From an uncultured virus (IMG/VR IMGVR_UViG_3300030376_002698) (lineage: Duplodnaviria > Heunggongvirae > Uroviricota > Caudoviricetes), in IMG/VR virus record IMGVR_UViG_3300030376_002698, positions 1 through 64,000 of that record: 64,000 nucleotides of DNA, one strand, 5' to 3'. Each line of letters begins with the position of its first letter. Within the stretch, counting starts at the first letter, position 1. Under the pieces are notes generated by a model. The model worked only from the letters and a program-made list of their open reading frames with translations. It was not told the origin of the DNA and made no database searches. Shown in pieces: positions 1 through 64,000 of the stretch. The position numbers and the translations under genes were made by a program.

Positions 1-1267
1 CATCAGCACTTGTATAAAATAATAGTCTACCTGGAGTATCATTTGCACCAGGTGTGCCATCTATTTGTCCTTCTATGGCAACTACGCTAGAATTAGCATC
101 AGTACCATCATCTGCAAACATTATTATGGAACCTACAGTGTCACCACTATTTATAATAGTAAATGCACCAGGACTTGTATTTCTTGATTTATAAAAATAA
201 AAAGCAGGTGGACTACTATCAGCCGAATGTTTTGAAACTAACATAGAAGCAGAAGAAGCAGAGTTACCTTTTATTTGAAATGCTGGAGTTTCGGCATTTG
301 GTAATGATGTTGTTCCAGGACTAGCATTTTTTTCTATCATTACACAATTATTACCACCATCAACAAATATCTGATGAGTATTACCATTAGATTCTACTCT
401 AAAGTCTACATCATCTGAATCTTCGTTGATAACAACTTCAGTATCTTTAATTGTAATTTGATCGTCATTACTAGAAGATTGATCATCAATACCAGGAAGT
501 GATACACCTGCATAAGTTTTTAATCTTGATGCTGTTACTTTACGGTTTGTACCTCCAGCACCATCATCAATAATAAATAGGTCTGCATCCACAATCGCAG
601 CTCCAATATCTGTCGCCCCATCAATATCTAATGTTGCAATATTAGTTGCACCTGCTGGTAAAGTAACTGCACTTGATACTTCTAATGTTGGAGTAACGAT
701 TGAACTACCTGATTCAGCAGTAAATGTATTGGCTGTGATTACAAAATCTTTAGCACCACCAACATAAATATCAATAGTATCATCAGTAGGAGCTTCAATG
801 TAAGTATCACCATCATCATCAAGGATTACTCGACCACCAAACGCAGCAGTATCTATACCTAATTCAACTTTGGTAGGAGTGCCAGAAGCTAAAGAGATAC
901 CTGTTAAGTTTACAGTCTGTGTAGTAGATGAGTGTGAAGATGAAGCAATAGTGCCTTCGACCACATTAGCACCACCATCAGTGATTCTAATCTTTCTACC
1001 TGCAAAGTATACACCTGAGATGTCAGATGATGAAGTTATAGTAATAGTATCAGCATCACTACGTGCTACTGTATATGTACCATCTCCGTCACCAAACTCA
1101 AAGTACCCGTCTCCAAGTTGTTCGTACATGTCTCGCATGTGTCCCATAAGCTCACGAGCAGCATTATTTACGTTACTCGGTGCCATGTTCTCTGCAAAGT
1201 TTACTGTCATGTTAGCAGTATTGTTACCCGCAGTTGAACTAAATTTACCTACGCCTGTTCCAGCCAT
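1..1267 (-). CDS. Tail fibre protein, module A (3' end truncated by window edge)
   Basis: Not in the ORF track. Manual translation from ATG 1267 (RBS AGGAG) gives MAGTGVGKFSSTAGNNTANM..., open to the edge; first 188 aa almost identical to 35764..37209. Confidence 0.85.
   Translation of the reverse strand, partial: MAGTGVGKFSSTAGNNTANMTVNFAENMAPSNVNNAARELMGHMRDMYEQLGDGYFEFGDGDGTYTVARSDADTITITSSSDISGVYFAGRKIRITDGGANVVEGTIASSSHSSTTQTVNLTGISLASGTPTKVELGIDTAAFGGRVILDDDGDTYIEAPTDDTIDIYVGGAKDFVITANTFTAESGSSIVTPTLEVSSAVTLPAGATNIATLDIDGATDIGAAIVDADLFIIDDGAGGTNRKVTASRLKTYAGVSLPGIDDQSSSNDDQITIKDTEVVINEDSDDVDFRVESNGNTHQIFVDGGNNCVMIEKNASPGTTSLPNAETPAFQIKGNSASSASMLVSKHSADSSPPAFYFYKSRNTSPGAFTIINSGDTVGSIIMFADDGTDANSSVVAIEGQIDGTPGANDTPGRLLFYTSAD
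704..1267. repeat. Near-identical copy 1 of tail-fibre 5' region (pairs with 36646..37209)
   Basis: Direct comparison at constant offset 35942; 6 aa differences in 188. Confidence 0.9.
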
Positions 1268-1301
1268 TGTTTTATTCTCCTATTTAATTTTCTTAGTTAT
1301 T

Positions 1302-3956
1302 TTATCTACTAGCTTGATATTCATCTCTGCTAGGGTTTATATTAATTGTGTTGAATCTTTGATTGTCTAAGGTATATAATCCTTGATTTTCTTCATCTGA
1401 TGGATAGCCCAAATTAAACAAATACCCATTTAGTTTTTTTGTTATAAGTTTATTTTCTACTTTATCCGTAGCAAATCTTGCATAATCTTTTGCTATATTT
1501 GGATCAAACATAGCCTCATAAAATAAAGCATCAGCTCTTTGTTTGCCTTTAGTTAAAATAAATCTACCAAATATATCACTTGCTATATATCTTACACTTG
1601 TTCTACCCGACTCAGCAGCGTAAAATCTTGACATAATAGATGGTATGCTCATACCCATTTGTTGGGTAGCTTCTTGCACTACACCAGGTGTTGTAGTTCC
1701 TATTCCTTGTGGCATAGGTGTTCTAGCATTTATAGCGTAAGCATCAGCAATAATGTTTAAATTATTTATATGGTCTGCACTATAAACAGAATTTAAAGAA
1801 TTCTTGTTTGATTCTAAAAATTGTTTGAATACTGCAGGGTTTAAAGCTGGATCATTTACTTCAAACATAATTTTAGCAACACTTCTGCGTAATGCTTCTT
1901 TTTCGTCTGCTGTTTTTAATCTAGCGTTAATTTGTTTCATTAATGCCGGTTGTTTTATAGCTGAAGTTAATAATTTATCAACATCGACTTCGCCCTTCAT
2001 TATTGGTGACTGCCCAAACATTAATTTTTTAGCTAACATATTGTCTTGTATTAATGCTTTACGGTTGTTAAGTTGTGCTACTCGGTTAGATACAAATGAA
2101 ATAGCTACTTGACTATCTGTTAATTTATTAAGTATAGTTGGAAATTGTTCTAAAACTTGTTTATTATTGTTAATGTATTTGTTTAATTTTTTGGGATCTA
2201 AAACATCATTTGCAAAGGCTGTTTTTCTAACTTTGTCTAATACCACAGATTCAAGTGCAAGGAGAGCATCTGCATCAATTTCGCCACTTGCAGTGTCGGT
2301 AAATACTTCTTTAAATTGTTTTGCAGATTGTACGTTTGTTAAAAATGCATCTGCTACTTTTTCATCAGCTATTTTGTATTCTTGAGTTTTGCCAAGTCTT
2401 TGTGAGCTATATGCTGCAGATTTTTCAAAACGATTTATAATTCTTTCTTTATAAGCATTTCTAAACATTTTGTATTTATTGCCTAATATTTCAACATTAT
2501 CGTCTATAAATGTATCAATATCTTTTTTCATCATTGATAAAGTTCTTATCTTTTTTGAACTTGGTGATGCAGTGCCTAAAGCATCAAGCAAATCATCACT
2601 TACTCTTTCACGTAAACCTTGTATATCTTTAAATGCAATACTAGATTGTTTAAAATTTTTTACTTCATTGTAAATACTAGGTCTATTAGCAACATCTGCA
2701 AATTTAGAATCAGGTGCATACATTTTAACAAAATTTGTTTTAAATTCTGCAAATGATACTGATGCGTTCATGTCAATGTTTAATTGCTTAACGTAATCAT
2801 TAAAATCTTGTTTAGCTATATTTCTTTTATCTAATAAAATATTTCTAAGTTTTTGTCCTGCTATAGCTGTTTCGGCTATTGGAAAATCTTTTGTTATATC
2901 GTCAAGTCTACCACTAGACTTAGCTAACTGTAAATTATTTATATTAGATAAATCATCAAACTTTTTAGTTATTGTGTTTATGACAAACGGAGCTTCATCT
3001 CCTGTAGTAGGAAAGTTTTTAGTTATGTTGCCTTCAATAGCTTTTGTATTTTTAATTTTACGTCTTACCAAAGCATCTAATTGTGATCCTGAAGCGTTGT
3101 TTTCTAATTCTTTTTGTGAAGCAATTAATTGTGGACTTCCACTTGCTTCTGCAGGAGAAGGAACAAAATCATCACCAATTTGATCTCTTACTTGTTGTGT
3201 TCTCCGTAATTGCTCTTGTGCAGCAGGTTCTCCATAAGCTGCAGCAAATCTATCAAAAGTTTCCTTTGTAGCTCTAGCTTCTTGTGCCTTAGTACCAAAA
3301 TATTCTTTAATCTTGTTACCTGCTCTAACAGCTATGGCCGTTGGAGTTTTTGCTAATACTGTAGTTGCAGCACCAGGTGTTAAGGCACCAACCAGTGGGA
3401 AAGTAATTTGTGCTAACTCACTATCAGGTCGTTCTTCTTCTGCAAGACCTTTACCAACGCCAAAACCAGTTGCGGCAGCAGTTTCAGCTACAGATGCGGC
3501 TAACGGACTTTTTCTAAATTGATCTAATAAAGATTTAACAACTGCTTCAGTGGTTGTTTTTGCACCTGTGTATAGTTTAGTTGTTGCTAAACCTAAAGCA
3601 CCACCTGTAATGGGTGTGTTTTTTGCAAGTTCAGATCCTGTTGTTCTAAGTATGCGTTCTGCACTCGTGGATGGTTCTCTAACTCCTTTGTTAAAAAAAT
3701 CAGCAAGACCGTTTACTTCATCATCTTCTATCATTCCTGCTTTAGCTAAACCTTTTGCAATGCTTTTAATACCTGCATCAGGAAAATAAAAGAGAGTTTC
3801 ATTAAAACCCGCTAAAAGTTGTTGCGTCAATCCTAAAGTAGAATTGTTATTACGCATATTTAAAATCTCTTTAGTTAAAACTTTAGCATCATCTACATTA
3901 CCAGCAGCGTCTGCTTTAATTAAACTATCTTCTAATTCTTTTAGAGTGTATGACAT
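1302..3956 (-). CDS. Large internal virion/DNA ejection protein (module A)
   Basis: 884 aa; last of three genes before the tail fibre, the podovirus ejection-protein position; Gly/Ala-rich hydrophobic N-terminal segments. Confidence 0.6.
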   Translation of the reverse strand: MSYTLKELEDSLIKADAAGNVDDAKVLTKEILNMRNNNSTLGLTQQLLAGFNETLFYFPDAGIKSIAKGLAKAGMIEDDEVNGLADFFNKGVREPSTSAERILRTTGSELAKNTPITGGALGLATTKLYTGAKTTTEAVVKSLLDQFRKSPLAASVAETAAATGFGVGKGLAEEERPDSELAQITFPLVGALTPGAATTVLAKTPTAIAVRAGNKIKEYFGTKAQEARATKETFDRFAAAYGEPAAQEQLRRTQQVRDQIGDDFVPSPAEASGSPQLIASQKELENNASGSQLDALVRRKIKNTKAIEGNITKNFPTTGDEAPFVINTITKKFDDLSNINNLQLAKSSGRLDDITKDFPIAETAIAGQKLRNILLDKRNIAKQDFNDYVKQLNIDMNASVSFAEFKTNFVKMYAPDSKFADVANRPSIYNEVKNFKQSSIAFKDIQGLRERVSDDLLDALGTASPSSKKIRTLSMMKKDIDTFIDDNVEILGNKYKMFRNAYKERIINRFEKSAAYSSQRLGKTQEYKIADEKVADAFLTNVQSAKQFKEVFTDTASGEIDADALLALESVVLDKVRKTAFANDVLDPKKLNKYINNNKQVLEQFPTILNKLTDSQVAISFVSNRVAQLNNRKALIQDNMLAKKLMFGQSPIMKGEVDVDKLLTSAIKQPALMKQINARLKTADEKEALRRSVAKIMFEVNDPALNPAVFKQFLESNKNSLNSVYSADHINNLNIIADAYAINARTPMPQGIGTTTPGVVQEATQQMGMSIPSIMSRFYAAESGRTSVRYIASDIFGRFILTKGKQRADALFYEAMFDPNIAKDYARFATDKVENKLITKKLNGYLFNLGYPSDEENQGLYTLDNQRFNTININPSRDEYQASR

Positions 3957-5017
3957 TATCTGTATTTATTTAATAGTTGATCTACAAATGGGTTTTGTTC
4001 TGTAGGATCTATAGGTATTTCGTATGGATCCGATGCTACGGCCTGTCCAGTTAATGCTGATTTTGCGTTATCTGACATAGTTTGTAAACCGTTATATAAA
4101 GTTGTTAATTGTATTTTTGCTTTTTGTGGATCTAAAAAGATTGCAGACTCATCAGGTAACATTTCTAATAATCTGTTTACTTCTGCTACAGGAAATTTAG
4201 GATTATCAGTTAATTGTTTTACAATTTTTTCTTTTACTAATTTATATTCCTGTGTTGCTTGTTCCACTTCAGGATTAATTAAATATTTATCAATAAAATC
4301 AGGAGTTATACCAGCAATATTACCACCTGCTCGTGCAAATTTATTACTAATGCCAAAAATATTGTCAGTTTTATCTATGGATCGTTTTAATTCAGGTAAA
4401 GCCTCGTCTATGTTAGATATTCTTGTTTTATGTTTTTCTAATTGTTTTTTGGTAAAATCTCCTGGCTTTAAATAAGATTCAATTACTATACTATCTTTAA
4501 TTCCTTTATCAGTTGCTGGTAGCATTTTTTCCTGTTGTTTTGTTGTAGCTGGTAAAGTTGTCTGCTGTTGTATAGTTTCTGTATTTTGTAATGGCCCACC
4601 TGAAGTTTCTATCTTTTGTGATATAGGATCAAACGTAGTAAAAGTTCTTGTATCAGGATTAAATTCTATTTGAAGATTGCCATCAACTATATCTGTAGCT
4701 TTATTAAGAGCTTCGGTGTCAGTTAAATTTGGATCAGTAGCCTGTAATCGAGTAACTAAACCTTTAATCTTAGATACTCTTGCAGTATCTTCTTCAGGTT
4801 CTAATGCTTTTCTAACTTGTGCAGATTGTAAAGCTCCACCAAATATTGCTTTACCTAGAGGTTGTCCTTGTGCAATAGCAAGACCAATGTTTACTCTTGG
4901 ATCACCTAACAATCCAGTAAGTGTGTTGCCACCTTGAGGGGCAGCAAAGAAACCACCTTCGTTTGATGAGAAAAACCCTCTAGGGTTTGTAAATGGGTTT
5001 GTAAATCCGTTTGCCAT
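3956..5017 (-). CDS. Internal virion/ejection protein (middle, module A)
   Basis: 353 aa; synteny; TAATG coupling; N-terminal motif DPRVNIGLAIAQG resembles NPAFIMGLSLMKG of 40554..41780. Confidence 0.55.
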   Translation of the reverse strand: MANGFTNPFTNPRGFFSSNEGGFFAAPQGGNTLTGLLGDPRVNIGLAIAQGQPLGKAIFGGALQSAQVRKALEPEEDTARVSKIKGLVTRLQATDPNLTDTEALNKATDIVDGNLQIEFNPDTRTFTTFDPISQKIETSGGPLQNTETIQQQTTLPATTKQQEKMLPATDKGIKDSIVIESYLKPGDFTKKQLEKHKTRISNIDEALPELKRSIDKTDNIFGISNKFARAGGNIAGITPDFIDKYLINPEVEQATQEYKLVKEKIVKQLTDNPKFPVAEVNRLLEMLPDESAIFLDPQKAKIQLTTLYNGLQTMSDNAKSALTGQAVASDPYEIPIDPTEQNPFVDQLLNKYR

Positions 5018-5026
5018 AATTATCTC

Positions 5027-5914
5027 CTATAGAAATCCTGTTCCGCCTAATATAGCACCTGCTATCGGCCCTGCAGGGCCTAAAACAGATGTTAAAGCAC
5101 TACCAGCTACAGCTCCACCAAAGGCACCGCCTAGTCCACCTGATTGAGTGCCTGGCCCAGTGTTTACACCTGTAGGGAAACCACTGGCAATTGGACTAAT
5201 AAGTCCAGCATATTGTTGTAATTGTTGCATTGGTGCTTGTTGACCAAATTGAAATCTTGCAATCTGATCTTGTAATTGTCTACGGGCTAAATCTTCATAA
5301 GCAGAACCTACGCCACCTAAGTCAGCGATTGCTCCTCGTCTACGCATATCTAAACCTTGTTGAATACCTGGTAATGCTCCTGCTGCTTGTAATTGTCGAC
5401 CAAAAGCAGACTCCATACCTGATTGCTCTCTACCTCTTTCTTGTGAGGCTAATTGTGCTGCAAGTGGTGCATAGGCTTGAGTAACACCTCTAGCTACCGC
5501 TTGTTGAGCCATAGGCGAGGTACCAGTTCTACCCATATTACCAAACTGTGATTGTACTGAACCTAGTACGTCTGAAGTTATGCCTTCACGAATACCTGAT
5601 AAATAGTCAGCTTGTGGAGTTAATTGACCATAAGATGATTGAGGACTTGCTGCAAACTGACCAAAGGTTTGTGCAGCTTGTGCTTGTAATGGAGAAGTTT
5701 GAGCTTGTTCTAAAGCTGCAGCTTGTTGTAAATTAAGTGCTTCTTGAGTTTGTTGAGCAAAAGGAACTACAGTGCTACCTGGAAAGAATGATCTTCCTAA
5801 ACCACTTCGGTAAATGTTTTGTGCTTCACCTAATATATCCTGCAAAAACGGTTCTGCAGGTGCGTAAGGCTCTGTTCTTTGTGTAGTTGTTTGGTTTCCA
5901 CCGCCACTTGACAT
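5027..5914 (-). CDS. Small ejection (DNA transfer) protein, Gln-rich with C-terminal glycine zipper
   Basis: MSSGGG start, Q-rich, GxxxG-rich C-terminus; homolog 41780..42727. Confidence 0.65.
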   Translation of the reverse strand: MSSGGGNQTTTQRTEPYAPAEPFLQDILGEAQNIYRSGLGRSFFPGSTVVPFAQQTQEALNLQQAAALEQAQTSPLQAQAAQTFGQFAASPQSSYGQLTPQADYLSGIREGITSDVLGSVQSQFGNMGRTGTSPMAQQAVARGVTQAYAPLAAQLASQERGREQSGMESAFGRQLQAAGALPGIQQGLDMRRRGAIADLGGVGSAYEDLARRQLQDQIARFQFGQQAPMQQLQQYAGLISPIASGFPTGVNTGPGTQSGGLGGAFGGAVAGSALTSVLGPAGPIAGAILGGTGFL

Positions 5915-5916
5915 AC

Positions 5917-6342
5917 TTAATTCTCCAATTTCTTTTCTAATAAATAATGGGTTGTCTTAAACCCTTGTTTGTTTAATATTTTTGACCAACCTGGTCTGGC
6001 ATAAGTTTCAAAGTGTGTACACTTATTACTTTTAGCCCATTTTTCTATATCGTGCAATCCATCTTGCCAATCTTTTCTATTCTTACCTGTACAGATAAAG
6101 ATATTAGCGACTTTACTATTTGGTCTTTCTATAATTCTAGTCACTACTACCGCTTTAAGTTTAGTTTTGGCTTCTTCATCCCATGCTAACCATAGCTGGT
6201 TATCACCACTTACACACGCCTCATATACATCTGAGGTATTAAAATGGTGTCCTGAATAAGCTAATGCCTTAGTAATTGACTCATCTACTAAGTTCCAAAC
6301 TGTCTCTATGTTTTCTTGTGGTATCTGTACAATCCCAATCAT
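5917..6342 (-). CDS. Virion-assembly GNAT-like protein
   Basis: Position just upstream of the ejection genes; WAK..C...E..ARPGW motif; homolog 42729..43148. Confidence 0.5.
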   Translation of the reverse strand: MIGIVQIPQENIETVWNLVDESITKALAYSGHHFNTSDVYEACVSGDNQLWLAWDEEAKTKLKAVVVTRIIERPNSKVANIFICTGKNRKDWQDGLHDIEKWAKSNKCTHFETYARPGWSKILNKQGFKTTHYLLEKKLEN

Positions 6343-6665
6343 GTAATTTCTAAATAACTACATATAACATGCAGATCATTTGCATTTTCAGCTTGTATTT
6401 TTAATTCTTCATCTGTATTCATAACTAAAGGATTAGTTAATAATTCAGTAGTTGTTTTAGCAGCTATATCTTTTTGTTTAAATAAACTAAATACATCATT
6501 ACCCGTATTAAGTAAAGTAACTGTGATTTCACAAGCATTACTGGCATCATCATTAGAAACAAGTATTGACTTTACTATACTTACAGTAGCTGCAGGTGAT
6601 GTATATAAAACTGTATCATTAGTTGTAGTTAAATCTACCTTTGAGTTTTTATAGGTATGTGCCAT
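6339..6665 (-). CDS. Conserved 108-aa beta-rich putative virion protein (copy A)
   Basis: 105/108 aa identical to 43145..43471. Confidence 0.7.
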   Translation of the reverse strand: MAHTYKNSKVDLTTTNDTVLYTSPAATVSIVKSILVSNDDASNACEITVTLLNTGNDVFSLFKQKDIAAKTTTELLTNPLVMNTDEELKIQAENANDLHVICSYLEIT

Positions 6666-6823
6666 TACTCAACACTTTCTTTAAAACCATTACTTAAATT
6701 TTTGTGAAACTCATCTAGAGCATTGTGTTCACAGTTAGCACATTTACAAGTTACACAGACACCACCATTACCACAATGACAACTATGTTCGCAATTCTTA
6801 CATTGATCTATGCTAGAAACCAT
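6665..6823 (-). CDS. Small Cys/His-rich (metallothionein-like) peptide, 52 aa
   Basis: Manual translation MVSSIDQCKNCEHSCHCGNGGVCVTCKCANCEH...; homolog 43471..43671. Confidence 0.7.
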   Translation of the reverse strand: MVSSIDQCKNCEHSCHCGNGGVCVTCKCANCEHNALDEFHKNLSNGFKESVE

Positions 6824-6954
6824 GATGCTACCTCTTGATTTTCATCGTTGTGATAACGAATTAATTGATTAGTAAGTTCTTCTACAATTAACTGAAACTC
6901 CTCAGTTGAGTCAATGTTTTGATAGATGTACTGTAGGTCTATTTTACTAGCCAT
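6808..6954 (-). CDS. Hypothetical protein, 48 aa
   Basis: Manual translation MASKIDLQY...ENQEVASWFLA; homolog 43656..43826. Confidence 0.7.
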   Translation of the reverse strand: MASKIDLQYIYQNIDSTEEFQLIVEELTNQLIRYHNDENQEVASWFLA

Positions 6955-7835
6955 TATCTACCACCCATAAAACCACGCCCTATGCCAGTTGATCTAGACG
7001 CATCATCCCTTGCTTTGTTTGTTCCAGCTCTTGACTCAGCTCTACCTGCTTCTGTACCTTGTCTTGATTTACTTGGATCTGATTTGGCACTAGTAATACC
7101 ACGTTGTGCATCAGTCATAGCTATTCTATCTAATTGTTCTTGTGATGCAGTTTTTGCAAATTCTTTTGCTATTTCTGCTCGTCTTTCATCTGCATTAGCA
7201 GTCATTGCTTTATTAATAGCTTCAGCGTTCAATCTTGAAAAATCTAATGCTGTTTGTGTACCATAAGTATTTTCAATTCTTTCGTAAATATCGTTGGGAT
7301 CATCTCCTATACCTAGTAAACCTTTTGCCACATTCATAGGTGTGTAACCAAGCAAACTATTTACAGTAGTTGCTAATTTAGCATCTAAGGAATTTGGATC
7401 AAGTTGTGTAACTGTTCCATCAGGATTAAATCTAAAAGCTCTACCACCAATAACTTCAGTTGAAACACCTGGCCCCATACGATCACGACCACCGCCTCCT
7501 CTTTCTTGCATAGTAGTAGTAGATACGTTAGATGGTATATTACCAGTCATAGGTATGTTACCATATTGGTTAAATGCACCTGGTGTGTAAGTACCCATGT
7601 TACCAAAGTTAAATCCTGCACCTGGTGCAAAAGCACCTGGTGTATATGTTTGTTGAGACAAATTTGGCACTTGAAACTCATTACCAAGAAATCTATTCTG
7701 TGCAATAGGTTGACCAAATGAAGTTGTTACATAGTCAGAAGCTAAATTAGGATTGTAGTTACCAAACAAGTTCGTGTTTTTTATTTGGTTGTTGAGTAAT
7801 CCTGCAGATTGTTGTAATTGTTCCAAAAATGTCAT
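6954..7835 (-). CDS. Hypothetical virion-associated low-complexity protein
   Basis: Coupled to the nozzle gene; shares TE.IG.RAFRF..DGT.T.LDP motif with 43826..44782. Confidence 0.55.
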   Translation of the reverse strand: MTFLEQLQQSAGLLNNQIKNTNLFGNYNPNLASDYVTTSFGQPIAQNRFLGNEFQVPNLSQQTYTPGAFAPGAGFNFGNMGTYTPGAFNQYGNIPMTGNIPSNVSTTTMQERGGGGRDRMGPGVSTEVIGGRAFRFNPDGTVTQLDPNSLDAKLATTVNSLLGYTPMNVAKGLLGIGDDPNDIYERIENTYGTQTALDFSRLNAEAINKAMTANADERRAEIAKEFAKTASQEQLDRIAMTDAQRGITSAKSDPSKSRQGTEAGRAESRAGTNKARDDASRSTGIGRGFMGGR

Positions 7836-9301
7836 TATCTATATCCTTCTTTGATTGCTTCTACGTCAATACCTTGTGCATCTGACCAAGTAGTACCTGC
7901 TGGTATTTGTAAGTTAAATTTAAAATATCTTGCTGATTTGTGAAACGGTATCGTTCCTGTTGAGTGCATACTTGCAGCACTAGTAGTTGTAGCAGAGTCA
8001 GCAACTCTATTACGAAAACTTACTGTACCTGTAGCAGAACTTGTATCTACAATAGGTCTAACGTGTGTTACTAATGATCGGTTCATAGGAAATACTTCTG
8101 TCTCGCCAGTTCCAATAGCAGCTTCTAGTGCATCTCCTTCAAATGAGCCTAATTTGTGATCTGTATCAAATACGCCTAAAGTTCGTAGACCACCAATAAA
8201 TGCTGGGCTATCTAAAGATACAGTAATTGCATCTATGTCGTTAGTGCCTGATGCTGGATAATCATCTAGCTCTTCTAATGTAAGACCAGGTGACAAGCTA
8301 TCAACAATAACTTCGTGATCTAATTCTACCAATGACCATCTATCACTTGCTATGTGGTATATAATAATTTTATCGTTTTGTGTACCTGAGTTGTTACCAG
8401 TAGCAGATGGATATGACCACATAACTAATTTATTTTCATGGTCATAAGAAGCTCTGACACGTTCTCTTAATGCAGTTTTTAAATCATTGTAGAAAAAACG
8501 GTCTACTTTGTTGGCACCAATAGGTTTTGATTGTGTACCATTAGTTACATAAAAACCATCTTCTGATAAATAGTACACAAGATTACCAACTTGAATTACG
8601 TTCTTACCTTGTACCGCACCTTTGTTTTCTTCTATACGTCTAAATGAGAACACTACATTACCACCACGATAGTCTACTCTAGTAATACGTGACTCTTGAA
8701 ATATCAAACCATACTGACCACCAGTAATACCAGTGATAACTCCACCTTCAGGCAACACTTCAGAATCAGCTTGGTTTACACCTGCAGTCCATGAAGTCGG
8801 ATCGTTAAAACTTGACCACTGTACTTTGTTCTGTGCAGTTGGTTGAAAACCTGTAACTAAAAAATTACCAATCACTGCAGCATGTCTAAAAGCTGGTGGT
8901 GATCCTGACAATGCAGCAAAATCAGATGATGAATCCAATGTGTACGCTTGTGGTGCATCATCACCATTAAAAGCTACTACAACTTCACCAAACCTTACAA
9001 AGTCCCAATACCCTTCATCAGAGTAACTAAATGTAGTGCCACCACTTTCATCAACAAAAGCATTTGCTGTTAGTTTGTATAATTTGGTAGCATCACCTGC
9101 AAAGATAGATACGACACCACTGTCTGATTTAAAGGCTTTGGCACCCTGACATCTTGCATCTAGTGCGTTACTTGAGGTAACTGAAATATTGTTAAATGGT
9201 CGATAACTGTTTACTGCAGGAAAAACATTCTTTGCCTCAGTAGCACCAGGATTCACATGATCGGGTAGGTCAGGTAGCCATTCTCCAAAAGGTACTTGCA
9301 T
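7835..9301 (-). CDS. Tail nozzle / tail tubular protein B-like (module A)
   Basis: 488 aa, FGEWLPD N-terminus, beta-rich, follows the adaptor; homolog 44782..46248. Confidence 0.7.
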   Translation of the reverse strand: MQVPFGEWLPDLPDHVNPGATEAKNVFPAVNSYRPFNNISVTSSNALDARCQGAKAFKSDSGVVSIFAGDATKLYKLTANAFVDESGGTTFSYSDEGYWDFVRFGEVVVAFNGDDAPQAYTLDSSSDFAALSGSPPAFRHAAVIGNFLVTGFQPTAQNKVQWSSFNDPTSWTAGVNQADSEVLPEGGVITGITGGQYGLIFQESRITRVDYRGGNVVFSFRRIEENKGAVQGKNVIQVGNLVYYLSEDGFYVTNGTQSKPIGANKVDRFFYNDLKTALRERVRASYDHENKLVMWSYPSATGNNSGTQNDKIIIYHIASDRWSLVELDHEVIVDSLSPGLTLEELDDYPASGTNDIDAITVSLDSPAFIGGLRTLGVFDTDHKLGSFEGDALEAAIGTGETEVFPMNRSLVTHVRPIVDTSSATGTVSFRNRVADSATTTSAASMHSTGTIPFHKSARYFKFNLQIPAGTTWSDAQGIDVEAIKEGYR

Positions 9302-9948
9302 TATCTTACGTTATCAATGTTGTTAATATTTATACCTGATCGTTGTACTAATGGTGTAGCGTTATATTTATCTTTTTCATCTGCAAGTTCTACTTGTTGT
9401 AGTGCAGCTTCGTATTGACCTTTGAACTGAGCAACAGTTTGTGGATCCATACCACGAATAAACGTACTAGCAAAATATAACGAACCGTAAAGATATACGT
9501 CAGGATGATTAGTTAGAATATGATTGGTTGTGGTTGATGCACTTAAACTATCAAACGCTTTATAAAATACTATAGTAGCCGTGTAGGTGCTATCAGGTGA
9601 AGGACTAAATCTAAAGTTTGTACCCTCAATAGAGTATGCACGTGGTCTACCACTTTCTGAACCACCTTGTGTTTCTGCTTGATGAAACGGTGTCATAAAC
9701 TGCAAAGCTGTTTTAGGATTTGTAGCTAAAATAAAACTGCGTGTTTGCAAGAAACCAGTGGGTAGTGCTTCGGTTTCAGCATCAATGCTAAATGAAGTGT
9801 TAACTGTCTCCATAGCACGTACTCGTAGTCTACGATTAAAATCTGCTTCTGTTAGTTTGATAAAATCTACAATCTCTGTAGTAAGATCATCACGTGCTAG
9901 AAAGTTAGCGATTGCTGTTTGTAAGTTTGCGTATGTATCTAAAGCCAT
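9301..9948 (-). CDS. Head-tail adaptor (tail tubular protein A-like)
   Basis: YANLQTAIANFLARDDLT and HPDVYLYGSL motifs typical of podovirus adaptors. Confidence 0.75.
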   Translation of the reverse strand: MALDTYANLQTAIANFLARDDLTTEIVDFIKLTEADFNRRLRVRAMETVNTSFSIDAETEALPTGFLQTRSFILATNPKTALQFMTPFHQAETQGGSESGRPRAYSIEGTNFRFSPSPDSTYTATIVFYKAFDSLSASTTTNHILTNHPDVYLYGSLYFASTFIRGMDPQTVAQFKGQYEAALQQVELADEKDKYNATPLVQRSGININNIDNVR

Positions 9949-10265
9949 TATAATCTTTTATCTCCTGTTCTAAAATACATATACTCATTACTGTTAACCA
10001 TTTCACGTACCAAACTTTTTTGTTGTTCGTTATCTAGCTTGTAAAAGTTAGAATGACCAAACCGTTCTTTAGTTTTTACTTTTAACGCAATTAGGGGTAT
10101 CTGTGCAATACGTTGAAACTCACCTTTTTGTGCTTCAGGTATATGATTACGAAATATCTTATTTTGTTCTAAGATTGGTGTAGTATCTTGCGAACTTTTA
10201 ACAACAAGTTTGCGTGTGCCTCTGTCGATGTGTACATCCTGATTAGGGTTGTAAATGTCATCCAT
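9948..10265 (-). CDS. Conserved phage hypothetical protein
   Basis: QD..PIL..N and RIAQIP motifs; homolog 46889..47206. Confidence 0.65.
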   Translation of the reverse strand: MDDIYNPNQDVHIDRGTRKLVVKSSQDTTPILEQNKIFRNHIPEAQKGEFQRIAQIPLIALKVKTKERFGHSNFYKLDNEQQKSLVREMVNSNEYMYFRTGDKRL

Positions 10266-10266
10266 G

Positions 10267-11100
10267 TTACAGCTCCGTAGTATCTACATTGTAAGCATCA
10301 ACCAATACTCTCCAACCATAAGTGTCTGACATAAACACAAGTCCAATACCTGTATTTTCAGTGGTAATAGTAAGGTCTGCTGTTGCACCTTGTATTTTTT
10401 TACCGTTTCTAGCTACGGTTAAATTGTTGTTATCAAAAGATGCAGCACTATCTAGTATGTGTATTTCATCACCAACTGCAGGGGATGCAGGTAAAGTAAC
10501 GGTAAATGCACCACCTGAAGTGTCTGCAAGTATTCTGTCTCCAGCTACTGCGGTAAAGTTTGCAGTGTAAGCAACCCATCTTTTAGCAAAGCCATTAATA
10601 GCACCAGTAGTTGTGATAGTATCAATAAACGCATCCTTAAAGTACAAAGAGGAAGTACCTAAGTCTACATCTGAATCTGTTTCAGGTGCAAATACGCCAT
10701 CAGCTAAAGTAGCTTGTACAGTACCTGCACATCTAAAGCTAAATTTGTCTGCACTGTGATCGTAAAAAATTTCACCTGAGTTAATAGATGAATTATCTCC
10801 GAATTGTATAATACCTATGTTGTTTAAATTACCTGAAATAAAAATGCCTGGTCTAGTATCATCTTCAACAAATATTGGTGCTAGTGAACTTTGGTTTGAA
10901 TGATTTACCGCATCTCTTACTACGTGTAACTTAGCAAGTGGTGTGCCTTCATTTACACCAACACTTACAGGTATATCCTTAAATATATTTTCTATAGTCA
11001 TTTTCTTAGTGGCAGTTGCACTGGTGTCTACTATAGGTAATACATCATCTGATGCACTAGACGTTAATGCTGTTAAATCACTAATCTTACTATCAGCCAT
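10267..11100 (-). CDS. Short fibre / head-fibre-like protein (module A)
   Basis: MADSKISDLTAL N-terminus and DTSGGAFTVTLPASP C-terminal fibre domain; homolog 47208..48002. Confidence 0.65.
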   Translation of the reverse strand: MADSKISDLTALTSSASDDVLPIVDTSATATKKMTIENIFKDIPVSVGVNEGTPLAKLHVVRDAVNHSNQSSLAPIFVEDDTRPGIFISGNLNNIGIIQFGDNSSINSGEIFYDHSADKFSFRCAGTVQATLADGVFAPETDSDVDLGTSSLYFKDAFIDTITTTGAINGFAKRWVAYTANFTAVAGDRILADTSGGAFTVTLPASPAVGDEIHILDSAASFDNNNLTVARNGKKIQGATADLTITTENTGIGLVFMSDTYGWRVLVDAYNVDTTEL

Positions 11101-11206
11101 GTTTTATCCTCTTTCTTAATACTTTTAATCTTTGTTTGTTCTTAGTTTGTTGTTTTGTATCTTTTTCTTTTGACTTCAATACGTCAACTAATTCACTAAA
11201 TTTCAT
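11093..11206 (-). CDS. Small basic protein, 37 aa
   Basis: Manual translation MKFSELVDVLKSKEK...LRKRIKHG; homolog 47995..48108. Confidence 0.6.
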   Translation of the reverse strand: MKFSELVDVLKSKEKDTKQQTKNKQRLKVLRKRIKHG

Positions 11207-11388
11207 TAGTTTTGAATTGGCGTATCAGTCTCATACGATACACCGACACCTTGTTCAAGTATGATGTTATCGCCACCCTCTTTTAAAAGGTAGGTTAAAT
11301 CTTCTAATAATATTGCATCATTCGGTACGTCAGTTCTACGGTTACGATACCTGTCCTGACTACGAATTGATATAAAACCTGGTCGCAT
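11206..11388 (-). CDS. Small structural-region protein
   Basis: QDRYR.RRTDVPN motif conserved in 48108..48281. Confidence 0.65.
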   Translation of the reverse strand: MRPGFISIRSQDRYRNRRTDVPNDAILLEDLTYLLKEGGDNIILEQGVGVSYETDTPIQN

Positions 11389-11675
11389 TATTGACTTAGT
11401 TCAGTTACTCTTGCAGTTCCTGTAGTAGAACCAATTCTTAAAAATGCAACTTTATCAGCACCAGCAACTCTTAAATACTCTACAGTAAAAGCTGGTAATA
11501 TAAATGATGATGAACTTGCAGTTGGTGCAGAAGAAATTTCTACATAAGCATCTACAGTTGAAACTATTCTAATATCTCTTGTCTGTGCATTAAAAGCACT
11601 TGAAGCAGCAGATGAGTCAGCTACGGCTACAGTCTGAGTAGCACCTGGTTTAAATGTTGTTGGAGCTTTAATCAT
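11388..11675 (-). CDS. Putative capsid decoration/cement protein
   Basis: Small Ala/Ser/Thr-rich beta protein right after the capsid gene; homolog 48283..48579. Confidence 0.5.
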   Translation of the reverse strand: MIKAPTTFKPGATQTVAVADSSAASSAFNAQTRDIRIVSTVDAYVEISSAPTASSSSFILPAFTVEYLRVAGADKVAFLRIGSTTGTARVTELSQ

Positions 11676-11687
11676 TTTTTTTCCTTA

Positions 11688-11718
11688 AATAAAAGGGAGG
11701 GGCCGAAGCCCCTCACCT
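11688..11718 (-). terminator. Rho-independent terminator after major capsid gene A
   Basis: GAGGGGC-TTCG-GCCCCTC stem with UUCG loop followed by a T-rich run. Confidence 0.85.
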
Positions 11719-11726
11719 AATTAGTT

Positions 11727-12674
11727 TTATTGGTTGATGTCAAGAATGATGCCGTGTGCAGCTTCATTTCTAACTTCAAGAGTATACTCAACTAAAAGTT
11801 GTTTCTTCTCAGAGTCACCAGTTTTGGCAAGATCCTGAACTTGGAAATCTCTTAGGTAAGCAGTTGCCATCATATCACGCTGAATGATAAATACATCTTT
11901 AGCGTCTGTAACAGCCATTACTCTGTTTGGTACCACTCTTAGGTCTCCGAAGTCTGAAGAATATACGTCAATAGCCGCAAATTCTGTCTTAGCTTCAGCA
12001 GGGCCAAAACGAGTTGTATTAGCGTTGAAACCTGAAATTACTTGTTTCACAGATGGTGGGCATACTAACATGTCCATTTCTCCACCTGACTCATACACCT
12101 CTTTGATAACAGTCTTAAGGATTGTTTCAGTTAAATCCCTGTCTGTTCCTGAACCTGGTAAGTCAGTACCTGAACCAGTAGAAAGTGAACCAGAAGTTCC
12201 TGCATCACCGTTAGTTTTTAACCAAGTAGGAATAGATCCTAGCTCTCTAGCAGCAGTTGCAGAACCTGATACTTGTATATTCGGTTCGATTAGATCGAAC
12301 TCCATATCTTTCTTTAGTTCTTTTGATTTTTTAGCAATCTGATAAGCCATTTCATCAGCTCTACCTGCAGCGTCAACAGCAGATTGAGTTCCTGAAAGTG
12401 CTATCACTTTGTCAGCAATTTGACAAAAGTTGAAAGCTCTAGTTGTTGCACTTAGTGCATCGATAGTTGCGTCATCACCTTCAATAACTGCGTTAGTTGC
12501 AGGTGTAGCGAGACTATCTAATTGCCATTCGTGTTTTGTAGACTTAGCTGCAGTTCTAGGAATTGCAGAAAGTATAGGAGTATCTTCGGGAGAAATGTTA
12601 TAAATTACATCCACTAAATCCTCTCTAATACCTACCGTCTCAAACGTATCGAATAAGTTTGTTGGTTGTGCCAT
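11727..12674 (-). CDS. Major capsid protein (module A; DUF5309/SU10-like)
   Basis: GIREDL.DVIYNI.P.DTP and LAKTGDS..Q...EYTLE motifs; follows scaffold; terminator downstream. Confidence 0.85.
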   Translation of the reverse strand: MAQPTNLFDTFETVGIREDLVDVIYNISPEDTPILSAIPRTAAKSTKHEWQLDSLATPATNAVIEGDDATIDALSATTRAFNFCQIADKVIALSGTQSAVDAAGRADEMAYQIAKKSKELKKDMEFDLIEPNIQVSGSATAARELGSIPTWLKTNGDAGTSGSLSTGSGTDLPGSGTDRDLTETILKTVIKEVYESGGEMDMLVCPPSVKQVISGFNANTTRFGPAEAKTEFAAIDVYSSDFGDLRVVPNRVMAVTDAKDVFIIQRDMMATAYLRDFQVQDLAKTGDSEKKQLLVEYTLEVRNEAAHGIILDINQ

Positions 12675-12693
12675 GTGGCCTCCTTGTTATTAG

Positions 12694-13674
12694 TTAGATT
12701 AAATTACGAAAAAACTTGGCAGCATCTCTGACTTGCCCAGTCTTACGTAGTTTTGAGAGTTGTTGACGTCTCGCCTCTGCATTAACCTGACCTTTACTTT
12801 TCGCCACTCCACCTTTGACAACTTTAGGAGCATTAGCCACTTTTTTCTTTATTCCTGGCTTTGCTTTTTGTAGATTACGATAGTTCATCGCATCTTTAAC
12901 AAGCATCACGTATCTGTGATCGTATACGCTATTAATTTCATTGTCATTAAATCCTATGTTGCCCAAATAGTCTCGCATTTGTTGTTTAAAACGAGGGCCT
13001 TTTTGCTCATCCATTAATTCAGGGACTTTTTGACTTAGAAGTTTTTGTTGTTCAGATAAGTATTTGTTAAACTCTTGAGCTTGTAACTCTTGAGTTTGCT
13101 GTGATACTTGAGCTAATTGTTCATGCTTTTTACGCATCTTATGCTCTAATCTTGCAGCTTCTACTGGATCTTCTTCATATAACTTCTCAAAATCAACTTC
13201 TGCGTATTCTTGTTGTAGTTGTGCTTGTGCAGCGTTGTTAAGTTCGTTCAGCTTAGTAAGTTTAGCTTCAACGTCTTTTTTGGATCGTTCAACAAATTCG
13301 CTTGACTGGTTTCTTTCCTGTGCAAGTTCCTGTGTTTTACGAGTGTAATCTGCATTTCGTTGATACCCTTGAATTAACTCTTCTAGGTTGACCGACAAAT
13401 CTGTACCGTCTATGGTTACAGTGTACATTGGTTCCTCAGAGTTCTCTTGTATATCACTCGACTCAGATGTTTCTTCTGCCTCATAAGACTCTGTCTCATT
13501 AGGACTTTCAGTTTCTTCAGTAAGAAGTCCTTCTTCTTCTGTTTCTACTGTTTCGGTTGGCTCCTCAGATACTTCTGTAGGAGCAGTTTCAACAGGTGCA
13601 GATTCATTATTAGTCATCAGACCTTTAATAAGATTTCCTGCATCTATTACGTTAGTTGCCTGGCTATCAGCCAT
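12694..13674 (-). CDS. Capsid scaffolding protein (module A)
   Basis: Acidic N-terminus, GYQRNADYTRKTQ motif, coiled coil, basic C-terminus. Confidence 0.8.
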   Translation of the reverse strand: MADSQATNVIDAGNLIKGLMTNNESAPVETAPTEVSEEPTETVETEEEGLLTEETESPNETESYEAEETSESSDIQENSEEPMYTVTIDGTDLSVNLEELIQGYQRNADYTRKTQELAQERNQSSEFVERSKKDVEAKLTKLNELNNAAQAQLQQEYAEVDFEKLYEEDPVEAARLEHKMRKKHEQLAQVSQQTQELQAQEFNKYLSEQQKLLSQKVPELMDEQKGPRFKQQMRDYLGNIGFNDNEINSVYDHRYVMLVKDAMNYRNLQKAKPGIKKKVANAPKVVKGGVAKSKGQVNAEARRQQLSKLRKTGQVRDAAKFFRNLI

Positions 13675-13727
13675 AACAGCCTCCTTTTTTTAAATTTTAC
13701 ACTCCTTATCAGGTTGGTGTATTCGAT

Positions 13728-14000
13728 TTAAGTCGAATTCTTTTTGATGTCGTTAAGTTGTACACTAGCTAATTTACCAGTGTCCATAACGGTTCGAAAA
13801 TGGTTTTCTACCTTGTCAGTAAGGTGATAGGCTAACCACAAAATTTTTCTTTCTTCATCTTCATCGTGTTTGGTAGCCAACAAAGCATTTTGATATTCTT
13901 GTTTTAAAACTTCAAATGCTTCTTTAAATAATGGTTCGTCTAGCAATAACTTTGCTTTTTCACCACGTGATCTTTCAGATTCTAAACTATTCTTTTGCAT
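13728..14000 (-). CDS. Conserved small protein between portal and scaffold
   Basis: Homolog 50929..51198 (TGKLAS motif). Confidence 0.7.
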   Translation of the reverse strand: MQKNSLESERSRGEKAKLLLDEPLFKEAFEVLKQEYQNALLATKHDEDEERKILWLAYHLTDKVENHFRTVMDTGKLASVQLNDIKKNST

Positions 14001-16200
14001 TATTAGGGTTTACCATAGTTCGTGCTACTTGGTCAAGTTCACTAAGTGCAGATTTTTGTTGTTCAAGCAAAGATTTTTGTGCTTGTTCTTGGATTTTCCC
14101 TTGTTGTACTATTTCTTCTTTAGCCAACATCGCATTGTTACGTAGTTCAGTTTCGTTAATTCTTGTACCGTATTGTAATTCTAGTTCTTTAATACGAGTT
14201 TCAAACTTCAAAATCATTTCTTGATAATCTTTTTCTAATTGTTTTATTTTCAGTTCGCTATCAATTTGTTTTCTGTAGTTCTCACCTTGAACTTGAAGCT
14301 GTGAAACTTTTTCAAACTCGGTAGGTTGTGGTGGCTGTGGTGGTGGCATGTTTTGCATACCAACATCAGGATCAGTAAAGAACGCATTAGGATTTTTAAG
14401 ACCAGCGTTTTCTACAATCTTACTGAGCGTGTTGTAAATGTTACGTAAGTTAACCATTGGCCCAACAGCAGAACCTTGTAGTTCTAAACCTTTTAGCTGA
14501 GTTTGTAATATGTTATTTAAAATAGCAAGTTGTTGATCTCTTGAACCAGTACCAAGTCCTACACTTATAGAAATGTTGCAACGGTTACGCCATTCCATAG
14601 GTCTAAACGGTACAAAGTTATTTCTTATTTTAATAATTCTTTCTTTGTCTTGGTGTTTGACAACTAATTCAAACATTTTTAAGAACATGTCTTTAACACC
14701 AGTCTCAGCAAAGATACGTGCAATAAGTTCTACACGCATTTGTGCTTGAGATAATATTGTGTTTACACCTGTTGCTGTTTTATTTAACGAGTCAGCATCC
14801 ATACCTTGTGAGTATCGAGTGATACCTGTGCGTTGCTCTCTTACCGTGTCAAGATATTCCAACATAGGGAACGCTTGATTGTTTATAGTTTGCGTTTGCA
14901 TTGGCATCATTACTTGACCAGGTGAACCTTTAGTTCTAACTACGCCACCAGGTCTGTTGGTTAATAGGTCATCAAGGTTGACCTGTCCATCCATAACTGC
15001 AACTCGGTTGTTGTTAGTTAGATACATGTTGTCTAGTAACTGACGCATAACTGTAGACTTGATTAACTGTAAGTCCTCAGTCATTTCAGATACAGAACGA
15101 CCATAAAATCTGTGTGGTACCATAATAGGTGTTACAGATACAAACGGTACGCTGTCGCATAGTTCGTTATCAAGTATCGTATAACCTTCAGTGCCTGCTA
15201 AAGTTATTTTTCTTAACTTAGCAATACCATCACCTTCTTCATCAATACGAATGTAACACTCGTAGATAGATATTTCATCAGTGCTTTCTTCACCTGCATT
15301 ACTGTCGTAGTCGTAATCTAGGTTTCTAAATCTTGTAGTTTTTTCTTCGTTGTATTTGTCTTGTGAGTCTGCAGGTAAACTATAAACCTTATCACTGTCA
15401 AACCCAGCTTCAATAAGTTGTGTTCTTGTAGCTGTAGTTCGGTGTGCTACAAAGTTTGCATCTTCAATACTTTTAGCTCTACGTTCAATAAGAAACTCTT
15501 CAGGTGGTATAGCTTCTATTTTTACTTTACCGTAAGTTTCTTCACGTTCAATTACCACATCATGTAAGTTTGGTATTGGTGTGTTTTCTATTTGGTCTAG
15601 CACCATAGGATCTACAGGCTGTCCTGATTCTTCTATCTGCTCTAGTATTTTATTTTTTTCTTTCTTTGCACTTTCATCTTCGTACTCAGTGTGTTCTTTT
15701 GCTACTACACCATCTTCATCCAACAACATAGTGTATTCATCTTCACTAAGTTTCTCGTATGTCTCACGTTCTACTTTGTTTGATGTGTTCCAATAAATTT
15801 TAGCTACACCATTTTTTTGTATTAGTGCATCTTTAAATAGTGTGTAAAGGGTAATAAAGCCATCGTTGTCTTTGTTAAAGACGTAGTTTAAATAGTCACT
15901 AGCTTGTTTTGCAACTTCTTCATCTTCTGCAGTAACAGGCTCACACTTAACAATTTCATCACTAGCAGCAAATGTTCTTAACAGGGTTGGTAAGATTGAC
16001 TCAATAACATCAGAAACATCAGTAGATACAACCTGTGATCTACCTTCTTGCTCGTTACCAAAAGGTTCACCGAAATAATATTCTAATGATTTTTGTCTTT
16101 GTTCTGTAATGTCAGAACCAATGTAACCTAAAGATGCTTTGATCTCTGAGCTAACTATCGAGCCAACTTCTAATTCTGTAAGTGGTTTACCTTTTGCCAT
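13987..16200 (-). CDS. Portal protein (module A)
   Basis: 737 aa after terL; YY.GEPFGNE..GRSQV and IPPEEF motifs; C-terminal coiled coil. Confidence 0.85.
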   Translation of the reverse strand: MAKGKPLTELEVGSIVSSEIKASLGYIGSDITEQRQKSLEYYFGEPFGNEQEGRSQVVSTDVSDVIESILPTLLRTFAASDEIVKCEPVTAEDEEVAKQASDYLNYVFNKDNDGFITLYTLFKDALIQKNGVAKIYWNTSNKVERETYEKLSEDEYTMLLDEDGVVAKEHTEYEDESAKKEKNKILEQIEESGQPVDPMVLDQIENTPIPNLHDVVIEREETYGKVKIEAIPPEEFLIERRAKSIEDANFVAHRTTATRTQLIEAGFDSDKVYSLPADSQDKYNEEKTTRFRNLDYDYDSNAGEESTDEISIYECYIRIDEEGDGIAKLRKITLAGTEGYTILDNELCDSVPFVSVTPIMVPHRFYGRSVSEMTEDLQLIKSTVMRQLLDNMYLTNNNRVAVMDGQVNLDDLLTNRPGGVVRTKGSPGQVMMPMQTQTINNQAFPMLEYLDTVREQRTGITRYSQGMDADSLNKTATGVNTILSQAQMRVELIARIFAETGVKDMFLKMFELVVKHQDKERIIKIRNNFVPFRPMEWRNRCNISISVGLGTGSRDQQLAILNNILQTQLKGLELQGSAVGPMVNLRNIYNTLSKIVENAGLKNPNAFFTDPDVGMQNMPPPQPPQPTEFEKVSQLQVQGENYRKQIDSELKIKQLEKDYQEMILKFETRIKELELQYGTRINETELRNNAMLAKEEIVQQGKIQEQAQKSLLEQQKSALSELDQVARTMVNPNNAKE

Positions 16201-16201
16201 A

Positions 16202-17461
16202 TTAAACTATATACCTTGTATCTACGTTAATTTCTCTTGTCCATACACTAGCAGTGCCAGGATCTATTGCACAGCCATATCTAAAACTATCGGCTCCATG
16301 TGATGCCCAGTTGTGCAAGGGTTTATTTTTAAATGTTTGCATTTTATCATCAAACTCTTTGCGGTATTGTCGCAAACAATCAATACCATACTTACATCGG
16401 TTTTTATCAAACCAACATTGATCTAATGTATTTCTTACCGCCTCAATACCATGTTGTATTTCTAGCTTTGGACATACATCAAAGTTAATACCTAAATCAT
16501 AGGCAACCTCTAAACGAGATTTACCTGTACCTAATTCTCTAGCTACAATATCATGTGGTGCTACATGACGGCTGTAGTTGTAACCTTTATCTTCTAAAAC
16601 ACCAGCATAGTGTGCCAGTGACTCACCTGAAGTTTCATAGTAATCTATCAGATGTATTTCGTTGCCAGTGCGTTGTGCAAACCAAATTGAAGTAGAATCA
16701 CCTATACCTAAGTCCCACCAGGTTTCTACACCAATACTATCATCGTAATCTACATCAGTGATTCTATTTTCTTTTTCAGCTTTTTGTATTTGTTTGCCAT
16801 AATAGGCCCCACTGACTGCAGCTTGGAAGCTACATTCATACTCTTGCTCATATTGATCTTCTGGCATAGTAGCTCTAGCAGATTCAAGTTCTTGAGCATC
16901 GATAATTTCTGTTTCACTTGCTCTATAAAGTTGTGCATACCAATCCTTTCCTGTTCGTTTTGCAAAATCATATACATCCCAAAACTGATTATGCCCCATA
17001 GGCGTACCAATAAAAATAACATAACCTAGTTTATCACTGATGGCAGGTCTGACAACCTCTGTCCATGTACGTGGTGACATGAGAGCAAACTCATCCATAC
17101 ATACACCGTCAAAACCTAAACCTCTAAGTGCATCGGGATTGTCCGAGCCGAAGATTTGTATACGTGATCCATTCCATAGATCAACCTTCAGTTCGGTTTC
17201 GTGACGTTTACCACCAAGTTTCATTAAGGGTTCTGTATATTCTTTTAAATAGTCGTAAGCGACTGCTTTACCCTGGCGATAGGTTGGTGCAATATACGCC
17301 AATCTTGCGTTTTGTATTTCACATGCAGTCATAATTAAATGATTGATGGCAAATACAGTCTTGCCAAATCTGCGATGACAGCAGATGACATTAAATCTTC
17401 TTAGATCGTTGTGTATCTTTTCTTGTAGTGGTCTTGGTTCGTAAGGTATTTCTAATTCCAT
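16202..17461 (-). CDS. terL: Terminase large subunit (module A)
   Basis: Walker A HRRFGKT, Walker B VCMDE, GTP coupling motif, WDLG and H.AD nuclease motifs. Confidence 0.92.
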   Translation of the reverse strand: MELEIPYEPRPLQEKIHNDLRRFNVICCHRRFGKTVFAINHLIMTACEIQNARLAYIAPTYRQGKAVAYDYLKEYTEPLMKLGGKRHETELKVDLWNGSRIQIFGSDNPDALRGLGFDGVCMDEFALMSPRTWTEVVRPAISDKLGYVIFIGTPMGHNQFWDVYDFAKRTGKDWYAQLYRASETEIIDAQELESARATMPEDQYEQEYECSFQAAVSGAYYGKQIQKAEKENRITDVDYDDSIGVETWWDLGIGDSTSIWFAQRTGNEIHLIDYYETSGESLAHYAGVLEDKGYNYSRHVAPHDIVARELGTGKSRLEVAYDLGINFDVCPKLEIQHGIEAVRNTLDQCWFDKNRCKYGIDCLRQYRKEFDDKMQTFKNKPLHNWASHGADSFRYGCAIDPGTASVWTREINVDTRYIV

Positions 17462-17529
17462 TACTTACGTCTATTCCAACGCTTTTTCCAAATCCAACTT
17501 TGTAATTTAGCTAATATCTTTTCTAACAT
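17461..17529 (-). CDS. Cationic Trp-rich micropeptide, 22 aa
   Basis: Manual translation MLEKILAKLQSWIWKKRWNRRK; stop overlaps the terL ATG. Confidence 0.45.
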   Translation of the reverse strand: MLEKILAKLQSWIWKKRWNRRK

Positions 17530-17539
17530 ATTAAGAACT

Positions 17540-17992
17540 TTAGTCATTAAGGATTTTGTTTATGTATTTTTGTGTTTCTTTTGGTAACTTATTAAAGTTA
17601 GAACCTTTTTTACGCCATTTGTCAACATTGCCTGGCCCCCAATTAAATGCAGCTAATGCACTTACCGTATCATTGTCATAACGGTCAAGCATAGCATTAA
17701 AATATTGTGTACCAAACCTTACGTTTTCAACAGGGTCAAATGGATCCTCTAATGGGTCAACACCAAAACCAGGTTGTTTTGCAGTATCATCCATAATCTG
17801 CATCAAACCTTTTGCACCAGTACGTTTGTTTACAGCTTTTGGATCACCTGAACTTTCAGCCATAATAATCTTTTGTATTAACGGATCAGTTGTAACATCC
17901 TCACCTTCTAACAAGCCTTTAAACTCACGAGGTAAATTTGCTGTAATAACTTTGTTAGCTATTGATAGCAAACCTTTTATACCATCAATCAC
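17540..17992 (-). CDS. Lytic transglycosylase (SLT domain), probable endolysin
   Basis: AESSG, GAKGLMQ, AAFNWGPGNV and ETQKY motifs; GTG 17992 preferred because the longer ORF overlaps terS. Confidence 0.85.
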   Translation of the reverse strand: MIDGIKGLLSIANKVITANLPREFKGLLEGEDVTTDPLIQKIIMAESSGDPKAVNKRTGAKGLMQIMDDTAKQPGFGVDPLEDPFDPVENVRFGTQYFNAMLDRYDNDTVSALAAFNWGPGNVDKWRKKGSNFNKLPKETQKYINKILND

Positions 17993-18275
17993 GTTTCTTT
18001 TTTCTCCAGCCAATGCTAACATTGACAGGCTTATCGTCATCACCACTAATAGTGCTATTAACCGAAGATAACCTTGAGTGTACATACGGTGCTGCTTTCT
18101 CTGCTGCCCACATTTTCTTCTCAGGGCTAGTTTTTTTAGTGTTAAGTATGTTTAACATGTAATCAAGCGGTGTTACAGTACCCTTGTTAAGCATTTTCTC
18201 TAAGCGTTCGTGTCTTGTTCCGTTTTTAACGCCTTTTGGTCTACCTGAACCTTCTCTTTTGCCGCCATGTTTCAT
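17985..18275 (-). CDS. terS: Terminase small subunit (module A)
   Basis: HGGKREGSGRPKG N-terminus and AAEKAAPYVH motif; homolog 56255..56542 abuts terL. Confidence 0.7.
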   Translation of the reverse strand: MKHGGKREGSGRPKGVKNGTRHERLEKMLNKGTVTPLDYMLNILNTKKTSPEKKMWAAEKAAPYVHSRLSSVNSTISGDDDKPVNVSIGWRKKKRD

Positions 18276-18293
18276 TTTTGTATCTTTCTTTTA

Positions 18294-18545
18294 TTACCAA
18301 TTCTTGCAAGACCAAAATCTTGCGGTTAATTTTGATGGTGGTGACGTATCACATCGGTGTCTAGCACGAAAAGACTTACGTCTACCAGGCATAGATTTCT
18401 TTATTGATAAATTTGGGTCACCATACCGTATTAATTTTACTTGTTTGCCTTGTTTTGCAAGTACCGCAAACTTTTTGGACTTACCTGGTGTGCGTTTTGG
18501 CTTATTGTAACCTGAAAAGCGTTCTCCTCTGTATGTAATAGCCAT
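18294..18545 (-). CDS. Small basic protein (RRKSF.AR motif)
   Basis: K/R-rich; RRKSFxAR shared with 53839..54120. Confidence 0.7.
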   Translation of the reverse strand: MAITYRGERFSGYNKPKRTPGKSKKFAVLAKQGKQVKLIRYGDPNLSIKKSMPGRRKSFRARHRCDTSPPSKLTARFWSCKNW

Positions 18546-18689
18546 TTTGACAGTTAATATCCTTATTTTTTATATTTTATGTACGTAATTTTTCATGTAT
18601 AGCATAGCTATATGATGAATCTATTTAATATTTACGGTGTTTTTTTAGTTATGTTTTTAAGTGCTTTATTAGTGCAAATATCAGCGTAG

Positions 18690-18827
18690 TTAAGCCATAA
18701 ACTTTCTGTTTTTAGCTTGTAACTTTTTGTTTTCTTTTAGTTTTGCAAAGTCAGCACCTGTTATTGCATTTCTTGGTTCTGCAACACGTGCAATCTTCAT
18801 TTGTTTTTTACTTAGTTTTTTTCCCAT
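18690..18827 (-). CDS. Small basic protein
   Basis: MGKKLSKKQMKIA...ITGADFAKLK; internal ATG preferred. Confidence 0.55.
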   Translation of the reverse strand: MGKKLSKKQMKIARVAEPRNAITGADFAKLKENKKLQAKNRKFMA

Positions 18828-19107
18828 TACTTTTCCTTTTAGCAAATGTTCTAACATTAGTGGGTTTACCACCAACCCCTTGTGCTTTCGATCGTTTACG
18901 TGAGACTGCAGACTTAATCTGTGCTGCGGTCATACCACGTGCTTTTGATCTTGGCACACACTTAGGGTATTTACGTTTAGATTTAGTCGCTGATTTACGG
19001 CCACATGGTTGAAACTTACCGTTCTTCTTTTTGGCTCCAATATCAACCCAATCCCCTTTTGACCCTTTGCCAAACCATGCAGTTAATCCACCAGTAGGTT
19101 TAGCCAT
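18808..19107 (-). CDS. Small basic protein (DUF5872-like C-terminal half)
   Basis: GLTAWF..WVDI..PCGR..YPKCVP motifs, recalled from memory. Confidence 0.6.
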   Translation of the reverse strand: MAKPTGGLTAWFGKGSKGDWVDIGAKKKNGKFQPCGRKSATKSKRKYPKCVPRSKARGMTAAQIKSAVSRKRSKAQGVGGKPTNVRTFAKRKSNGKKTK

Positions 19108-19262
19108 TACTTAGAGCGGTATCCGCCACCACGTTTTTTATAGGTACGTACTAAATATGCATTAGCATAAGCCGAAGGGTACACCTTAAATTTACGCTTA
19201 GTTTCAGCTTTGACCCTAGCGTATAAGGCTTTGTTAGTAGGGATTGCTTTTTTTTTAGCCAC
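19107..19262 (-). CDS. Small basic protein, 51 aa (DUF5872-like N-terminal half)
   Basis: Manual translation from GTG: AKKKAIPTNKALYARVK...YKKRGGGYRSK. Confidence 0.65.
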   Translation of the reverse strand: MAKKKAIPTNKALYARVKAETKRKFKVYPSAYANAYLVRTYKKRGGGYRSK

Positions 19263-19417
19263 TACTTACCAACCTTTTTTTGTGCAAGTTTATGTGCTTG
19301 CGTAAATGTCTTACCAGCTAACATAGATTTTTTCATAGCTGCCATGTGCTTTGCAGTATGGTGTTTACTATGTTTTTTCATAGTAGCTTTTTGTCGAGCT
19401 GTAAGTTGTTTCTTCAT
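19262..19417 (-). CDS. Small basic His/Lys/Met-rich protein, 51 aa
   Basis: Manual translation MKKQLTARQKATMKKHSKHH...; coupled stop/start overlaps at both ends. Confidence 0.65.
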   Translation of the reverse strand: MKKQLTARQKATMKKHSKHHTAKHMAAMKKSMLAGKTFTQAHKLAQKKVGK

Positions 19418-19503
19418 TACTTCTTTTTACCTTTTTTCTTCTTTTTTTTCTTCATTGATGGTCTGCCTTTAACAGATCCGTATGTTCCTTTACCCATTGG
19501 CAT
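19417..19503 (-). CDS. Poly-lysine micropeptide, 28 aa
   Basis: MPMGKGTYGSVKGRPSMKKKKKKKGKKK; strong RBS; homolog 58604..58696. Confidence 0.7.
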   Translation of the reverse strand: MPMGKGTYGSVKGRPSMKKKKKKKGKKK

Positions 19504-19558
19504 GATAGTTCTCCTTTGTTAGTGTTTAAATTGATTTTAAGGTACCTTACAGACGTAA

Positions 19559-20239
19559 TTAGTCAATAAGGGTTGCTGGTACCATATTAAGGTTACCTGC
19601 TACGGTACGTCTCTCTCCACCCCCTTCAAAGGGATAGACACAGTGTTGACACCATGATGGAAACATAACGATCTTACCCACCACTGGTTTAATCATACGT
19701 GAAAATGGTGGGCGTAATTCTTCCAAACCACGTGAGCTAGTCTGACCGAAGTGAAACTGTAAAAACCCGTCGGCAATCCCACTGCTGTCGATTAATTTAC
19801 TACTATTGTAGTCCTCTTGCTTGACTATTTGCGGTGGTATCTTAGTCCACGTACTAAAGGATAAGCCCATAATGGTATCGGTACCATGATCGTGGACAGG
19901 GTTATAATCTCGTTCATAAGAGTGGACTGACCATAAGCTATGCACATTAGGCATACGTTTTAAGGGTTCTACTCCGATAGTCTTACAAAACTGTTGGAGG
20001 TAATTCTGTGACATATTTGCCACAACTTGGGTAAACGGTCTTACCAAGGGATCATCAGAGTCTATCTTCAGCTGCTCACCATGTGAAATTTGACCCACCA
20101 GTTTATGGGCAAATGACTCACCACCCTTTTTATGCCGTGCATCCAGGTATTTATTCAAACCCCCCACTATTTGGGAATCTAATTGGGTTTCCAAAAACAG
20201 CACTGCAGGTGCCACACTGAATTTAAGTTCTAATTCCAT
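19559..20239 (-). CDS. Putative 2OG-Fe(II) oxygenase (module A)
   Basis: YNPVHDH, FPSW.QH.VYPF and ERRTVAGN motifs. Confidence 0.75.
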   Translation of the reverse strand: MELELKFSVAPAVLFLETQLDSQIVGGLNKYLDARHKKGGESFAHKLVGQISHGEQLKIDSDDPLVRPFTQVVANMSQNYLQQFCKTIGVEPLKRMPNVHSLWSVHSYERDYNPVHDHGTDTIMGLSFSTWTKIPPQIVKQEDYNSSKLIDSSGIADGFLQFHFGQTSSRGLEELRPPFSRMIKPVVGKIVMFPSWCQHCVYPFEGGGERRTVAGNLNMVPATLID

Positions 20240-20245
20240 ACTACC

Positions 20246-20274
20246 TTTATATAAAACCCCCCCTAATTAGTCAA
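20246..20274 (-). promoter_or_regulatory. Sigma70-like promoter for the oxygenase/late operon A
   Basis: TTGACT-17 bp-TATAAA ending 6 nt before the ATG at 20239. Confidence 0.65.
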
Positions 20275-20369
20275 TACTACCAAGTGATTATAGTTTACAT
20301 GGGTCATATCTATAGCAATAGCCCTACCTATATTATTACGCATGGTCACTTACTACAAACCCGCCCTAT

Positions 20370-20463
20370 TGTGACAATTATGTCACTATTATATTATTCG
20401 CATAACTTAGTATTATGTCTATGTGACTATTATGTAACAGCAGCTGTTGTAATTATGTCACAT
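20370..20463. promoter_or_regulatory. Three operator-like palindromic sites
   Basis: GTGACAATTATGTCAC (20371) plus variants TGTGACTATTATGTAACA and TGTAATTATGTCACA. Confidence 0.45.
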
Positions 20464-20728
20464 GATTTTAATTATTGTACCAATTATATTATTTGATTTC
20501 TATTATTTGGAATTGTTGAGAAGAATACACAGGGAATACATTCAAAGGGTTAATTCTCTAGTGTTTCGGGGAAAAATACCTGGAATAAAGAACAGAAAGA
20601 GAACAGCTCACCAATAAAGATTAATTATCATTACATATATAATATGTACATGGAATCTATGCCTTATTTGTGCCATATTATTATTAGATAAATTACATAA
20701 TTAAAATAATAACAGAAAAGAGTATAGA

Positions 20729-20881
20729 ATGAAATTAATAGAAGAATTTAATAAAAGTCTTGAGCATGATTTACAAGATGTTTTAAATCAATATCAAGGG
20801 AACAAAATCGATAGTGTTCAAGTTATGGAAACACTTAACAACATAGTAAATTATTATAATAAAATAACAGAAAGAGCATAA
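20729..20881 (+). CDS. Early hypothetical protein, 50 aa
   Basis: Manual translation; preceded by the repeated AACAGAAA(A)GAGTATAGA leader. Confidence 0.55.
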   Translation: MKLIEEFNKSLEHDLQDVLNQYQGNKIDSVQVMETLNNIVNYYNKITERA

Positions 20882-20882
20882 A

Positions 20883-21392
20883 ATGAATAAAATAGAGATT
20901 AAATCATTAAAAGTATATGAAAGCATGAGTGAGGAAACTAATTGCTTCAATTGTTTTATTTACATTGATGGCAAAAAAGCAATCTATGTTAAAAATCAAG
21001 GACAAGGTGGAGATAATGATTATGATGTATCTTTTAAGTATTTAGAGAAAGTAAACAAATTTATTTACAATTCATTTCCTAACATTAAAAAAGAAATTGA
21101 TGAGGAAGATTACTTACAGGAAGATTTCTCATTAGAGTTATTTATTGATAAAGCAATTAATGAATACTTTGCAAATAAAGAGTTAAAATCATTTGAGAGA
21201 CAACTTAAAAGAGAATTTATAATATGTCATGACTTATTAGGTGATGACACTTATACTTATTGGAATTTAAAAAAAGTTCCTTATGACAAAATAAAAGACC
21301 ATGTTTTAAAAAATGATAATAAATTTCCTAATGCAATTATAATAAATGAATTGCCTTTAAAAGAGGGTTTTAAAATACTACACAAAAACTAG
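20883..21392 (+). CDS. Early hypothetical protein
   Basis: SEET.CF and V.N.G.GG motifs common in phage early proteins. Confidence 0.7.
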   Translation: MNKIEIKSLKVYESMSEETNCFNCFIYIDGKKAIYVKNQGQGGDNDYDVSFKYLEKVNKFIYNSFPNIKKEIDEEDYLQEDFSLELFIDKAINEYFANKELKSFERQLKREFIICHDLLGDDTYTYWNLKKVPYDKIKDHVLKNDNKFPNAIIINELPLKEGFKILHKN

Positions 21393-21446
21393 TCTTTAAC
21401 TTATACCGTCAATCTATATTGGCGGTATGAGATACAGATTGTATCA
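21390..21446 (+). repeat. Structured intergenic repeat, copy 1
   Basis: TAGTCTTTAACTTATACC-hairpin-GGTATGAGATACAGA..GTATCA; recurs at 21645. Confidence 0.8.
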
Positions 21447-21471
21447 AAACAAATAACAGAAAGAGTATAGA

Positions 21472-21642
21472 ATGAATAATAAATTTAATGTAATAGCTTC
21501 TATTGTAAGCGGTGAAACATGTAGTGATTTCAATTTATTAATGGAAGATGAAGACTTTGCAGCTTTAGCAAAAAAAGTAGTTCAATTACCTATTAATGAA
21601 GCAACTGAAAAACTTATTAATAAAGCTAATGAGATTATTTAA
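21472..21642 (+). CDS. Early hypothetical protein, 56 aa
   Basis: Manual translation; lies between the two structured repeats. Confidence 0.6.
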   Translation: MNNKFNVIASIVSGETCSDFNLLMEDEDFAALAKKVVQLPINEATEKLINKANEII

Positions 21643-21644
21643 TA

Positions 21645-21710
21645 TAGTCTTTAACTTATACCTAGTACTTAGTTACTAGGTATGAGATACAGACAATAAA
21701 GTACGTATCA
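21645..21710 (+). repeat. Structured intergenic repeat, copy 2
   Basis: Same flanks as 21390; different but still base-paired stem. Confidence 0.8.
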
Positions 21711-21729
21711 ATTTAATAGGAGTATAACA

Positions 21730-22032
21730 ATGAAAGACACAATTACACAATTCCAGTTCTGCGACTGGTTCCAACAAAATAGACCTAATAACTTTACTTA
21801 TGAAGGCTCAAAAGCTCTATTTGATTATCTTGAAGATTTAGAGGATAGTATGGGAGAAGAAATAAATTTTGATCCGATTGCTTTATGTTGTGAATATGAT
21901 GAATATAACAATTTAAAAGAATGTTTAGTTGCTTACAGCAATTTAAATCTAAAAACTATTGATGATTTAAGAGATCATACAACAGTAATAGAAGTTGATA
22001 ATTGTGATAAAATAATAATACAAGCGTTTTAA
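21730..22032 (+). CDS. Early hypothetical acidic protein
   Basis: NNFTYEG..ALFDYL and FDPIALCCEY motifs; RBS. Confidence 0.7.
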   Translation: MKDTITQFQFCDWFQQNRPNNFTYEGSKALFDYLEDLEDSMGEEINFDPIALCCEYDEYNNLKECLVAYSNLNLKTIDDLRDHTTVIEVDNCDKIIIQAF

Positions 22033-22053
22033 TTAAATAAAGGAGTATTAAAA

Positions 22054-22302
22054 ATGATTATAAATGAAAAACAAAATAATTACGCATATCAGTTAATGTG
22101 TTTTATGGACATATTAAAAGGCTATGAAAATTGGCAGAATAAACTTGGCAAGAAATACCTAAATTCAAAAATAGAAAGTTCAGAAGAACTCTTTGAATGT
22201 TTAGGGTTGTTTATTAGTGATTGCAATAATAACGATAAAAACTTAGATAAGCCTAAATATGATTGGTGGCAAGATTTTTGTTTTTACAATTTAAAAAATT
22301 AA
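22054..22302 (+). CDS. Hypothetical protein
   Basis: AAGGAG RBS, tightly packed. Confidence 0.6.
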   Translation: MIINEKQNNYAYQLMCFMDILKGYENWQNKLGKKYLNSKIESSEELFECLGLFISDCNNNDKNLDKPKYDWWQDFCFYNLKN

Positions 22303-22326
22303 CATAAAAAAAAGGAGTATAGAACA

Positions 22327-22524
22327 ATGCAAGACACAATTACACAATATCTATATGAAGTAATTTACTCAAAAAATAATGAGTTATTTTATGAACAGTT
22401 ATATAGTAATTCAGAAGATAGTGCTGAAAATAGTTTTTTACTTAAAAGAAAAGACTTAACAGGAGATAATTTAAGAAGTATTTATTTAATAAAGGAGTAT
22501 AAAAATGCAAATAAAAACAACTAA
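22327..22524 (+). CDS. Hypothetical protein
   Basis: RBS; N-terminus MQDTITQ matches that of 21730. Confidence 0.55.
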   Translation: MQDTITQYLYEVIYSKNNELFYEQLYSNSEDSAENSFLLKRKDLTGDNLRSIYLIKEYKNANKNN

Positions 22525-22729
22525 AGACATACAACAATTTATTGATTATCTTTATAATCAAAACATAAATTTTCACTGGGATGATGATTTTCGTGATTAT
22601 GTTAATTATAAAAACAATAGAGCTTTTAGTTTAAAAAAGGCTAATAAATTAAATACTTTGTTAGAACAATCTTTAAAACTTAATTATAATTTTTTAACAA
22701 AATATACGCTTAAAAAATATACATCATAA
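22505..22729 (+). CDS. Hypothetical protein
   Basis: RBS; NFHWDDDF motif. Confidence 0.6.
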   Translation: MQIKTTKDIQQFIDYLYNQNINFHWDDDFRDYVNYKNNRAFSLKKANKLNTLLEQSLKLNYNFLTKYTLKKYTS

Positions 22730-22743
22730 AGGAGTAATAAAAA

Positions 22744-22965
22744 ATGCAAGAATATGACAAAGCTCAAGTAATAATACATAAAAATATGGAGTATGAGAAA
22801 GAACAAATCCATGAACAATTTAAAAGTATTAATGTGCCTGTATATTTACACATTAGATTATGTGAAACAATAGAACAGGCCATGTTCGCAGCCCCAAATA
22901 AAAAAGAGGTTGAAAAACTAGTATTAGACGCATTAAAGGCTAGCATAGAAAGGGTTAAAACATGA
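22744..22965 (+). CDS. Hypothetical protein
   Basis: RBS, operon context. Confidence 0.55.
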   Translation: MQEYDKAQVIIHKNMEYEKEQIHEQFKSINVPVYLHIRLCETIEQAMFAAPNKKEVEKLVLDALKASIERVKT

Positions 22966-23266
22966 CACAAACTTTTTTAATACTAGTTGCTATAATATTT
23001 GGCCTTATAATCTTGGGCTTGTGTGTTCGGGATTTAGTTAGAATATTTATGAACCATGACAAACAATGACCACAATTCTTATATTTATAATATATGTAAT
23101 TGGTGGGCTTTTAATAGCTTATAAACTTAACAAGAAAGATAAAAAATAATGGACTTAGATCAATTAGAAATAGAAATATCAGTAATTTATAAAGGTGAAA
23201 AAATAAATGTTGATATATCAGACGAAGCTCTAGAAAGTATACAGGAAGATATAGAGTTAACTTATA

Positions 23267-23488
23267 ATGAAGAACACAAAGAAAACGAGGCAAACAATGA
23301 GTGAAGGCGGTATGATAGAATATAGTATTTGTTCAGAAGGCAATACTAAATTTATATTTACAAGTTTAGATAAAACAGAGGTTAGAACCTTAATAAACTT
23401 GCTTAATACGGCACATAACAAATACTTACTAGAAGCTAGAGGACTTGCAAAACCTTTATCTGATAGATATTTTATAATGGAACATTAA
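23267..23488 (+). CDS. Hypothetical protein
   Basis: Abuts the methyltransferase; start uncertain. Confidence 0.45.
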   Translation: MKNTKKTRQTMSEGGMIEYSICSEGNTKFIFTSLDKTEVRTLINLLNTAHNKYLLEARGLAKPLSDRYFIMEH

Positions 23489-24646
23489 ATGAATGTATTA
23501 TCTTTATTTGACGGCATGTCTTGCGGTCAAATTGCATTAAATAGATTAGGCGTAAAGTATGATAAATATTTTGCGTCTGAAATTGATAAATATGCAATAC
23601 AAATAACAAAAAAAAACTATCCTAATACTATCCATATTGGTGATGTTACAGCCATTAAGGCTGCGGAGCTTCCAAAAATAGATTTATTGATGGGCGGATC
23701 ACCTTGTCAGGGTTTTAGTTTTGCAGGAAGTCAATTAGCTTTTGATGATCCTCGATCAAAATTGTTTTTTGAATTTGTAAGATTATTAAAAGAGTTAAAA
23801 CCTAAATACTTTTTACTCGAAAATGTTAGAATGAAAAAAGAATATTTAGATATTATTACTGAACATTTAGGTGTTGAACCAATACTTATTAATAGTGCTT
23901 TAGTGTCAGCACAAAACAGACAAAGATATTATTGGACTAATATACCAGGAATTTTACAACCTAAAGACAAAGGTATAGTTTTAAAAGATATATTAGAAAC
24001 AAACCCAAATGAAATAACAAAAATGTCAGATAAATTTGTTAATAGACAAATGAAAAATAAAAAAGATAAATGTTTAATTGATGAATCAAAACCTAAAGCA
24101 AGTAATTTATCAGCTATGGAATATGTCAAAAATGGTAGACAAGGTGATTATTTAGCTTGTGATTATGATGGTAAACCTAAACAAGTTGGTATAGCTACTG
24201 ATATAAATGGATATGATATTATAAAACGTGTCTATTCAGAAAATGGTAAATCACCAACATTAACTACAATGGGTGGTGGTCATAGAGAGCCTAAAGTTAT
24301 GATTGATAAAACAAAACCTAATCAAATAAATCCTAGTAAAAAAGCAGGTGGCAAACAGCCATATATGCAAGATAGAGTTTTTGCAGAACAAGGTAAATCT
24401 CATGCTTTAACAGCTACTTTTGCAAATCGGACTAATGTAGGTTTAACTAAAGATACTACACAAGATGTTTATTGGCGAAAATTAACCCCTGTAGAATGTA
24501 GTAGATTACAAACTGTTCCAGATAATTATTGCGATGGAGTTAGCAATTCACAAAAATACAAAATGTTAGGAAATGGTTGGACTGTAGACGTAATTTGTCA
24601 TATTTTAAGTCACTTATATTTTTTTAAAGGAGTAATAAATGAATAA
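23489..24646 (+). CDS. DNA (cytosine-5) methyltransferase
   Basis: Motif I LSLFDG, catalytic GSPCQG, LENV, Q.R.R, RKLTP.E, GNGW. Confidence 0.92.
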   Translation: MNVLSLFDGMSCGQIALNRLGVKYDKYFASEIDKYAIQITKKNYPNTIHIGDVTAIKAAELPKIDLLMGGSPCQGFSFAGSQLAFDDPRSKLFFEFVRLLKELKPKYFLLENVRMKKEYLDIITEHLGVEPILINSALVSAQNRQRYYWTNIPGILQPKDKGIVLKDILETNPNEITKMSDKFVNRQMKNKKDKCLIDESKPKASNLSAMEYVKNGRQGDYLACDYDGKPKQVGIATDINGYDIIKRVYSENGKSPTLTTMGGGHREPKVMIDKTKPNQINPSKKAGGKQPYMQDRVFAEQGKSHALTATFANRTNVGLTKDTTQDVYWRKLTPVECSRLQTVPDNYCDGVSNSQKYKMLGNGWTVDVICHILSHLYFFKGVINE

Positions 24647-24806
24647 CGAACTAGCAAAAGACATTTTACAAATGATAGAACACGCACAAAATAATGTTGA
24701 TAATGGTGGCTCATTTAGTCAATATGTAAAATTAATAGAAAGTATTAAAAATTTATGCACAGCAGAGAAACTAAAAAAACCTACAGTTTCATTTTGGCGT
24801 GATTAA
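24639..24806 (+). CDS. Hypothetical protein, 55 aa
   Basis: Manual translation; AAGGAG RBS. Confidence 0.5.
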   Translation: MNNELAKDILQMIEHAQNNVDNGGSFSQYVKLIESIKNLCTAEKLKKPTVSFWRD

Positions 24807-24901
24807 AATGCCACAATTAATTTGTGATTGCTGCAAAAGAAAGTTTAACCCTAGACACTACAATAATTTTTCTTATCATTATGACGGTAATGGTAGGGAA
24901 G

Positions 24902-25183
24902 TTATTGTGTGTACTCAGCGTTGCCAGAGGGTCGTACTTGCAAGTATTGAATTTCAAGTATTACCCCTTTTGGAATAACCTGTGACCTGCCAAATAAATC
25001 ATCTTCGTTTTCATGGTCTTTATCAGCAGAAATAGTGACAAATTTATCGTTCTCGGTGATTAAATAGCCTAAACTATCTATAGTACATGGTTCAGCTTCT
25101 AATAAATCTTGTTTTGATTGCCAAACTGATAAACTACACTCATTCGTATCGAGCCAAACTACATTTACCATTGGAAATATCAT
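24902..25183 (-). CDS. Conserved phage hypothetical protein
   Basis: V.W.D, S.GYL and IPKG.I pattern. Confidence 0.65.
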   Translation of the reverse strand: MIFPMVNVVWLDTNECSLSVWQSKQDLLEAEPCTIDSLGYLITENDKFVTISADKDHENEDDLFGRSQVIPKGVILEIQYLQVRPSGNAEYTQ

Positions 25184-25449
25184 TAATGTATCGTTTCAAA
25201 TGTTTCATCGTCTAAATGAAATATAGTTTTAGCATTTTTGGTAAATTCTTCATTAACTACCAAATCGAGAAAGTTGCGAGCTATAAAATAACTAGCCATA
25301 GCACGAGCTACCTTTTTTCCTTGTTTTCCAAAGGCTTTTAATACCTCAGTTTCAAAAAAGAATTCTGTTAATTCTTCAAGGCTAACTTGGTCAAGGTATT
25401 CATCTGATTCTAAACGAGATTGACTGGCTTTTGGATTCAATTTTGCCAT
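25183..25449 (-). CDS. Hypothetical protein
   Basis: Coupled to the downstream gene. Confidence 0.55.
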   Translation of the reverse strand: MAKLNPKASQSRLESDEYLDQVSLEELTEFFFETEVLKAFGKQGKKVARAMASYFIARNFLDLVVNEEFTKNAKTIFHLDDETFETIH

Positions 25450-25461
25450 TATATGTAAAAA

Positions 25462-25641
25462 TTAACTTAAAGTGTCGCTAGATGCAATACTAGTTAGCAC
25501 TTTATTTTGTGTTAAGATCGCCTTGAAGCACTTTATATGGTAAAAACTCATTGGCCAAAAGCAATCAAGGGTAAATTTCTTTGATCTATGCACAGGCAAT
25601 CCACAATGCCGACATAAGCCGACAATTTCTTTACTTTTCAT
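25462..25641 (-). CDS. Possible small Zn-binding protein, 59 aa
   Basis: Manual translation containing CRHC...H..C. Confidence 0.35.
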   Translation of the reverse strand: MKSKEIVGLCRHCGLPVHRSKKFTLDCFWPMSFYHIKCFKAILTQNKVLTSIASSDTLS

Positions 25642-25711
25642 ATTGATTTTTAGCTAAATTGTAGGTAAAAGATTGTAAGGCTTATGATCTCAGCCTAGCA
25701 GGGTAAGTTTT

Positions 25712-26053
25712 TTATACTCTCTTGCCCTGCGTTTTCTGAAAACTATCCCATAATAAGGCTGCATATATCGTTGGTTCGAGCTTTCTTTCTATCCAAAAGC
25801 TACGTTCACCAAGCCAATGCAAATAATGGTGACAAATAGCACATAAAGGCACGACATAGTTATCGTCTGTTTTCCTAGACATACCGCCATTACCCTTAAT
25901 TATGGTCAAATGGTGAGCTTGTATATCTTCAGTTTCACGACACTCACAGCAAGGGAAAGTCCTTACATAAGCAAGATGTTTAGGGGATCTAATTGGTACA
26001 GATTTAGCAAGAGCAAACTTACTATAATCTATTTTTTTACGTCTTTTTGCCAT
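25712..26053 (-). CDS. Zn-finger HNH-like nuclease (DUF968-like)
   Basis: PCCEC, QAHH, K.DD..VVPLCAICH motifs. Confidence 0.7.
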   Translation of the reverse strand: MAKRRKKIDYSKFALAKSVPIRSPKHLAYVRTFPCCECRETEDIQAHHLTIIKGNGGMSRKTDDNYVVPLCAICHHYLHWLGERSFWIERKLEPTIYAALLWDSFQKTQGKRV

Positions 26054-26540
26054 TTCTTATAGTTGCAGGGTTATCTCGTAGGCCTAATGGGTAAAATGCT
26101 TCATTTAAGGCCTGTTTAAGCCTACTTGATGCTTTCCTTGACGATACCCCTATTTTTCTCGAATATTGCTTAATTGTGTACCCCATGCCACAAATATGTT
26201 GCAAAGCGTCTGCATTGTTCTCGCCAATCACTGAATTTATGTAATTCATCTTATCTAAAGCCACTAAACGTATATCGCCACTATCTTTACCTTTACTTTG
26301 TTGTATTCGGCATCCATAGGCTTCCAAAGATGTACTATCACCCCTAGATTTTAATTCTATGGTTTCCCACAATCTACGGTATATATCCGCAGCTTGGACT
26401 TCCAAATAGGTCAGTATGCGTTTACTAGATAAATAAGCTATTTCGCTTTCTCTATCGTTATAAATGATAACCCTGTCAGTTTTTGGGTTGTGCAGTCGTG
26501 GCTCGTATACTCTACGATCTTCCTTTTCCAAGTTGCTCAT
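26037..26540 (-). CDS. Putative late-gene regulator with C-terminal HTH (Q-like position)
   Basis: L...C.MG.TI.....IG...L..AL C-terminal pattern next to a DUF968-like gene. Confidence 0.45.
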   Translation of the reverse strand: MSNLEKEDRRVYEPRLHNPKTDRVIIYNDRESEIAYLSSKRILTYLEVQAADIYRRLWETIELKSRGDSTSLEAYGCRIQQSKGKDSGDIRLVALDKMNYINSVIGENNADALQHICGMGYTIKQYSRKIGVSSRKASSRLKQALNEAFYPLGLRDNPATIRNGKKT

Positions 26541-26712
26541 TGAATTTTTTTAACCATATTAAATATTGATCGTCAGGTAGCCGAGTTTTCATGTCAGCTA
26601 TCAATTTTTGAGTCCAGTGTTGCGTTGTAGACTTTTTGCGATATACATTGTAAGCCAATGACTTCTTTTTAGTGATTTCTTGCAAAAGTGATTGTAATTT
26701 TTTACTTGACAT
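26512..26712 (-). CDS. Hypothetical protein
   Basis: First gene downstream of a strong promoter. Confidence 0.55.
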   Translation of the reverse strand: MSSKKLQSLLQEITKKKSLAYNVYRKKSTTQHWTQKLIADMKTRLPDDQYLIWLKKFNEQLGKGRS

Positions 26713-26731
26713 AATTTTTTAAATCAACGAG

Positions 26732-26760
26732 ATTATATTATATTATATAATTTTATTCAA
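26732..26760 (-). promoter_or_regulatory. Sigma70-like promoter
   Basis: TTGAAT-17 bp-TATAAT in an AT-rich divergent spacer. Confidence 0.6.
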
Positions 26761-26812
26761 TATAGATAAGATGTTTTATATAATATTATATAATATAATA
26801 GAAAGAGTATAA

Positions 26813-27607
26813 ATGAGCAATCACAAAACAGAACATTTAGCGGAGTCAGGTCATTGGTATGATTACAAAGGTAATCCGCAGTATGAAATCTTAGGTAAGA
26901 ACGGTAAGCTCAGACCAACCACATTACGAGATGCAAGAAAATTATTTTATGTACCATCAGTTACAGGTATCATAGGTGTTGCAGCTAAACCTGGACTTGA
27001 GAACTGGAAGATAGATCAAGGTATCAGTGCAGCTTTAACATTAGAACGCTTAGAAGATGAAAACGATTACCAATTCTTATCAAGAGTAAAAGCTGATAGT
27101 AAAGAGCAAGGTATGAAAGCTGCTGAGATCGGTACAATTATACATGCACAAATAGAACAAGGCTTTCAAGGTAAACGAGAAACCAAACCATATCTAGCGG
27201 TTAGAAAATTATTAGATGAATTATATCCTAATGAAACTTGGGTAGCAGAAGGATCATTCTGTCATACACTAGGTTATGGTGGTAAAATAGATTTATATTC
27301 TGAGTCTGGTATTTTTATAGATTTTAAAACTAAAGATAATATTGAGGGTAAGAAAGCTAGTAGTTTAGTTTATGACGAACATGGTATGCAGTTAAGCAGT
27401 TATGCTTTAGGCATAGGTGTTGTCAAACCAGAACGAATGAGTATTTTTATTGATAGAAGTAATACGGAATTGATTGTCAGTCATCGTTGGGATCCTGACA
27501 CTCATGCAAGACATCTTGCTATGTTTAATAGTCTACTGACTTATTGGAAGCTATTAAAAAATTATGATCCTAGCGAACAACTAATAAAACTCAAGGAGAG
27601 TATATGA
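26813..27607 (+). CDS. PD-(D/E)XK exonuclease
   Basis: PSVT.I, GT.IH, E, G.ID, IDFKT, QL..Y motifs. Confidence 0.75.
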   Translation: MSNHKTEHLAESGHWYDYKGNPQYEILGKNGKLRPTTLRDARKLFYVPSVTGIIGVAAKPGLENWKIDQGISAALTLERLEDENDYQFLSRVKADSKEQGMKAAEIGTIIHAQIEQGFQGKRETKPYLAVRKLLDELYPNETWVAEGSFCHTLGYGGKIDLYSESGIFIDFKTKDNIEGKKASSLVYDEHGMQLSSYALGIGVVKPERMSIFIDRSNTELIVSHRWDPDTHARHLAMFNSLLTYWKLLKNYDPSEQLIKLKESI

Positions 27608-28071
27608 CAACAGTAACAGGTGAAATAAAAGTAATAAAAGATTACGGAGTTGATGGTAAACATAATTGGTTTACCGTTATCAATGACGCAGAGGGCCAGG
27701 AACATAAAGCCTATTCCAATGCTAATCTATCTGAATTTGCAAAAGATGATATCGTGCAAGTTGAAGGTATGACTAAAAGTGGTAAGGCAGGAGCCTATAT
27801 TGCAGCTACTAAGTTTATGCGTATCGGTGAAGCTATGAACCAAGATCCAGAACCAGCCGTACCACCACCGACAGTAAGTACGCCAACTTACACACCAAAA
27901 GCTAAACCTACCGAAAGCACTAGTGGTTATACTAGAGAAGAAGGTATGTTGGTTATTGGTATATGGACTAGAGGTGTAACATCTGGTCGAAGTAGTGAAC
28001 AAATAAGTTCGTATTGTGATGAAGCTCTAAACTACTACAGAAAGGATGAAAACGATGACACCCCATTCTAA
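27604..28071 (+). CDS. Putative single-stranded DNA-binding protein
   Basis: OB-like N-terminus, Pro-rich linker, acidic DDTPF tail; follows the exonuclease. Confidence 0.55.
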   Translation: MTTVTGEIKVIKDYGVDGKHNWFTVINDAEGQEHKAYSNANLSEFAKDDIVQVEGMTKSGKAGAYIAATKFMRIGEAMNQDPEPAVPPPTVSTPTYTPKAKPTESTSGYTREEGMLVIGIWTRGVTSGRSSEQISSYCDEALNYYRKDENDDTPF

Positions 28072-28193
28072 TATAAATAGTGAGATCCAGTCTTTGATTG
28101 AGTCAATTAAAGATATGAAAGAAAACCTAGCGTCAATAGGTAAACGATTTGATGACGCAGTTGAGAATAATTCTAAACTGAAAGAGTATAAAG

Positions 28194-28733
28194 ATGGTAC
28201 ATCACAATTTACTAGATAAAAAACAAAGTGCGTATGAGACTTACGGTAAAAAAAAGTTTTTAAAAATGGAGTACATTCGCACACCGCAAGAAATATGGCA
28301 TGAGTTATCACAAGAGTTTCAATTTACTGTGGATGCTTGTGCCTCTGATAAAAATCATTTAGTTGATAAATATTGGACAAAAGAGAGGTCAGCTTTAGAC
28401 CAAAATTGGGATAATGAAATAGTTTATTGTCATCCTATGTACAACTCAAGCATACCAAAGTTTGTTGCCAAAGCCTTTAATTCAAAATGCATGACTGTAT
28501 TTTTATTACCAAGTGGAACTAATACAAAATATTTTCATAAATATTTTTGGTGCAATAAATATCATAAGCCAAAAGACCGAGTACAAATAAGGTTTTTGAT
28601 TAAAACAGATCATCTAAATGGTTTTAAAATGGCTACCGATGATGGTGTAATGCCTGAACGTGGTTATTTACGACCTCTTATGATAGTAATAGTTGATAAC
28701 AGAGAGTATAATGGCAAGGGACTTTCATCTTAA
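28194..28733 (+). CDS. Phage DNA N6-adenine methyltransferase-like protein
   Basis: RTP, F..DACAS..N, L.Q.W, V.LLP..T.T.YFH motifs; NPPY replaced by HPMY; start uncertain. Confidence 0.7.
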   Translation: MVHHNLLDKKQSAYETYGKKKFLKMEYIRTPQEIWHELSQEFQFTVDACASDKNHLVDKYWTKERSALDQNWDNEIVYCHPMYNSSIPKFVAKAFNSKCMTVFLLPSGTNTKYFHKYFWCNKYHKPKDRVQIRFLIKTDHLNGFKMATDDGVMPERGYLRPLMIVIVDNREYNGKGLSS

Positions 28734-29199
28734 GTTTCCCCAATGGTCAGGAGGTAGTTGGGTTGTCGGATTAGGCAGTTACCTATTTCGGCAATCCAAT
28801 GTTATCCATGTGTACTGTGACTACCGTAGAAAGAGTGGCAGCAAGTTATGGGATGGGTACAAGGTATGTACCAAAGCCTTTGCGGAGAAATATCCCCTTA
28901 CTCCGTTAAAATCAAATCCTAGTGTCAAGCTCTATCGTATTCCTTTTGGTGAATTAGAAACTCACCATGAGGAATATATGGATAAAGAACATTTAGCGAA
29001 ACAACAGGCAACAAAGCCAGAACAAAAAGTGAACAAAAGACTTCTCAATAAAAGAGAATTAGAGTATCGTATTTTACAACAGAAACATCAGAGTGAAAAA
29101 AATCAGTCTGCGTTAGAAGTTGTCATTAATATTTTTTGCGAGGGTAAGAAAGTTAATGTCTACGAGATAAACAAAAACGATTACGAATTGGAGTATTAA
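28693..29199 (+). CDS. Hypothetical protein
   Basis: Operon context; start may be a few codons downstream. Confidence 0.55.
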   Translation: MITESIMARDFHLKFPQWSGGSWVVGLGSYLFRQSNVIHVYCDYRRKSGSKLWDGYKVCTKAFAEKYPLTPLKSNPSVKLYRIPFGELETHHEEYMDKEHLAKQQATKPEQKVNKRLLNKRELEYRILQQKHQSEKNQSALEVVINIFCEGKKVNVYEINKNDYELEY

Positions 29200-29699
29200 T
29201 GATTGATTCTGTCAAAGATATTAAAATAGAGGAAACCAGAGCTCAAATTGCGTGTATGTTAAATGAAATATGGCACAGTAGATTACCCAAATTACATTGG
29301 TCAAATGTAGTTAGAAGTAAACATTATGTTTGCTATGTTTTTAAATATAAAGAAGCAATAATTGGAGTTGGTATTTGGTCTAGTCCTGTTGCTTCAAATA
29401 GATTTAAAAAAAGTTCATCTATGTTGGAATTAAGAAGAATGGCTTTATCAAATGTATGTCCAAAGAATACGGCATCTTTTACTATATCTAAAATGATTAA
29501 AGAAATAAAAATTAAATTTGAAGATATAACTCGCCTTATATCATATCAAGATAAGGATGTTCATAATGGTACTATATATAAGGCAAGTAATTGGTTTGTT
29601 GCTAGTGAGGTACCTTTGCTTGAATGGAATACAAAAACAAGAAAAAGAAACAAATTACAATCAAATTCAAAAAAAATAAGATGGGAGTATCAAATATGA
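29199..29699 (+). CDS. Mom-like (GNAT) DNA modification protein
   Basis: ELRRM, PKNTAS..IS, ISY.D...H.GTIYKASNW motifs. Confidence 0.75.
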   Translation: MIDSVKDIKIEETRAQIACMLNEIWHSRLPKLHWSNVVRSKHYVCYVFKYKEAIIGVGIWSSPVASNRFKKSSSMLELRRMALSNVCPKNTASFTISKMIKEIKIKFEDITRLISYQDKDVHNGTIYKASNWFVASEVPLLEWNTKTRKRNKLQSNSKKIRWEYQI

Positions 29700-30019
29700 T
29701 TACAGAACAACAAGTACAATCTGCTCTTGATTGGATGATTACCAATGAAGATGATATGGCGAAAGCCAAGGCTGACTATCACGACTTAGATCGTTTTAGT
29801 AAAACTATAAAAGCTGAGTTGATGTCACAAGTCAGTTCTAATATGAGTGTGTCGGCCAGAGAGATAGAAGCTCTAGCTCATCAAAAGTACATAACGCATC
29901 TATCGGCATTACGAGCAGCCGAACAACGGTATCTACAATTAGAATATAAAATGGATCACAACAAACTGATCTGTCAGTTATGGCAAACTATAAGTGCCAA
30001 CAAAAGACAATCTGTCTGA
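29696..30019 (+). CDS. Coiled-coil hypothetical protein
   Basis: ATG 29696 overlaps the previous stop; helical. Confidence 0.55.
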   Translation: MITEQQVQSALDWMITNEDDMAKAKADYHDLDRFSKTIKAELMSQVSSNMSVSAREIEALAHQKYITHLSALRAAEQRYLQLEYKMDHNKLICQLWQTISANKRQSV

Positions 30020-30022
30020 TTT

Positions 30023-30391
30023 GTGGAACCGATTGAACAGTCATTCAATCTTACAGGCGAAGTCTTACTATGGGTTAGTGTTATCATGCAGTCAGTACAT
30101 GACGCTAAATTAGATTTTAACGACACCCAAATACACTACTCACCGAAAAAGACTGGGCCAAATAAATACGACATCACCGATAGTCATGGCTATAAGCTAT
30201 CTCAAGCACGACTAAAAGATTATCATAACTGTTTAGAAGCTCGTATGTGGTTTGAGAAACAAGATGAAGATTTTAAGGTTGTATGCTCATTGGCTAACTT
30301 ACACGGTGATTTTGTTTATAAACTCTATCAGCAAGTCTTAGCCAGTGATGGGGTTGATCCAACCGAAATGCTAAAAAGATTTATGAGATAA
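30023..30391 (+). CDS. Conserved phage hypothetical protein
   Basis: LW..V...A..D and AR.WF....DF..VC.LA pattern. Confidence 0.6.
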   Translation: MEPIEQSFNLTGEVLLWVSVIMQSVHDAKLDFNDTQIHYSPKKTGPNKYDITDSHGYKLSQARLKDYHNCLEARMWFEKQDEDFKVVCSLANLHGDFVYKLYQQVLASDGVDPTEMLKRFMR

Positions 30392-30481
30392 CAACCCAAA
30401 AAAAAATTTTAATTTGGACACAATGTTGCCACAATTATGTAAGATAATCTTTTTATAAATAATAACTAAAGGAGTATAAAA

Positions 30482-30688
30482 ATGTATAAATTTACTTTTG
30501 TTGCTAAAAACCCAAGCGGTCAAGTCAAAGCTCTCGCAATGGGTAATGATAAGCAAAAAACTAAGGAACATTGCTCACAGCAATTAACTGCTTGGTTTAA
30601 TAAAAAGAAAGCTAAAGACGAACTTTATATGGAAGCGTATGAACAATCTGAATATGAGATTGTTCAAGTTGATAATAATGATTGTTAA
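30482..30688 (+). CDS. Hypothetical protein
   Basis: AAGGAG RBS. Confidence 0.55.
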   Translation: MYKFTFVAKNPSGQVKALAMGNDKQKTKEHCSQQLTAWFNKKKAKDELYMEAYEQSEYEIVQVDNNDC

Positions 30689-30691
30689 AAA

Positions 30692-30973
30692 TTAATTTAA
30701 TAACGGATTAGATTGAGCTGTCTTAAATTCTTCTAGCCTTGCTTCTAAGTAATCTAAGGCAGCTCCATTAATCTTGATGTCACCTCTTAGTTCTTCAATA
30801 GCTTTATAAACTTCAGTTAAATCTACTTCTTGATTTACTACAAACTCTTTATCCTCAATAACGTCTAGTCTTTGGTTAAACGTACCCCAAGTATAGAACC
30901 CACCACCAATGGCAGATACGAGTGCGATTAACATTCCAATAGTTTGTAATTTAGATACCATTCCTTGCATCAA
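30692..30973 (-). CDS. Membrane-anchored coiled-coil protein
   Basis: N-terminal TM segment, coiled coil, NPL C-terminus. Confidence 0.65.
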   Translation of the reverse strand: MMQGMVSKLQTIGMLIALVSAIGGGFYTWGTFNQRLDVIEDKEFVVNQEVDLTEVYKAIEELRGDIKINGAALDYLEARLEEFKTAQSNPLLN

Positions 30974-32750
30974 TAAGCTCCTTTAATTTTCTATATGCTT
31001 TGTTAGTTTTGTCTCTAGCAACATCCATTTTGACTTCGTGTTGGGCCACTGGATCTATCGTTGCCATTGATATTTGATTTTGATAAATAGTTTTGTCATA
31101 ACCTACTAGTGCAACTTGGTCAAAGAACGCAGGATTGCCACCAGGTAGTTGACGGTTATCAATCATAGCATTGTTAAGTGCCGTGTAAGATGACAAGTCA
31201 GGTTGATTAGCAGTCATCTCTTTACTTAAAATAGCATTGACTACATCTAAGGTTGCAGTGACCTGTTGTATTTTACTAGTCACTTGTTCTTTAATAACTC
31301 GTTCTATGTTAGCTATATTTATTTTAGGTTTTTCAGTAGTTATATCTTCTTCCACTGTTGCGTCAGGCTTTGACTCAATCTTTGTTTCAACTGGTTTCTC
31401 GACAACTTCTTCTTGTTCGGTAGTCTTTGGCTCTGATACTGGTTCGTCTGCAACAAGTTCTTCGCTACTGGGTTGTTCTTCAATTTGTTCATCTATCGCT
31501 TCTTCCATTACAACTTCTTGCATGGGTTTTTCTTCTATGATGGGTTCAGATTCAGCCGATGCCATCATAAGAGGTTCTTTAATATCTTCGATTGGAGTTT
31601 CTTCCATAGGTGGTTTTTCTGTCACAATCTCCATAACAGGCTCATCCATGGGTTCTTCAATAAACTCAGGCTCGTCAGTAAACATCTCAACAAGTTCTTC
31701 TGTACTCATTGGTGCTACTTCAAACATCTCCATATCACTTGGCATACCAATATCAAAGTAGTCAGTCTCAGGCATACTTAGTTCTTGGTCAAATACTTCT
31801 ATGTTTTCGAAGTTAGGCATCATATCAGTGGCATCCATTGACATCACTTCTACTTCAATACTTTCAATCTGCATATCATCCATACTGATCTCCATTGGAG
31901 GTAACTCATATATTACAGGCTCAAAGTCATTTTCTAATTCTATTTCTTCAGGCACAAAGTAAGTGATAGTTTCAGGTATGGCATACACCACAAATTCTTC
32001 AGGGATATAAAAATCTTCAGGTATGTTTTGGATAACTTCTTCTACTGCTGCTAATTCTTCTGTAGCAGGACAAGTGCTTGGCACCTTTTGCCAACAATAC
32101 TCTATTGTCGTGACAGTGGTACTGGACAAAGATGTGTAATTAACTGTTGCCATTGGGTTGGTCACATCAACTCCAGCATGACCACCGTTATAACTTGCTT
32201 GATTATTGTTGGTAATGTCAAAATCAAAACGATACGTCATAGTACCGTGCGTCATATTAGGATCAGCGTTCATAATTAAAGTATTACCGTAATTATTTAA
32301 CTGATAATTATGATTGGTAGTATCGACAAAGGTTGTACTTTGGGTAGTAGTGTCAACACCGTTGGATGCAGTTTGTGACATTGTAACGATAGACTCAACT
32401 GAGTTCCACCACCTTATGTCAGCAGTAAAATTAGAAGTAAAACCTTGTTTCATTTCTTCTAACGTCAAATAGTCTGTCGAGTTTATGACTGTCTCTGCGT
32501 AAGTGTTTTCTTTACCAGTCAACCAAGTTGAGTGATTAAGGTCTGAGTTGTCAGGAAATATAGTCCCGTTCCAAGTACCATCATCAAAGTCTTGTGATAT
32601 TAAATTACCTGTCGTTACAGGATTACCTGAAGTAACGGTAGTGATAGTAGTGGTGTCACCTACGTTGGGAGTGTCGGGTAAAACTACGTCTGTTGCTTTA
32701 CTCGCTACCGAGCTGAACAGTACCGCCAGAATAATTAATGACTGTCTCAT
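30951..32750 (-). CDS. Exported protein with long acidic Glu/Pro/Met-rich linker
   Basis: Signal peptide, Thr/Asn-rich domain, acidic region, helical C-terminus. Confidence 0.7.
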   Translation of the reverse strand: MRQSLIILAVLFSSVASKATDVVLPDTPNVGDTTTITTVTSGNPVTTGNLISQDFDDGTWNGTIFPDNSDLNHSTWLTGKENTYAETVINSTDYLTLEEMKQGFTSNFTADIRWWNSVESIVTMSQTASNGVDTTTQSTTFVDTTNHNYQLNNYGNTLIMNADPNMTHGTMTYRFDFDITNNNQASYNGGHAGVDVTNPMATVNYTSLSSTTVTTIEYCWQKVPSTCPATEELAAVEEVIQNIPEDFYIPEEFVVYAIPETITYFVPEEIELENDFEPVIYELPPMEISMDDMQIESIEVEVMSMDATDMMPNFENIEVFDQELSMPETDYFDIGMPSDMEMFEVAPMSTEELVEMFTDEPEFIEEPMDEPVMEIVTEKPPMEETPIEDIKEPLMMASAESEPIIEEKPMQEVVMEEAIDEQIEEQPSSEELVADEPVSEPKTTEQEEVVEKPVETKIESKPDATVEEDITTEKPKINIANIERVIKEQVTSKIQQVTATLDVVNAILSKEMTANQPDLSSYTALNNAMIDNRQLPGGNPAFFDQVALVGYDKTIYQNQISMATIDPVAQHEVKMDVARDKTNKAYRKLKELIDARNGI

Positions 32751-33411
32751 CTTCTTCTTGCTCCAGGTCTATTATTTTTTGATCGTCTATTCTTGTCGTG
32801 TACTTTAAGTTCTTGGTATATTCTTCGTAATCAGGTCTAAGTTGTGGATATTCTTTCCATTTAGCTTCAGCGTCAGTACCTATAGCTCCTAAAAACGGAC
32901 AACTTGTACCAGCATGAGCCATAGCTTCAAACACCATTGGGTTTTGACATAGTAAAGCTATACTGGCCACACGCATATTCATGTCATGAAGAGCTTTTGC
33001 AAGTTTAAGTCTTTCACAATTTATATCACGTTTACTTGTACCAGCAGATATGCCAAGACCAAACTTTTGTATGCCACCTACTACCGCTATACTACATACG
33101 TCTTGTGACATATTAGATAAGCTAGGTGCAGCAGAACTAGGCACGACACGTTGATCACCAGTGTATGCGTTGTTGGTTGTTTCGTTGTTAGTAGTTGTGT
33201 TAGAAGATGATCCTGATTGAAAGTTAGTAGTTGCCTCACTGTGATAGCCACCAGTGATAGCAGTATTGGTTGCAGAACTACCAGAAGTAGACTGTGTGTT
33301 AGTGGTTGATCCTGCACCAGTTACATCTGCCAAAGCAGAATCCATTAATGCACTAAAAGCCCACAACATACCTACTGTGATAACTATAGCTATACCTATA
33401 CTTCTTATCAT
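32698..33411 (-). CDS. Exported Cys-containing protein
   Basis: Signal/anchor, Ser/Thr linker, DVC, NCERLKL, LLCQ, SCP motifs. Confidence 0.7.
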   Translation of the reverse strand: MIRSIGIAIVITVGMLWAFSALMDSALADVTGAGSTTNTQSTSGSSATNTAITGGYHSEATTNFQSGSSSNTTTNNETTNNAYTGDQRVVPSSAAPSLSNMSQDVCSIAVVGGIQKFGLGISAGTSKRDINCERLKLAKALHDMNMRVASIALLCQNPMVFEAMAHAGTSCPFLGAIGTDAEAKWKEYPQLRPDYEEYTKNLKYTTRIDDQKIIDLEQEEDETVINYSGGTVQLGSE

Positions 33412-33620
33412 ACTTCTTCCCCGTATCTGCTTTCGCAGTAAAATTCAAAACCTGTCATGTCATCACCATACTCAATAAGGTGTGGAGCTAACAACTCAAC
33501 TTTATTATTAGTGATGAATTCCCAACACGCCCAAGTATCGTTAAATGTTTTTAGTTTATACTCTCTAGTAAATTGCTCGCCACCACTAAATGTTAGCATG
33601 ATGGTTATAACAAAGAACAT
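33408..33620 (-). CDS. Small hypothetical protein with two Cys
   Basis: Coupled in the operon; hydrophobic N-terminus. Confidence 0.55.
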   Translation of the reverse strand: MFFVITIMLTFSGGEQFTREYKLKTFNDTWACWEFITNNKVELLAPHLIEYGDDMTGFEFYCESRYGEEV

Positions 33621-34051
33621 TATTTTTTAACTAATGATCCGCCGAAGTATAAGCCAATAATAGCTGATACGAGGTTAGTATCTAATGGGGTTATAACGAT
33701 ACCTTTATGTGCCATTGGTACCCATTGCATAACATCTTTGCCTTCAAAGAATAAGAAACCAGGTTTCCATTCGGTATAACCCACAATCACGTGAGCATCG
33801 GGGGTTACTAATGGTAGGATCTTTGGTAAGACCACAATAGCAAATACTGCCGTTAAGGCGATAATACGTCTAGTCCATTGGAAACCAGGATTCTCATATT
33901 CTCTAGCTTCTTTAAATATCTCTGCTTGTTTATCAGCTCTTGCTAATAACATCTTTTGCTCTGCTTGTTTTGCTTTGATAGACTGTGACCATATAGTCAT
34001 AACTCCACCAAGCAAGGTACTACCGAGCATGGTAATCATTTCAAATGGCAT
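33620..34051 (-). CDS. Holin-like membrane protein
   Basis: About three hydrophobic segments, WTRR.IA and GLYFG motifs. Confidence 0.5.
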   Translation of the reverse strand: MPFEMITMLGSTLLGGVMTIWSQSIKAKQAEQKMLLARADKQAEIFKEAREYENPGFQWTRRIIALTAVFAIVVLPKILPLVTPDAHVIVGYTEWKPGFLFFEGKDVMQWVPMAHKGIVITPLDTNLVSAIIGLYFGGSLVKK

Positions 34052-34060
34052 TAGTGCCTC

Positions 34061-34441
34061 CTATTTAATTGTATAACCTGTTGGTTGGGTAGATAACATC
34101 GGAGTCTTTTCAACTTGATTTCCTGCAAGAATATCTTCGATGTTTTTATTTATATACCAAACGACTGAACCTATAATACTATCTCTAGTAAAGGTGTCTG
34201 AAATCTCTTTTAGCGGACAGCCAAACTGCAGTAACAGTGATACTGCTTTACCTGAACTCCGTAACTCTCGGTCTAGTGTTGATTCTGATTTTTTTGTTTT
34301 AACCCATACTGCTACAGGTGTAATACCCTCTTCATCTAAAACGTAATCAAGAATTGCATTAAGTGGGTTATCATCCACTATCATTCTTACATTCGCAGAA
34401 TACATTCTGTCAGGTACTTTAAATCGTGCCACGTTATTCAT
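34061..34441 (-). CDS. TSCPD-like (class II RNR C-terminal-like) small protein
   Basis: S.LD..L......S.LLQ.G..L..I pattern. Confidence 0.45.
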   Translation of the reverse strand: MNNVARFKVPDRMYSANVRMIVDDNPLNAILDYVLDEEGITPVAVWVKTKKSESTLDRELRSSGKAVSLLLQFGCPLKEISDTFTRDSIIGSVVWYINKNIEDILAGNQVEKTPMLSTQPTGYTIK

Positions 34442-34643
34442 TTTCTATTTCTTTTAACATTTGCAATACGTGTATTGCTTTGTCAAGGTTTTCAATACGT
34501 GAGCCTTTTTGTCTTAAAATATACTGTATGGCATCGCCTTCAGCTTTACCTACTTTGTTTTTTATAAAAAATTCCATTAACTGTATCGGCCATGCTAAAT
34601 AATGTTCACCGCCAACTTGTTCATCAAAAGCACTCATGGACAC
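34434..34643 (-). CDS. T7 gp1.7-like / DUF3310 protein
   Basis: QVGGEHY, G..I.Y..R, L.KA.H motifs. Confidence 0.65.
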   Translation of the reverse strand: MSMSAFDEQVGGEHYLAWPIQLMEFFIKNKVGKAEGDAIQYILRQKGSRIENLDKAIHVLQMLKEIENE

Positions 34644-35341
34644 ACTTTATTCCATTTGCCACCCTTTGACAAGACCATAGGTAATAATTTTGGTAAACCA
34701 TCAATGATGATACCGCAACCAATTATCGGTCTTGATTTTTGTGTTTTACAATATTCAAACGCCAATGATTTGGCATCTATAAGACAACCGACCTGCATAC
34801 CCCAATTCAAGTTGTTTGGATTACCCCAGTATTGTATAGAGCAAGAACTATGATAGTGGCCTTGTACTGTTGGACAACCATATTGTTGTGCAACCTTTAA
34901 GACGTTAGCAGCTTTACCATGACAGAAATAAACTTGTTGGCCATTAGACATGGTGATAAGGAGATCATCGTGCCATACCCAACCAGGCCCTACTTGTAAG
35001 AACTCATTATAAGACTTCATGGCAGCTCTTGGCAAACCACTAGCCTTTTGTCTACGATAAACTAACGAACCATGATTACTATCCATAAGATCCATCTTAG
35101 GAAACAGTTTTTCAATTGCATGAATTGTGGGTAATGAGGCTTGATGTTCATCACCTGCACTATATAGGTCAGGATCACTGTCATGAAAACTTATAGCGTG
35201 AGAATCAACTTCATCGCCAATGTGGATGACACGATCTGGCTTGTACTTTTTTTTAAGTGCTTTTAAAAAAGGTATTAGATCTGGATGGTGGTAAGGACAA
35301 TGGGTATCTGAAATAACTAGTATTACCGAGTTCTTAGACAT
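34634..35341 (-). CDS. Calcineurin-like metallophosphoesterase
   Basis: SDTH, GDEVD, SNH, HG, GHYH motifs. Confidence 0.85.
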   Translation of the reverse strand: MSKNSVILVISDTHCPYHHPDLIPFLKALKKKYKPDRVIHIGDEVDSHAISFHDSDPDLYSAGDEHQASLPTIHAIEKLFPKMDLMDSNHGSLVYRRQKASGLPRAAMKSYNEFLQVGPGWVWHDDLLITMSNGQQVYFCHGKAANVLKVAQQYGCPTVQGHYHSSCSIQYWGNPNNLNWGMQVGCLIDAKSLAFEYCKTQKSRPIIGCGIIIDGLPKLLPMVLSKGGKWNKVCP

Positions 35342-35378
35342 ACCTATTTATACACTACTTTACCCTATATGTGCAATA

Positions 35379-35588
35379 CTAGGTAAATGATCTAATAATC
35401 AAGAATAACATCTGTGCAAAAACTGTAATGCCAATAGTCCACACTAAAGTCCGTAATTGACGCATATCTTTCTCAATATGAAATAGATGATTATCCTTGA
35501 GGGTGTTGAGCTTATTATCCATTAGCTCTAGTTTACCCTCAATACGGATAATTGCTTCTCTATTCTGACTTTCCGTCATCTTCAGCAA
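35379..35588 (-). CDS. Coiled-coil protein with C-terminal TM helix
   Basis: DNHL.H motif and C-terminal TM; start perhaps at MTESQ. Confidence 0.6.
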   Translation of the reverse strand: MLKMTESQNREAIIRIEGKLELMDNKLNTLKDNHLFHIEKDMRQLRTLVWTIGITVFAQMLFLIIRSFT

Positions 35589-35751
35589 GTTCTTCTTTTG
35601 GCAGTTCAGCTTGAAGCTGTGCTGTCCAATAGTTTATGACAATATCAAGATCAGCTTTTTGCTCACCAAGTCGCATCAACTTAGAGTACACTGCTTTACC
35701 TTTATCAGATAATTTAGATTCATCATATTCTTTATCGTTTATTGTAAACAT
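35560..35751 (-). CDS. Small protein following the tail fibre
   Basis: FTINDKEYD..L pattern; RBS. Confidence 0.6.
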   Translation of the reverse strand: MFTINDKEYDESKLSDKGKAVYSKLMRLGEQKADLDIVINYWTAQLQAELPKEELAEDDGKSE

Positions 35752-35763
35752 TTTATATCCTTA

Positions 35764-37209
35764 TTATTCTCCTTTTAAAGTTTTAACTTCTGCAGAAAGT
35801 TCTTTGACTGCGTTTATTAAAACAGGTATTAGTCTTTGATAAGTCAAACCATAATTACCATCTTCTCCCTTACTAGTTATAAGAGCAGTTTCATCTTCTA
35901 CTTTATAACCATACTCTCGTTCTAAAACTTCAACATCTTGGGCTAATAAACCACTAAACAATCTTTGTTTTTTATGTGTGCCATCAGGTGTTGCATCATC
36001 ATCATAATCTGACCTCATATCCCATCTATAAGTTACAGGATTTAATTTGTTTACAAAATCAAGTCCCATAGTTAAGGCTTCGACATCTGTTTTATCTCGT
36101 TTGTCTGAAGTTACTGTCCAATCCACCTTTATAGCAGCATCAGTAATCGAATTATTACCTAAAACAATATTGTTACTGCCTGTAGTCACTGTAGCTGGTG
36201 AAGCAGACCTACCAGCTTCAACACCTAAAAGTAAATTATTACTACCTGAAGTTAATTGTAACCCTGCTTCTACACCAACGCAAGTATTAGTAGCACCAGT
36301 GTCTAATGCTCCAGCGGCATTATAACCCACAGCTACGTTATAATCACCAGTGGTGATAGCATCCATTGCTGTTAAACCATAAGCAGTGTTAAATTCTGCG
36401 GTACTATCTGTGCCTGATACATCGTGAGTATAGATAGAATTGTCAGCACTGAAGAAAGGAATACCATTAAAACTACTAGCAACAATAGTGCTTGATCCAG
36501 TTATAGCACCGTCTACTTGTAAGGTAGATGCCATATCTACAGCACCATCAATGTCTACCACATCAAGGTTAGTAGTACCGTCAACATCAAGGTCTGCATT
36601 AAAGTCTACATTACCTGCAGCAGATATAGTTTGTGCAGCAATCGTACTACCTGATTCAGCAGTAAATGTATTGGCTGTAATTACAAAGTCTTTAGCACCA
36701 CCAACATAGATATCAATAGTATCATCAGTAGGAGCTTCAATGTAGGTATCACCATCATCATCTAAGATTACTCGACCACCAAACGCAGCAGTATCTATAC
36801 CTAGTTCAACTTTGGTAGGAGTGCCAGAAGCTAACGAGATACCTGTTAAGTTTACAGTCTGTGTAGTAGATGAGTGAGAAGATGAAGCAATAGTGCCTTC
36901 GACCACATTAGCACCACCATCAGTAATTCTAATTTTTCTACCAGGAAAGTATATACCTGATATGTCTGCTGATGAAGTTATAGTAATAGTATCAGCATCA
37001 CCACGTGCTACTGTATATGTACCATCACCGTCACCAAACTCAAAGTATCCGTCTCCAAGTTGTTCATACATGTCTCTCATGTGACCCATGAGTTCTCTTG
37101 CAGCATTATTGACATTACTTGGTGCCATGTTTTCTGCAAAGTTCACAGTCATACTAGCAGTATTACTGCCTGCTGTTGAACTAAATTTACCTACGCCTGT
37201 TCCAGCCAT
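35764..37209 (-). CDS. Tail fibre with C-terminal intramolecular chaperone (peptidase S74-like), module B
   Basis: TSDKRDK, LNPVTY, GLLAQDV, L..AVKEL motifs; N..vG..A repeats. Confidence 0.85.
   Translation of the reverse strand: MAGTGVGKFSSTAGSNTASMTVNFAENMAPSNVNNAARELMGHMRDMYEQLGDGYFEFGDGDGTYTVARGDADTITITSSADISGIYFPGRKIRITDGGANVVEGTIASSSHSSTTQTVNLTGISLASGTPTKVELGIDTAAFGGRVILDDDGDTYIEAPTDDTIDIYVGGAKDFVITANTFTAESGSTIAAQTISAAGNVDFNADLDVDGTTNLDVVDIDGAVDMASTLQVDGAITGSSTIVASSFNGIPFFSADNSIYTHDVSGTDSTAEFNTAYGLTAMDAITTGDYNVAVGYNAAGALDTGATNTCVGVEAGLQLTSGSNNLLLGVEAGRSASPATVTTGSNNIVLGNNSITDAAIKVDWTVTSDKRDKTDVEALTMGLDFVNKLNPVTYRWDMRSDYDDDATPDGTHKKQRLFSGLLAQDVEVLEREYGYKVEDETALITSKGEDGNYGLTYQRLIPVLINAVKELSAEVKTLKGE
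36646..37209. repeat. Near-identical copy 2 of tail-fibre 5' region
   Basis: Pairs with 704..1267. Confidence 0.9.
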
Positions 37210-37221
37210 TTTGTTTTCTCC

Positions 37222-40200
37222 TTAAAATAGTGCTTTTGTTGGGTTTTGTATCAGCTCTCTGGTTTTGAATGCTGATGATCTAGGTGCATTATATTTAGGA
37301 TGCCCTAGTTGTCCTAATACCACGTTTAATGCATCATCATAAGATAATCCATCTTCCATATATTCGTCTACTGCTTGACTTAACCAAATAGGTAAGAATT
37401 TCTGTCCTAATTGACCACCAATTGCTAACGCTTTATCTAAAGCATTATCATCTTTCTTAGTTATTGAAGGACTCCAACCAGTAGTGAGGTATTCTCTGTT
37501 TGTCATAATCTCACCAAATGTTTTGGTTAAAGAGCCTAGTTTTTTTACGCCAGTTTTTTGCGGATCTGTCAACCAATGAAACGGTTCCATGTACTGTTTA
37601 CTAAACGTCATGACTTCTCCGTTTCCTAAATCTATTCTTGTAGGGTCTTTATTCTCTAATATAGAATGCCCTGTAAATGCATAGTTCATAGCATTAGCCA
37701 ATGTTCCATACAATATAGCACCATTAATCAAATATGTCATATAAAGATTACGGTTTCTTTCATTAGCATTAAATGCTGGTATTGCTCTACCTGCTACTCT
37801 TAAGTTAGATATAGTCCAATCTGGAGCAAATAAAGCTAACTGTAGATATGGTCTTGCACTTGGTTTAAATGCTTCTAATGCCATATTTCTTAACATTGGA
37901 TCGCTAACTTCCATTGCTAATCTAGTAAAATCTTGTCCACCAAATGCATCATTAGCAAACTCACTAGCATCTCTAGCTAGTATAGTTAATGGTGTTTTAG
38001 GATTTTCCATAACTAATTGATTTAGTTTTGCCAATCCAGTATAGAGCTTCATGTTGGTAAAGCTGCGTTCCCAAGTAATTTTATCAAACCAACGGAATAC
38101 TTTTCTAGTAGGTTTTACACCTAAATCATTTAGTACTTTACCCATAGAAGGTAATTTAGATACTGCATCTTCTATATTGTTAAATGTTTTATAGAATGAA
38201 TCAGCTCCTATATCAGTAGGTTTGTTAATAGTTAAACCATTTCTTACTAATAATTCTACTACATCTCCATAGTCAGATTCTAATACTCTATCTAGGGTAG
38301 GTTTGTAGTCTGTTTCTAAAAATTTTAAAAAGTCTGGGTGATTTGGATCATCAGCTGCTTTTAACATTAAACTCTTTTGATCAGTAAAAGCTTCTTTAGT
38401 TAATTTACCTGCAGGCTTTAATCCTTTTAATGGACCAAATGTATAAAATACACTTTCTACTAAGGAAGCTGCATGAAAGAATGAAGCGCCTACTGCAAAT
38501 CGTTTCATAAAAAAATTAAGATTTTGTGAATGTCTAATAAGAGCATTAGGATCTTGTGCATCCATAACCATTTTTAAATATGGAATAGCATCTTCATGCA
38601 CAAAAGCTTTTTCTATACTATATATTTCATCAGTAAATTCGTATTTATTTGTTATAGGATTTAACTCTTTAACATAATTTCTTTTATTTAATATAGGATG
38701 ATCAAACTCTTTGTATTTATACTTTATATCTTTAGGTATTTTGTCTAATTGAGTATGGATAACAGGTGTAGTCATACCAGGAAAGTTATTTTGTTTAAGA
38801 TGTCTTATCATATTTTTTTCATTAGAAGCTTTACCAATAGCAGTTGCATATCTAGACATAATATCAAAAACATTTAAATCGCCATTATCAGTTGTTTTTG
38901 GCATATAACCCATTCTAATACCTTGTTCATATGTAGGTATAATTCTTTTTTTAGCTGATTTACCTAAACCACCAGTAGCACCAAATAATTGTTTTGCAGG
39001 TACTACAGTTCCATCTAATAACTTAATATTTTGATTATCTATTTTATCTGCATTATTAAAAGCTTTACCGCCTGGTGTAGCTTCCCATTCTTGACTTATA
39101 TAGTTTCGTAAATAACCTACTTTACTTTTTTTAGCTCTCATAACAGTAGACATACCATCATGAAACTCTGCAAAAACACCGCCTTCTTTTACAAGATTAA
39201 ATTCTTGTTGTGTAAACTTAACAGTAATTTTTTCAAGGTTATCATCAATATACTTTGATAGTTCTAAAGCAGCTTTTTCTTGACCTACTTCTGGTAATCT
39301 TTTTATGTATCTATTATTAGCTTCTAATAAAACAGCTTTATTAAATTTTTGAAATGTAAATGTACCATCTTTTGCAATTTCTTTAGGTGCTTGCATAGCA
39401 AATACCATAGCTTCTGCTTTAACAGGATCAACCAAAGTTCTTAAAGCATTAAACTGTCTAACTTTTTGATCAACTTTTATAACATTGCTTTGCATAGATA
39501 ATGCTATTTCTTTAATATTAATTTGATTTTCAGCTTTAGTTAGCTTTTCATCAATAGTAGTTTTATCAAAAGATTTTCTTATACTTTTTATTATTAAAGG
39601 TGCACTTGCAAATGTAACACCTAATGTAGCAGCAGTAGCTAATTTATCTTCTTCTGCTGTAAGAAATCCAGCAAGACCACCTACACCTGCTAATGAACTA
39701 GTAGATTTCCAATTAAACTCATTCATGAAAGTAGCGTTTTTTATTCTATGTGTATCTGCTTCTACTTGATTTTTAATTATTTGTTTAATTTCCTTAGTGA
39801 TAATTGGTCCACCCATAGATGCACTTAAAATTTCATCTGTAGCTTCTTTTAATGCTTTATCTAAATCTTTTGGATATTTATCTAATTTTTGTGCTTGTAC
39901 AACTGCAGTTTTTTCTATTGTTGCTCCAGTCTCTGCAGACAGTTTTGAACTTAATCCCCCCATCATAGCTCCAAAGGCAAGGTTAGCAGTTCCTGCTATA
40001 CTAGCTTCGGCTATGGTTCTACCTGCTGAGATATCTGCATCTTCCCCTAATTGAAGGGGTATACTATATGCAGTACCAAAAGCAGCCCCACCTACTACAG
40101 CTGCACCAGCACGAGCTAAACGCTCTGCTTTTACTGTTGTAGCTCCCACAGCTTTGACAGCTGCGTTTCCTAATCTTCCCCATCCTACAATAGGTATGGC

Positions 40201-40554
40201 TAATAAGTACGGATCAGCAAGAGTTGCATTAATTAACTCACTTGCTAACATTGATGGATGTGATATTAAAAATTTGGCTACTTCACTTGCATCAAATGTA
40301 CCGCCTTCTTCTAATAAATAGCTAAACTTGTTATATATACGAGTAGCTTCTTCAAACTCTTTACTACCAGGAGTAGCTACTTTTAATATTTCTTTAGCGT
40401 CAGCAGCTTGTTTCTTTTTAGTGTTACCAGTAAAGTATTGGTATAACGATGCAGGTAAAGATTCTTCAAACCATAGCTCTCCTAAAGGTCTAATGTTAAA
40501 ACCCACTTCTGGCATTTGGACATTAGGCATATCCACATTAGGATTTTCAGCCAT
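37222..40554 (-). CDS. Large internal virion/ejection protein (module B)
   Basis: 1110 aa in the same position as 1302..3956; FAPDWT motif; no visible similarity to the module A protein. Confidence 0.6.
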   Translation of the reverse strand: MAENPNVDMPNVQMPEVGFNIRPLGELWFEESLPASLYQYFTGNTKKKQAADAKEILKVATPGSKEFEEATRIYNKFSYLLEEGGTFDASEVAKFLISHPSMLASELINATLADPYLLAIPIVGWGRLGNAAVKAVGATTVKAERLARAGAAVVGGAAFGTAYSIPLQLGEDADISAGRTIAEASIAGTANLAFGAMMGGLSSKLSAETGATIEKTAVVQAQKLDKYPKDLDKALKEATDEILSASMGGPIITKEIKQIIKNQVEADTHRIKNATFMNEFNWKSTSSLAGVGGLAGFLTAEEDKLATAATLGVTFASAPLIIKSIRKSFDKTTIDEKLTKAENQINIKEIALSMQSNVIKVDQKVRQFNALRTLVDPVKAEAMVFAMQAPKEIAKDGTFTFQKFNKAVLLEANNRYIKRLPEVGQEKAALELSKYIDDNLEKITVKFTQQEFNLVKEGGVFAEFHDGMSTVMRAKKSKVGYLRNYISQEWEATPGGKAFNNADKIDNQNIKLLDGTVVPAKQLFGATGGLGKSAKKRIIPTYEQGIRMGYMPKTTDNGDLNVFDIMSRYATAIGKASNEKNMIRHLKQNNFPGMTTPVIHTQLDKIPKDIKYKYKEFDHPILNKRNYVKELNPITNKYEFTDEIYSIEKAFVHEDAIPYLKMVMDAQDPNALIRHSQNLNFFMKRFAVGASFFHAASLVESVFYTFGPLKGLKPAGKLTKEAFTDQKSLMLKAADDPNHPDFLKFLETDYKPTLDRVLESDYGDVVELLVRNGLTINKPTDIGADSFYKTFNNIEDAVSKLPSMGKVLNDLGVKPTRKVFRWFDKITWERSFTNMKLYTGLAKLNQLVMENPKTPLTILARDASEFANDAFGGQDFTRLAMEVSDPMLRNMALEAFKPSARPYLQLALFAPDWTISNLRVAGRAIPAFNANERNRNLYMTYLINGAILYGTLANAMNYAFTGHSILENKDPTRIDLGNGEVMTFSKQYMEPFHWLTDPQKTGVKKLGSLTKTFGEIMTNREYLTTGWSPSITKKDDNALDKALAIGGQLGQKFLPIWLSQAVDEYMEDGLSYDDALNVVLGQLGHPKYNAPRSSAFKTRELIQNPTKALF

Positions 40555-41780
40555 TAGATATATAAATCAGGTCTAAATTTCTTAAGTGCTTTCTTAGCTT
40601 CTTCAGCTCCACTGCTTTGTTTAATCTTCTTGAGCATTTCACTACTATCAATAATAGCATCTTCCCAAGTATAACCACCAGCAGTTTTAGGATTAGATAT
40701 AATATTTCCATCTGTTTCAGGAACAAATACTTCAGGTCCATCTTCACCAATAATAGTTGGTACACCTTCGAATACTTCTCCACCCATTCTTTTACCTTTA
40801 AGTATATCTTCAATAGTTGCAGACCCAATAGAATATTTATTACCTGTAAACCATTCTTTTAATCTAATGTTTTCTTTAATGCCAAGACCATCAAATACTA
40901 TTGATTCTGCTTTAATAAAATCTTGAGCTTCAGGATCTCTATTTCCATCTGCAGCTGCTAAATTCATAGCCATAGATATAACTTGTTCATCAATAATTCT
41001 AAATGCTTGTCCAGAATCACTATCACTAACTTTTAAACCAGATAATAATGATTGAGCTTTAGGAGATTTTTGAGAATCATACATAGTTTTAAATGTTTCA
41101 ATTTGACTTGCATTTTTTATATCACCTAATAAACTTGGATTTGCTATTACTAAGTTTTTGTATTCTTCTGATACACCATTTAATGAAGCAACATATTGTT
41201 CAGTATATTCATCATTACGTTTATTTTTAGTAAAGTCATATCTACTTATATCAATACTCAATTCTTTACTTATATTATTAAGTTTACCAAAATCAATTTC
41301 ATTAATAACTGTTGCTGTATTTTTAAGATCTGTAGTTTCAAATTGTTGTTGATCTTTAAGAGCTTGAATCATAAATTCTCCCTCTTTCATTTTCATAAGA
41401 CGTTGATTATTTTTTCTTAATTCCTGATTAGTAATAAATCCTTGTGTAGCTTCTGCTGCAGGCATTAAAGCGCCTCCAATATTTTTACCTTCAGAAGCTC
41501 CCTTCATTAAAGATAAACCCATTATAAAAGCTGGATTACTCATCATTTTGTCAGTAAAACCTTCTTCTTTATCTTGACCTACATATTCTCTAACACCAGT
41601 TAAAAATTTATTAACTTTTTCTTTATCACCTAAATCAGAACTTAATTCTAATAAACCATCATCATTAATATCATATCTTGATTGCAAAGATGAACCAACA
41701 CTATTAGATTGTCCACTAGCAAATAGGTTGTTAAATTGTCCTTGTAAATTAGAACCTTTATTAAAAAAATCTATAGCCAT
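40554..41780 (-). CDS. Internal virion/ejection protein (middle, module B)
   Basis: Synteny; C-terminal GG.V..G....GE.GPE.FVP motif. Confidence 0.55.
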   Translation of the reverse strand: MAIDFFNKGSNLQGQFNNLFASGQSNSVGSSLQSRYDINDDGLLELSSDLGDKEKVNKFLTGVREYVGQDKEEGFTDKMMSNPAFIMGLSLMKGASEGKNIGGALMPAAEATQGFITNQELRKNNQRLMKMKEGEFMIQALKDQQQFETTDLKNTATVINEIDFGKLNNISKELSIDISRYDFTKNKRNDEYTEQYVASLNGVSEEYKNLVIANPSLLGDIKNASQIETFKTMYDSQKSPKAQSLLSGLKVSDSDSGQAFRIIDEQVISMAMNLAAADGNRDPEAQDFIKAESIVFDGLGIKENIRLKEWFTGNKYSIGSATIEDILKGKRMGGEVFEGVPTIIGEDGPEVFVPETDGNIISNPKTAGGYTWEDAIIDSSEMLKKIKQSSGAEEAKKALKKFRPDLYI

Positions 41781-42727
41781 TAAAAGAATCCTCCCATTCC
41801 GCCTAGTAATGCTCCACCTAATGCAAAGTATGGATTAGTTGAACCCAACATTTGTGCAGCACTTGCTCCAGTTAATCCACCACCTAAAGCTCCTGTAAGA
41901 GCATTATAACGTGGCTGTTCTGCAGCTTGTTGCGTAATTGGGAATCCAGATGCTATAGGTGATACAATACCTGCGTATTGAGCCAACCTATTATATGGAG
42001 ACATTTGTTCATATTGATATCGTTGTAAATCTTCTTGTAACATTCTACCTTGTAAATCTTCAAATGCACCACCAACGCCAGCTAGTCCTTGAGCGCCTGC
42101 TAAAGCTCTAGCATCAGCAGCAGATTGCATTCCTGGTAAGGCTTGTGCAGCCATTAATTGTTGTTGTTGACCAAATTGATTAGCAACTTGTTGTCTAGAT
42201 AAAGCATCTTGTTGTATGCCTAATTGTCTATTTCTTTCTGTTTCACTTAACTGTGTAGCTATTGGAGCATAAGCCTGAGTAAATGCAGTTTGTGCTGCAG
42301 CTTGTGCACCTGGACTAGTACCAGTTCTGCCCATACCACCAAATTGATCTTGTACAGCATTTAAAGATTGATTAGCAATAGAGGATTGTAAATTACCTAA
42401 ATAAGCTTGTTGTGGAGACAATTGTGCCATACCACTAAATATGTTTGGCGCTTGTCCCGCAGCATAACCAGAAAACACATTTGCAGCTTGTTGCATCATA
42501 GGTGATCCAGATAATTGATTTGTAGATAAATTTTGTAATCCTTGTAAACCTTGTTGTGTTTGTTGTGCAAAAGGTACTACTGTAGATCCAGGATAATATT
42601 GTGAACCAGTTCCAGATTGATATAAATTTGAAGCTTCAGTTAGTATATTATTTAAATATGGTTCTGATGGTTCATAAGGTGATACTTTATTTTCTTGTAC
42701 AGTTGTGTCTCCGCCTCCGCCTGACAT
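41780..42727 (-). CDS. Small ejection protein, Gln-rich (module B)
   Basis: Homolog of 5027..5914. Confidence 0.65.
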   Translation of the reverse strand: MSGGGGDTTVQENKVSPYEPSEPYLNNILTEASNLYQSGTGSQYYPGSTVVPFAQQTQQGLQGLQNLSTNQLSGSPMMQQAANVFSGYAAGQAPNIFSGMAQLSPQQAYLGNLQSSIANQSLNAVQDQFGGMGRTGTSPGAQAAAQTAFTQAYAPIATQLSETERNRQLGIQQDALSRQQVANQFGQQQQLMAAQALPGMQSAADARALAGAQGLAGVGGAFEDLQGRMLQEDLQRYQYEQMSPYNRLAQYAGIVSPIASGFPITQQAAEQPRYNALTGALGGGLTGASAAQMLGSTNPYFALGGALLGGMGGFF

Positions 42728-42728
42728 A

Positions 42729-43148
42729 TTATAGTTTCCTTTCGAGTAAAACGTGTGTTTTCTTAAATTGATATTGTTTTAGGACTCTTTCCCATCCAGG
42801 TCTAGCCCATGATTCTACGTGTGTACATTCTTCTGATTTAGCCCAATTAGCTATCTCATCCATTACATGTACCCATTTTTTCATTTCACGACCAGTAGCA
42901 ATAAATACATTGCATACTTTTGATTTTGGTCTTTTTAATATTTGTGTAATAGCTGTACAATAATGTGATTCTTCAGCATCTTTATCCCAACCTAACCACA
43001 GCTGCATAGTTTCATCTAAACAATTAGCTTTAATATCTGAACTATTATAATGTTCTCCAGATCTTTCTAATGCTAAATGAATGTGTTTATCTACTAAACC
43101 CCATGCTTCTTCAACATTTTCTGTTGGTATTAATATTGCTTTAATCAT
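42729..43148 (-). CDS. Virion-assembly GNAT-like protein (module B)
   Basis: Homolog of 5917..6342. Confidence 0.5.
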   Translation of the reverse strand: MIKAILIPTENVEEAWGLVDKHIHLALERSGEHYNSSDIKANCLDETMQLWLGWDKDAEESHYCTAITQILKRPKSKVCNVFIATGREMKKWVHVMDEIANWAKSEECTHVESWARPGWERVLKQYQFKKTHVLLERKL

Positions 43149-43471
43149 GTAATTTCTAAATAACTACATATAACATGAAGATCATTTGCATTCTCTGCTT
43201 GTACTTTTAATTCTTCATCTGTATTCATAATTAAAGGATTAGTTAATAATTCAGTAGTTGTTTTAGCAGCTATATCTTTTTGTTTAAATAAACTAAATAC
43301 ATCATTATCTGTATTAAGTAGAGTAACTGTGATTTCACAAGCATTACTTGCATCATCATTAGAAACAAGTATTGACTTCACTATACTTACAGTAGCTGCA
43401 GGTGATGTATATAAAACTGTATCATTAGTTGTAGTTAAATCTACCTTTGAGTTTTTATAAGTATGTGCCAT
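43145..43471 (-). CDS. Conserved 108-aa putative virion protein (copy B)
   Basis: 105/108 aa identical to 6339..6665. Confidence 0.7.
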   Translation of the reverse strand: MAHTYKNSKVDLTTTNDTVLYTSPAATVSIVKSILVSNDDASNACEITVTLLNTDNDVFSLFKQKDIAAKTTTELLTNPLIMNTDEELKVQAENANDLHVICSYLEIT

Positions 43472-43671
43472 TACTCATTTCCTTCATCAGTATTAAATGT
43501 TTTATATGGTTCTTTACTTGCTGTTTCATTAAATCCATCATTGAGACTTTTATAAAATTCATCTAATGCATTATGCTCACAATTTGGACATTTGCAAGAA
43601 ACACATACGCCATTGTTTCCACAATGACAGCTATGAAAACAATTTCTGCATTGATCTATGCTAGAAACCAT
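43471..43671 (-). CDS. Small Cys/His-rich (metallothionein-like) peptide
   Basis: C..C.H.CHC.....C..C.C..C.H; homolog 6665..6823. Confidence 0.7.
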   Translation of the reverse strand: MVSSIDQCRNCFHSCHCGNNGVCVSCKCPNCEHNALDEFYKSLNDGFNETASKEPYKTFNTDEGNE

Positions 43672-43826
43672 GCAGCTACTTCCTGATTTTCTACATTGTG
43701 ATATGTAATAAGTTGATTAACAACATCTTCTGTTACTAATTGAAATTCATATTGTGCTAATAAAGCACCTTCTAAACTAGCAGCAGGATAATTGTAGATA
43801 TATGTTAAGTTTAATTTACTAGACAT
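43656..43826 (-). CDS. Hypothetical protein, 56 aa
   Basis: Manual translation ending ENQEVAAWFLA; homolog 6808..6954. Confidence 0.7.
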   Translation of the reverse strand: MSSKLNLTYIYNYPAASLEGALLAQYEFQLVTEDVVNQLITYHNVENQEVAAWFLA

Positions 43827-44782
43827 TACCAGCCTCCACCCATACCACTTCTATGATCTCCACTTTTGCTTACCTTACCACCATATTGTTTACTATCTTT
43901 ACCGCCTGTACCGTCTTGACCTCCTCGATTGCTACCGCCACCTTTTTGTCTACCGCTAGCACCGCCAGCACCTTTACTACCTGTATTAGTAGCACCAGTC
44001 ATTCCCTGACCTTTACGTTGATTTTTTTGACGTTCATATGTATCTCTACTAACACCAGCATATCCAGCTGCTACTTTTTTCTGAGCTTCAGATGTATTAG
44101 TTGCTCTAGCTTCTCTCATAGCACCTTCACGTCTGTTATCAAAATTAGCTTCTGTTGGATTTGATCTTTGAAATGCTCCATAATTTATTTTATTATCAAA
44201 TTCTAGTGCAGCTTTTTCACCATATTTATTTTTTATAGTATTATATTGATCTATTGCGTTTCTATTATTTAGTCCTAATGCTTTTAATCCTGTATTTACT
44301 GGTGTATTATCTAATAAACTATTCATCATTTTATTAAATTGGTAATCCATAGATTCAGGATCTAATTCTGTAAATGTTCCATCTTCTGCAAATCTAAAAG
44401 CTCTATCACCAATAAATTCTGTATGTATACCACCACCTATACTTCCATCTCCCATTGGACCTCTACCTCTACCACCTTCACCTTGTCCTATTGCAGCATT
44501 AACCATAGGACCAATTGGTAGCATAGTATTATTATTTATAGCTTGTGGCGGTACTCCTGGTGTATAACTTAAATAATTAGGAACGCCAGATGGATTCATA
44601 GATGTAGCTCCACCACTAAAATCACGTGTAATTAAACCAGGTTGAAAATTATTAGCTAAAAGATTTTGTTGATATCCAGGCATTGTACCTGTAAATCCTT
44701 GTAAATAATCTGGACTACCAAAATTACTGTTTTGTATACGTTGTTGTAAGTCTGCTGTTTGTGGGTTAGTTAAAAGTACCAT
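43826..44782 (-). CDS. Hypothetical virion-associated low-complexity protein (module B)
   Basis: Homolog of 6954..7835; Gly-rich C-terminus. Confidence 0.55.
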   Translation of the reverse strand: MVLLTNPQTADLQQRIQNSNFGSPDYLQGFTGTMPGYQQNLLANNFQPGLITRDFSGGATSMNPSGVPNYLSYTPGVPPQAINNNTMLPIGPMVNAAIGQGEGGRGRGPMGDGSIGGGIHTEFIGDRAFRFAEDGTFTELDPESMDYQFNKMMNSLLDNTPVNTGLKALGLNNRNAIDQYNTIKNKYGEKAALEFDNKINYGAFQRSNPTEANFDNRREGAMREARATNTSEAQKKVAAGYAGVSRDTYERQKNQRKGQGMTGATNTGSKGAGGASGRQKGGGSNRGGQDGTGGKDSKQYGGKVSKSGDHRSGMGGGW

Positions 44783-46248
44783 TATCTATATCCTTCATTA
44801 GTTGCTTCTATGTCAATACCTTGTGCATCAGACCAAGATGTATCTGCTGGTATATTAAGATTAAATTTAAAATATCGTGCTGATTTACGCAAAGGTATAT
44901 TACCTGTGCTATGCATTGATGATGATGCTGTAGTCGTAAAAGAGTCAGCAACTTTATTACGAAAAGTTAATGAACCTGTAGCAGCACTAGTATCTACAAT
45001 AGGTCTAACGTTGCTTATTAATGATCTACTAGTTGGAAATATTTCTGTTTCGCCAGTACCTATTTCTGCAGCTAAAGAAGGACCATTAAATGAACCTAAT
45101 TTATGATCTGTACTAAATGCACCTACCGATCTTGAACCACCAATAAATACAGGACTATCCAATGATACTGTTATAGCATCTAAATCATTAGCACCTGATG
45201 ACGGATAATCATCTAAATCTTCTAATGTAAATCCAGGTGATAAGTAATCAATTATTACTTCGTGATCTAGTTCTACTAATGACCATCTTTCACTAGCAAT
45301 ATGATATATAATAATTTTATCGTTTTGTGTATTAGAGTTTTTACCAGTAGTTGAAGGATAAGACCACATAACTAATTTGTTTTCATGATCATAAGATGCT
45401 CTTACTCGTTCTCTTAATCCAAACTTTAGATCATTATAGAAAAAACGATCAACTTTATTAGCACCAATAGGTCTAGAAGCATTACCATCAGTAACATAAA
45501 AACCATCTTCAGATAAAAAATAAACTAAGTTACCTACTTGTATAATATTCTTACCTTGTATAGCTCCTCTATTATCTTCTATTCTTCTAAATTGAAATAC
45601 AACATTACCACCACGATAATCCATACGAGTAATACGTGATTCTTGAAATATTAATCCGTATTGTCCGCCAGTTAAACCAGTAACAACACCCCCTTCAGGT
45701 AATACTTCAGAGTCAGATTGATTTGTACCAACTGTCCATGAGGTTGCACTATTAAAACTAGACCATTGTACTTTGTTTTGTAAAGTTGGTTGATGACCTG
45801 TAACTATAAAATTACCAACAACAGCAGCATGTCTAAATACTGGAGGTGATCCATTTAGTGCTGCAAAATCAGTTGAGCTATCTAATGTCCATGCTTGAGG
45901 TGCATCAACACCATTAAATGCAACTACCACTTCGCCAAATCGAATAAAATCCCAATAACCTTCTGCATCTGTTGCAAATGTTGTGCCACCACTTTCATCA
46001 ACAAAAGCATTTCCTGTTAATTTATAAAGTTTTGTTTTATCTCCAGCAAAAATAGATACAACACCACTGTCAGATTTAAAAGCTTTACCACCTTGTGCTC
46101 TAGCATCAGTAGCGTTACTTGAAGTAGCAGCTATATTATTAAACGGTCTATAACTAGTTACAGCAGGAAATACATTTTTAGCTTGTGTAGCACCTGGATT
46201 AATATGATCTGGCAAATCTGGTAGCCATTCTCCGAAAGGTAACTGCAT
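44782..46248 (-). CDS. Tail nozzle protein (module B)
   Basis: 488 aa colinear homolog of 7835..9301. Confidence 0.7.
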   Translation of the reverse strand: MQLPFGEWLPDLPDHINPGATQAKNVFPAVTSYRPFNNIAATSSNATDARAQGGKAFKSDSGVVSIFAGDKTKLYKLTGNAFVDESGGTTFATDAEGYWDFIRFGEVVVAFNGVDAPQAWTLDSSTDFAALNGSPPVFRHAAVVGNFIVTGHQPTLQNKVQWSSFNSATSWTVGTNQSDSEVLPEGGVVTGLTGGQYGLIFQESRITRMDYRGGNVVFQFRRIEDNRGAIQGKNIIQVGNLVYFLSEDGFYVTDGNASRPIGANKVDRFFYNDLKFGLRERVRASYDHENKLVMWSYPSTTGKNSNTQNDKIIIYHIASERWSLVELDHEVIIDYLSPGFTLEDLDDYPSSGANDLDAITVSLDSPVFIGGSRSVGAFSTDHKLGSFNGPSLAAEIGTGETEIFPTSRSLISNVRPIVDTSAATGSLTFRNKVADSFTTTASSSMHSTGNIPLRKSARYFKFNLNIPADTSWSDAQGIDIEATNEGYR

Positions 46249-46889
46249 TATACGTTATCAAAATTGTTAATATTTATACCCGATCTTTGTATTAATGGAG
46301 AACCATTATGTTTTTCTTTTTCATCCATTTCTTTAATTTGATTTATACCAGTAACGAATAATTGTTGCCATTGTGCAACAGTGTCTGGTGCAATACCCCT
46401 AATAAAATTACTCGCATGATATAGACTACCATATAAATATACAGCAGGATGATTGGTGAGTATGAAATTAGTTGTTGTACTATCTGACAGGGAGTCAAAT
46501 GCCTTGTAGTACACAAGGTTTGCTGTGTAAGTTGTATCAGGGGTAGGACTGAAACGAAAGTTAGTACCTTCAATACTATAAGCTTGAGGTGTACCTGTTC
46601 TACTAGAACCTCTCATATCAAATTGGTTGTAGGGTGTACTATAGGTAAGTTTTGTTTTACCATTATTATTAAGAAAAAAACTTCTTACTCCTAAAAATCC
46701 TGTAGGTAATGCTTCTTGTTCAGCATCAATAGTAATAGTTTCAGTATTTTCCATAGATCTTATACGCAGCTCTCTATTAAATTCTGCTTCGCATAACGAT
46801 ATAAAATCAGGTATTTCATTAGTTAAATCATCTCGTGCTAACCAATTAGCAATAGAAGTTTGTAAATTTGCATAATTATTTAAAGCCAT
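46248..46889 (-). CDS. Head-tail adaptor (module B)
   Basis: Homolog of 9301..9948. Confidence 0.75.
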   Translation of the reverse strand: MALNNYANLQTSIANWLARDDLTNEIPDFISLCEAEFNRELRIRSMENTETITIDAEQEALPTGFLGVRSFFLNNNGKTKLTYSTPYNQFDMRGSSRTGTPQAYSIEGTNFRFSPTPDTTYTANLVYYKAFDSLSDSTTTNFILTNHPAVYLYGSLYHASNFIRGIAPDTVAQWQQLFVTGINQIKEMDEKEKHNGSPLIQRSGININNFDNV

Positions 46890-47206
46890 TATAGTTTCTT
46901 ATCTCCTACTCTAAAATTTTCGAACTCATTACTATTAATCATTTTTTTAATGATATTACGTTGATCATCTTTATGTACTTGCCACCAATTTGAATGACCA
47001 AATAGTTCTTTGCATTTAATTTGTAAAGCTATTAAAGGTATTTGAGCTATACGTTGAAACTCACCTTTTTGTTCTCCATTTCTATGATTGCGACTTATTT
47101 TATTACTTTGTAATATAGGAGATATATCTTGTGAATGTTTTACTACTAATTTACTTGTAGATTTATCTACATGTATATCTTGATTAGGATTATATATATC
47201 AGTCAT
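46889..47206 (-). CDS. Conserved phage hypothetical protein
   Basis: Homolog of 9948..10265. Confidence 0.65.
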   Translation of the reverse strand: MTDIYNPNQDIHVDKSTSKLVVKHSQDISPILQSNKISRNHRNGEQKGEFQRIAQIPLIALQIKCKELFGHSNWWQVHKDDQRNIIKKMINSNEFENFRVGDKKL

Positions 47207-47207
47207 A

Positions 47208-48002
47208 TTATAATTCTGTTACATCAACATCATACGCATCAACTAGAACTCTCCAACCATACGTATCATTATAAAACACTAAACCAATACCAGTGTTTTG
47301 TGTAGTAATAGTAAGGTCAGCATCAGCTGCTTGTATTTTTTTTGAATTTCTACCAATAGTTAAGTTGTTTGAGTCAAATGATGCAGTTGCATCAAGTACA
47401 TGTATTTCATCACCAGCACTAGGACTAGCAGGAAGTGTAATTGTAAACGCACCGCCTGAAGTATCACATAATATTTTATCACCAGCAACTGCTGTGTAGT
47501 TTGCTGTTTTAGTTAAATTGTAATTAATGTGTGATTTAGTATTTAGCTGTGTTTGAATAGCACTAGTAACACCATCAACATAATTTAATTCAGTAGTAGA
47601 TAGAGTAGCTCCATCAAGTATTTCTAATTCAGTTTCATTAATAGATGCACTACCAATAATAAATCCTGTAGCAGTAACTGTAGAGTTAAATGCAGCAGCT
47701 CCAGCTTCAGACATATCTAGGGTTAAAGCAGTTATATCAGATGTGTTATCAGTGCCTTTAAATATAATATCGGTATCACCTGCTTGAGCATCAATAGTAA
47801 TATTACCAGCACTTGTTGCTATATTTACAGCAGCATCACCAACGCCTATATCGTCAGCAGCAACAGCACTAGACATTGCAGAGTTTAAATTTGCAAAAGT
47901 TATTTTCTTCGTTACACCAGCATCAGCGTCTACTAATACAAACTGGTCTGCACTGGCAGGGCTAGTTAATGCTGTTAAATCTGAAATCTTACTATCAGCC
48001 AT
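47208..48002 (-). CDS. Short fibre / head-fibre-like protein (module B)
   Basis: Shares N- and C-termini with 10267..11100. Confidence 0.65.
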   Translation of the reverse strand: MADSKISDLTALTSPASADQFVLVDADAGVTKKITFANLNSAMSSAVAADDIGVGDAAVNIATSAGNITIDAQAGDTDIIFKGTDNTSDITALTLDMSEAGAAAFNSTVTATGFIIGSASINETELEILDGATLSTTELNYVDGVTSAIQTQLNTKSHINYNLTKTANYTAVAGDKILCDTSGGAFTITLPASPSAGDEIHVLDATASFDSNNLTIGRNSKKIQAADADLTITTQNTGIGLVFYNDTYGWRVLVDAYDVDVTEL

Positions 48003-48108
48003 TCTTTATTCTCTTTCTTAAAACTTTGTTTCTTTGCTTATTTTTATTGTATTGCTGTGAAGAAGTTTCTTTCTTTTTCAATACTTGGATTAATTCTTGA
48101 AATGTCAT
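47995..48108 (-). CDS. Small basic protein, 37 aa
   Basis: Manual translation; homolog 11093..11206. Confidence 0.6.
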   Translation of the reverse strand: MTFQELIQVLKKKETSSQQYNKNKQRNKVLRKRIKNG

Positions 48109-48281
48109 TAACTACGAATTGGGGTTCCACTAAATACAGTTCCTACTGCTTGTTCAAGTCTAAGGTTAGAACCTTCTTCCATTAACAAATAAGTTAAATC
48201 TTCTAGCTGTAAAACTTCATTAGGTACATCAGTTCTGCGATCACGATAGCGATCTTGTCCTCTTAATGAAAATCGTTGCAT
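48108..48281 (-). CDS. Small structural-region protein, 57 aa
   Basis: Manual translation MQRFSLRGQDRYRDRRTDVPN...; homolog 11206..11388. Confidence 0.65.
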   Translation of the reverse strand: MQRFSLRGQDRYRDRRTDVPNEVLQLEDLTYLLMEEGSNLRLEQAVGTVFSGTPIRS

Positions 48282-48282
48282 T

Positions 48283-48579
48283 TTATTGAGTTACTTCTGT
48301 CACTCTTGCAGTTCCTGTTACAGAGCCTACTCTTAAAAACGCTACCTTAGTAGAAGGTGCAACTCTAAAATACTCTGGAGTATAAGCAGGAATAATTAAA
48401 CTTGATGATGCAGCAGTTGGTGATGCACCAAACTCTACATAAGAATCTACAGTACAAACAATTCTAACTTCTCTAGTCTCACTATTAAAGGCTGAGCTAT
48501 TAGCAGCAGAAGAATCAGCAACAGCTACTGTATGATTAATATTTACTTTAAATGTGCTTGGACTTTTATTTGTTGTCAT
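48283..48579 (-). CDS. Putative capsid decoration protein
   Basis: Homolog of 11388..11675. Confidence 0.5.
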   Translation of the reverse strand: MTTNKSPSTFKVNINHTVAVADSSAANSSAFNSETREVRIVCTVDSYVEFGASPTAASSSLIIPAYTPEYFRVAPSTKVAFLRVGSVTGTARVTEVTQ

Positions 48580-48581
48580 AT

Positions 48582-48857
48582 CTACTCCGTTAACTCTGAA
48601 ATATATAATGAACCATTATCAGCAGATTTAATAGCAGATATAATATTACCTGCAGTTACTTTAAATACTTCATAGTCCTTTGCAGCTAAAGGTGTTTTAG
48701 CAGTTGTAGCAGTTACAGCAGGATTACTGATTGTAATAAAACAATCTGTAGTTGCATATAATCTAACATATCTTACTTGATCTGAAATAGCAGAACTATT
48801 TGCAGCTGTTCCTGTGTAGTCTACTTTTTGAACTACTCCACTTAATTTATAATACAT
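48582..48857 (-). CDS. Second decoration-like paralog (module B only)
   Basis: AANSSA, VRL..T.D, E.F.V, SEL pattern shared with its neighbour. Confidence 0.5.
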   Translation of the reverse strand: MYYKLSGVVQKVDYTGTAANSSAISDQVRYVRLYATTDCFITISNPAVTATTAKTPLAAKDYEVFKVTAGNIISAIKSADNGSLYISELTE

Positions 48858-48870
48858 AATTTATCCTTAA

Positions 48871-48900
48871 TAAAAGGAGGAGGCATAAAAGCCTCCCCCT
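48871..48900 (-). terminator. Rho-independent terminator after major capsid gene B
   Basis: GGAGGC-TTTTAT-GCCTCC stem followed by TTTT. Confidence 0.8.
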
Positions 48901-48908
48901 AGTTACTC

Positions 48909-49865
48909 TTATTGGTTGATATCTAAAATGACACCGTGTGCCGCTTCATTTCTCATTTCAAGAGTCCACTCAACTAATAGTTGCATTCTGTCTGAGTCAC
49001 CAGTTTTTGCTAGTTCACTCATTGTGAAATCTCTTAAGTAAGCCGCTGCGATCATGTCGCTTTGGATTAAGAAACAAGCTTTGTCATCAGTAGTTGCCAT
49101 TACTCTGTTAGGAACAATGTTGATATCTCCGAAGTCAGAAGAATATACGTCAATAGCTGCATATTCAGTTCTTGCTTCAGCAGGACCAAAACGAGTTGTA
49201 TTCGCATTAAATCCAGATATTACTTGTTTTACTTTTGGCGGTACTACTAACATATCAAGATCTCCACCAGCAGTGTAAACTTCTTGAATTACAGTCTTTA
49301 AAATAGTTTCTGTAAGATCTCTATCACTTCCACCTGTAGGTGCAGCAGTTAAGCCAGTTGATGAGTTAAAGCCAGTAGATAAAGCACCAGCAGCATCACC
49401 ATTTGTTTTAATCCAAGTAGCAAATGAGCCGATTTCTCTAGCTGCAGTTGCAGAACCAGCAACAGATACGTTTTCTTTAATGATAGCGAATTCCATATCT
49501 TTTTTAAGTTCTTTAGATTTTTTAGCGATTTGGTAAGCCATCTCATCTGCTCTACCAGCTGCATCAACAGCTCCTTGAGTACCAGATATTGAGATTACTT
49601 TATCCATGATTTGTGTAAAGTTTTTAAGTCTTTCAGTTGCTACCATAGCATCTGTAGTTGCTTCGTCACCTTCAATAACAGCATTAGCGCCAGGAGCTGC
49701 TAATGTGTCAGTTTGCCATTCGTGGGCTGTAGATGTTGCGACAGCTCTAGGTATAGCAGAAAGAATTGGTGTATCTGACGGTGCAATATTATATATTACG
49801 TCAGCCAAATCTTCTCGAATACCAGTAGTGTCATAAGTATCATACAAGTTTGTTGGTTGTGCCAT
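48909..49865 (-). CDS. Major capsid protein (module B)
   Basis: Homolog of 11727..12674 (44/60 identical over the N-terminal 60 aa). Confidence 0.85.
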   Translation of the reverse strand: MAQPTNLYDTYDTTGIREDLADVIYNIAPSDTPILSAIPRAVATSTAHEWQTDTLAAPGANAVIEGDEATTDAMVATERLKNFTQIMDKVISISGTQGAVDAAGRADEMAYQIAKKSKELKKDMEFAIIKENVSVAGSATAAREIGSFATWIKTNGDAAGALSTGFNSSTGLTAAPTGGSDRDLTETILKTVIQEVYTAGGDLDMLVVPPKVKQVISGFNANTTRFGPAEARTEYAAIDVYSSDFGDINIVPNRVMATTDDKACFLIQSDMIAAAYLRDFTMSELAKTGDSDRMQLLVEWTLEMRNEAAHGVILDINQ

Positions 49866-49891
49866 TTAAGGTCTCCTTATATTATTTATGA

Positions 49892-50911
49892 TTATTTAGT
49901 GTTAATACCTTGTCTAAATATAGCAGCAGCATCTTGCCATCTACCAGATTTAGCTAGGCGTTTTTTACTATCATTCATAGCTAAGTCTTTACGTTCACCT
50001 TTAGTTTTTGCAGTTCCAGATTTTAATACTTTTGGAGCATCAGCAACTTTTTTTACAATTCCAGGTTTAGATTTCTGAAGTTTTCTGTATGCCATTGCGT
50101 CTTTAAGTATTAAAAGCATTCTGTGATCTGTTAATCCAGCAATTTCTTGATCCATATAACCTTGATCAGATAAATATGTTTTCATATTTTGTCTTATCTC
50201 AGTAGATTTTGCAGCATCTTTCATTTCAGGCATCTTAATAAACATCTGTTTTTCTTGTTCAGATACATATTTTTGATACTCAGCTTGTTGTTGCTGTTGA
50301 ATTTGTATACGAGCTGCATCAAGATCTTTTTGTCTTTTTTGCATTTGATACTGTAAGCGTGAAGCTTGTACAGGATCTTCTTCGTACATTCTATCAAAAT
50401 CAATACTCTGTAATTCAGAGTCTAATTGGGATTTTAAAGATTGTTCAAGTGAATGTAAATTAGCCATTTGTGATTGAACAGTTTCTCGTTCACGTTGAAT
50501 CTGATCTTCTTGCTGTTTGCGCTCGATAGATAGTTCTTCTGTTTTACGAGAATAATCTGCTTGTCGTTGATATCCATTAATGAGTTCGTTTTGGTTAACC
50601 TCATATTTTTGTCCGTCAATTATAACAGGGAATATGGGTTCCTCAGAAATCTCTGTAGTTTCTACAATGTCAGATTCAACTGATTCATCATATTCTTCAG
50701 ACAAAGCATCTTCGTTAGGAACGTCACTTAGAGCATTAGTTATATTTTCTTTTGTAATTTTATCTACATGCCCTGTAGTTTGCGTTAATGTTTCTTCTGT
50801 AACCGTTGCGGTCTCAGTTGGTGCAGGTTGAGTGTCAGCTGATTGGTTCAACAAGCCCTTTATAGTATCTGCAGCTCCACTAACTGTGGTTGGCTNNNNN
50901 NNNNNCAGCAT
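49892..50911 (-). CDS. Capsid scaffolding protein (module B); 5' end disrupted by N gap
   Basis: GYQRQADYSRKT motif; true start uncertain. Confidence 0.75.
   Translation of the reverse strand: MLXXXXPTTVSGAADTIKGLLNQSADTQPAPTETATVTEETLTQTTGHVDKITKENITNALSDVPNEDALSEEYDESVESDIVETTEISEEPIFPVIIDGQKYEVNQNELINGYQRQADYSRKTEELSIERKQQEDQIQRERETVQSQMANLHSLEQSLKSQLDSELQSIDFDRMYEEDPVQASRLQYQMQKRQKDLDAARIQIQQQQQAEYQKYVSEQEKQMFIKMPEMKDAAKSTEIRQNMKTYLSDQGYMDQEIAGLTDHRMLLILKDAMAYRKLQKSKPGIVKKVADAPKVLKSGTAKTKGERKDLAMNDSKKRLAKSGRWQDAAAIFRQGINTK
50896..50905. other. Assembly gap (10 N)
   Basis: Run of n in the sequence. Confidence 1.
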
Positions 50912-50928
50912 CAGACATATATGTCCTC

Positions 50929-51198
50929 CTATTTTAGGTTTTTAAGATCTTGCAGTTGTTTACTAGCAAGTTTGCCTGTATTCATGATTTCAGTCAGGTG
51001 GGATTTAACCTTATCTAACTGATGCCAGGCTACCCAGATAGCTGTTCTAGCTTCTGAATCTTTGTAAGAAGTTTGAACCATTTCTTTTTCATATTGAGCT
51101 TTTAAAGTAGTAAAGCTTTCTACAAATAGTTCATTTTCTAATATGGTATTGGCTCTTGAGCCTTTTTCTTGTTCTCTTATTAAATCGTTTTCATTCAT
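50929..51198 (-). CDS. Conserved small protein between portal and scaffold
   Basis: Homolog of 13728..14000. Confidence 0.7.
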   Translation of the reverse strand: MNENDLIREQEKGSRANTILENELFVESFTTLKAQYEKEMVQTSYKDSEARTAIWVAWHQLDKVKSHLTEIMNTGKLASKQLQDLKNLK

Positions 51199-53327
51199 CT
51201 AGAGTCATTAGGGTTAAAGAAAGTTTGTTGCTGTCTTTGCGTTTCTTCACCTATATCACCTAATTGTGGTGTTTGTCCATCACTTTTAGATGTCATAGCT
51301 TCACGTTTGATAGCATTAGAGTCAAATTGTACCTGATACTTAGCTTCTAACTCTTTTATTCTAGTCTCAAACTCTAATATCATTTGTTGTGTTTTGAGAT
51401 CTAGTTCTTTCTCTTTCACTTGCATATCAAGGATTTTACGCTGATTTTCTCCTTGTACTTGTGCAAGTGTAACCTTTTCAAATTCTGTAGGTGGTGGTGG
51501 TTGTGGAGGTGGCATTTGCGATGCACCTATAATAGGATCTGTAAAGTATGTTTCAACATTTTTCAGCCCTGCAGCTTCCACAAGTTTAGTTAATGTATTG
51601 TGTACATTTCTTAAATTAACCATTGGACCAGCAGCAGATTTTTGTAAGTTAATTGCTTGTAATTGTCTCTCCAATATGTTGTTAAGAATAACAAGTTCTT
51701 GTTCTTTACTACCTGTACCAAGTCCTACTTGTATATCAACATTACATCTATTTACCCATTCCATTGGCATCATAGTAACATACTGTTCATTAACACGAAT
51801 AATTTTTTCTTTAGTTTCATATTTAATGACAGTTTCTAAAAGTTTTTTGAATAACTCTTTGACACCTGTTTCAGCAAAAACTCTACAGATTAATTCTACT
51901 CTAAGCTGCGCTTGTGTTAAAATCTGATTTATACCTGATGCTGTTTTATTTAATGAATCAGCATCCATACCTTGTGAGTATCTAGTAATACCTGTACGTT
52001 GTTCTCTTACTACATCTAAGTATTCCAATAGAGGCATAGCTTGTTGATTAAGAGGTTGTGACTGTAATGGTTGTATAACAGACTGTGGTGGTTGTTTAGT
52101 TCTAACAATTCCACCTGGTCGGTTAGTCAATAAATCATCAATATTTACTTGACCATCCATAACTGCAATACGATTATTATTAGTAAGATACATATTATCT
52201 AATAGTTGTCGCATAATAGTAGATTTAACTAATTGTACATCCTCTACTAACTCAGATACAGAACGACCATAAAAACGGTGTGGCACTAGAATAGGTGTAA
52301 CACTTACAAAAGGTTGTCTGTCAAAAGGCACATTATCTAAAATTTTATATGAGCTGTCGCCTGCTACAGTTACCTTGCGTAATTCCGCAATTCCATCTTC
52401 ATCTTCATCAAGTTTGATATAGCATTCGTAAATAAGTATTTGTTCGTTTGCAGTATCAGATGCTGTATGACGATTTAATGAATTATAATCTAAATCTTCG
52501 TATCTTGCTGTACGTTCTTCACTGTATCTTTGATCATTATCAGTAGGTAAACTTTTTACTTCATCTACATCAAAACCCATTTCAACTAATTCAGAACGAG
52601 TAATATATTTTCTATGTGCTGTAAAATGTGCATCCTCAATAGTTTTAGCATTACGAGCTATTAAAAACTCTTCAGGTGGTACGTTCTCTATTCGTACTTG
52701 TCCTTTTTTATTCATTCTATTGACAACAACATCATGCATTTTACCGCTAGACTGTACATCAGATGGCATACCTTGAGCTTCAATATAGTCAGCAGCTTCT
52801 TTTAAAGCTTCTTCATCATCTATATCGTACTCAGTATGTTCTAATACTTTTACTTCAGGATCTGCTACTAACATAGCAAACTCATCATCAGTTAGTCCTG
52901 CATATGTAGATCTTTCTACATCTAATGAATCATCCCAATAGATCTTCATAATACCATTCTTTTGTAGAAGAGCATCTTTGAAAAAAGTATACATTAAAGT
53001 AAAGCCAGGATTATCTTTATAAAAGACGTGATTTAGATAATCAGTTGCTTGCTTTGCAGCAGCTTCATCACCTGGTTTGTTTCCAACACATTGTACTGCT
53101 TTAGGTGATGCAGTAAATGTTCGCATTATTGTAGGTAGTATAGACTCAATAGTATCAGCAACATCTGTACTAATTACTTGTGATCTACCATCTTGTTCAT
53201 TACCAAACGGTTCGCCAAAATAATATTCTAAAGACTTTGTTCTTTGTTCTGTTAGCTCACCACCAAGATACCCCATTGAGGTTTGTATCTCAGATGCTAT
53301 CAGAGCCTTTAATTTATATTCATCCAT
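51195..53327 (-). CDS. Portal protein (module B)
   Basis: Homolog of 13987..16200. Confidence 0.85.
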   Translation of the reverse strand: MDEYKLKALIASEIQTSMGYLGGELTEQRTKSLEYYFGEPFGNEQDGRSQVISTDVADTIESILPTIMRTFTASPKAVQCVGNKPGDEAAAKQATDYLNHVFYKDNPGFTLMYTFFKDALLQKNGIMKIYWDDSLDVERSTYAGLTDDEFAMLVADPEVKVLEHTEYDIDDEEALKEAADYIEAQGMPSDVQSSGKMHDVVVNRMNKKGQVRIENVPPEEFLIARNAKTIEDAHFTAHRKYITRSELVEMGFDVDEVKSLPTDNDQRYSEERTARYEDLDYNSLNRHTASDTANEQILIYECYIKLDEDEDGIAELRKVTVAGDSSYKILDNVPFDRQPFVSVTPILVPHRFYGRSVSELVEDVQLVKSTIMRQLLDNMYLTNNNRIAVMDGQVNIDDLLTNRPGGIVRTKQPPQSVIQPLQSQPLNQQAMPLLEYLDVVREQRTGITRYSQGMDADSLNKTASGINQILTQAQLRVELICRVFAETGVKELFKKLLETVIKYETKEKIIRVNEQYVTMMPMEWVNRCNVDIQVGLGTGSKEQELVILNNILERQLQAINLQKSAAGPMVNLRNVHNTLTKLVEAAGLKNVETYFTDPIIGASQMPPPQPPPPTEFEKVTLAQVQGENQRKILDMQVKEKELDLKTQQMILEFETRIKELEAKYQVQFDSNAIKREAMTSKSDGQTPQLGDIGEETQRQQQTFFNPNDSR

Positions 53328-53340
53328 TATATTATATACC

Positions 53341-53394
53341 TTATTTGTTTTTCGTTAATTTTTTAGCTTTAACTTTAACTAATTTACTAAACAT
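53341..53394 (-). CDS. Cationic micropeptide, 17 aa
   Basis: Manual translation MFSKLVKVKAKKLTKNK; start context resembles the MISK genes. Confidence 0.4.
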   Translation of the reverse strand: MFSKLVKVKAKKLTKNK

Positions 53395-53395
53395 A

Positions 53396-53644
53396 TTACT
53401 TTTTGGCCGAAATGAAATTGTTTACTCCTGCTTTTTTATAAACAGATCTTGCTGTTTTACTTGGACTTCCAACTACTGGTTTACCCCTCCTTTTTATACT
53501 TGCAGAAATAGCTTTAAGTTCAAATTGTGCAATTTTTTTAACTTCAGCAATATCACTTTTAGTTAATGTTTTTTTGTTTGCTAGCTTACTTAATCTAGCT
53601 TTTGCATGTTTTATATTTTTTAAATTTATAGCTTTACTAATCAT
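53396..53644 (-). CDS. Cationic MISK-type protein
   Basis: MISKA start, K-rich. Confidence 0.65.
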   Translation of the reverse strand: MISKAINLKNIKHAKARLSKLANKKTLTKSDIAEVKKIAQFELKAISASIKRRGKPVVGSPSKTARSVYKKAGVNNFISAKK

Positions 53645-53860
53645 ATTAACAGTTCCATTTCTTTAATTATTTTTTTGTTTTCTTTTTTTTAGTAGGCTTT
53701 GCTTTTTTTAGCATACTTTTTTTACTTGCAATGGCAGATCTAAGTTCTTTAACAGAAGAATAATTTTCTGGGTTAATTTTTCGCATACCTATACTTGATA
53801 ATTTTCTATTTATTGCACCTAAGTTTATACTTTTCATATTAGCAGTTCCATTTCTTTAAT
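53642..53860 (-). repeat. 26-bp direct repeat pair (53642..53667, 53835..53860)
   Basis: ATTAAAGAAATGGAACTG(C/T)TAATATG, one mismatch. Confidence 0.9.
53667..53837 (-). CDS. Cationic protein, 56 aa
   Basis: Manual translation MKSINLGAINRKLSS...KKAKPTKKKKTKK, between the 26-bp repeats. Confidence 0.6.
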   Translation of the reverse strand: MKSINLGAINRKLSSIGMRKINPENYSSVKELRSAIASKKSMLKKAKPTKKKKTKK

Positions 53861-54120
53861 GCTTTATTAATTCTTGAGTTTGGATCATTAGCAGTCTTTT
53901 TAGAAGTTAATCGTTTCTTCATGCCACCCATTCTTGCACAAAATGATTTTCTTCGTTTAGCAGCTTTAGATCCTTTTTTTAATTTACTTGGTTTTGTAGT
54001 TACAGCAGTCTTTAGTTTACTACCTGGATTAGCACGTCTGTACGATGCTACACCCTTTTTGTTTAATCCACCAGAAGAACTTTTACCTTCTTTACGTTGC
54101 CATGCAGGAGATTTTGCCAT
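53839..54120 (-). CDS. Conserved small basic phage protein (DUF6321-like)
   Basis: AWQRKEGK..GGLN, RRKSFCARM, KWNC motifs, recalled from memory. Confidence 0.7.
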   Translation of the reverse strand: MAKSPAWQRKEGKSSSGGLNKKGVASYRRANPGSKLKTAVTTKPSKLKKGSKAAKRRKSFCARMGGMKKRLTSKKTANDPNSRINKALKKWNC

Positions 54121-54395
54121 TATTTTTTTGTTTTCTTTTTATTTTGTACAGATCTACCTACTGCACCAGCAGTCGCTCCAAGACCTGTACCTACTACGCC
54201 TCCAACAAGTATACCAGGACCATATTTTTTAATTGTTGGCTTTGCTCTTCTACCATATCTTTTTGCCATTAATTTTGCAGTTTCTTTTTTGCCTATTAAT
54301 TTACTTGCTGATTTAGCTTGTTTTATATCTGTTTTTAATGTGGTTTTTACACCATGGAATGCACTTCTAGCTGCATTTACATATTTACTGATCAT
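54120..54395 (-). CDS. Cationic MISK-type protein with glycine zipper
   Basis: MISK start; GILVGGVVGTGLGATAGAVG. Confidence 0.65.
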   Translation of the reverse strand: MISKYVNAARSAFHGVKTTLKTDIKQAKSASKLIGKKETAKLMAKRYGRRAKPTIKKYGPGILVGGVVGTGLGATAGAVGRSVQNKKKTKK

Positions 54396-54409
54396 ATTAT
54401 ATACCTTTA

Positions 54410-54622
54410 TTATTTCTTTTTATTATCTTTTGTGCCTAATTTATAAGCACCATAAAGAAATCCAGCTTTTACAGGTATTCCAATTGCTGAACCTACTATC
54501 ATTGCTTTTGTCATAGGATCTGCTTTACTATATTTTCTACCTAATTTTTTTTTAACAATTTTAGATTTTCTACCTGTGTTTTTTAAATAATTAAAAGCTT
54601 TTTTTGATGCTTTACTGATCAT
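54410..54622 (-). CDS. Cationic MISK-type protein with hydrophobic segment
   Basis: MISKA start; AMIVGSAIGIPVKAGFLYG. Confidence 0.65.
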   Translation of the reverse strand: MISKASKKAFNYLKNTGRKSKIVKKKLGRKYSKADPMTKAMIVGSAIGIPVKAGFLYGAYKLGTKDNKKK

Positions 54623-54642
54623 ATTATATACCTCCTATTCCT

Positions 54643-54990
54643 TTAAAAAGGAACATATATTGTTTTTGTTGCTAATTTAAATTTAACTGATTGTTTTCTT
54701 TGAGGTCTTGACAGTAAATTTTCTTTTCTTTCTGACTTTTTTAGATCTTTATACTTAGATTTACTTAAGGGAAAAGTTCCCCATTTAGAAGAACCTTGTG
54801 ATTTAAATTTTTTATCCATGTATTTTCTTTGTGCTTTTAAACCTCTACGAGATCTATACAGAACATTTCTCACTGATGGCTGTCCATAATCGCCAGTTGT
54901 TTCAAATTGTGTTTTGTATCTCTTTAAACTTTTTGATTTACTTTTACCAAAAGCTTTTGTGCCTGCTCGAATAGCTGCTTTACTGATCAT
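54643..54990 (-). CDS. Cationic MISK-type protein
   Basis: MISKA start overlapping the terL stop. Confidence 0.65.
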   Translation of the reverse strand: MISKAAIRAGTKAFGKSKSKSLKRYKTQFETTGDYGQPSVRNVLYRSRRGLKAQRKYMDKKFKSQGSSKWGTFPLSKSKYKDLKKSERKENLLSRPQRKQSVKFKLATKTIYVPF

Positions 54991-56279
54991 ATTATATACC
55001 TTGTATCTACGTTAATATCTTTAGCCCAATCTGATCTTTCAGGCGCTTCGCCTACACACCCATATCTAAAACTGTCAGATCCGTGTGAAGCCCAGTTATG
55101 ATGGGGTTTATTTTTAAAGACTTGGTTCTTATCATCAAATACCTTTTTATATTGTTTGAGAGCTTCGATGCCTTGTTTGCATCTTATTCTATCAAACCAA
55201 CAATTAGGTAATGTGTTTCTTACGGATTCTATACCGTGATCTACTTCTAGTTTAGGAGCTACTTCAAAGTTTAATCCTAACTCTGCAGCTACTTCTAATC
55301 TAGATTTACCTGTGCCTAGTTCCCTAGTTACAATATCGTGTGGAGCTATATGTGCACCATAGTTATATGGCTTTTCATTTAACTTACTTACATAAAATGC
55401 TAATGATTCACCATTTGTTTCATAGTAATCAATTAGTCTTACTTCGTTATTAACTCGTTGTGCAAACCAAATTGCAGTAGAGTCACCAATACCTAAATCC
55501 CACCATGTTTCTACATCTACTGTAGGATCATATGGTACATCACCTATACGTTTTTCTTTTTCTGCTTGTTCCATTAAAGCACCATAATAAGCACCTTGTA
55601 CTGCAGCATTAAATGAACATTCATACTCCTGTTGAAATTGTGAGTCTGGCATAGTGCGTTGTGCATCTTCTAACTCCCAGTCAGGAATAACATTAGTGTC
55701 AGATGATCTATACATACAACCATACCAATCTCCACTATCAGTACGTTTTGCAAAATCAAATACTTCCCAGAACTGATTATGCCCCATTGGTGTTCCTATA
55801 AAGATAACAAACCCAAGTTTATCAGATACTGCAGGTCTTATAATCTCAGTCCAGGTACGAGGTGACATAAGAGCAAACTCATCTAATACTACTCCATCAA
55901 ACCCTAGTCCACGAAGTGCATCTGGATTGTCAGCACCAAATATCTGTATTCTTGATCCGTTATATAAATCTATTTTTAATTCTGTTTCGTTTCTACCACC
56001 ACCAAGTTCCATTAATGGTTCTGTATATTCTTTGAGATAGTCAAAAGCTACAGCCTTACCTTGTCGGTAGGTAGGTGCTATGTAAGCTAATCTAGCATTA
56101 TCTTTTTCAACAGCAGTAGCTACTAGTTTCCATATAGCTAGGCAGGTCTTACCAAAACGTCTATGACAAACAATAACATTAAATCTTTTTAAGTTTTGGA
56201 ATACTTCCCACTGATACTTACGAGGTGTAAACGGTATTGTTATTTCTTTTTGTTTTACTTCTTTTCTGGTGCGTGGCAT
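54987..56279 (-). CDS. terL: Terminase large subunit (module B)
   Basis: HRRFGKT, VVLDE, GTP, WDLG motifs; homolog of 16202..17461. Confidence 0.92.
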   Translation of the reverse strand: MPRTRKEVKQKEITIPFTPRKYQWEVFQNLKRFNVIVCHRRFGKTCLAIWKLVATAVEKDNARLAYIAPTYRQGKAVAFDYLKEYTEPLMELGGGRNETELKIDLYNGSRIQIFGADNPDALRGLGFDGVVLDEFALMSPRTWTEIIRPAVSDKLGFVIFIGTPMGHNQFWEVFDFAKRTDSGDWYGCMYRSSDTNVIPDWELEDAQRTMPDSQFQQEYECSFNAAVQGAYYGALMEQAEKEKRIGDVPYDPTVDVETWWDLGIGDSTAIWFAQRVNNEVRLIDYYETNGESLAFYVSKLNEKPYNYGAHIAPHDIVTRELGTGKSRLEVAAELGLNFEVAPKLEVDHGIESVRNTLPNCWFDRIRCKQGIEALKQYKKVFDDKNQVFKNKPHHNWASHGSDSFRYGCVGEAPERSDWAKDINVDTRYII

Positions 56280-56542
56280 AAATTTATACTAATTGGTTTT
56301 TTGCTATCACCAGTTATTTTGTGTTCCTTACTTGCTAATCTAGCATGCACGAAAGGTGCAGCTTTCTCTGCAGCCCACATCTTCCGTTCAGGAGAAGTAC
56401 CAGGATTGTTTAAGACATTCAACATATAATCCAACGGTGTTCTACTTGCACCCCTAATTTTAGCTTCAAGATTAGCGCCTTTACTGCCATCTTTTACGCC
56501 TTTAGGTCTACCAGCTCCTGGTCTTTTACCGCCATGTGCCAT
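56255..56542 (-). CDS. terS: Terminase small subunit (module B)
   Basis: HGGKRPGAGRPKG; overlaps the terL start. Confidence 0.72.
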   Translation of the reverse strand: MAHGGKRPGAGRPKGVKDGSKGANLEAKIRGASRTPLDYMLNVLNNPGTSPERKMWAAEKAAPFVHARLASKEHKITGDSKKPISINLCHAPEKK

Positions 56543-56817
56543 TATACTCTTACGCCTCTACGTCTTAGAGCTTCATTAAGTCTATTAGTTCTACCACGTT
56601 GTACAGCTTTACCTTGTGTATATCCTATAGTACCAGCAGCACCGCCACCAATAGTAACAGGGTTAAGTAATGCTTTACCTGCTAATGTCTGTGCACCACC
56701 TAATACTGTTTTCTTTTTAGTAGACTTTTTCTTGCTTTTTTTCTTTTTCTTTTTAAATATCTTGCTTTCTTTATTAGAAGCTTTTTTAAATAGCTTACTT
56801 GCAACTTTACCTATCAT
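56542..56817 (-). CDS. Lys-rich protein with glycine-rich hydrophobic segment
   Basis: Poly-K tract then IGGGAAGTIG; coupled overlaps. Confidence 0.6.
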   Translation of the reverse strand: MIGKVASKLFKKASNKESKIFKKKKKKSKKKSTKKKTVLGGAQTLAGKALLNPVTIGGGAAGTIGYTQGKAVQRGRTNRLNEALRRRGVRV

Positions 56818-57170
56818 TTTGCCCTCCTTTTGGCATTTTTATATCTAGCCATTTGTAGTCTTTCTGACCTATTAACAGCTTTACGTTGTTGTGCTTTACT
56901 TACTGATCCAAATTTACCACCAAAATCTGTAGTCATATATCCAGTTGGTTTACTTCCTACAGGTTCAGGTCTTGACACTTTATCAAATTCATAAACTTCT
57001 TTTTTTGGTTTTATAGCTTGTTGTTTCTTAAAAGTCTTAGCATACTTTTTAGTTGGCTTACCAGCAATAAACGCAGCTAATTGATCTTCATTTAATTTAT
57101 CTTTTAATTTTTTAGGTTTTTTTTTCTTAGTTGTAAGGTACTTAGAAGCAAACCTACTTATGCGAACCAT
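56814..57170 (-). CDS. Lys-rich basic protein
   Basis: Coupled overlaps. Confidence 0.6.
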   Translation of the reverse strand: MVRISRFASKYLTTKKKKPKKLKDKLNEDQLAAFIAGKPTKKYAKTFKKQQAIKPKKEVYEFDKVSRPEPVGSKPTGYMTTDFGGKFGSVSKAQQRKAVNRSERLQMARYKNAKRRAK

Positions 57171-57421
57171 TATCTATTTAATAGACCAGGCATCATTGCA
57201 TCTCTAGTTGTTGGCGGAGCCATACGTCTAGGTTGTTGCATTTGATTCATTTGTGGAGGTACAGGTGCAGCTCCCATAGGTCCAGGTACATTAGATACTT
57301 GTCCTGGTTGCTGTGGTTGTACCATTTGTTGTTTTGCCATAACTATCTTACCGAGAGTTTGTAACTCATTAGCTGATAGTGCAGATATTTCTTCTGCTAG
57401 TGTAACTAAACTTTTAGCCAT
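57170..57421 (-). CDS. Gln/Pro/Met-rich small protein
   Basis: Coupled overlaps; ends GLL. Confidence 0.6.
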   Translation of the reverse strand: MAKSLVTLAEEISALSANELQTLGKIVMAKQQMVQPQQPGQVSNVPGPMGAAPVPPQMNQMQQPRRMAPPTTRDAMMPGLLNR

Positions 57422-57582
57422 TATAATAGTCCTTTTTTAGTATTATTTACCACTAACTTTACGTCTGGTTGTGGTGTATATTCGATGTCAAGTTCTTTCT
57501 TATATCTAATAGGAGCAGATTCTTTAGTACCATTTAAGGCTTTTATTAGGTTAGCAATAACCTCTTTATCTGATTTACTCAT
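57421..57582 (-). CDS. Hypothetical protein
   Basis: Start at MSKSDK preferred; KLVVNN C-terminus. Confidence 0.5.
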   Translation of the reverse strand: MSKSDKEVIANLIKALNGTKESAPIRYKKELDIEYTPQPDVKLVVNNTKKGLL

Positions 57583-57844
57583 CTCCACCAGCGAATGCAG
57601 CAGCACCTATAGATGCATATCCAACAGGTCCTTGTACTTGTCTACGAATGGTATTTAATCTGCCTTTGCCTTTTAGACCTACAGCACCTCTTATACCTGA
57701 TTCTTTTGTTTTAGTTTTAGCATAAGTTTTTGTACCTTTTACTCTAGATATTTTAGCCCCTGCCTTTTTTTTGCCTTTAAGTACTTTTCTAGCAGTTTTT
57801 CTGCCAAGTACTTTAGCTGTTAGTCCTACAATTGGTAATGCCAT
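57575..57844 (-). CDS. Basic Gly/Lys-rich protein
   Basis: AGGAG RBS before ATG 57844. Confidence 0.6.
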   Translation of the reverse strand: MALPIVGLTAKVLGRKTARKVLKGKKKAGAKISRVKGTKTYAKTKTKESGIRGAVGLKGKGRLNTIRRQVQGPVGYASIGAAAFAGGDE

Positions 57845-57857
57845 TGTGTTTGTTCTC

Positions 57858-58097
57858 CTATCTATAAGCTCGTGTTTTACGAGCAATGTTTTTTGGTTGT
57901 TTTACGTGTTGTTTACCTTTTTTAGTGCCTTTACGCTTTGCTCTTGTAGTAGCAGCGTATTCTTTAGCCGATAACGACTTAATAGCTTTCTCAGGTAGGT
58001 ATCTTTCACCTGTTTTAGCAGAAGGTTTACCAGATTTGGTCCGCCATTTCTGTTTACCCCAGTTCTTTAAGCTCTTTTGAGACTTCTTCAGGGTCAT
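57858..58097 (-). CDS. Small basic protein (DUF5872-like C-terminal half)
   Basis: QKSL..W..QKW.T and ERYLP..A...LS motifs. Confidence 0.65.
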   Translation of the reverse strand: MTLKKSQKSLKNWGKQKWRTKSGKPSAKTGERYLPEKAIKSLSAKEYAATTRAKRKGTKKGKQHVKQPKNIARKTRAYR

Positions 58098-58267
58098 TTA
58101 TAACCGCCACCACCAGCCTTGTAGCGTTTCGCTAGCATTTGGGCTTTACGTGCCGACCATTGACCAGCTTTACCGCCCTTTGTGCCAGATTTTATACTCT
58201 GGAACATGCGTTTACGCATACCAGGCTTAGTATAGTTTCCAGCCTTGTTAACGGTACTCTTAGCCAT
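58094..58267 (-). CDS. Small basic protein, 57 aa (DUF5872-like N-terminal half)
   Basis: Manual translation ...YTKPGMRKR...GQWSARKAQMLAKRYKAGGGGYK. Confidence 0.7.
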   Translation of the reverse strand: MAKSTVNKAGNYTKPGMRKRMFQSIKSGTKGGKAGQWSARKAQMLAKRYKAGGGGYK

Positions 58268-58270
58268 GAC

Positions 58271-58372
58271 TTATAGTACTATTACTAGTACGAGTATAGC
58301 TGCACATGCAATTACTACGCCTTTTTTTTGCATAGTTAGTCCGTGCCATTTATCCAATATAATTTTTTTCAT
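58271..58372 (-). CDS. Single-TM micropeptide, 33 aa
   Basis: Manual translation MKKIILDKWHGLTMQKKGVVIACAAILVLVIVL. Confidence 0.55.
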   Translation of the reverse strand: MKKIILDKWHGLTMQKKGVVIACAAILVLVIVL

Positions 58373-58375
58373 AAT

Positions 58376-58528
58376 TTATCCTTTGTTATGCTTCATTTGT
58401 ACTGGAAACTTAGCTGTTAAGCTAGCTCCCTTATGTTTTTGAAATTTACCTGTATGCTTCATAAGCTTAAAACCTTTACCAGCTTTCATCCAATGAAAAC
58501 CTGCAGGTGCTTTAACGTTTTTATTCAT
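58376..58528 (-). CDS. Small basic protein, 50 aa
   Basis: Manual translation MNKNVKAPAGFHWMKAGKGFKLMKH... Confidence 0.65.
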   Translation of the reverse strand: MNKNVKAPAGFHWMKAGKGFKLMKHTGKFQKHKGASLTAKFPVQMKHNKG

Positions 58529-58614
58529 TACTTTTTCTTACCTTTTTTCTTCTTAGATTTCATGATCTTATCTTTGAGAGCTTTAGGTAATGTCATCTGT
58601 TTCTTAGTAAGCAT
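58528..58614 (-). CDS. Basic micropeptide, 28 aa
   Basis: MLTKKQMTLPKALKDKIMKSKKKKGKKK. Confidence 0.6.
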   Translation of the reverse strand: MLTKKQMTLPKALKDKIMKSKKKKGKKK

Positions 58615-58696
58615 TCTTTTTACCCTTCTTCTTTTTTTTCTTCTTCATTGGTGGTCTGCCTTTAGCAGATCCGTACGTTCCTTTACCCATTGGCAT
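58604..58696 (-). CDS. Poly-lysine micropeptide, 30 aa
   Basis: MPMGKGTYGSAKGRPPMKKKKKKKGKKNAY; homolog 19417..19503. Confidence 0.7.
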   Translation of the reverse strand: MPMGKGTYGSAKGRPPMKKKKKKKGKKNAY

Positions 58697-58739
58697 GATA
58701 GTTCTCCTATTTATGTGTTTAAATGCGTTTTAAGCTATG

Positions 58740-59459
58740 TTACAGCACGATTGCTTTATTATTGGGATTATCCAGTACCGCAGGTGAAAACATGTTTAAA
58801 TTGCCTGCTATAGTCCTTCTCTCGCCTGGTCCTTCAAAAGGGTAGACACAGTGCTGACACCATGATGGAAAGAATATAATCTTACCAACCTCAGGTTTAA
58901 TGGTTTTGCATAGAGCTGGTCTTAGCTCTTCTAAACCCCTGATACTCGTTTGACCGAAATGAAACTGTAAGAAGCCATCATAAGCACCACCAGAGTTATA
59001 GAGATCAGTAGGCTTATAGTTATTATTATTGGCTATTTGCGGTGGTATCTTAGTCCAGGTAGTAAATGATATGCCCATAGGCGTATCAGTACCATGATCA
59101 TGCAAGGGGTTATAATCCCTCTCATAAGAGTGTACCGACCATAAGCTGTGGACATGAGGAATACGCTTCATGTCTCTGATACCAACATGTTGACCAAAAT
59201 GGTGTACATAAGTACCAGCAAGCTGCGCTACATATTTTGTAAAAGGTAATACCAATGGATCTCTATCATCCATTTTAAGTTGTTCGCCGTGCGATATCTG
59301 TCCGACCAGATTATCTGAAAAGTCCACCCCTGCAGGCTTTTTATGTTTAGCGTCTAGGTATTTATTCAGATCGTTGACCATACGCTCTTCCATTTGCACC
59401 TCCATCAGAAGTGCTACACTTACCTGCGATAATTTAATTTCTACTTCTTTATCCGCCAT
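58740..59459 (-). CDS. Putative 2OG-Fe(II) oxygenase (module B)
   Basis: Homolog of 19559..20239. Confidence 0.75.
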   Translation of the reverse strand: MADKEVEIKLSQVSVALLMEVQMEERMVNDLNKYLDAKHKKPAGVDFSDNLVGQISHGEQLKMDDRDPLVLPFTKYVAQLAGTYVHHFGQHVGIRDMKRIPHVHSLWSVHSYERDYNPLHDHGTDTPMGISFTTWTKIPPQIANNNNYKPTDLYNSGGAYDGFLQFHFGQTSIRGLEELRPALCKTIKPEVGKIIFFPSWCQHCVYPFEGPGERRTIAGNLNMFSPAVLDNPNNKAIVL

Positions 59460-59640
59460 ACCAACTTATTAAATCCTTTAAATCCTTTGTGTGCTTTATA
59501 AACCTCTTATCATCACCTTTAATTACTATAGCGATTTCTGGATTAGGAGCAACCTTATTCCCACTGAGCCTGGCATATAATTTTGCCTGATCTCTACCGA
59601 AGCTATCTTCCCCGAATATGACGTGTCCAACTCTAGGCAT
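59449..59640 (-). CDS. Hypothetical protein, 63 aa
   Basis: Start at MPRVGH after a G-rich RBS preferred over the longer ORF. Confidence 0.5.
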   Translation of the reverse strand: MPRVGHVIFGEDSFGRDQAKLYARLSGNKVAPNPEIAIVIKGDDKRFIKHTKDLKDLISWYGG

Positions 59641-59689
59641 AAGCCCCCCCTTCATTTGATTAGTCTCAATACAAACCCCCCTATATATC

Positions 59690-60130
59690 ATTATGCACTG
59701 CTGTAGCAGTGTTGATGTGTGGGGGCATTCTAAAACCCCACGCTTTTGAATTGACGCTTTGAATGCATTGGGGAAATTGATTCTTGAACTCACAGTTCGA
59801 CTGTGCATTCGACCGCTTTCTCTGCATCTGCGAGCGTCAATGCATTAAGTGATATCTGCATTGCAAGACTTCTTTGTCTTACGTGTAAGGAAGTGATGCA
59901 ATGCATGTAAAGTCTGGGCTCCTTTGTATACACGACGGACGCTAACACGGCTTACTAACATCATACGAATCGGGATTTGTAGTCAAGTATTATATCGGTT
60001 CCAGGCGCTTGCATTTTTTCTTCTTGTTCGGCGCAGCCGAACGCTTAATGCACGACAACAAGTTGTCGAAGCTTCTACCAATCTAACACTGGACAACTGC
60101 ATCCAGCGATTAGTTATGCTGTGAGTAATT
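59690..60130. other. Hairpin-dense non-coding region between divergent late and early operons
   Basis: Multiple nested inverted repeats. Confidence 0.55.
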
Positions 60131-60179
60131 GTGTTAGTTGAATAAACAGCTACCACCTAACCTCTAAAAGGAGATTACT

Positions 60180-60383
60180 ATGAATAACAATAAAAATATA
60201 ATACAAGTACTTGACGCAGCTCAAGTCACAAGCACAGAAAGTTACTTTCAAGATAGTTGCGAACAGTGCAATTCAGAATTTATATTTGGGGATTCTATAC
60301 ATACCCTAGTAAATGATGACCGTGACTACCATCCTGTGTCTATAATCTGTGGAAAATGTTTCAATCAAATAGGGAGAAAATAA
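60180..60383 (+). CDS. Small Zn-ribbon protein
   Basis: CEQC...CGKC; AAGGAG RBS. Confidence 0.6.
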   Translation: MNNNKNIIQVLDAAQVTSTESYFQDSCEQCNSEFIFGDSIHTLVNDDRDYHPVSIICGKCFNQIGRK

Positions 60384-60384
60384 C

Positions 60385-60543
60385 ATGATATCAATTATAA
60401 TTATATCAGTACTACTACTAACTAACTTATTTACCTTCTTGTGTCTGGTTCATCTTGAACAGGAGACAAACGACTTGCTGAAACAGGTTGAGGAGGAAAG
60501 AGAATTTAGTAGAGAATTAATTAAAACAGGAGAAAAATCATGA
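60385..60543 (+). CDS. Small membrane-anchored protein, 52 aa
   Basis: Manual translation; RBS; stop overlaps the next ATG. Confidence 0.5.
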   Translation: MISIIIISVLLLTNLFTFLCLVHLEQETNDLLKQVEEEREFSRELIKTGEKS

Positions 60544-61271
60544 ACGGTAAAATTGATTACGAACTAGAAGCTAGTCATATACTAGAAGAACATAATATCG
60601 AAGAAGCATCAGAAAGTATGGTAAGGTCAGTTGATACTAATAAAAGTATTACTTGGTCGCACAATACTTTCGAACTGCGAAACGCTCATGCTGCACTATT
60701 GCATGCTGAGATAAGAGAGTATCATGCTCAAACTGAGTTGTTGACTGCTATAGATAACGACTTAGTTGATGCACGAATGGAAGGCTCTCACGACCAGGAA
60801 GGTATCTATGGCTTTGATAATCCTAATGAGATTATGGTACACAAGAAAGATTATATCATAAGAAGTCAAGAGTTCTTTCTTGATTCAGCTTTAGGTAAAC
60901 TCAAGATGTTTTGGTTACGATATGGTTGTAGTCATGTATCTTGTTTGTTGTACACCAAGTCAGGTAAACTAGGATACAAGCAAACTCAAATTGCTAAGAT
61001 AGCTAGTACTGGTTGGTACAATGAATTGATTAGACTTACTGATAACAAAGAACTTATCAGTGTCTATGATTCAGAAAGACAACAGTTGAGCTACAGAATC
61101 AATGGTAATATTGCTGCTCTCAAATCTGCTACTACACCAGCTGTAAAGCAGGGAAATTTGTTTGAGAAACAAGCCTTAACCCAATTGGTTCAAGTACAAG
61201 ACCGTGAGAATAAACTCAATGCGTATCTTGATAAACAACCACTTGTGGTAAAAGAACAAGTAAACAAGTAA
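60540..61271 (+). CDS. Early hypothetical protein
   Basis: 243-aa ORF with RBS and downstream terminator. Confidence 0.7.
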   Translation: MNGKIDYELEASHILEEHNIEEASESMVRSVDTNKSITWSHNTFELRNAHAALLHAEIREYHAQTELLTAIDNDLVDARMEGSHDQEGIYGFDNPNEIMVHKKDYIIRSQEFFLDSALGKLKMFWLRYGCSHVSCLLYTKSGKLGYKQTQIAKIASTGWYNELIRLTDNKELISVYDSERQQLSYRINGNIAALKSATTPAVKQGNLFEKQALTQLVQVQDRENKLNAYLDKQPLVVKEQVNK

Positions 61272-61279
61272 AATCCCCT

Positions 61280-61326
61280 GATGGGTTAGTCGGTTATACA
61301 CTGGCTAACCTGTCAAATTTTTTTTT
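61280..61326 (+). terminator. Terminator-like hairpin
   Basis: TGATGGGTTAGTCGGT/ACTGGCTAACCTGTCA stem followed by a T run. Confidence 0.7.
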
Positions 61327-61480
61327 GTAGTCCAAGTCTGTCTACATAGGGTGTATAAAGAAATACATAGATATGTAGAATTATAAACAACACATAAGAG
61401 GTTAAAGAATAGATGATTCAAGTGTAGAAGAAGCTGGTAAAAAATAACTCCAGAGTAGTGCAACTACATAGAATATCTTA

Positions 61481-61578
61481 GGACTGTCGGTCACAGAAGG
61501 GGAGAAGTAATCAATAGGAACGAGATTGAGATTATTTCAAGAGTGGATTCTTGGCTCGACCAGCATGTTAGACAGTCC
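61481..61578 (+). ncRNA. Candidate structured RNA element
   Basis: GGACTGTC/GACAGTCC closing stem with nested stems; strand assumed. Confidence 0.3.
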
Positions 61579-61612
61579 GCTTATATTAACAATCAACACA
61601 TAGGAGGTAAAA

Positions 61613-61822
61613 ATGTGGAGAGTACTAAAATCAATGAGTAATTTATTACTTATAGACAGAGTCGTGAAGAGAGTGAAAGACGTTGCTAACGTGGACCCAT
61701 CTCTTGATGAAGCTCTTGAGCAGTACGAAAAAGCTCAGGAGAAAATAGGTAGATTAGAGCAAGTGATAGCTAGAAAGCATCAAAGGCTACAGTCTATCGT
61801 AATTCGTAACAAACAAAGCTAG
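61613..61822 (+). CDS. Hypothetical coiled-coil protein
   Basis: AGGAGG RBS. Confidence 0.6.
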   Translation: MWRVLKSMSNLLLIDRVVKRVKDVANVDPSLDEALEQYEKAQEKIGRLEQVIARKHQRLQSIVIRNKQS

Positions 61823-61831
61823 GAGGATAAT

Positions 61832-62089
61832 ATGGCTATAGATACGAGTAAACAAGCAAGCATGTATGTTAAAGGTTACATGCAAAACATCTGGAAACGT
61901 GACGAGTCAGGTCAAGTGGTAAAACCATTTGAAAAGACTGGTGAACAGTTTAAGGTAATACAAACAATTAATATGCCTATAGATACTGTGCGACCAGGTG
62001 AAAGCATCACTGTTGAAACTCTTAACCAATTGGTAGAGAGAAACAATGTTGATGTTTCTATGGTAGAAGCACCAAGACCTAAAAACTAA
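61832..62089 (+). CDS. Hypothetical protein
   Basis: AGGAGG RBS. Confidence 0.65.
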   Translation: MAIDTSKQASMYVKGYMQNIWKRDESGQVVKPFEKTGEQFKVIQTINMPIDTVRPGESITVETLNQLVERNNVDVSMVEAPRPKN

Positions 62090-62163
62090 TACTGGGTAAG
62101 GTGGGGAAGTTGATGTTCAGTCGGCTTAAATCCCCACCCCCCTATTCAACAAAAGGAAAAGTT

Positions 62164-62358
62164 ATGATAGAATTCGAAATATCTTCAATGCTAGACCAAG
62201 TCAGGTCTGGTAAAATGACAGCTGACACCTTTGTAAACAAGTGTGAAGCTATCGTTAATAATTTTAACAAAGAACTAGAAAAACAAGGACAAGCTGCTTA
62301 TGAGGAGCAAGAGTCCAAAAGTATGTTGGAGGCAGAACTAAATGGAAACGATACGTGA
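62164..62358 (+). CDS. Hypothetical protein
   Basis: Start MIEFE after AAGGA; the upstream part of the track ORF is a hairpin. Confidence 0.55.
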   Translation: MIEFEISSMLDQVRSGKMTADTFVNKCEAIVNNFNKELEKQGQAAYEEQESKSMLEAELNGNDT

Positions 62359-62518
62359 ACAGTTATTACTAAAACTCAATAATCATCTTGATATGTATCA
62401 TGGCATTATGGCTGGTCAAGCAGTCGGATGCGAACATAGAGAGATGGAGCAAGCACAGCAATTAGCTGAAATATTACAAATTAACTTGGATACTTATGAG
62501 GAGGAACGTAATGGTTAA
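62342..62518 (+). CDS. Hypothetical protein, 58 aa
   Basis: Manual translation filling the gap; GGAGG upstream. Confidence 0.5.
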   Translation: METIREQLLLKLNNHLDMYHGIMAGQAVGCEHREMEQAQQLAEILQINLDTYEEERNG

Positions 62519-63275
62519 ACACATTGCAACTAAACCACAAACTACTAATAATTATAGTATGTTTAAATTCAAACATGGTAATAGACCAGTAGATCAAGCT
62601 CATGTAAAAAAGCTGATTACATCTATGACCGAAGTATATGTACCGCAAACAATTTATGTCAACAAACGACACGAAATAACTGACGGTCAACATAGATTCA
62701 CCGCAGCTAAAGCACTAGGTCTACCTATTACTTATATGGTTACAGATCATTCATTGGATGATATCCGTAGGATGAACCAGAACAATAAGAACTGGAGTAT
62801 AGATGATTTTCTTAGCTCTTATGTAAGTATAGAAGCTAAAAAGAATCCTGAAACAGTTGGTCCATATGGTGTATTCAAACACTTTAAAGACATTACTGGT
62901 TTTGGTAATGCAACTTGTATCATGATGCTATCTGATGTAGCATCAAGTACTATTGGATTAGTTCATTCTAGTGTAATCAAAACATTCAAAAGCGGTGAGT
63001 TTGTTATACCCCCTGGTCAGTTTGAAAAAGCTAAACGCCAGGCTAAAATGATTAATTTAGTTGGTCATTTTTATGAAGGTAACAAACGTAGATCGTTCAT
63101 TGCAGCGTTTATACAGGCACTAAATGATGAGAAGTTTGATTTTAAAAAGTTTATAAGAAAACTAGAATTAAATCGAAGTAAGCTATTTCATTGTACTAGT
63201 ACTGATGAGTACCTAGAGGCTATACAAAAGCTGTACAATTGGGGTGATAAAAAGAAAACTAAACTAAGGAGATAA
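62511..63275 (+). CDS. ParB/Srx-like N-terminal domain protein
   Basis: GNRPV...HV.KL and DGQHR..A motifs; GAGGAGG RBS. Confidence 0.7.
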   Translation: MVKHIATKPQTTNNYSMFKFKHGNRPVDQAHVKKLITSMTEVYVPQTIYVNKRHEITDGQHRFTAAKALGLPITYMVTDHSLDDIRRMNQNNKNWSIDDFLSSYVSIEAKKNPETVGPYGVFKHFKDITGFGNATCIMMLSDVASSTIGLVHSSVIKTFKSGEFVIPPGQFEKAKRQAKMINLVGHFYEGNKRRSFIAAFIQALNDEKFDFKKFIRKLELNRSKLFHCTSTDEYLEAIQKLYNWGDKKKTKLRR

Positions 63276-63276
63276 T

Positions 63277-63603
63277 ATGGAAAATAAATACAATGTTATG
63301 ATACTACCTGCATCTGGTGGCATCATTGCACAAACTGTGCCAGGTGATGATGGTCCTAACTTTAAAGACATCAAAGAAATGCTTGGCATCAAAATGATTG
63401 AGATAACTGGTGCTACTATGGGTGGTAAAGATTACGATCTATACTTCGATGAAGAAGGTAGATACAGTAACAAAGCTATCATTAATGATTCTGCAACTGT
63501 ATTCTTTTTAGCGTGGTTGGCTAAGGAAGGCAGAACTACTATGATACCTAATGTAGTTGGTAATGCAGCTCTTGTCCAAAGGGAGCCAGTCAATGTCAAA
63601 TAA
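63277..63603 (+). CDS. DUF3846-like protein
   Basis: IE, DEEG, N..AT, VVGNA motifs. Confidence 0.6.
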   Translation: MENKYNVMILPASGGIIAQTVPGDDGPNFKDIKEMLGIKMIEITGATMGGKDYDLYFDEEGRYSNKAIINDSATVFFLAWLAKEGRTTMIPNVVGNAALVQREPVNVK

Positions 63604-63838
63604 CAATTCAATAATTAGTAAATATGATAATTACCAAAGTGAGCATGCAGATGTACCTGGTAGTGGTAACATTATTGGCATACTTGAGAATGAATCAATA
63701 GAAACTGTATTCAGAGTATTTGGCGGTACTATCGAAGATACCCCAAAACAAGTATGGTCTAATGTTTCTAATGCTGTTTACGAGTATTTAGGTAATCATA
63801 ATATAATTGATCTACAAGTAAAAAGGACACTGCAATGA
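63557..63838 (+). CDS. Hypothetical protein
   Basis: Operon context; real start probably MSNNN. Confidence 0.5.
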   Translation: MVMQLLSKGSQSMSNNNSIISKYDNYQSEHADVPGSGNIIGILENESIETVFRVFGGTIEDTPKQVWSNVSNAVYEYLGNHNIIDLQVKRTLQ

Positions 63839-64000
63839 GTAAAAGAGATGACGATCTTCTTACTGTAATAAATTTTGATGATGAGCAACCACATCAAAAA
63901 ATCCAATATTTAATGTCAGAAGGTAATCGTAGAATTATACAATCTTCTTATAGTAAAGAAGTTATAGAAGAAGCTGCTGCTTACTTGAATAATCTTAATG
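63835..64000 (+). CDS. Hypothetical protein (truncated)
   Basis: ATGA overlap, AAGGA RBS, open to the edge. Confidence 0.5.
   Translation, partial: MSKRDDDLLTVINFDDEQPHQKIQYLMSEGNRRIIQSSYSKEVIEEAAAYLNNLN

Follow-up and report, generated by a model that had tools for sequence, protein, structure and literature searches.

Does a single marine phage carry two sets of virion-building genes, or have two genomes been written into one record? The question is raised by an uncultured virus record in IMG/VR (IMGVR_UViG_3300030376_002698; 73,595 nt, classed as linear), whose first 64 kb form the stretch analysed here, hereafter the window. The IMG/VR completeness score of this record is 100%. A preliminary description of the window had reported two diverged morphogenesis operons in tandem and had left two explanations standing: a double-virion genome or cointegrate, and a figure-eight misassembly of two phages of ~36-37 kb. 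A phage with a double complement of virion-building operons would have been a remarkable find; the evidence indicates that the record is not a single genome. The linkage is very probably an assembly chimera of two different phage genomes, which the assembler most likely brought together where their tail-fibre genes have a segment in common.

Self-BLAST of the contig and a repeat finder revealed two collinear, diverged units in the record, A of ~35.9 kb (35,942 nt) and B of ~37.0 kb (~37,040 nt), with matches at offsets of 35.9-39.2 kb. The PHROG series common to both lies on the minus strand and consists of 2OG-Fe(II) oxygenase, terS-like protein, terL, portal, scaffold, major head protein, virion structural and tail proteins, DNA ejection protein and tail fibre; A and B match the same PHROGs for terL, head, scaffold and portal. 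Self-BLAST and the PHROG scans thus bear out the two same-order, same-strand copies of the virion genes given in the preliminary description. The extent of the duplication had been understated, however, since the whole genome unit is doubled, including the early (plus-strand) and second late blocks. The structural genes of A and B are 66-80% identical at the nucleotide level (self-BLAST), and orthologues range from 20 to 97% amino acid identity (capsid 74%, portal 58%, terL 71%). The 44/60 identities first counted at the capsid N-termini were reproduced exactly. Only two segments are nearly identical, 704-1281 vs. 36646-37222 (92%) and 6337-6636 vs. 43143-43442 (97%), and the second corresponds to a 108-aa gene that is 97% identical in A and B amid neighbouring genes of 32-47%. 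All paired ORFs are open, in agreement with the earlier statement that the copies are intact apart from an N gap and the window edge. GC ranges from 0.26 to 0.40, with a minimum of 0.26-0.29 at 20-24 kb, where there is also a strand switch. An HNH gene inside early block A is on the minus strand. The second late block of B and fibre module Z come after early block B, outside the window. The features within the window are given in Table 1.

Table 1. Features of units A and B and of the fibre region, in window coordinates
Feature	Position (nt)	Strand	Description and basis
Module X	1-703	-	Putative receptor-binding-type C-terminal part of truncated fibre gene (ORF 2-1267); PHROG tail fiber matches
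R1a	704-1281	-	Conserved fibre N-terminal module, unit A copy; 100% identical to G006
Late operon A	1302-20239	-	Internal/ejection, tail and virion proteins, scaffold, transglycosylase-like, terS-like; PHROG scan
108-aa gene A	6339-6665 (repeat 6337-6671)	-	97% identical to B copy, 43143-43477
Major head protein A	11727-12674	-	PHROG scan
Portal A	13987-16200	-	PHROG scan
terL A	16202-17461	-	PHROG scan
2OG-Fe(II) oxygenase A	19559-20239	-	PHROG scan
Early block A	20883-30391	+	DNA methyltransferases, exonuclease, Mom-like protein; PHROG scan
Second late block A	30692-35341	-	599-aa protein and metallo-phosphoesterase (34634-35341); PHROG scan
Module Y	35764-36645	-	C-terminal part of complete fibre gene 35764-37209; A-type homologue of Z
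Junction segment	36477-36678		202 nt identical to G006; B-specific letters start only at 36679
R1b	36646-37222	-	Conserved fibre N-terminal module, unit B copy; holds A-to-B transition
Late operon B	37222-59808	-	1110-aa and 408-aa internal proteins, ejection, tail and virion proteins, terS-like; PHROG scan
Major head protein B	48909-49865	-	PHROG scan
Scaffold B	49892-50911	-	PHROG scan
10-N scaffold gap	50896-50905		Sole N run; inside B scaffold-protein gene
Portal B	51195-53327	-	PHROG scan; four extra small ORFs listed between it and terL
terL B	54987-56279	-	PHROG scan
Oxygenase B	58740-59459	-	PHROG scan
Early block B, start	60540-64000	+	Continues to ~69.3 kb of record; ParB-like protein 62496-63275

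Judged by sequence, A and B are each an entire genome of the HTVC106P pelagiphage type. Pelagibacter phage HTVC106P (MN698244.1), the isolate closest to them, has 36,945 nt and one gene set; its portal is 55% identical to portal A over 97% of the length, the best match among 613 phage records. Both units have the homologous portal and packaging genes, and each has ~37 kb (35.9 and 37.0 kb), one set of genes and the block order of the isolate. As in HTVC106P, with order compared from annotations only, there is an early block on one strand and a long opposite-strand block containing small genes, a lysin, large internal proteins, tail genes, head protein, portal and terL. DNA replication genes were not recognised in the units, a feature that is shared with HTVC106P (10.1101/2019.12.14.876532). 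A and B are distant from HTVC106P, as the portal indicates, and from each other. The record differs from HTVC106P and from all relatives checked, which have one unit each, in having two units in series.

The relatives give the same picture. The 124 distinct contigs considered came from the best 80 of 219 and the best 80 of 218 matches; among these listed matches the longest related contig has 38,673 nt and none (0/124) exceeds it. A search for other contigs with two capsid genes had been proposed as a check; all five near-full-length relatives examined have one capsid match (5/5), and four of the five, at 37.1-38.7 kb, have a CheckV completeness of 100%. The capsid tree that had also been proposed, here a quick tree, placed A in a clade of 27 rows (SH-aLRT 99) and B in a separate clade of 30 rows (SH-aLRT 100), so that both are well supported. 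The capsids of A and B have closer relatives elsewhere, 100% and 97% identical, and duplication in situ was therefore rejected.

In T7-like and other podoviruses the tail-fibre genes are modular: the N-terminal part is a conserved anchor, and the C-terminal receptor-binding modules can be exchanged. The fibres of this record appear to be built in the same way, with a conserved R1 followed by unrelated or diverged C-modules. There are three such C-terminal modules in the record, not two: X (1-703), Y (35764-36645) and Z (72632-73595, outside the window). X is cut by the left end of the scaffold and has no nucleotide match to Y or Z in self-BLAST, and Y and Z are 74-86% identical. R1 comprises ~190 aa, with 92% nucleotide identity between A and B and 82-85% in relatives, and its boundary with the C-modules, at 704/36646, is sharp. 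X-like modules adjoin R1 in the relatives G007-G009.

The join of A to B coincides with sequence present in both genomes. Positions 36646-36678, with which the 92% repeat R1 begins, are the same as 704-736, and the X-to-R1a and Y-to-R1b paths have just these 33 exact nucleotides in common; exact stretches that the two genomes have in common inside the scaffold reach at most 83 nt. The junction segment (36477-36678) is probably the crossover zone of the chimera. At its other end the scaffold re-enters sequence already traversed, the last 80 nt (73516-73595) being an exact copy of 36477-36556. No terminal overlap of the scaffold ends was found, and R1a is preceded by X, not Z; the ends therefore do not close as an A+B circle.

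Two further contigs bear on the joins. G006, a 19,717-nt contig from a separate assembly, has the order Y, then R1a, then the body of A. It is 100% identical to Y over 35871-36432 (562 nt), after which there is a patch of 10 differences at 36433-36476; it has 0 mismatches to the A body over 704-2900 and 99.88% identity over 704-19642, and it departs from the window exactly left of 704. Because G006 joins Y to R1a and the A body, unit A closes as a 35,942-nt circle. A second contig, G011, has 28,709 nt, bears a different IMG/VR record number and is 99.98% identical to 20112-48888 of the window. It reads across the Y-to-R1b join and has the patch at 36433-36476 in the form specific to the window, so that this join has been produced twice. 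Either the recombinant is real, or one artefact may have arisen again in a sister sample from that community. Searches with exact words from the patch and from R1b found the Y-to-R1b join only in the record of the window and in G011, and these words had no other match. Unit B would close as Z to R1b, although a contig showing this closure was not found by the Z- and R1b-word searches. Neither the exact word specific to Z nor that of module X had a match in viral contigs or metagenome contigs.

Runs holding the sequence of the record are marine metagenomes. This origin and the GC of 0.26-0.40 are indirect signs of a possible SAR11 (Pelagibacter) host. Depths are Logan values, the mean k-mer depth of each contig, and do not represent raw-read coverage. 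The best-matching run, X1, which is not established as the source sample, holds 0.91 of the sampled words and has the G006-type patch at 36433-36476, not that of the window. Among X1 contigs with 0 differences to the window, those on the A side had depths of 33.2, 38.1 and 33.6 and those on the B side 47.4, 48.3, 42.7, 46.4 and 45.4; the A-side contig of depth 33.6 has 6455 nt and covers 28332-34786. In the bin 43176-43842, which lies over the 97% repeat and has k-mers common to both units, the depth was 81.3, approximately that of A plus B. A coverage step had been named beforehand as evidence against a double genome, and such a step is seen in X1 (A 33-38, B 43-48). A cointegrate accompanied by extra free B would also give a depth step. 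In 16 runs of other studies the word shares were 0.25-0.43. These low shares were at first taken to mean that one side only was present, an explanation that was dropped, X5, X9 and X11 having both sides as 95-99% variants. Runs of other studies also have loose ends, at 36631 and 36645, which represent further modules joining R1. Joints flanked by 20-30 nt per side in X5 and X9 (e.g., 32059 to 38952) were left out as unreliable.

The formation of such a scaffold may be pictured as follows. Two HTVC106P-type, pelagiphage-like podoviruses would be present together in the seawater sampled, A with a circular or circularly permuted genome of ~35.9 kb and B with ~37.0 kb, and the conserved R1 of both would be joined to interchangeable C-modules X, Y and Z. 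The assembler would enter R1 from a variant fibre end, X, go once round A, return via Y into the common segment, exit on the B allele of R1 and circle B once. It would stop on re-entering the common segment already used, and the last 80 nt would for that reason repeat 36477-36556. In some older JGI metagenome pipelines contigs were merged by minimus2 with 80 nt as the smallest overlap, and an exact terminal repeat of 80 nt would be in keeping with such a merge. The join appears, then, to have been made by software and not to exist in the DNA. For k-mer collapse 33 exact common nucleotides are few, unless the G006-type haplotype, with 202 nt in common, was also in the sample. The scaffold resembles other chimeric or over-length metagenome contigs in its join at a conserved repeat, its end inside a repeat of its own interior, its N gap, the unequal depth on its two sides and the alternative join in another assembly. 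Unlike the usual chimeric contigs, it combines genomes that are ~66-80% identical and are not strains, its exact common stretch is short, and its join recurs in a second record.

That the Y-to-R1b join is real DNA is unlikely. It would then belong to a recombinant single-unit phage of ~37-39 kb, with A-type early and second-late genes and B-type ejection and tail genes, the product of an exchange where the fibre modules meet; even so, the 73.6-kb scaffold would be a walk carried too far through a graph of several mosaic genomes. G011, in which the join recurs at 99.98% identity over 28.7 kb, is of the size expected of an 80%-complete single unit, and the fibre boundary lends itself to exchange, with X-like, Y, Z and further modules all joining R1. 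The 97%-identical 108-aa gene among neighbours of 32-47% likewise points to real, recent exchange. It is similarly doubtful that two lineages co-infecting SAR11 recombine at the fibre N-module to give inter-lineage mosaics or transient heterodimeric replicative DNA in amounts large enough for assembly; if recombination were the true explanation, the 108-aa gene would be a second trace of ongoing exchange. Against a recombinant, X1 depth is lower on the side of the A early genes (33-38) than on that of the B ejection genes (43-48), and the join is known only from the window's record and G011. Gene combinations in relatives argue in the same direction. G001 has an A-clade capsid and keeps A-structural with A-like early genes, and G013 and G014 keep B-structural with B-early genes. 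G013, of 32.4 kb, is 88-93% identical to B, collinear with 36919-69304 and has no A-like unit; it aligns across the N gap without a large change in length.

Still less credible is the view that the whole scaffold is one molecule, whether a heterodimeric cointegrate or concatemer of co-infecting phages or a double genome that makes two particle types. Every gene of both units is intact, the junction is present in two records, and a hybrid fibre of Y and R1b is the product expected from one crossover at R1 between two circles. The reciprocal Z-to-R1a junction is absent, however, X being found before R1a, and the linear record has ends without overlap and thus shows no A+B closure. In addition, the two halves are unequal in depth in X1, and no two-unit member of the family was seen among the matches listed, where 0/124 related contigs exceed 38.7 kb. 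The nearest isolate has 36.9 kb. A headful-limited capsid of this size would not be expected to hold 74 kb of DNA, which counts further against a single molecule. Thus, of the two earlier interpretations, the double-virion genome or cointegrate is not supported, given the ends that do not close, the lengths of the listed relatives and the single gene set of the isolate, though the recurrence of the join in G011 leaves it a slight probability. The figure-eight misassembly is the one supported, by the closure of A upon itself in G006 and the depth step in X1. A third possibility, a tandem of related prophages in a host chromosome, has been assigned the slightest probability. In its favour, a preprint reports that 27 HTVC106P-related sequences from the environment carry a tyrosine integrase and att sequences identical to tRNA (10.1101/2019.12.14.876532). 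In the present case a six-frame search of all 73.6 kb of the record with integrase and resolvase profiles (PF00589, PF00239) gave no match, while control genomes matched, and there is no tRNA in the 64-kb window; the reading was rejected on these grounds. Host genes are likewise absent, both scaffold ends lie inside phage fibre genes, and the join likewise falls within such a gene and does not coincide with an att site. Lacking an integrase and host flanks, this reading is effectively refuted. Profile search and gene content agree here with the original observation that neither integrase nor host DNA separates the copies.

An assembly chimera remains the preferred explanation. If the two genomes were joined by the assembler, each virus would therefore build its own particle from its own morphogenesis operon. 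A record rated 100% complete yet consisting of two viruses should be split at ~704/36646 before taxonomy, host prediction or abundance mapping. R1 is common to many co-occurring HTVC106P-type pelagiphages, as may be seen in the bin 36506-37172, where the summed depth in runs of two other studies was 755 (X5) and 692 (X9), i.e., ~700-750 compared to tens elsewhere. The conserved anchor module of the tail fibre is a hub that drives real module swapping and misleads assemblers. Fibre modularity, as suggested by sequence comparison, would be the real biological feature behind the artefact and not the finding itself. Units A and B add two ordinary new members to a group of marine phages that is abundant and little characterised.

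Whole-record self-comparison, the PHROG gene series and the identities of paired proteins confirm that the virion gene set occurs twice, as the preliminary description had claimed, and extend the doubling beyond the virion operons to the whole genome unit. The full record (73,595 nt; IMG/VR class linear; CheckV completeness 100), of which the window is positions 1–64000, contains two collinear units, A and B, with match offsets of 35.9–39.2 kb and structural genes of 66–80% nucleotide identity. PHROG scans, which covered 44 ORFs in unit A and 60 in unit B, gave the same minus-strand series in both: tail fibre, two large proteins that match no family, DNA ejection protein, small proteins, virion structural and tail proteins, major head protein, scaffold, portal, terL, a terS-like protein and a 2OG-Fe(II) oxygenase. 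A plus-strand early block and then a second minus-strand block with a metallo-phosphoesterase follow in each. Protein pairs are 20–97% identical (capsid 74%, portal 58%, terL 71%), and the earlier count of 44 identical residues of 60 at the capsid N-terminus was reproduced. The record has a single run of N; a 10-N run is also present in G004, a family relative of 37.1 kb with CheckV completeness 100, and 10-N scaffolds seem to be usual for such assemblies.

Coordinates of units, modules and other features in the record
Feature	Position	Remark
Unit A	704–36645	about 35.9 kb
Unit B	36646 to record end plus about 90 nt	about 37.0 kb
R1a and R1b (near-identical segment 1)	704–1281; 36646–37222	N-terminal fibre module; 92% identical
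Near-identical segment 2	6337–6636; 43143–43442	97% identical
108-aa gene, A and B	6339–6665; 43145–43471	phrog_1276, unknown function
Module X	1–703	C-terminal fibre module, cut by left end of record
Module Y	35764–36645	C-terminal fibre module
Module Z	72632–73595	C-terminal fibre module, cut by right end of record
N run	50896–50905	10 N
Extra small ORFs, unit B	53328–54990	about 1.6 kb, separating portal from terL
ORFs of this insert	53396–53644; 53839–54120; 54120–54395; 54643–54990	second ORF phrog_727/4689
AT-rich 67-nt repeat pair	53609–53675; 53802–53868	75%
Transglycosylase/endolysin-like protein, unit A	17540–18085	181 aa, in the terL/terS-like gene interval
Lysozyme-like protein, unit B	70486–70941	151 aa, second late block
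Unrelated ORF at that position, unit A	33620–34051	143 aa
Early-block loci, unit A	23489–24646; 28194–28733; 29199–29699	
ParB-like protein, unit B	62496–63275	
Run X1, A side	26501–34786	depths 33.2, 38.1, 33.6; contigs with 0 differences to window
Run X1, B side	38098–46500	depths 47.4, 48.3, 42.7, 46.4, 45.4; contigs with 0 differences

The two units differ in gene content. Portal and terL adjoin in unit A (16200/16202), without the insert seen in unit B, at whose portal-side end the repeat pair lies next to the portal gene. The cell-wall hydrolases seem to differ in kind and place. The early modules are almost unrelated: that of A is rich in DNA modification (two DNA methyltransferase-like proteins and a Mom-like protein, with an exonuclease and an HNH gene), and that of B has, beside the ParB-like protein, ORFs mostly without a family match. 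The 108-aa protein is identical at 105 of 108 positions between A and B, and the products of its flanking genes at just 32–47%. The alignment of a B-like contig, G013, runs up to 43163 and resumes at 43452, on either side of this gene, with no listed alignment across it. The gene looks like a recent exchange between the two lineages. Contigs of X1, the best-matching sequencing run, branch at 43035 and 43143. The divergent late/early switch of A (20240–23490) has low GC (0.26–0.29) and few ORFs; it may have a regulatory or origin role and be variable, and may be a further place where the assembly is weak; G011, a contig from another record, shows an indel between 22746 and 23266, and no independent contig bridges 19642–20112, where G006 stops and G011 begins.

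Relatives in IMG/VR number 219 for capsid A and 218 for capsid B. The best 80 of each give 124 distinct contigs, 36 being common to both sets, and all of these are 38,673 nt or shorter. A single capsid match was found in all five long relatives checked, four of them of 37.1–38.7 kb with CheckV completeness 100 and the fifth of 33.4 kb with 87. In a quick IQ-TREE tree of 125 capsid rows, in which the very long branch of HTVC106P serves for drawing only, A belongs to a clade of 27 (SH-aLRT 99), separate from the clade of 30 (100) that includes B. The nearest capsids from other contigs are 100% (A) and 97% (B) identical. Duplication in situ is excluded by these separate clades and by the closer relatives that each capsid has elsewhere. 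G013 (32,354 nt), 88–93% identical to B, is collinear with 36919–69304 without an A-like unit, and G001 (37.2 kb) combines an A-clade capsid with A-like early genes; in other samples, A and B thus form coherent genome types.

The fibre gene is modular, with a conserved N-terminal module, R1, and three different C-terminal modules. Y and Z are homologous (74–86% at the nucleotide level); X has no nucleotide relation to either, and X-like modules adjoin R1 in three related contigs (G007–G009). This layout gives the record order X, R1a, A body, Y, R1b, B body, Z. The final 80 nt of the record are an exact copy of 36477–36556, so the scaffold stops on re-entering sequence already traversed, about 90 nt before the start of R1. 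A sharp module boundary lies at 36631–36678 (and 704–736). Runs X5 and X9 have contigs with R1 on the right and other, unrelated sequence on the left, which break off at 36631 and 36645, and depth summed over the R1 bin reaches 755 and 692, compared to tens elsewhere; R1 is thus a hub common to many related phages and a natural module boundary.

Independent contigs bear on the join itself. G006 (19,717 nt, another record) is 100% identical to Y over 35871–36432, differs at ten positions in 36433–36476, and is again identical over 36477–36678. It then runs on into R1a and the A body, with 0 mismatches over 704–2900 and 99.88% identity to 19642. Such a join would be expected if A closes on itself as a 35,942-nt genome, and it contradicts the left end of the window, where X precedes R1a.

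Twenty runs contain part of 35000–39000; the share of sampled words present is 0.88–0.91 in four runs of one study and 0.25–0.43 in the remaining 16. Logan contigs of X1, X5, X9 and X11 were compared over 26501–46500, the depths being per-contig means of k-mer depth. The preliminary description had named a coverage step as refuting a single molecule, and one is seen in X1, with A lower than B. The X1 bin over the 97% repeat (43176–43842) has a depth of 81.3, near the sum of A and B, and the partly shared Y/R1 zone lies at 55–59. X1 carries the G006-type patch at 36439–36451 and may not be the source sample. X5 and X9, from other studies, hold both sides as 95–99% variants with unrelated depths (X5, B-side contigs at 102–109 and A-side bins at 20–80; X9, about 0.7–2 over 30.5–33.2 kb).

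The record is very probably a figure-eight type chimera, in which an assembler or scaffolder would have joined two co-occurring HTVC106P-type phages at the conserved fibre module. Of the two readings first offered, misassembly is thus retained as the likeliest, and a genuine double-virion genome or cointegrate of about 74 kb is highly improbable: the record ends show no overlap, the Z-to-R1a junction reciprocal to a cointegrate is absent from the record, and the depths in X1 differ between the units, although that step would also fit a cointegrate with extra free B. Moreover, since related phages package about 37 kb, 74 kb would probably be too much for such a particle. The strongest argument against a pure artefact comes from G011 (28,709 nt), which is 99.98% identical to 20112–48888 and spans the Y-to-R1b join together with the patch (36433–36476) in the form that the window has; words specific to this patch and R1b occur in no IMG/VR contig besides G011 and the record. 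Either recombination really produced this join, or the same community, in a sister sample, gave rise to the same wrong path. A real join, which would mean that a single-unit mosaic exists and that the scaffold is still over-extended, is unlikely. Tandem prophages, the least probable reading, were rejected because PF00589 and PF00239 had no match in six frames of the full record (control genomes matched), no tRNA was found in the window, and both record ends lie inside fibre genes. With the chimera as the likeliest account, the occurrence of two virion operons on one sequence is no genuine feature of the biology.

Portal A has its best match among 50,697 phage records in Pelagibacter phage HTVC106P (97% of the protein aligned, at 55% identity), an isolate with a 36,945-nt genome, a single gene set and the same block layout as units A and B. 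A preprint presents it as a podovirus with no recognisable replication genes, grouping with 75 metagenomic sequences, and notes a tyrosine integrase in 27 environmental relatives (10.1101/2019.12.14.876532). Both units are ordinary new members of this known, abundant marine phage group. Many co-occurring phages share the conserved anchor module, and among them the receptor-binding modules are exchangeable.
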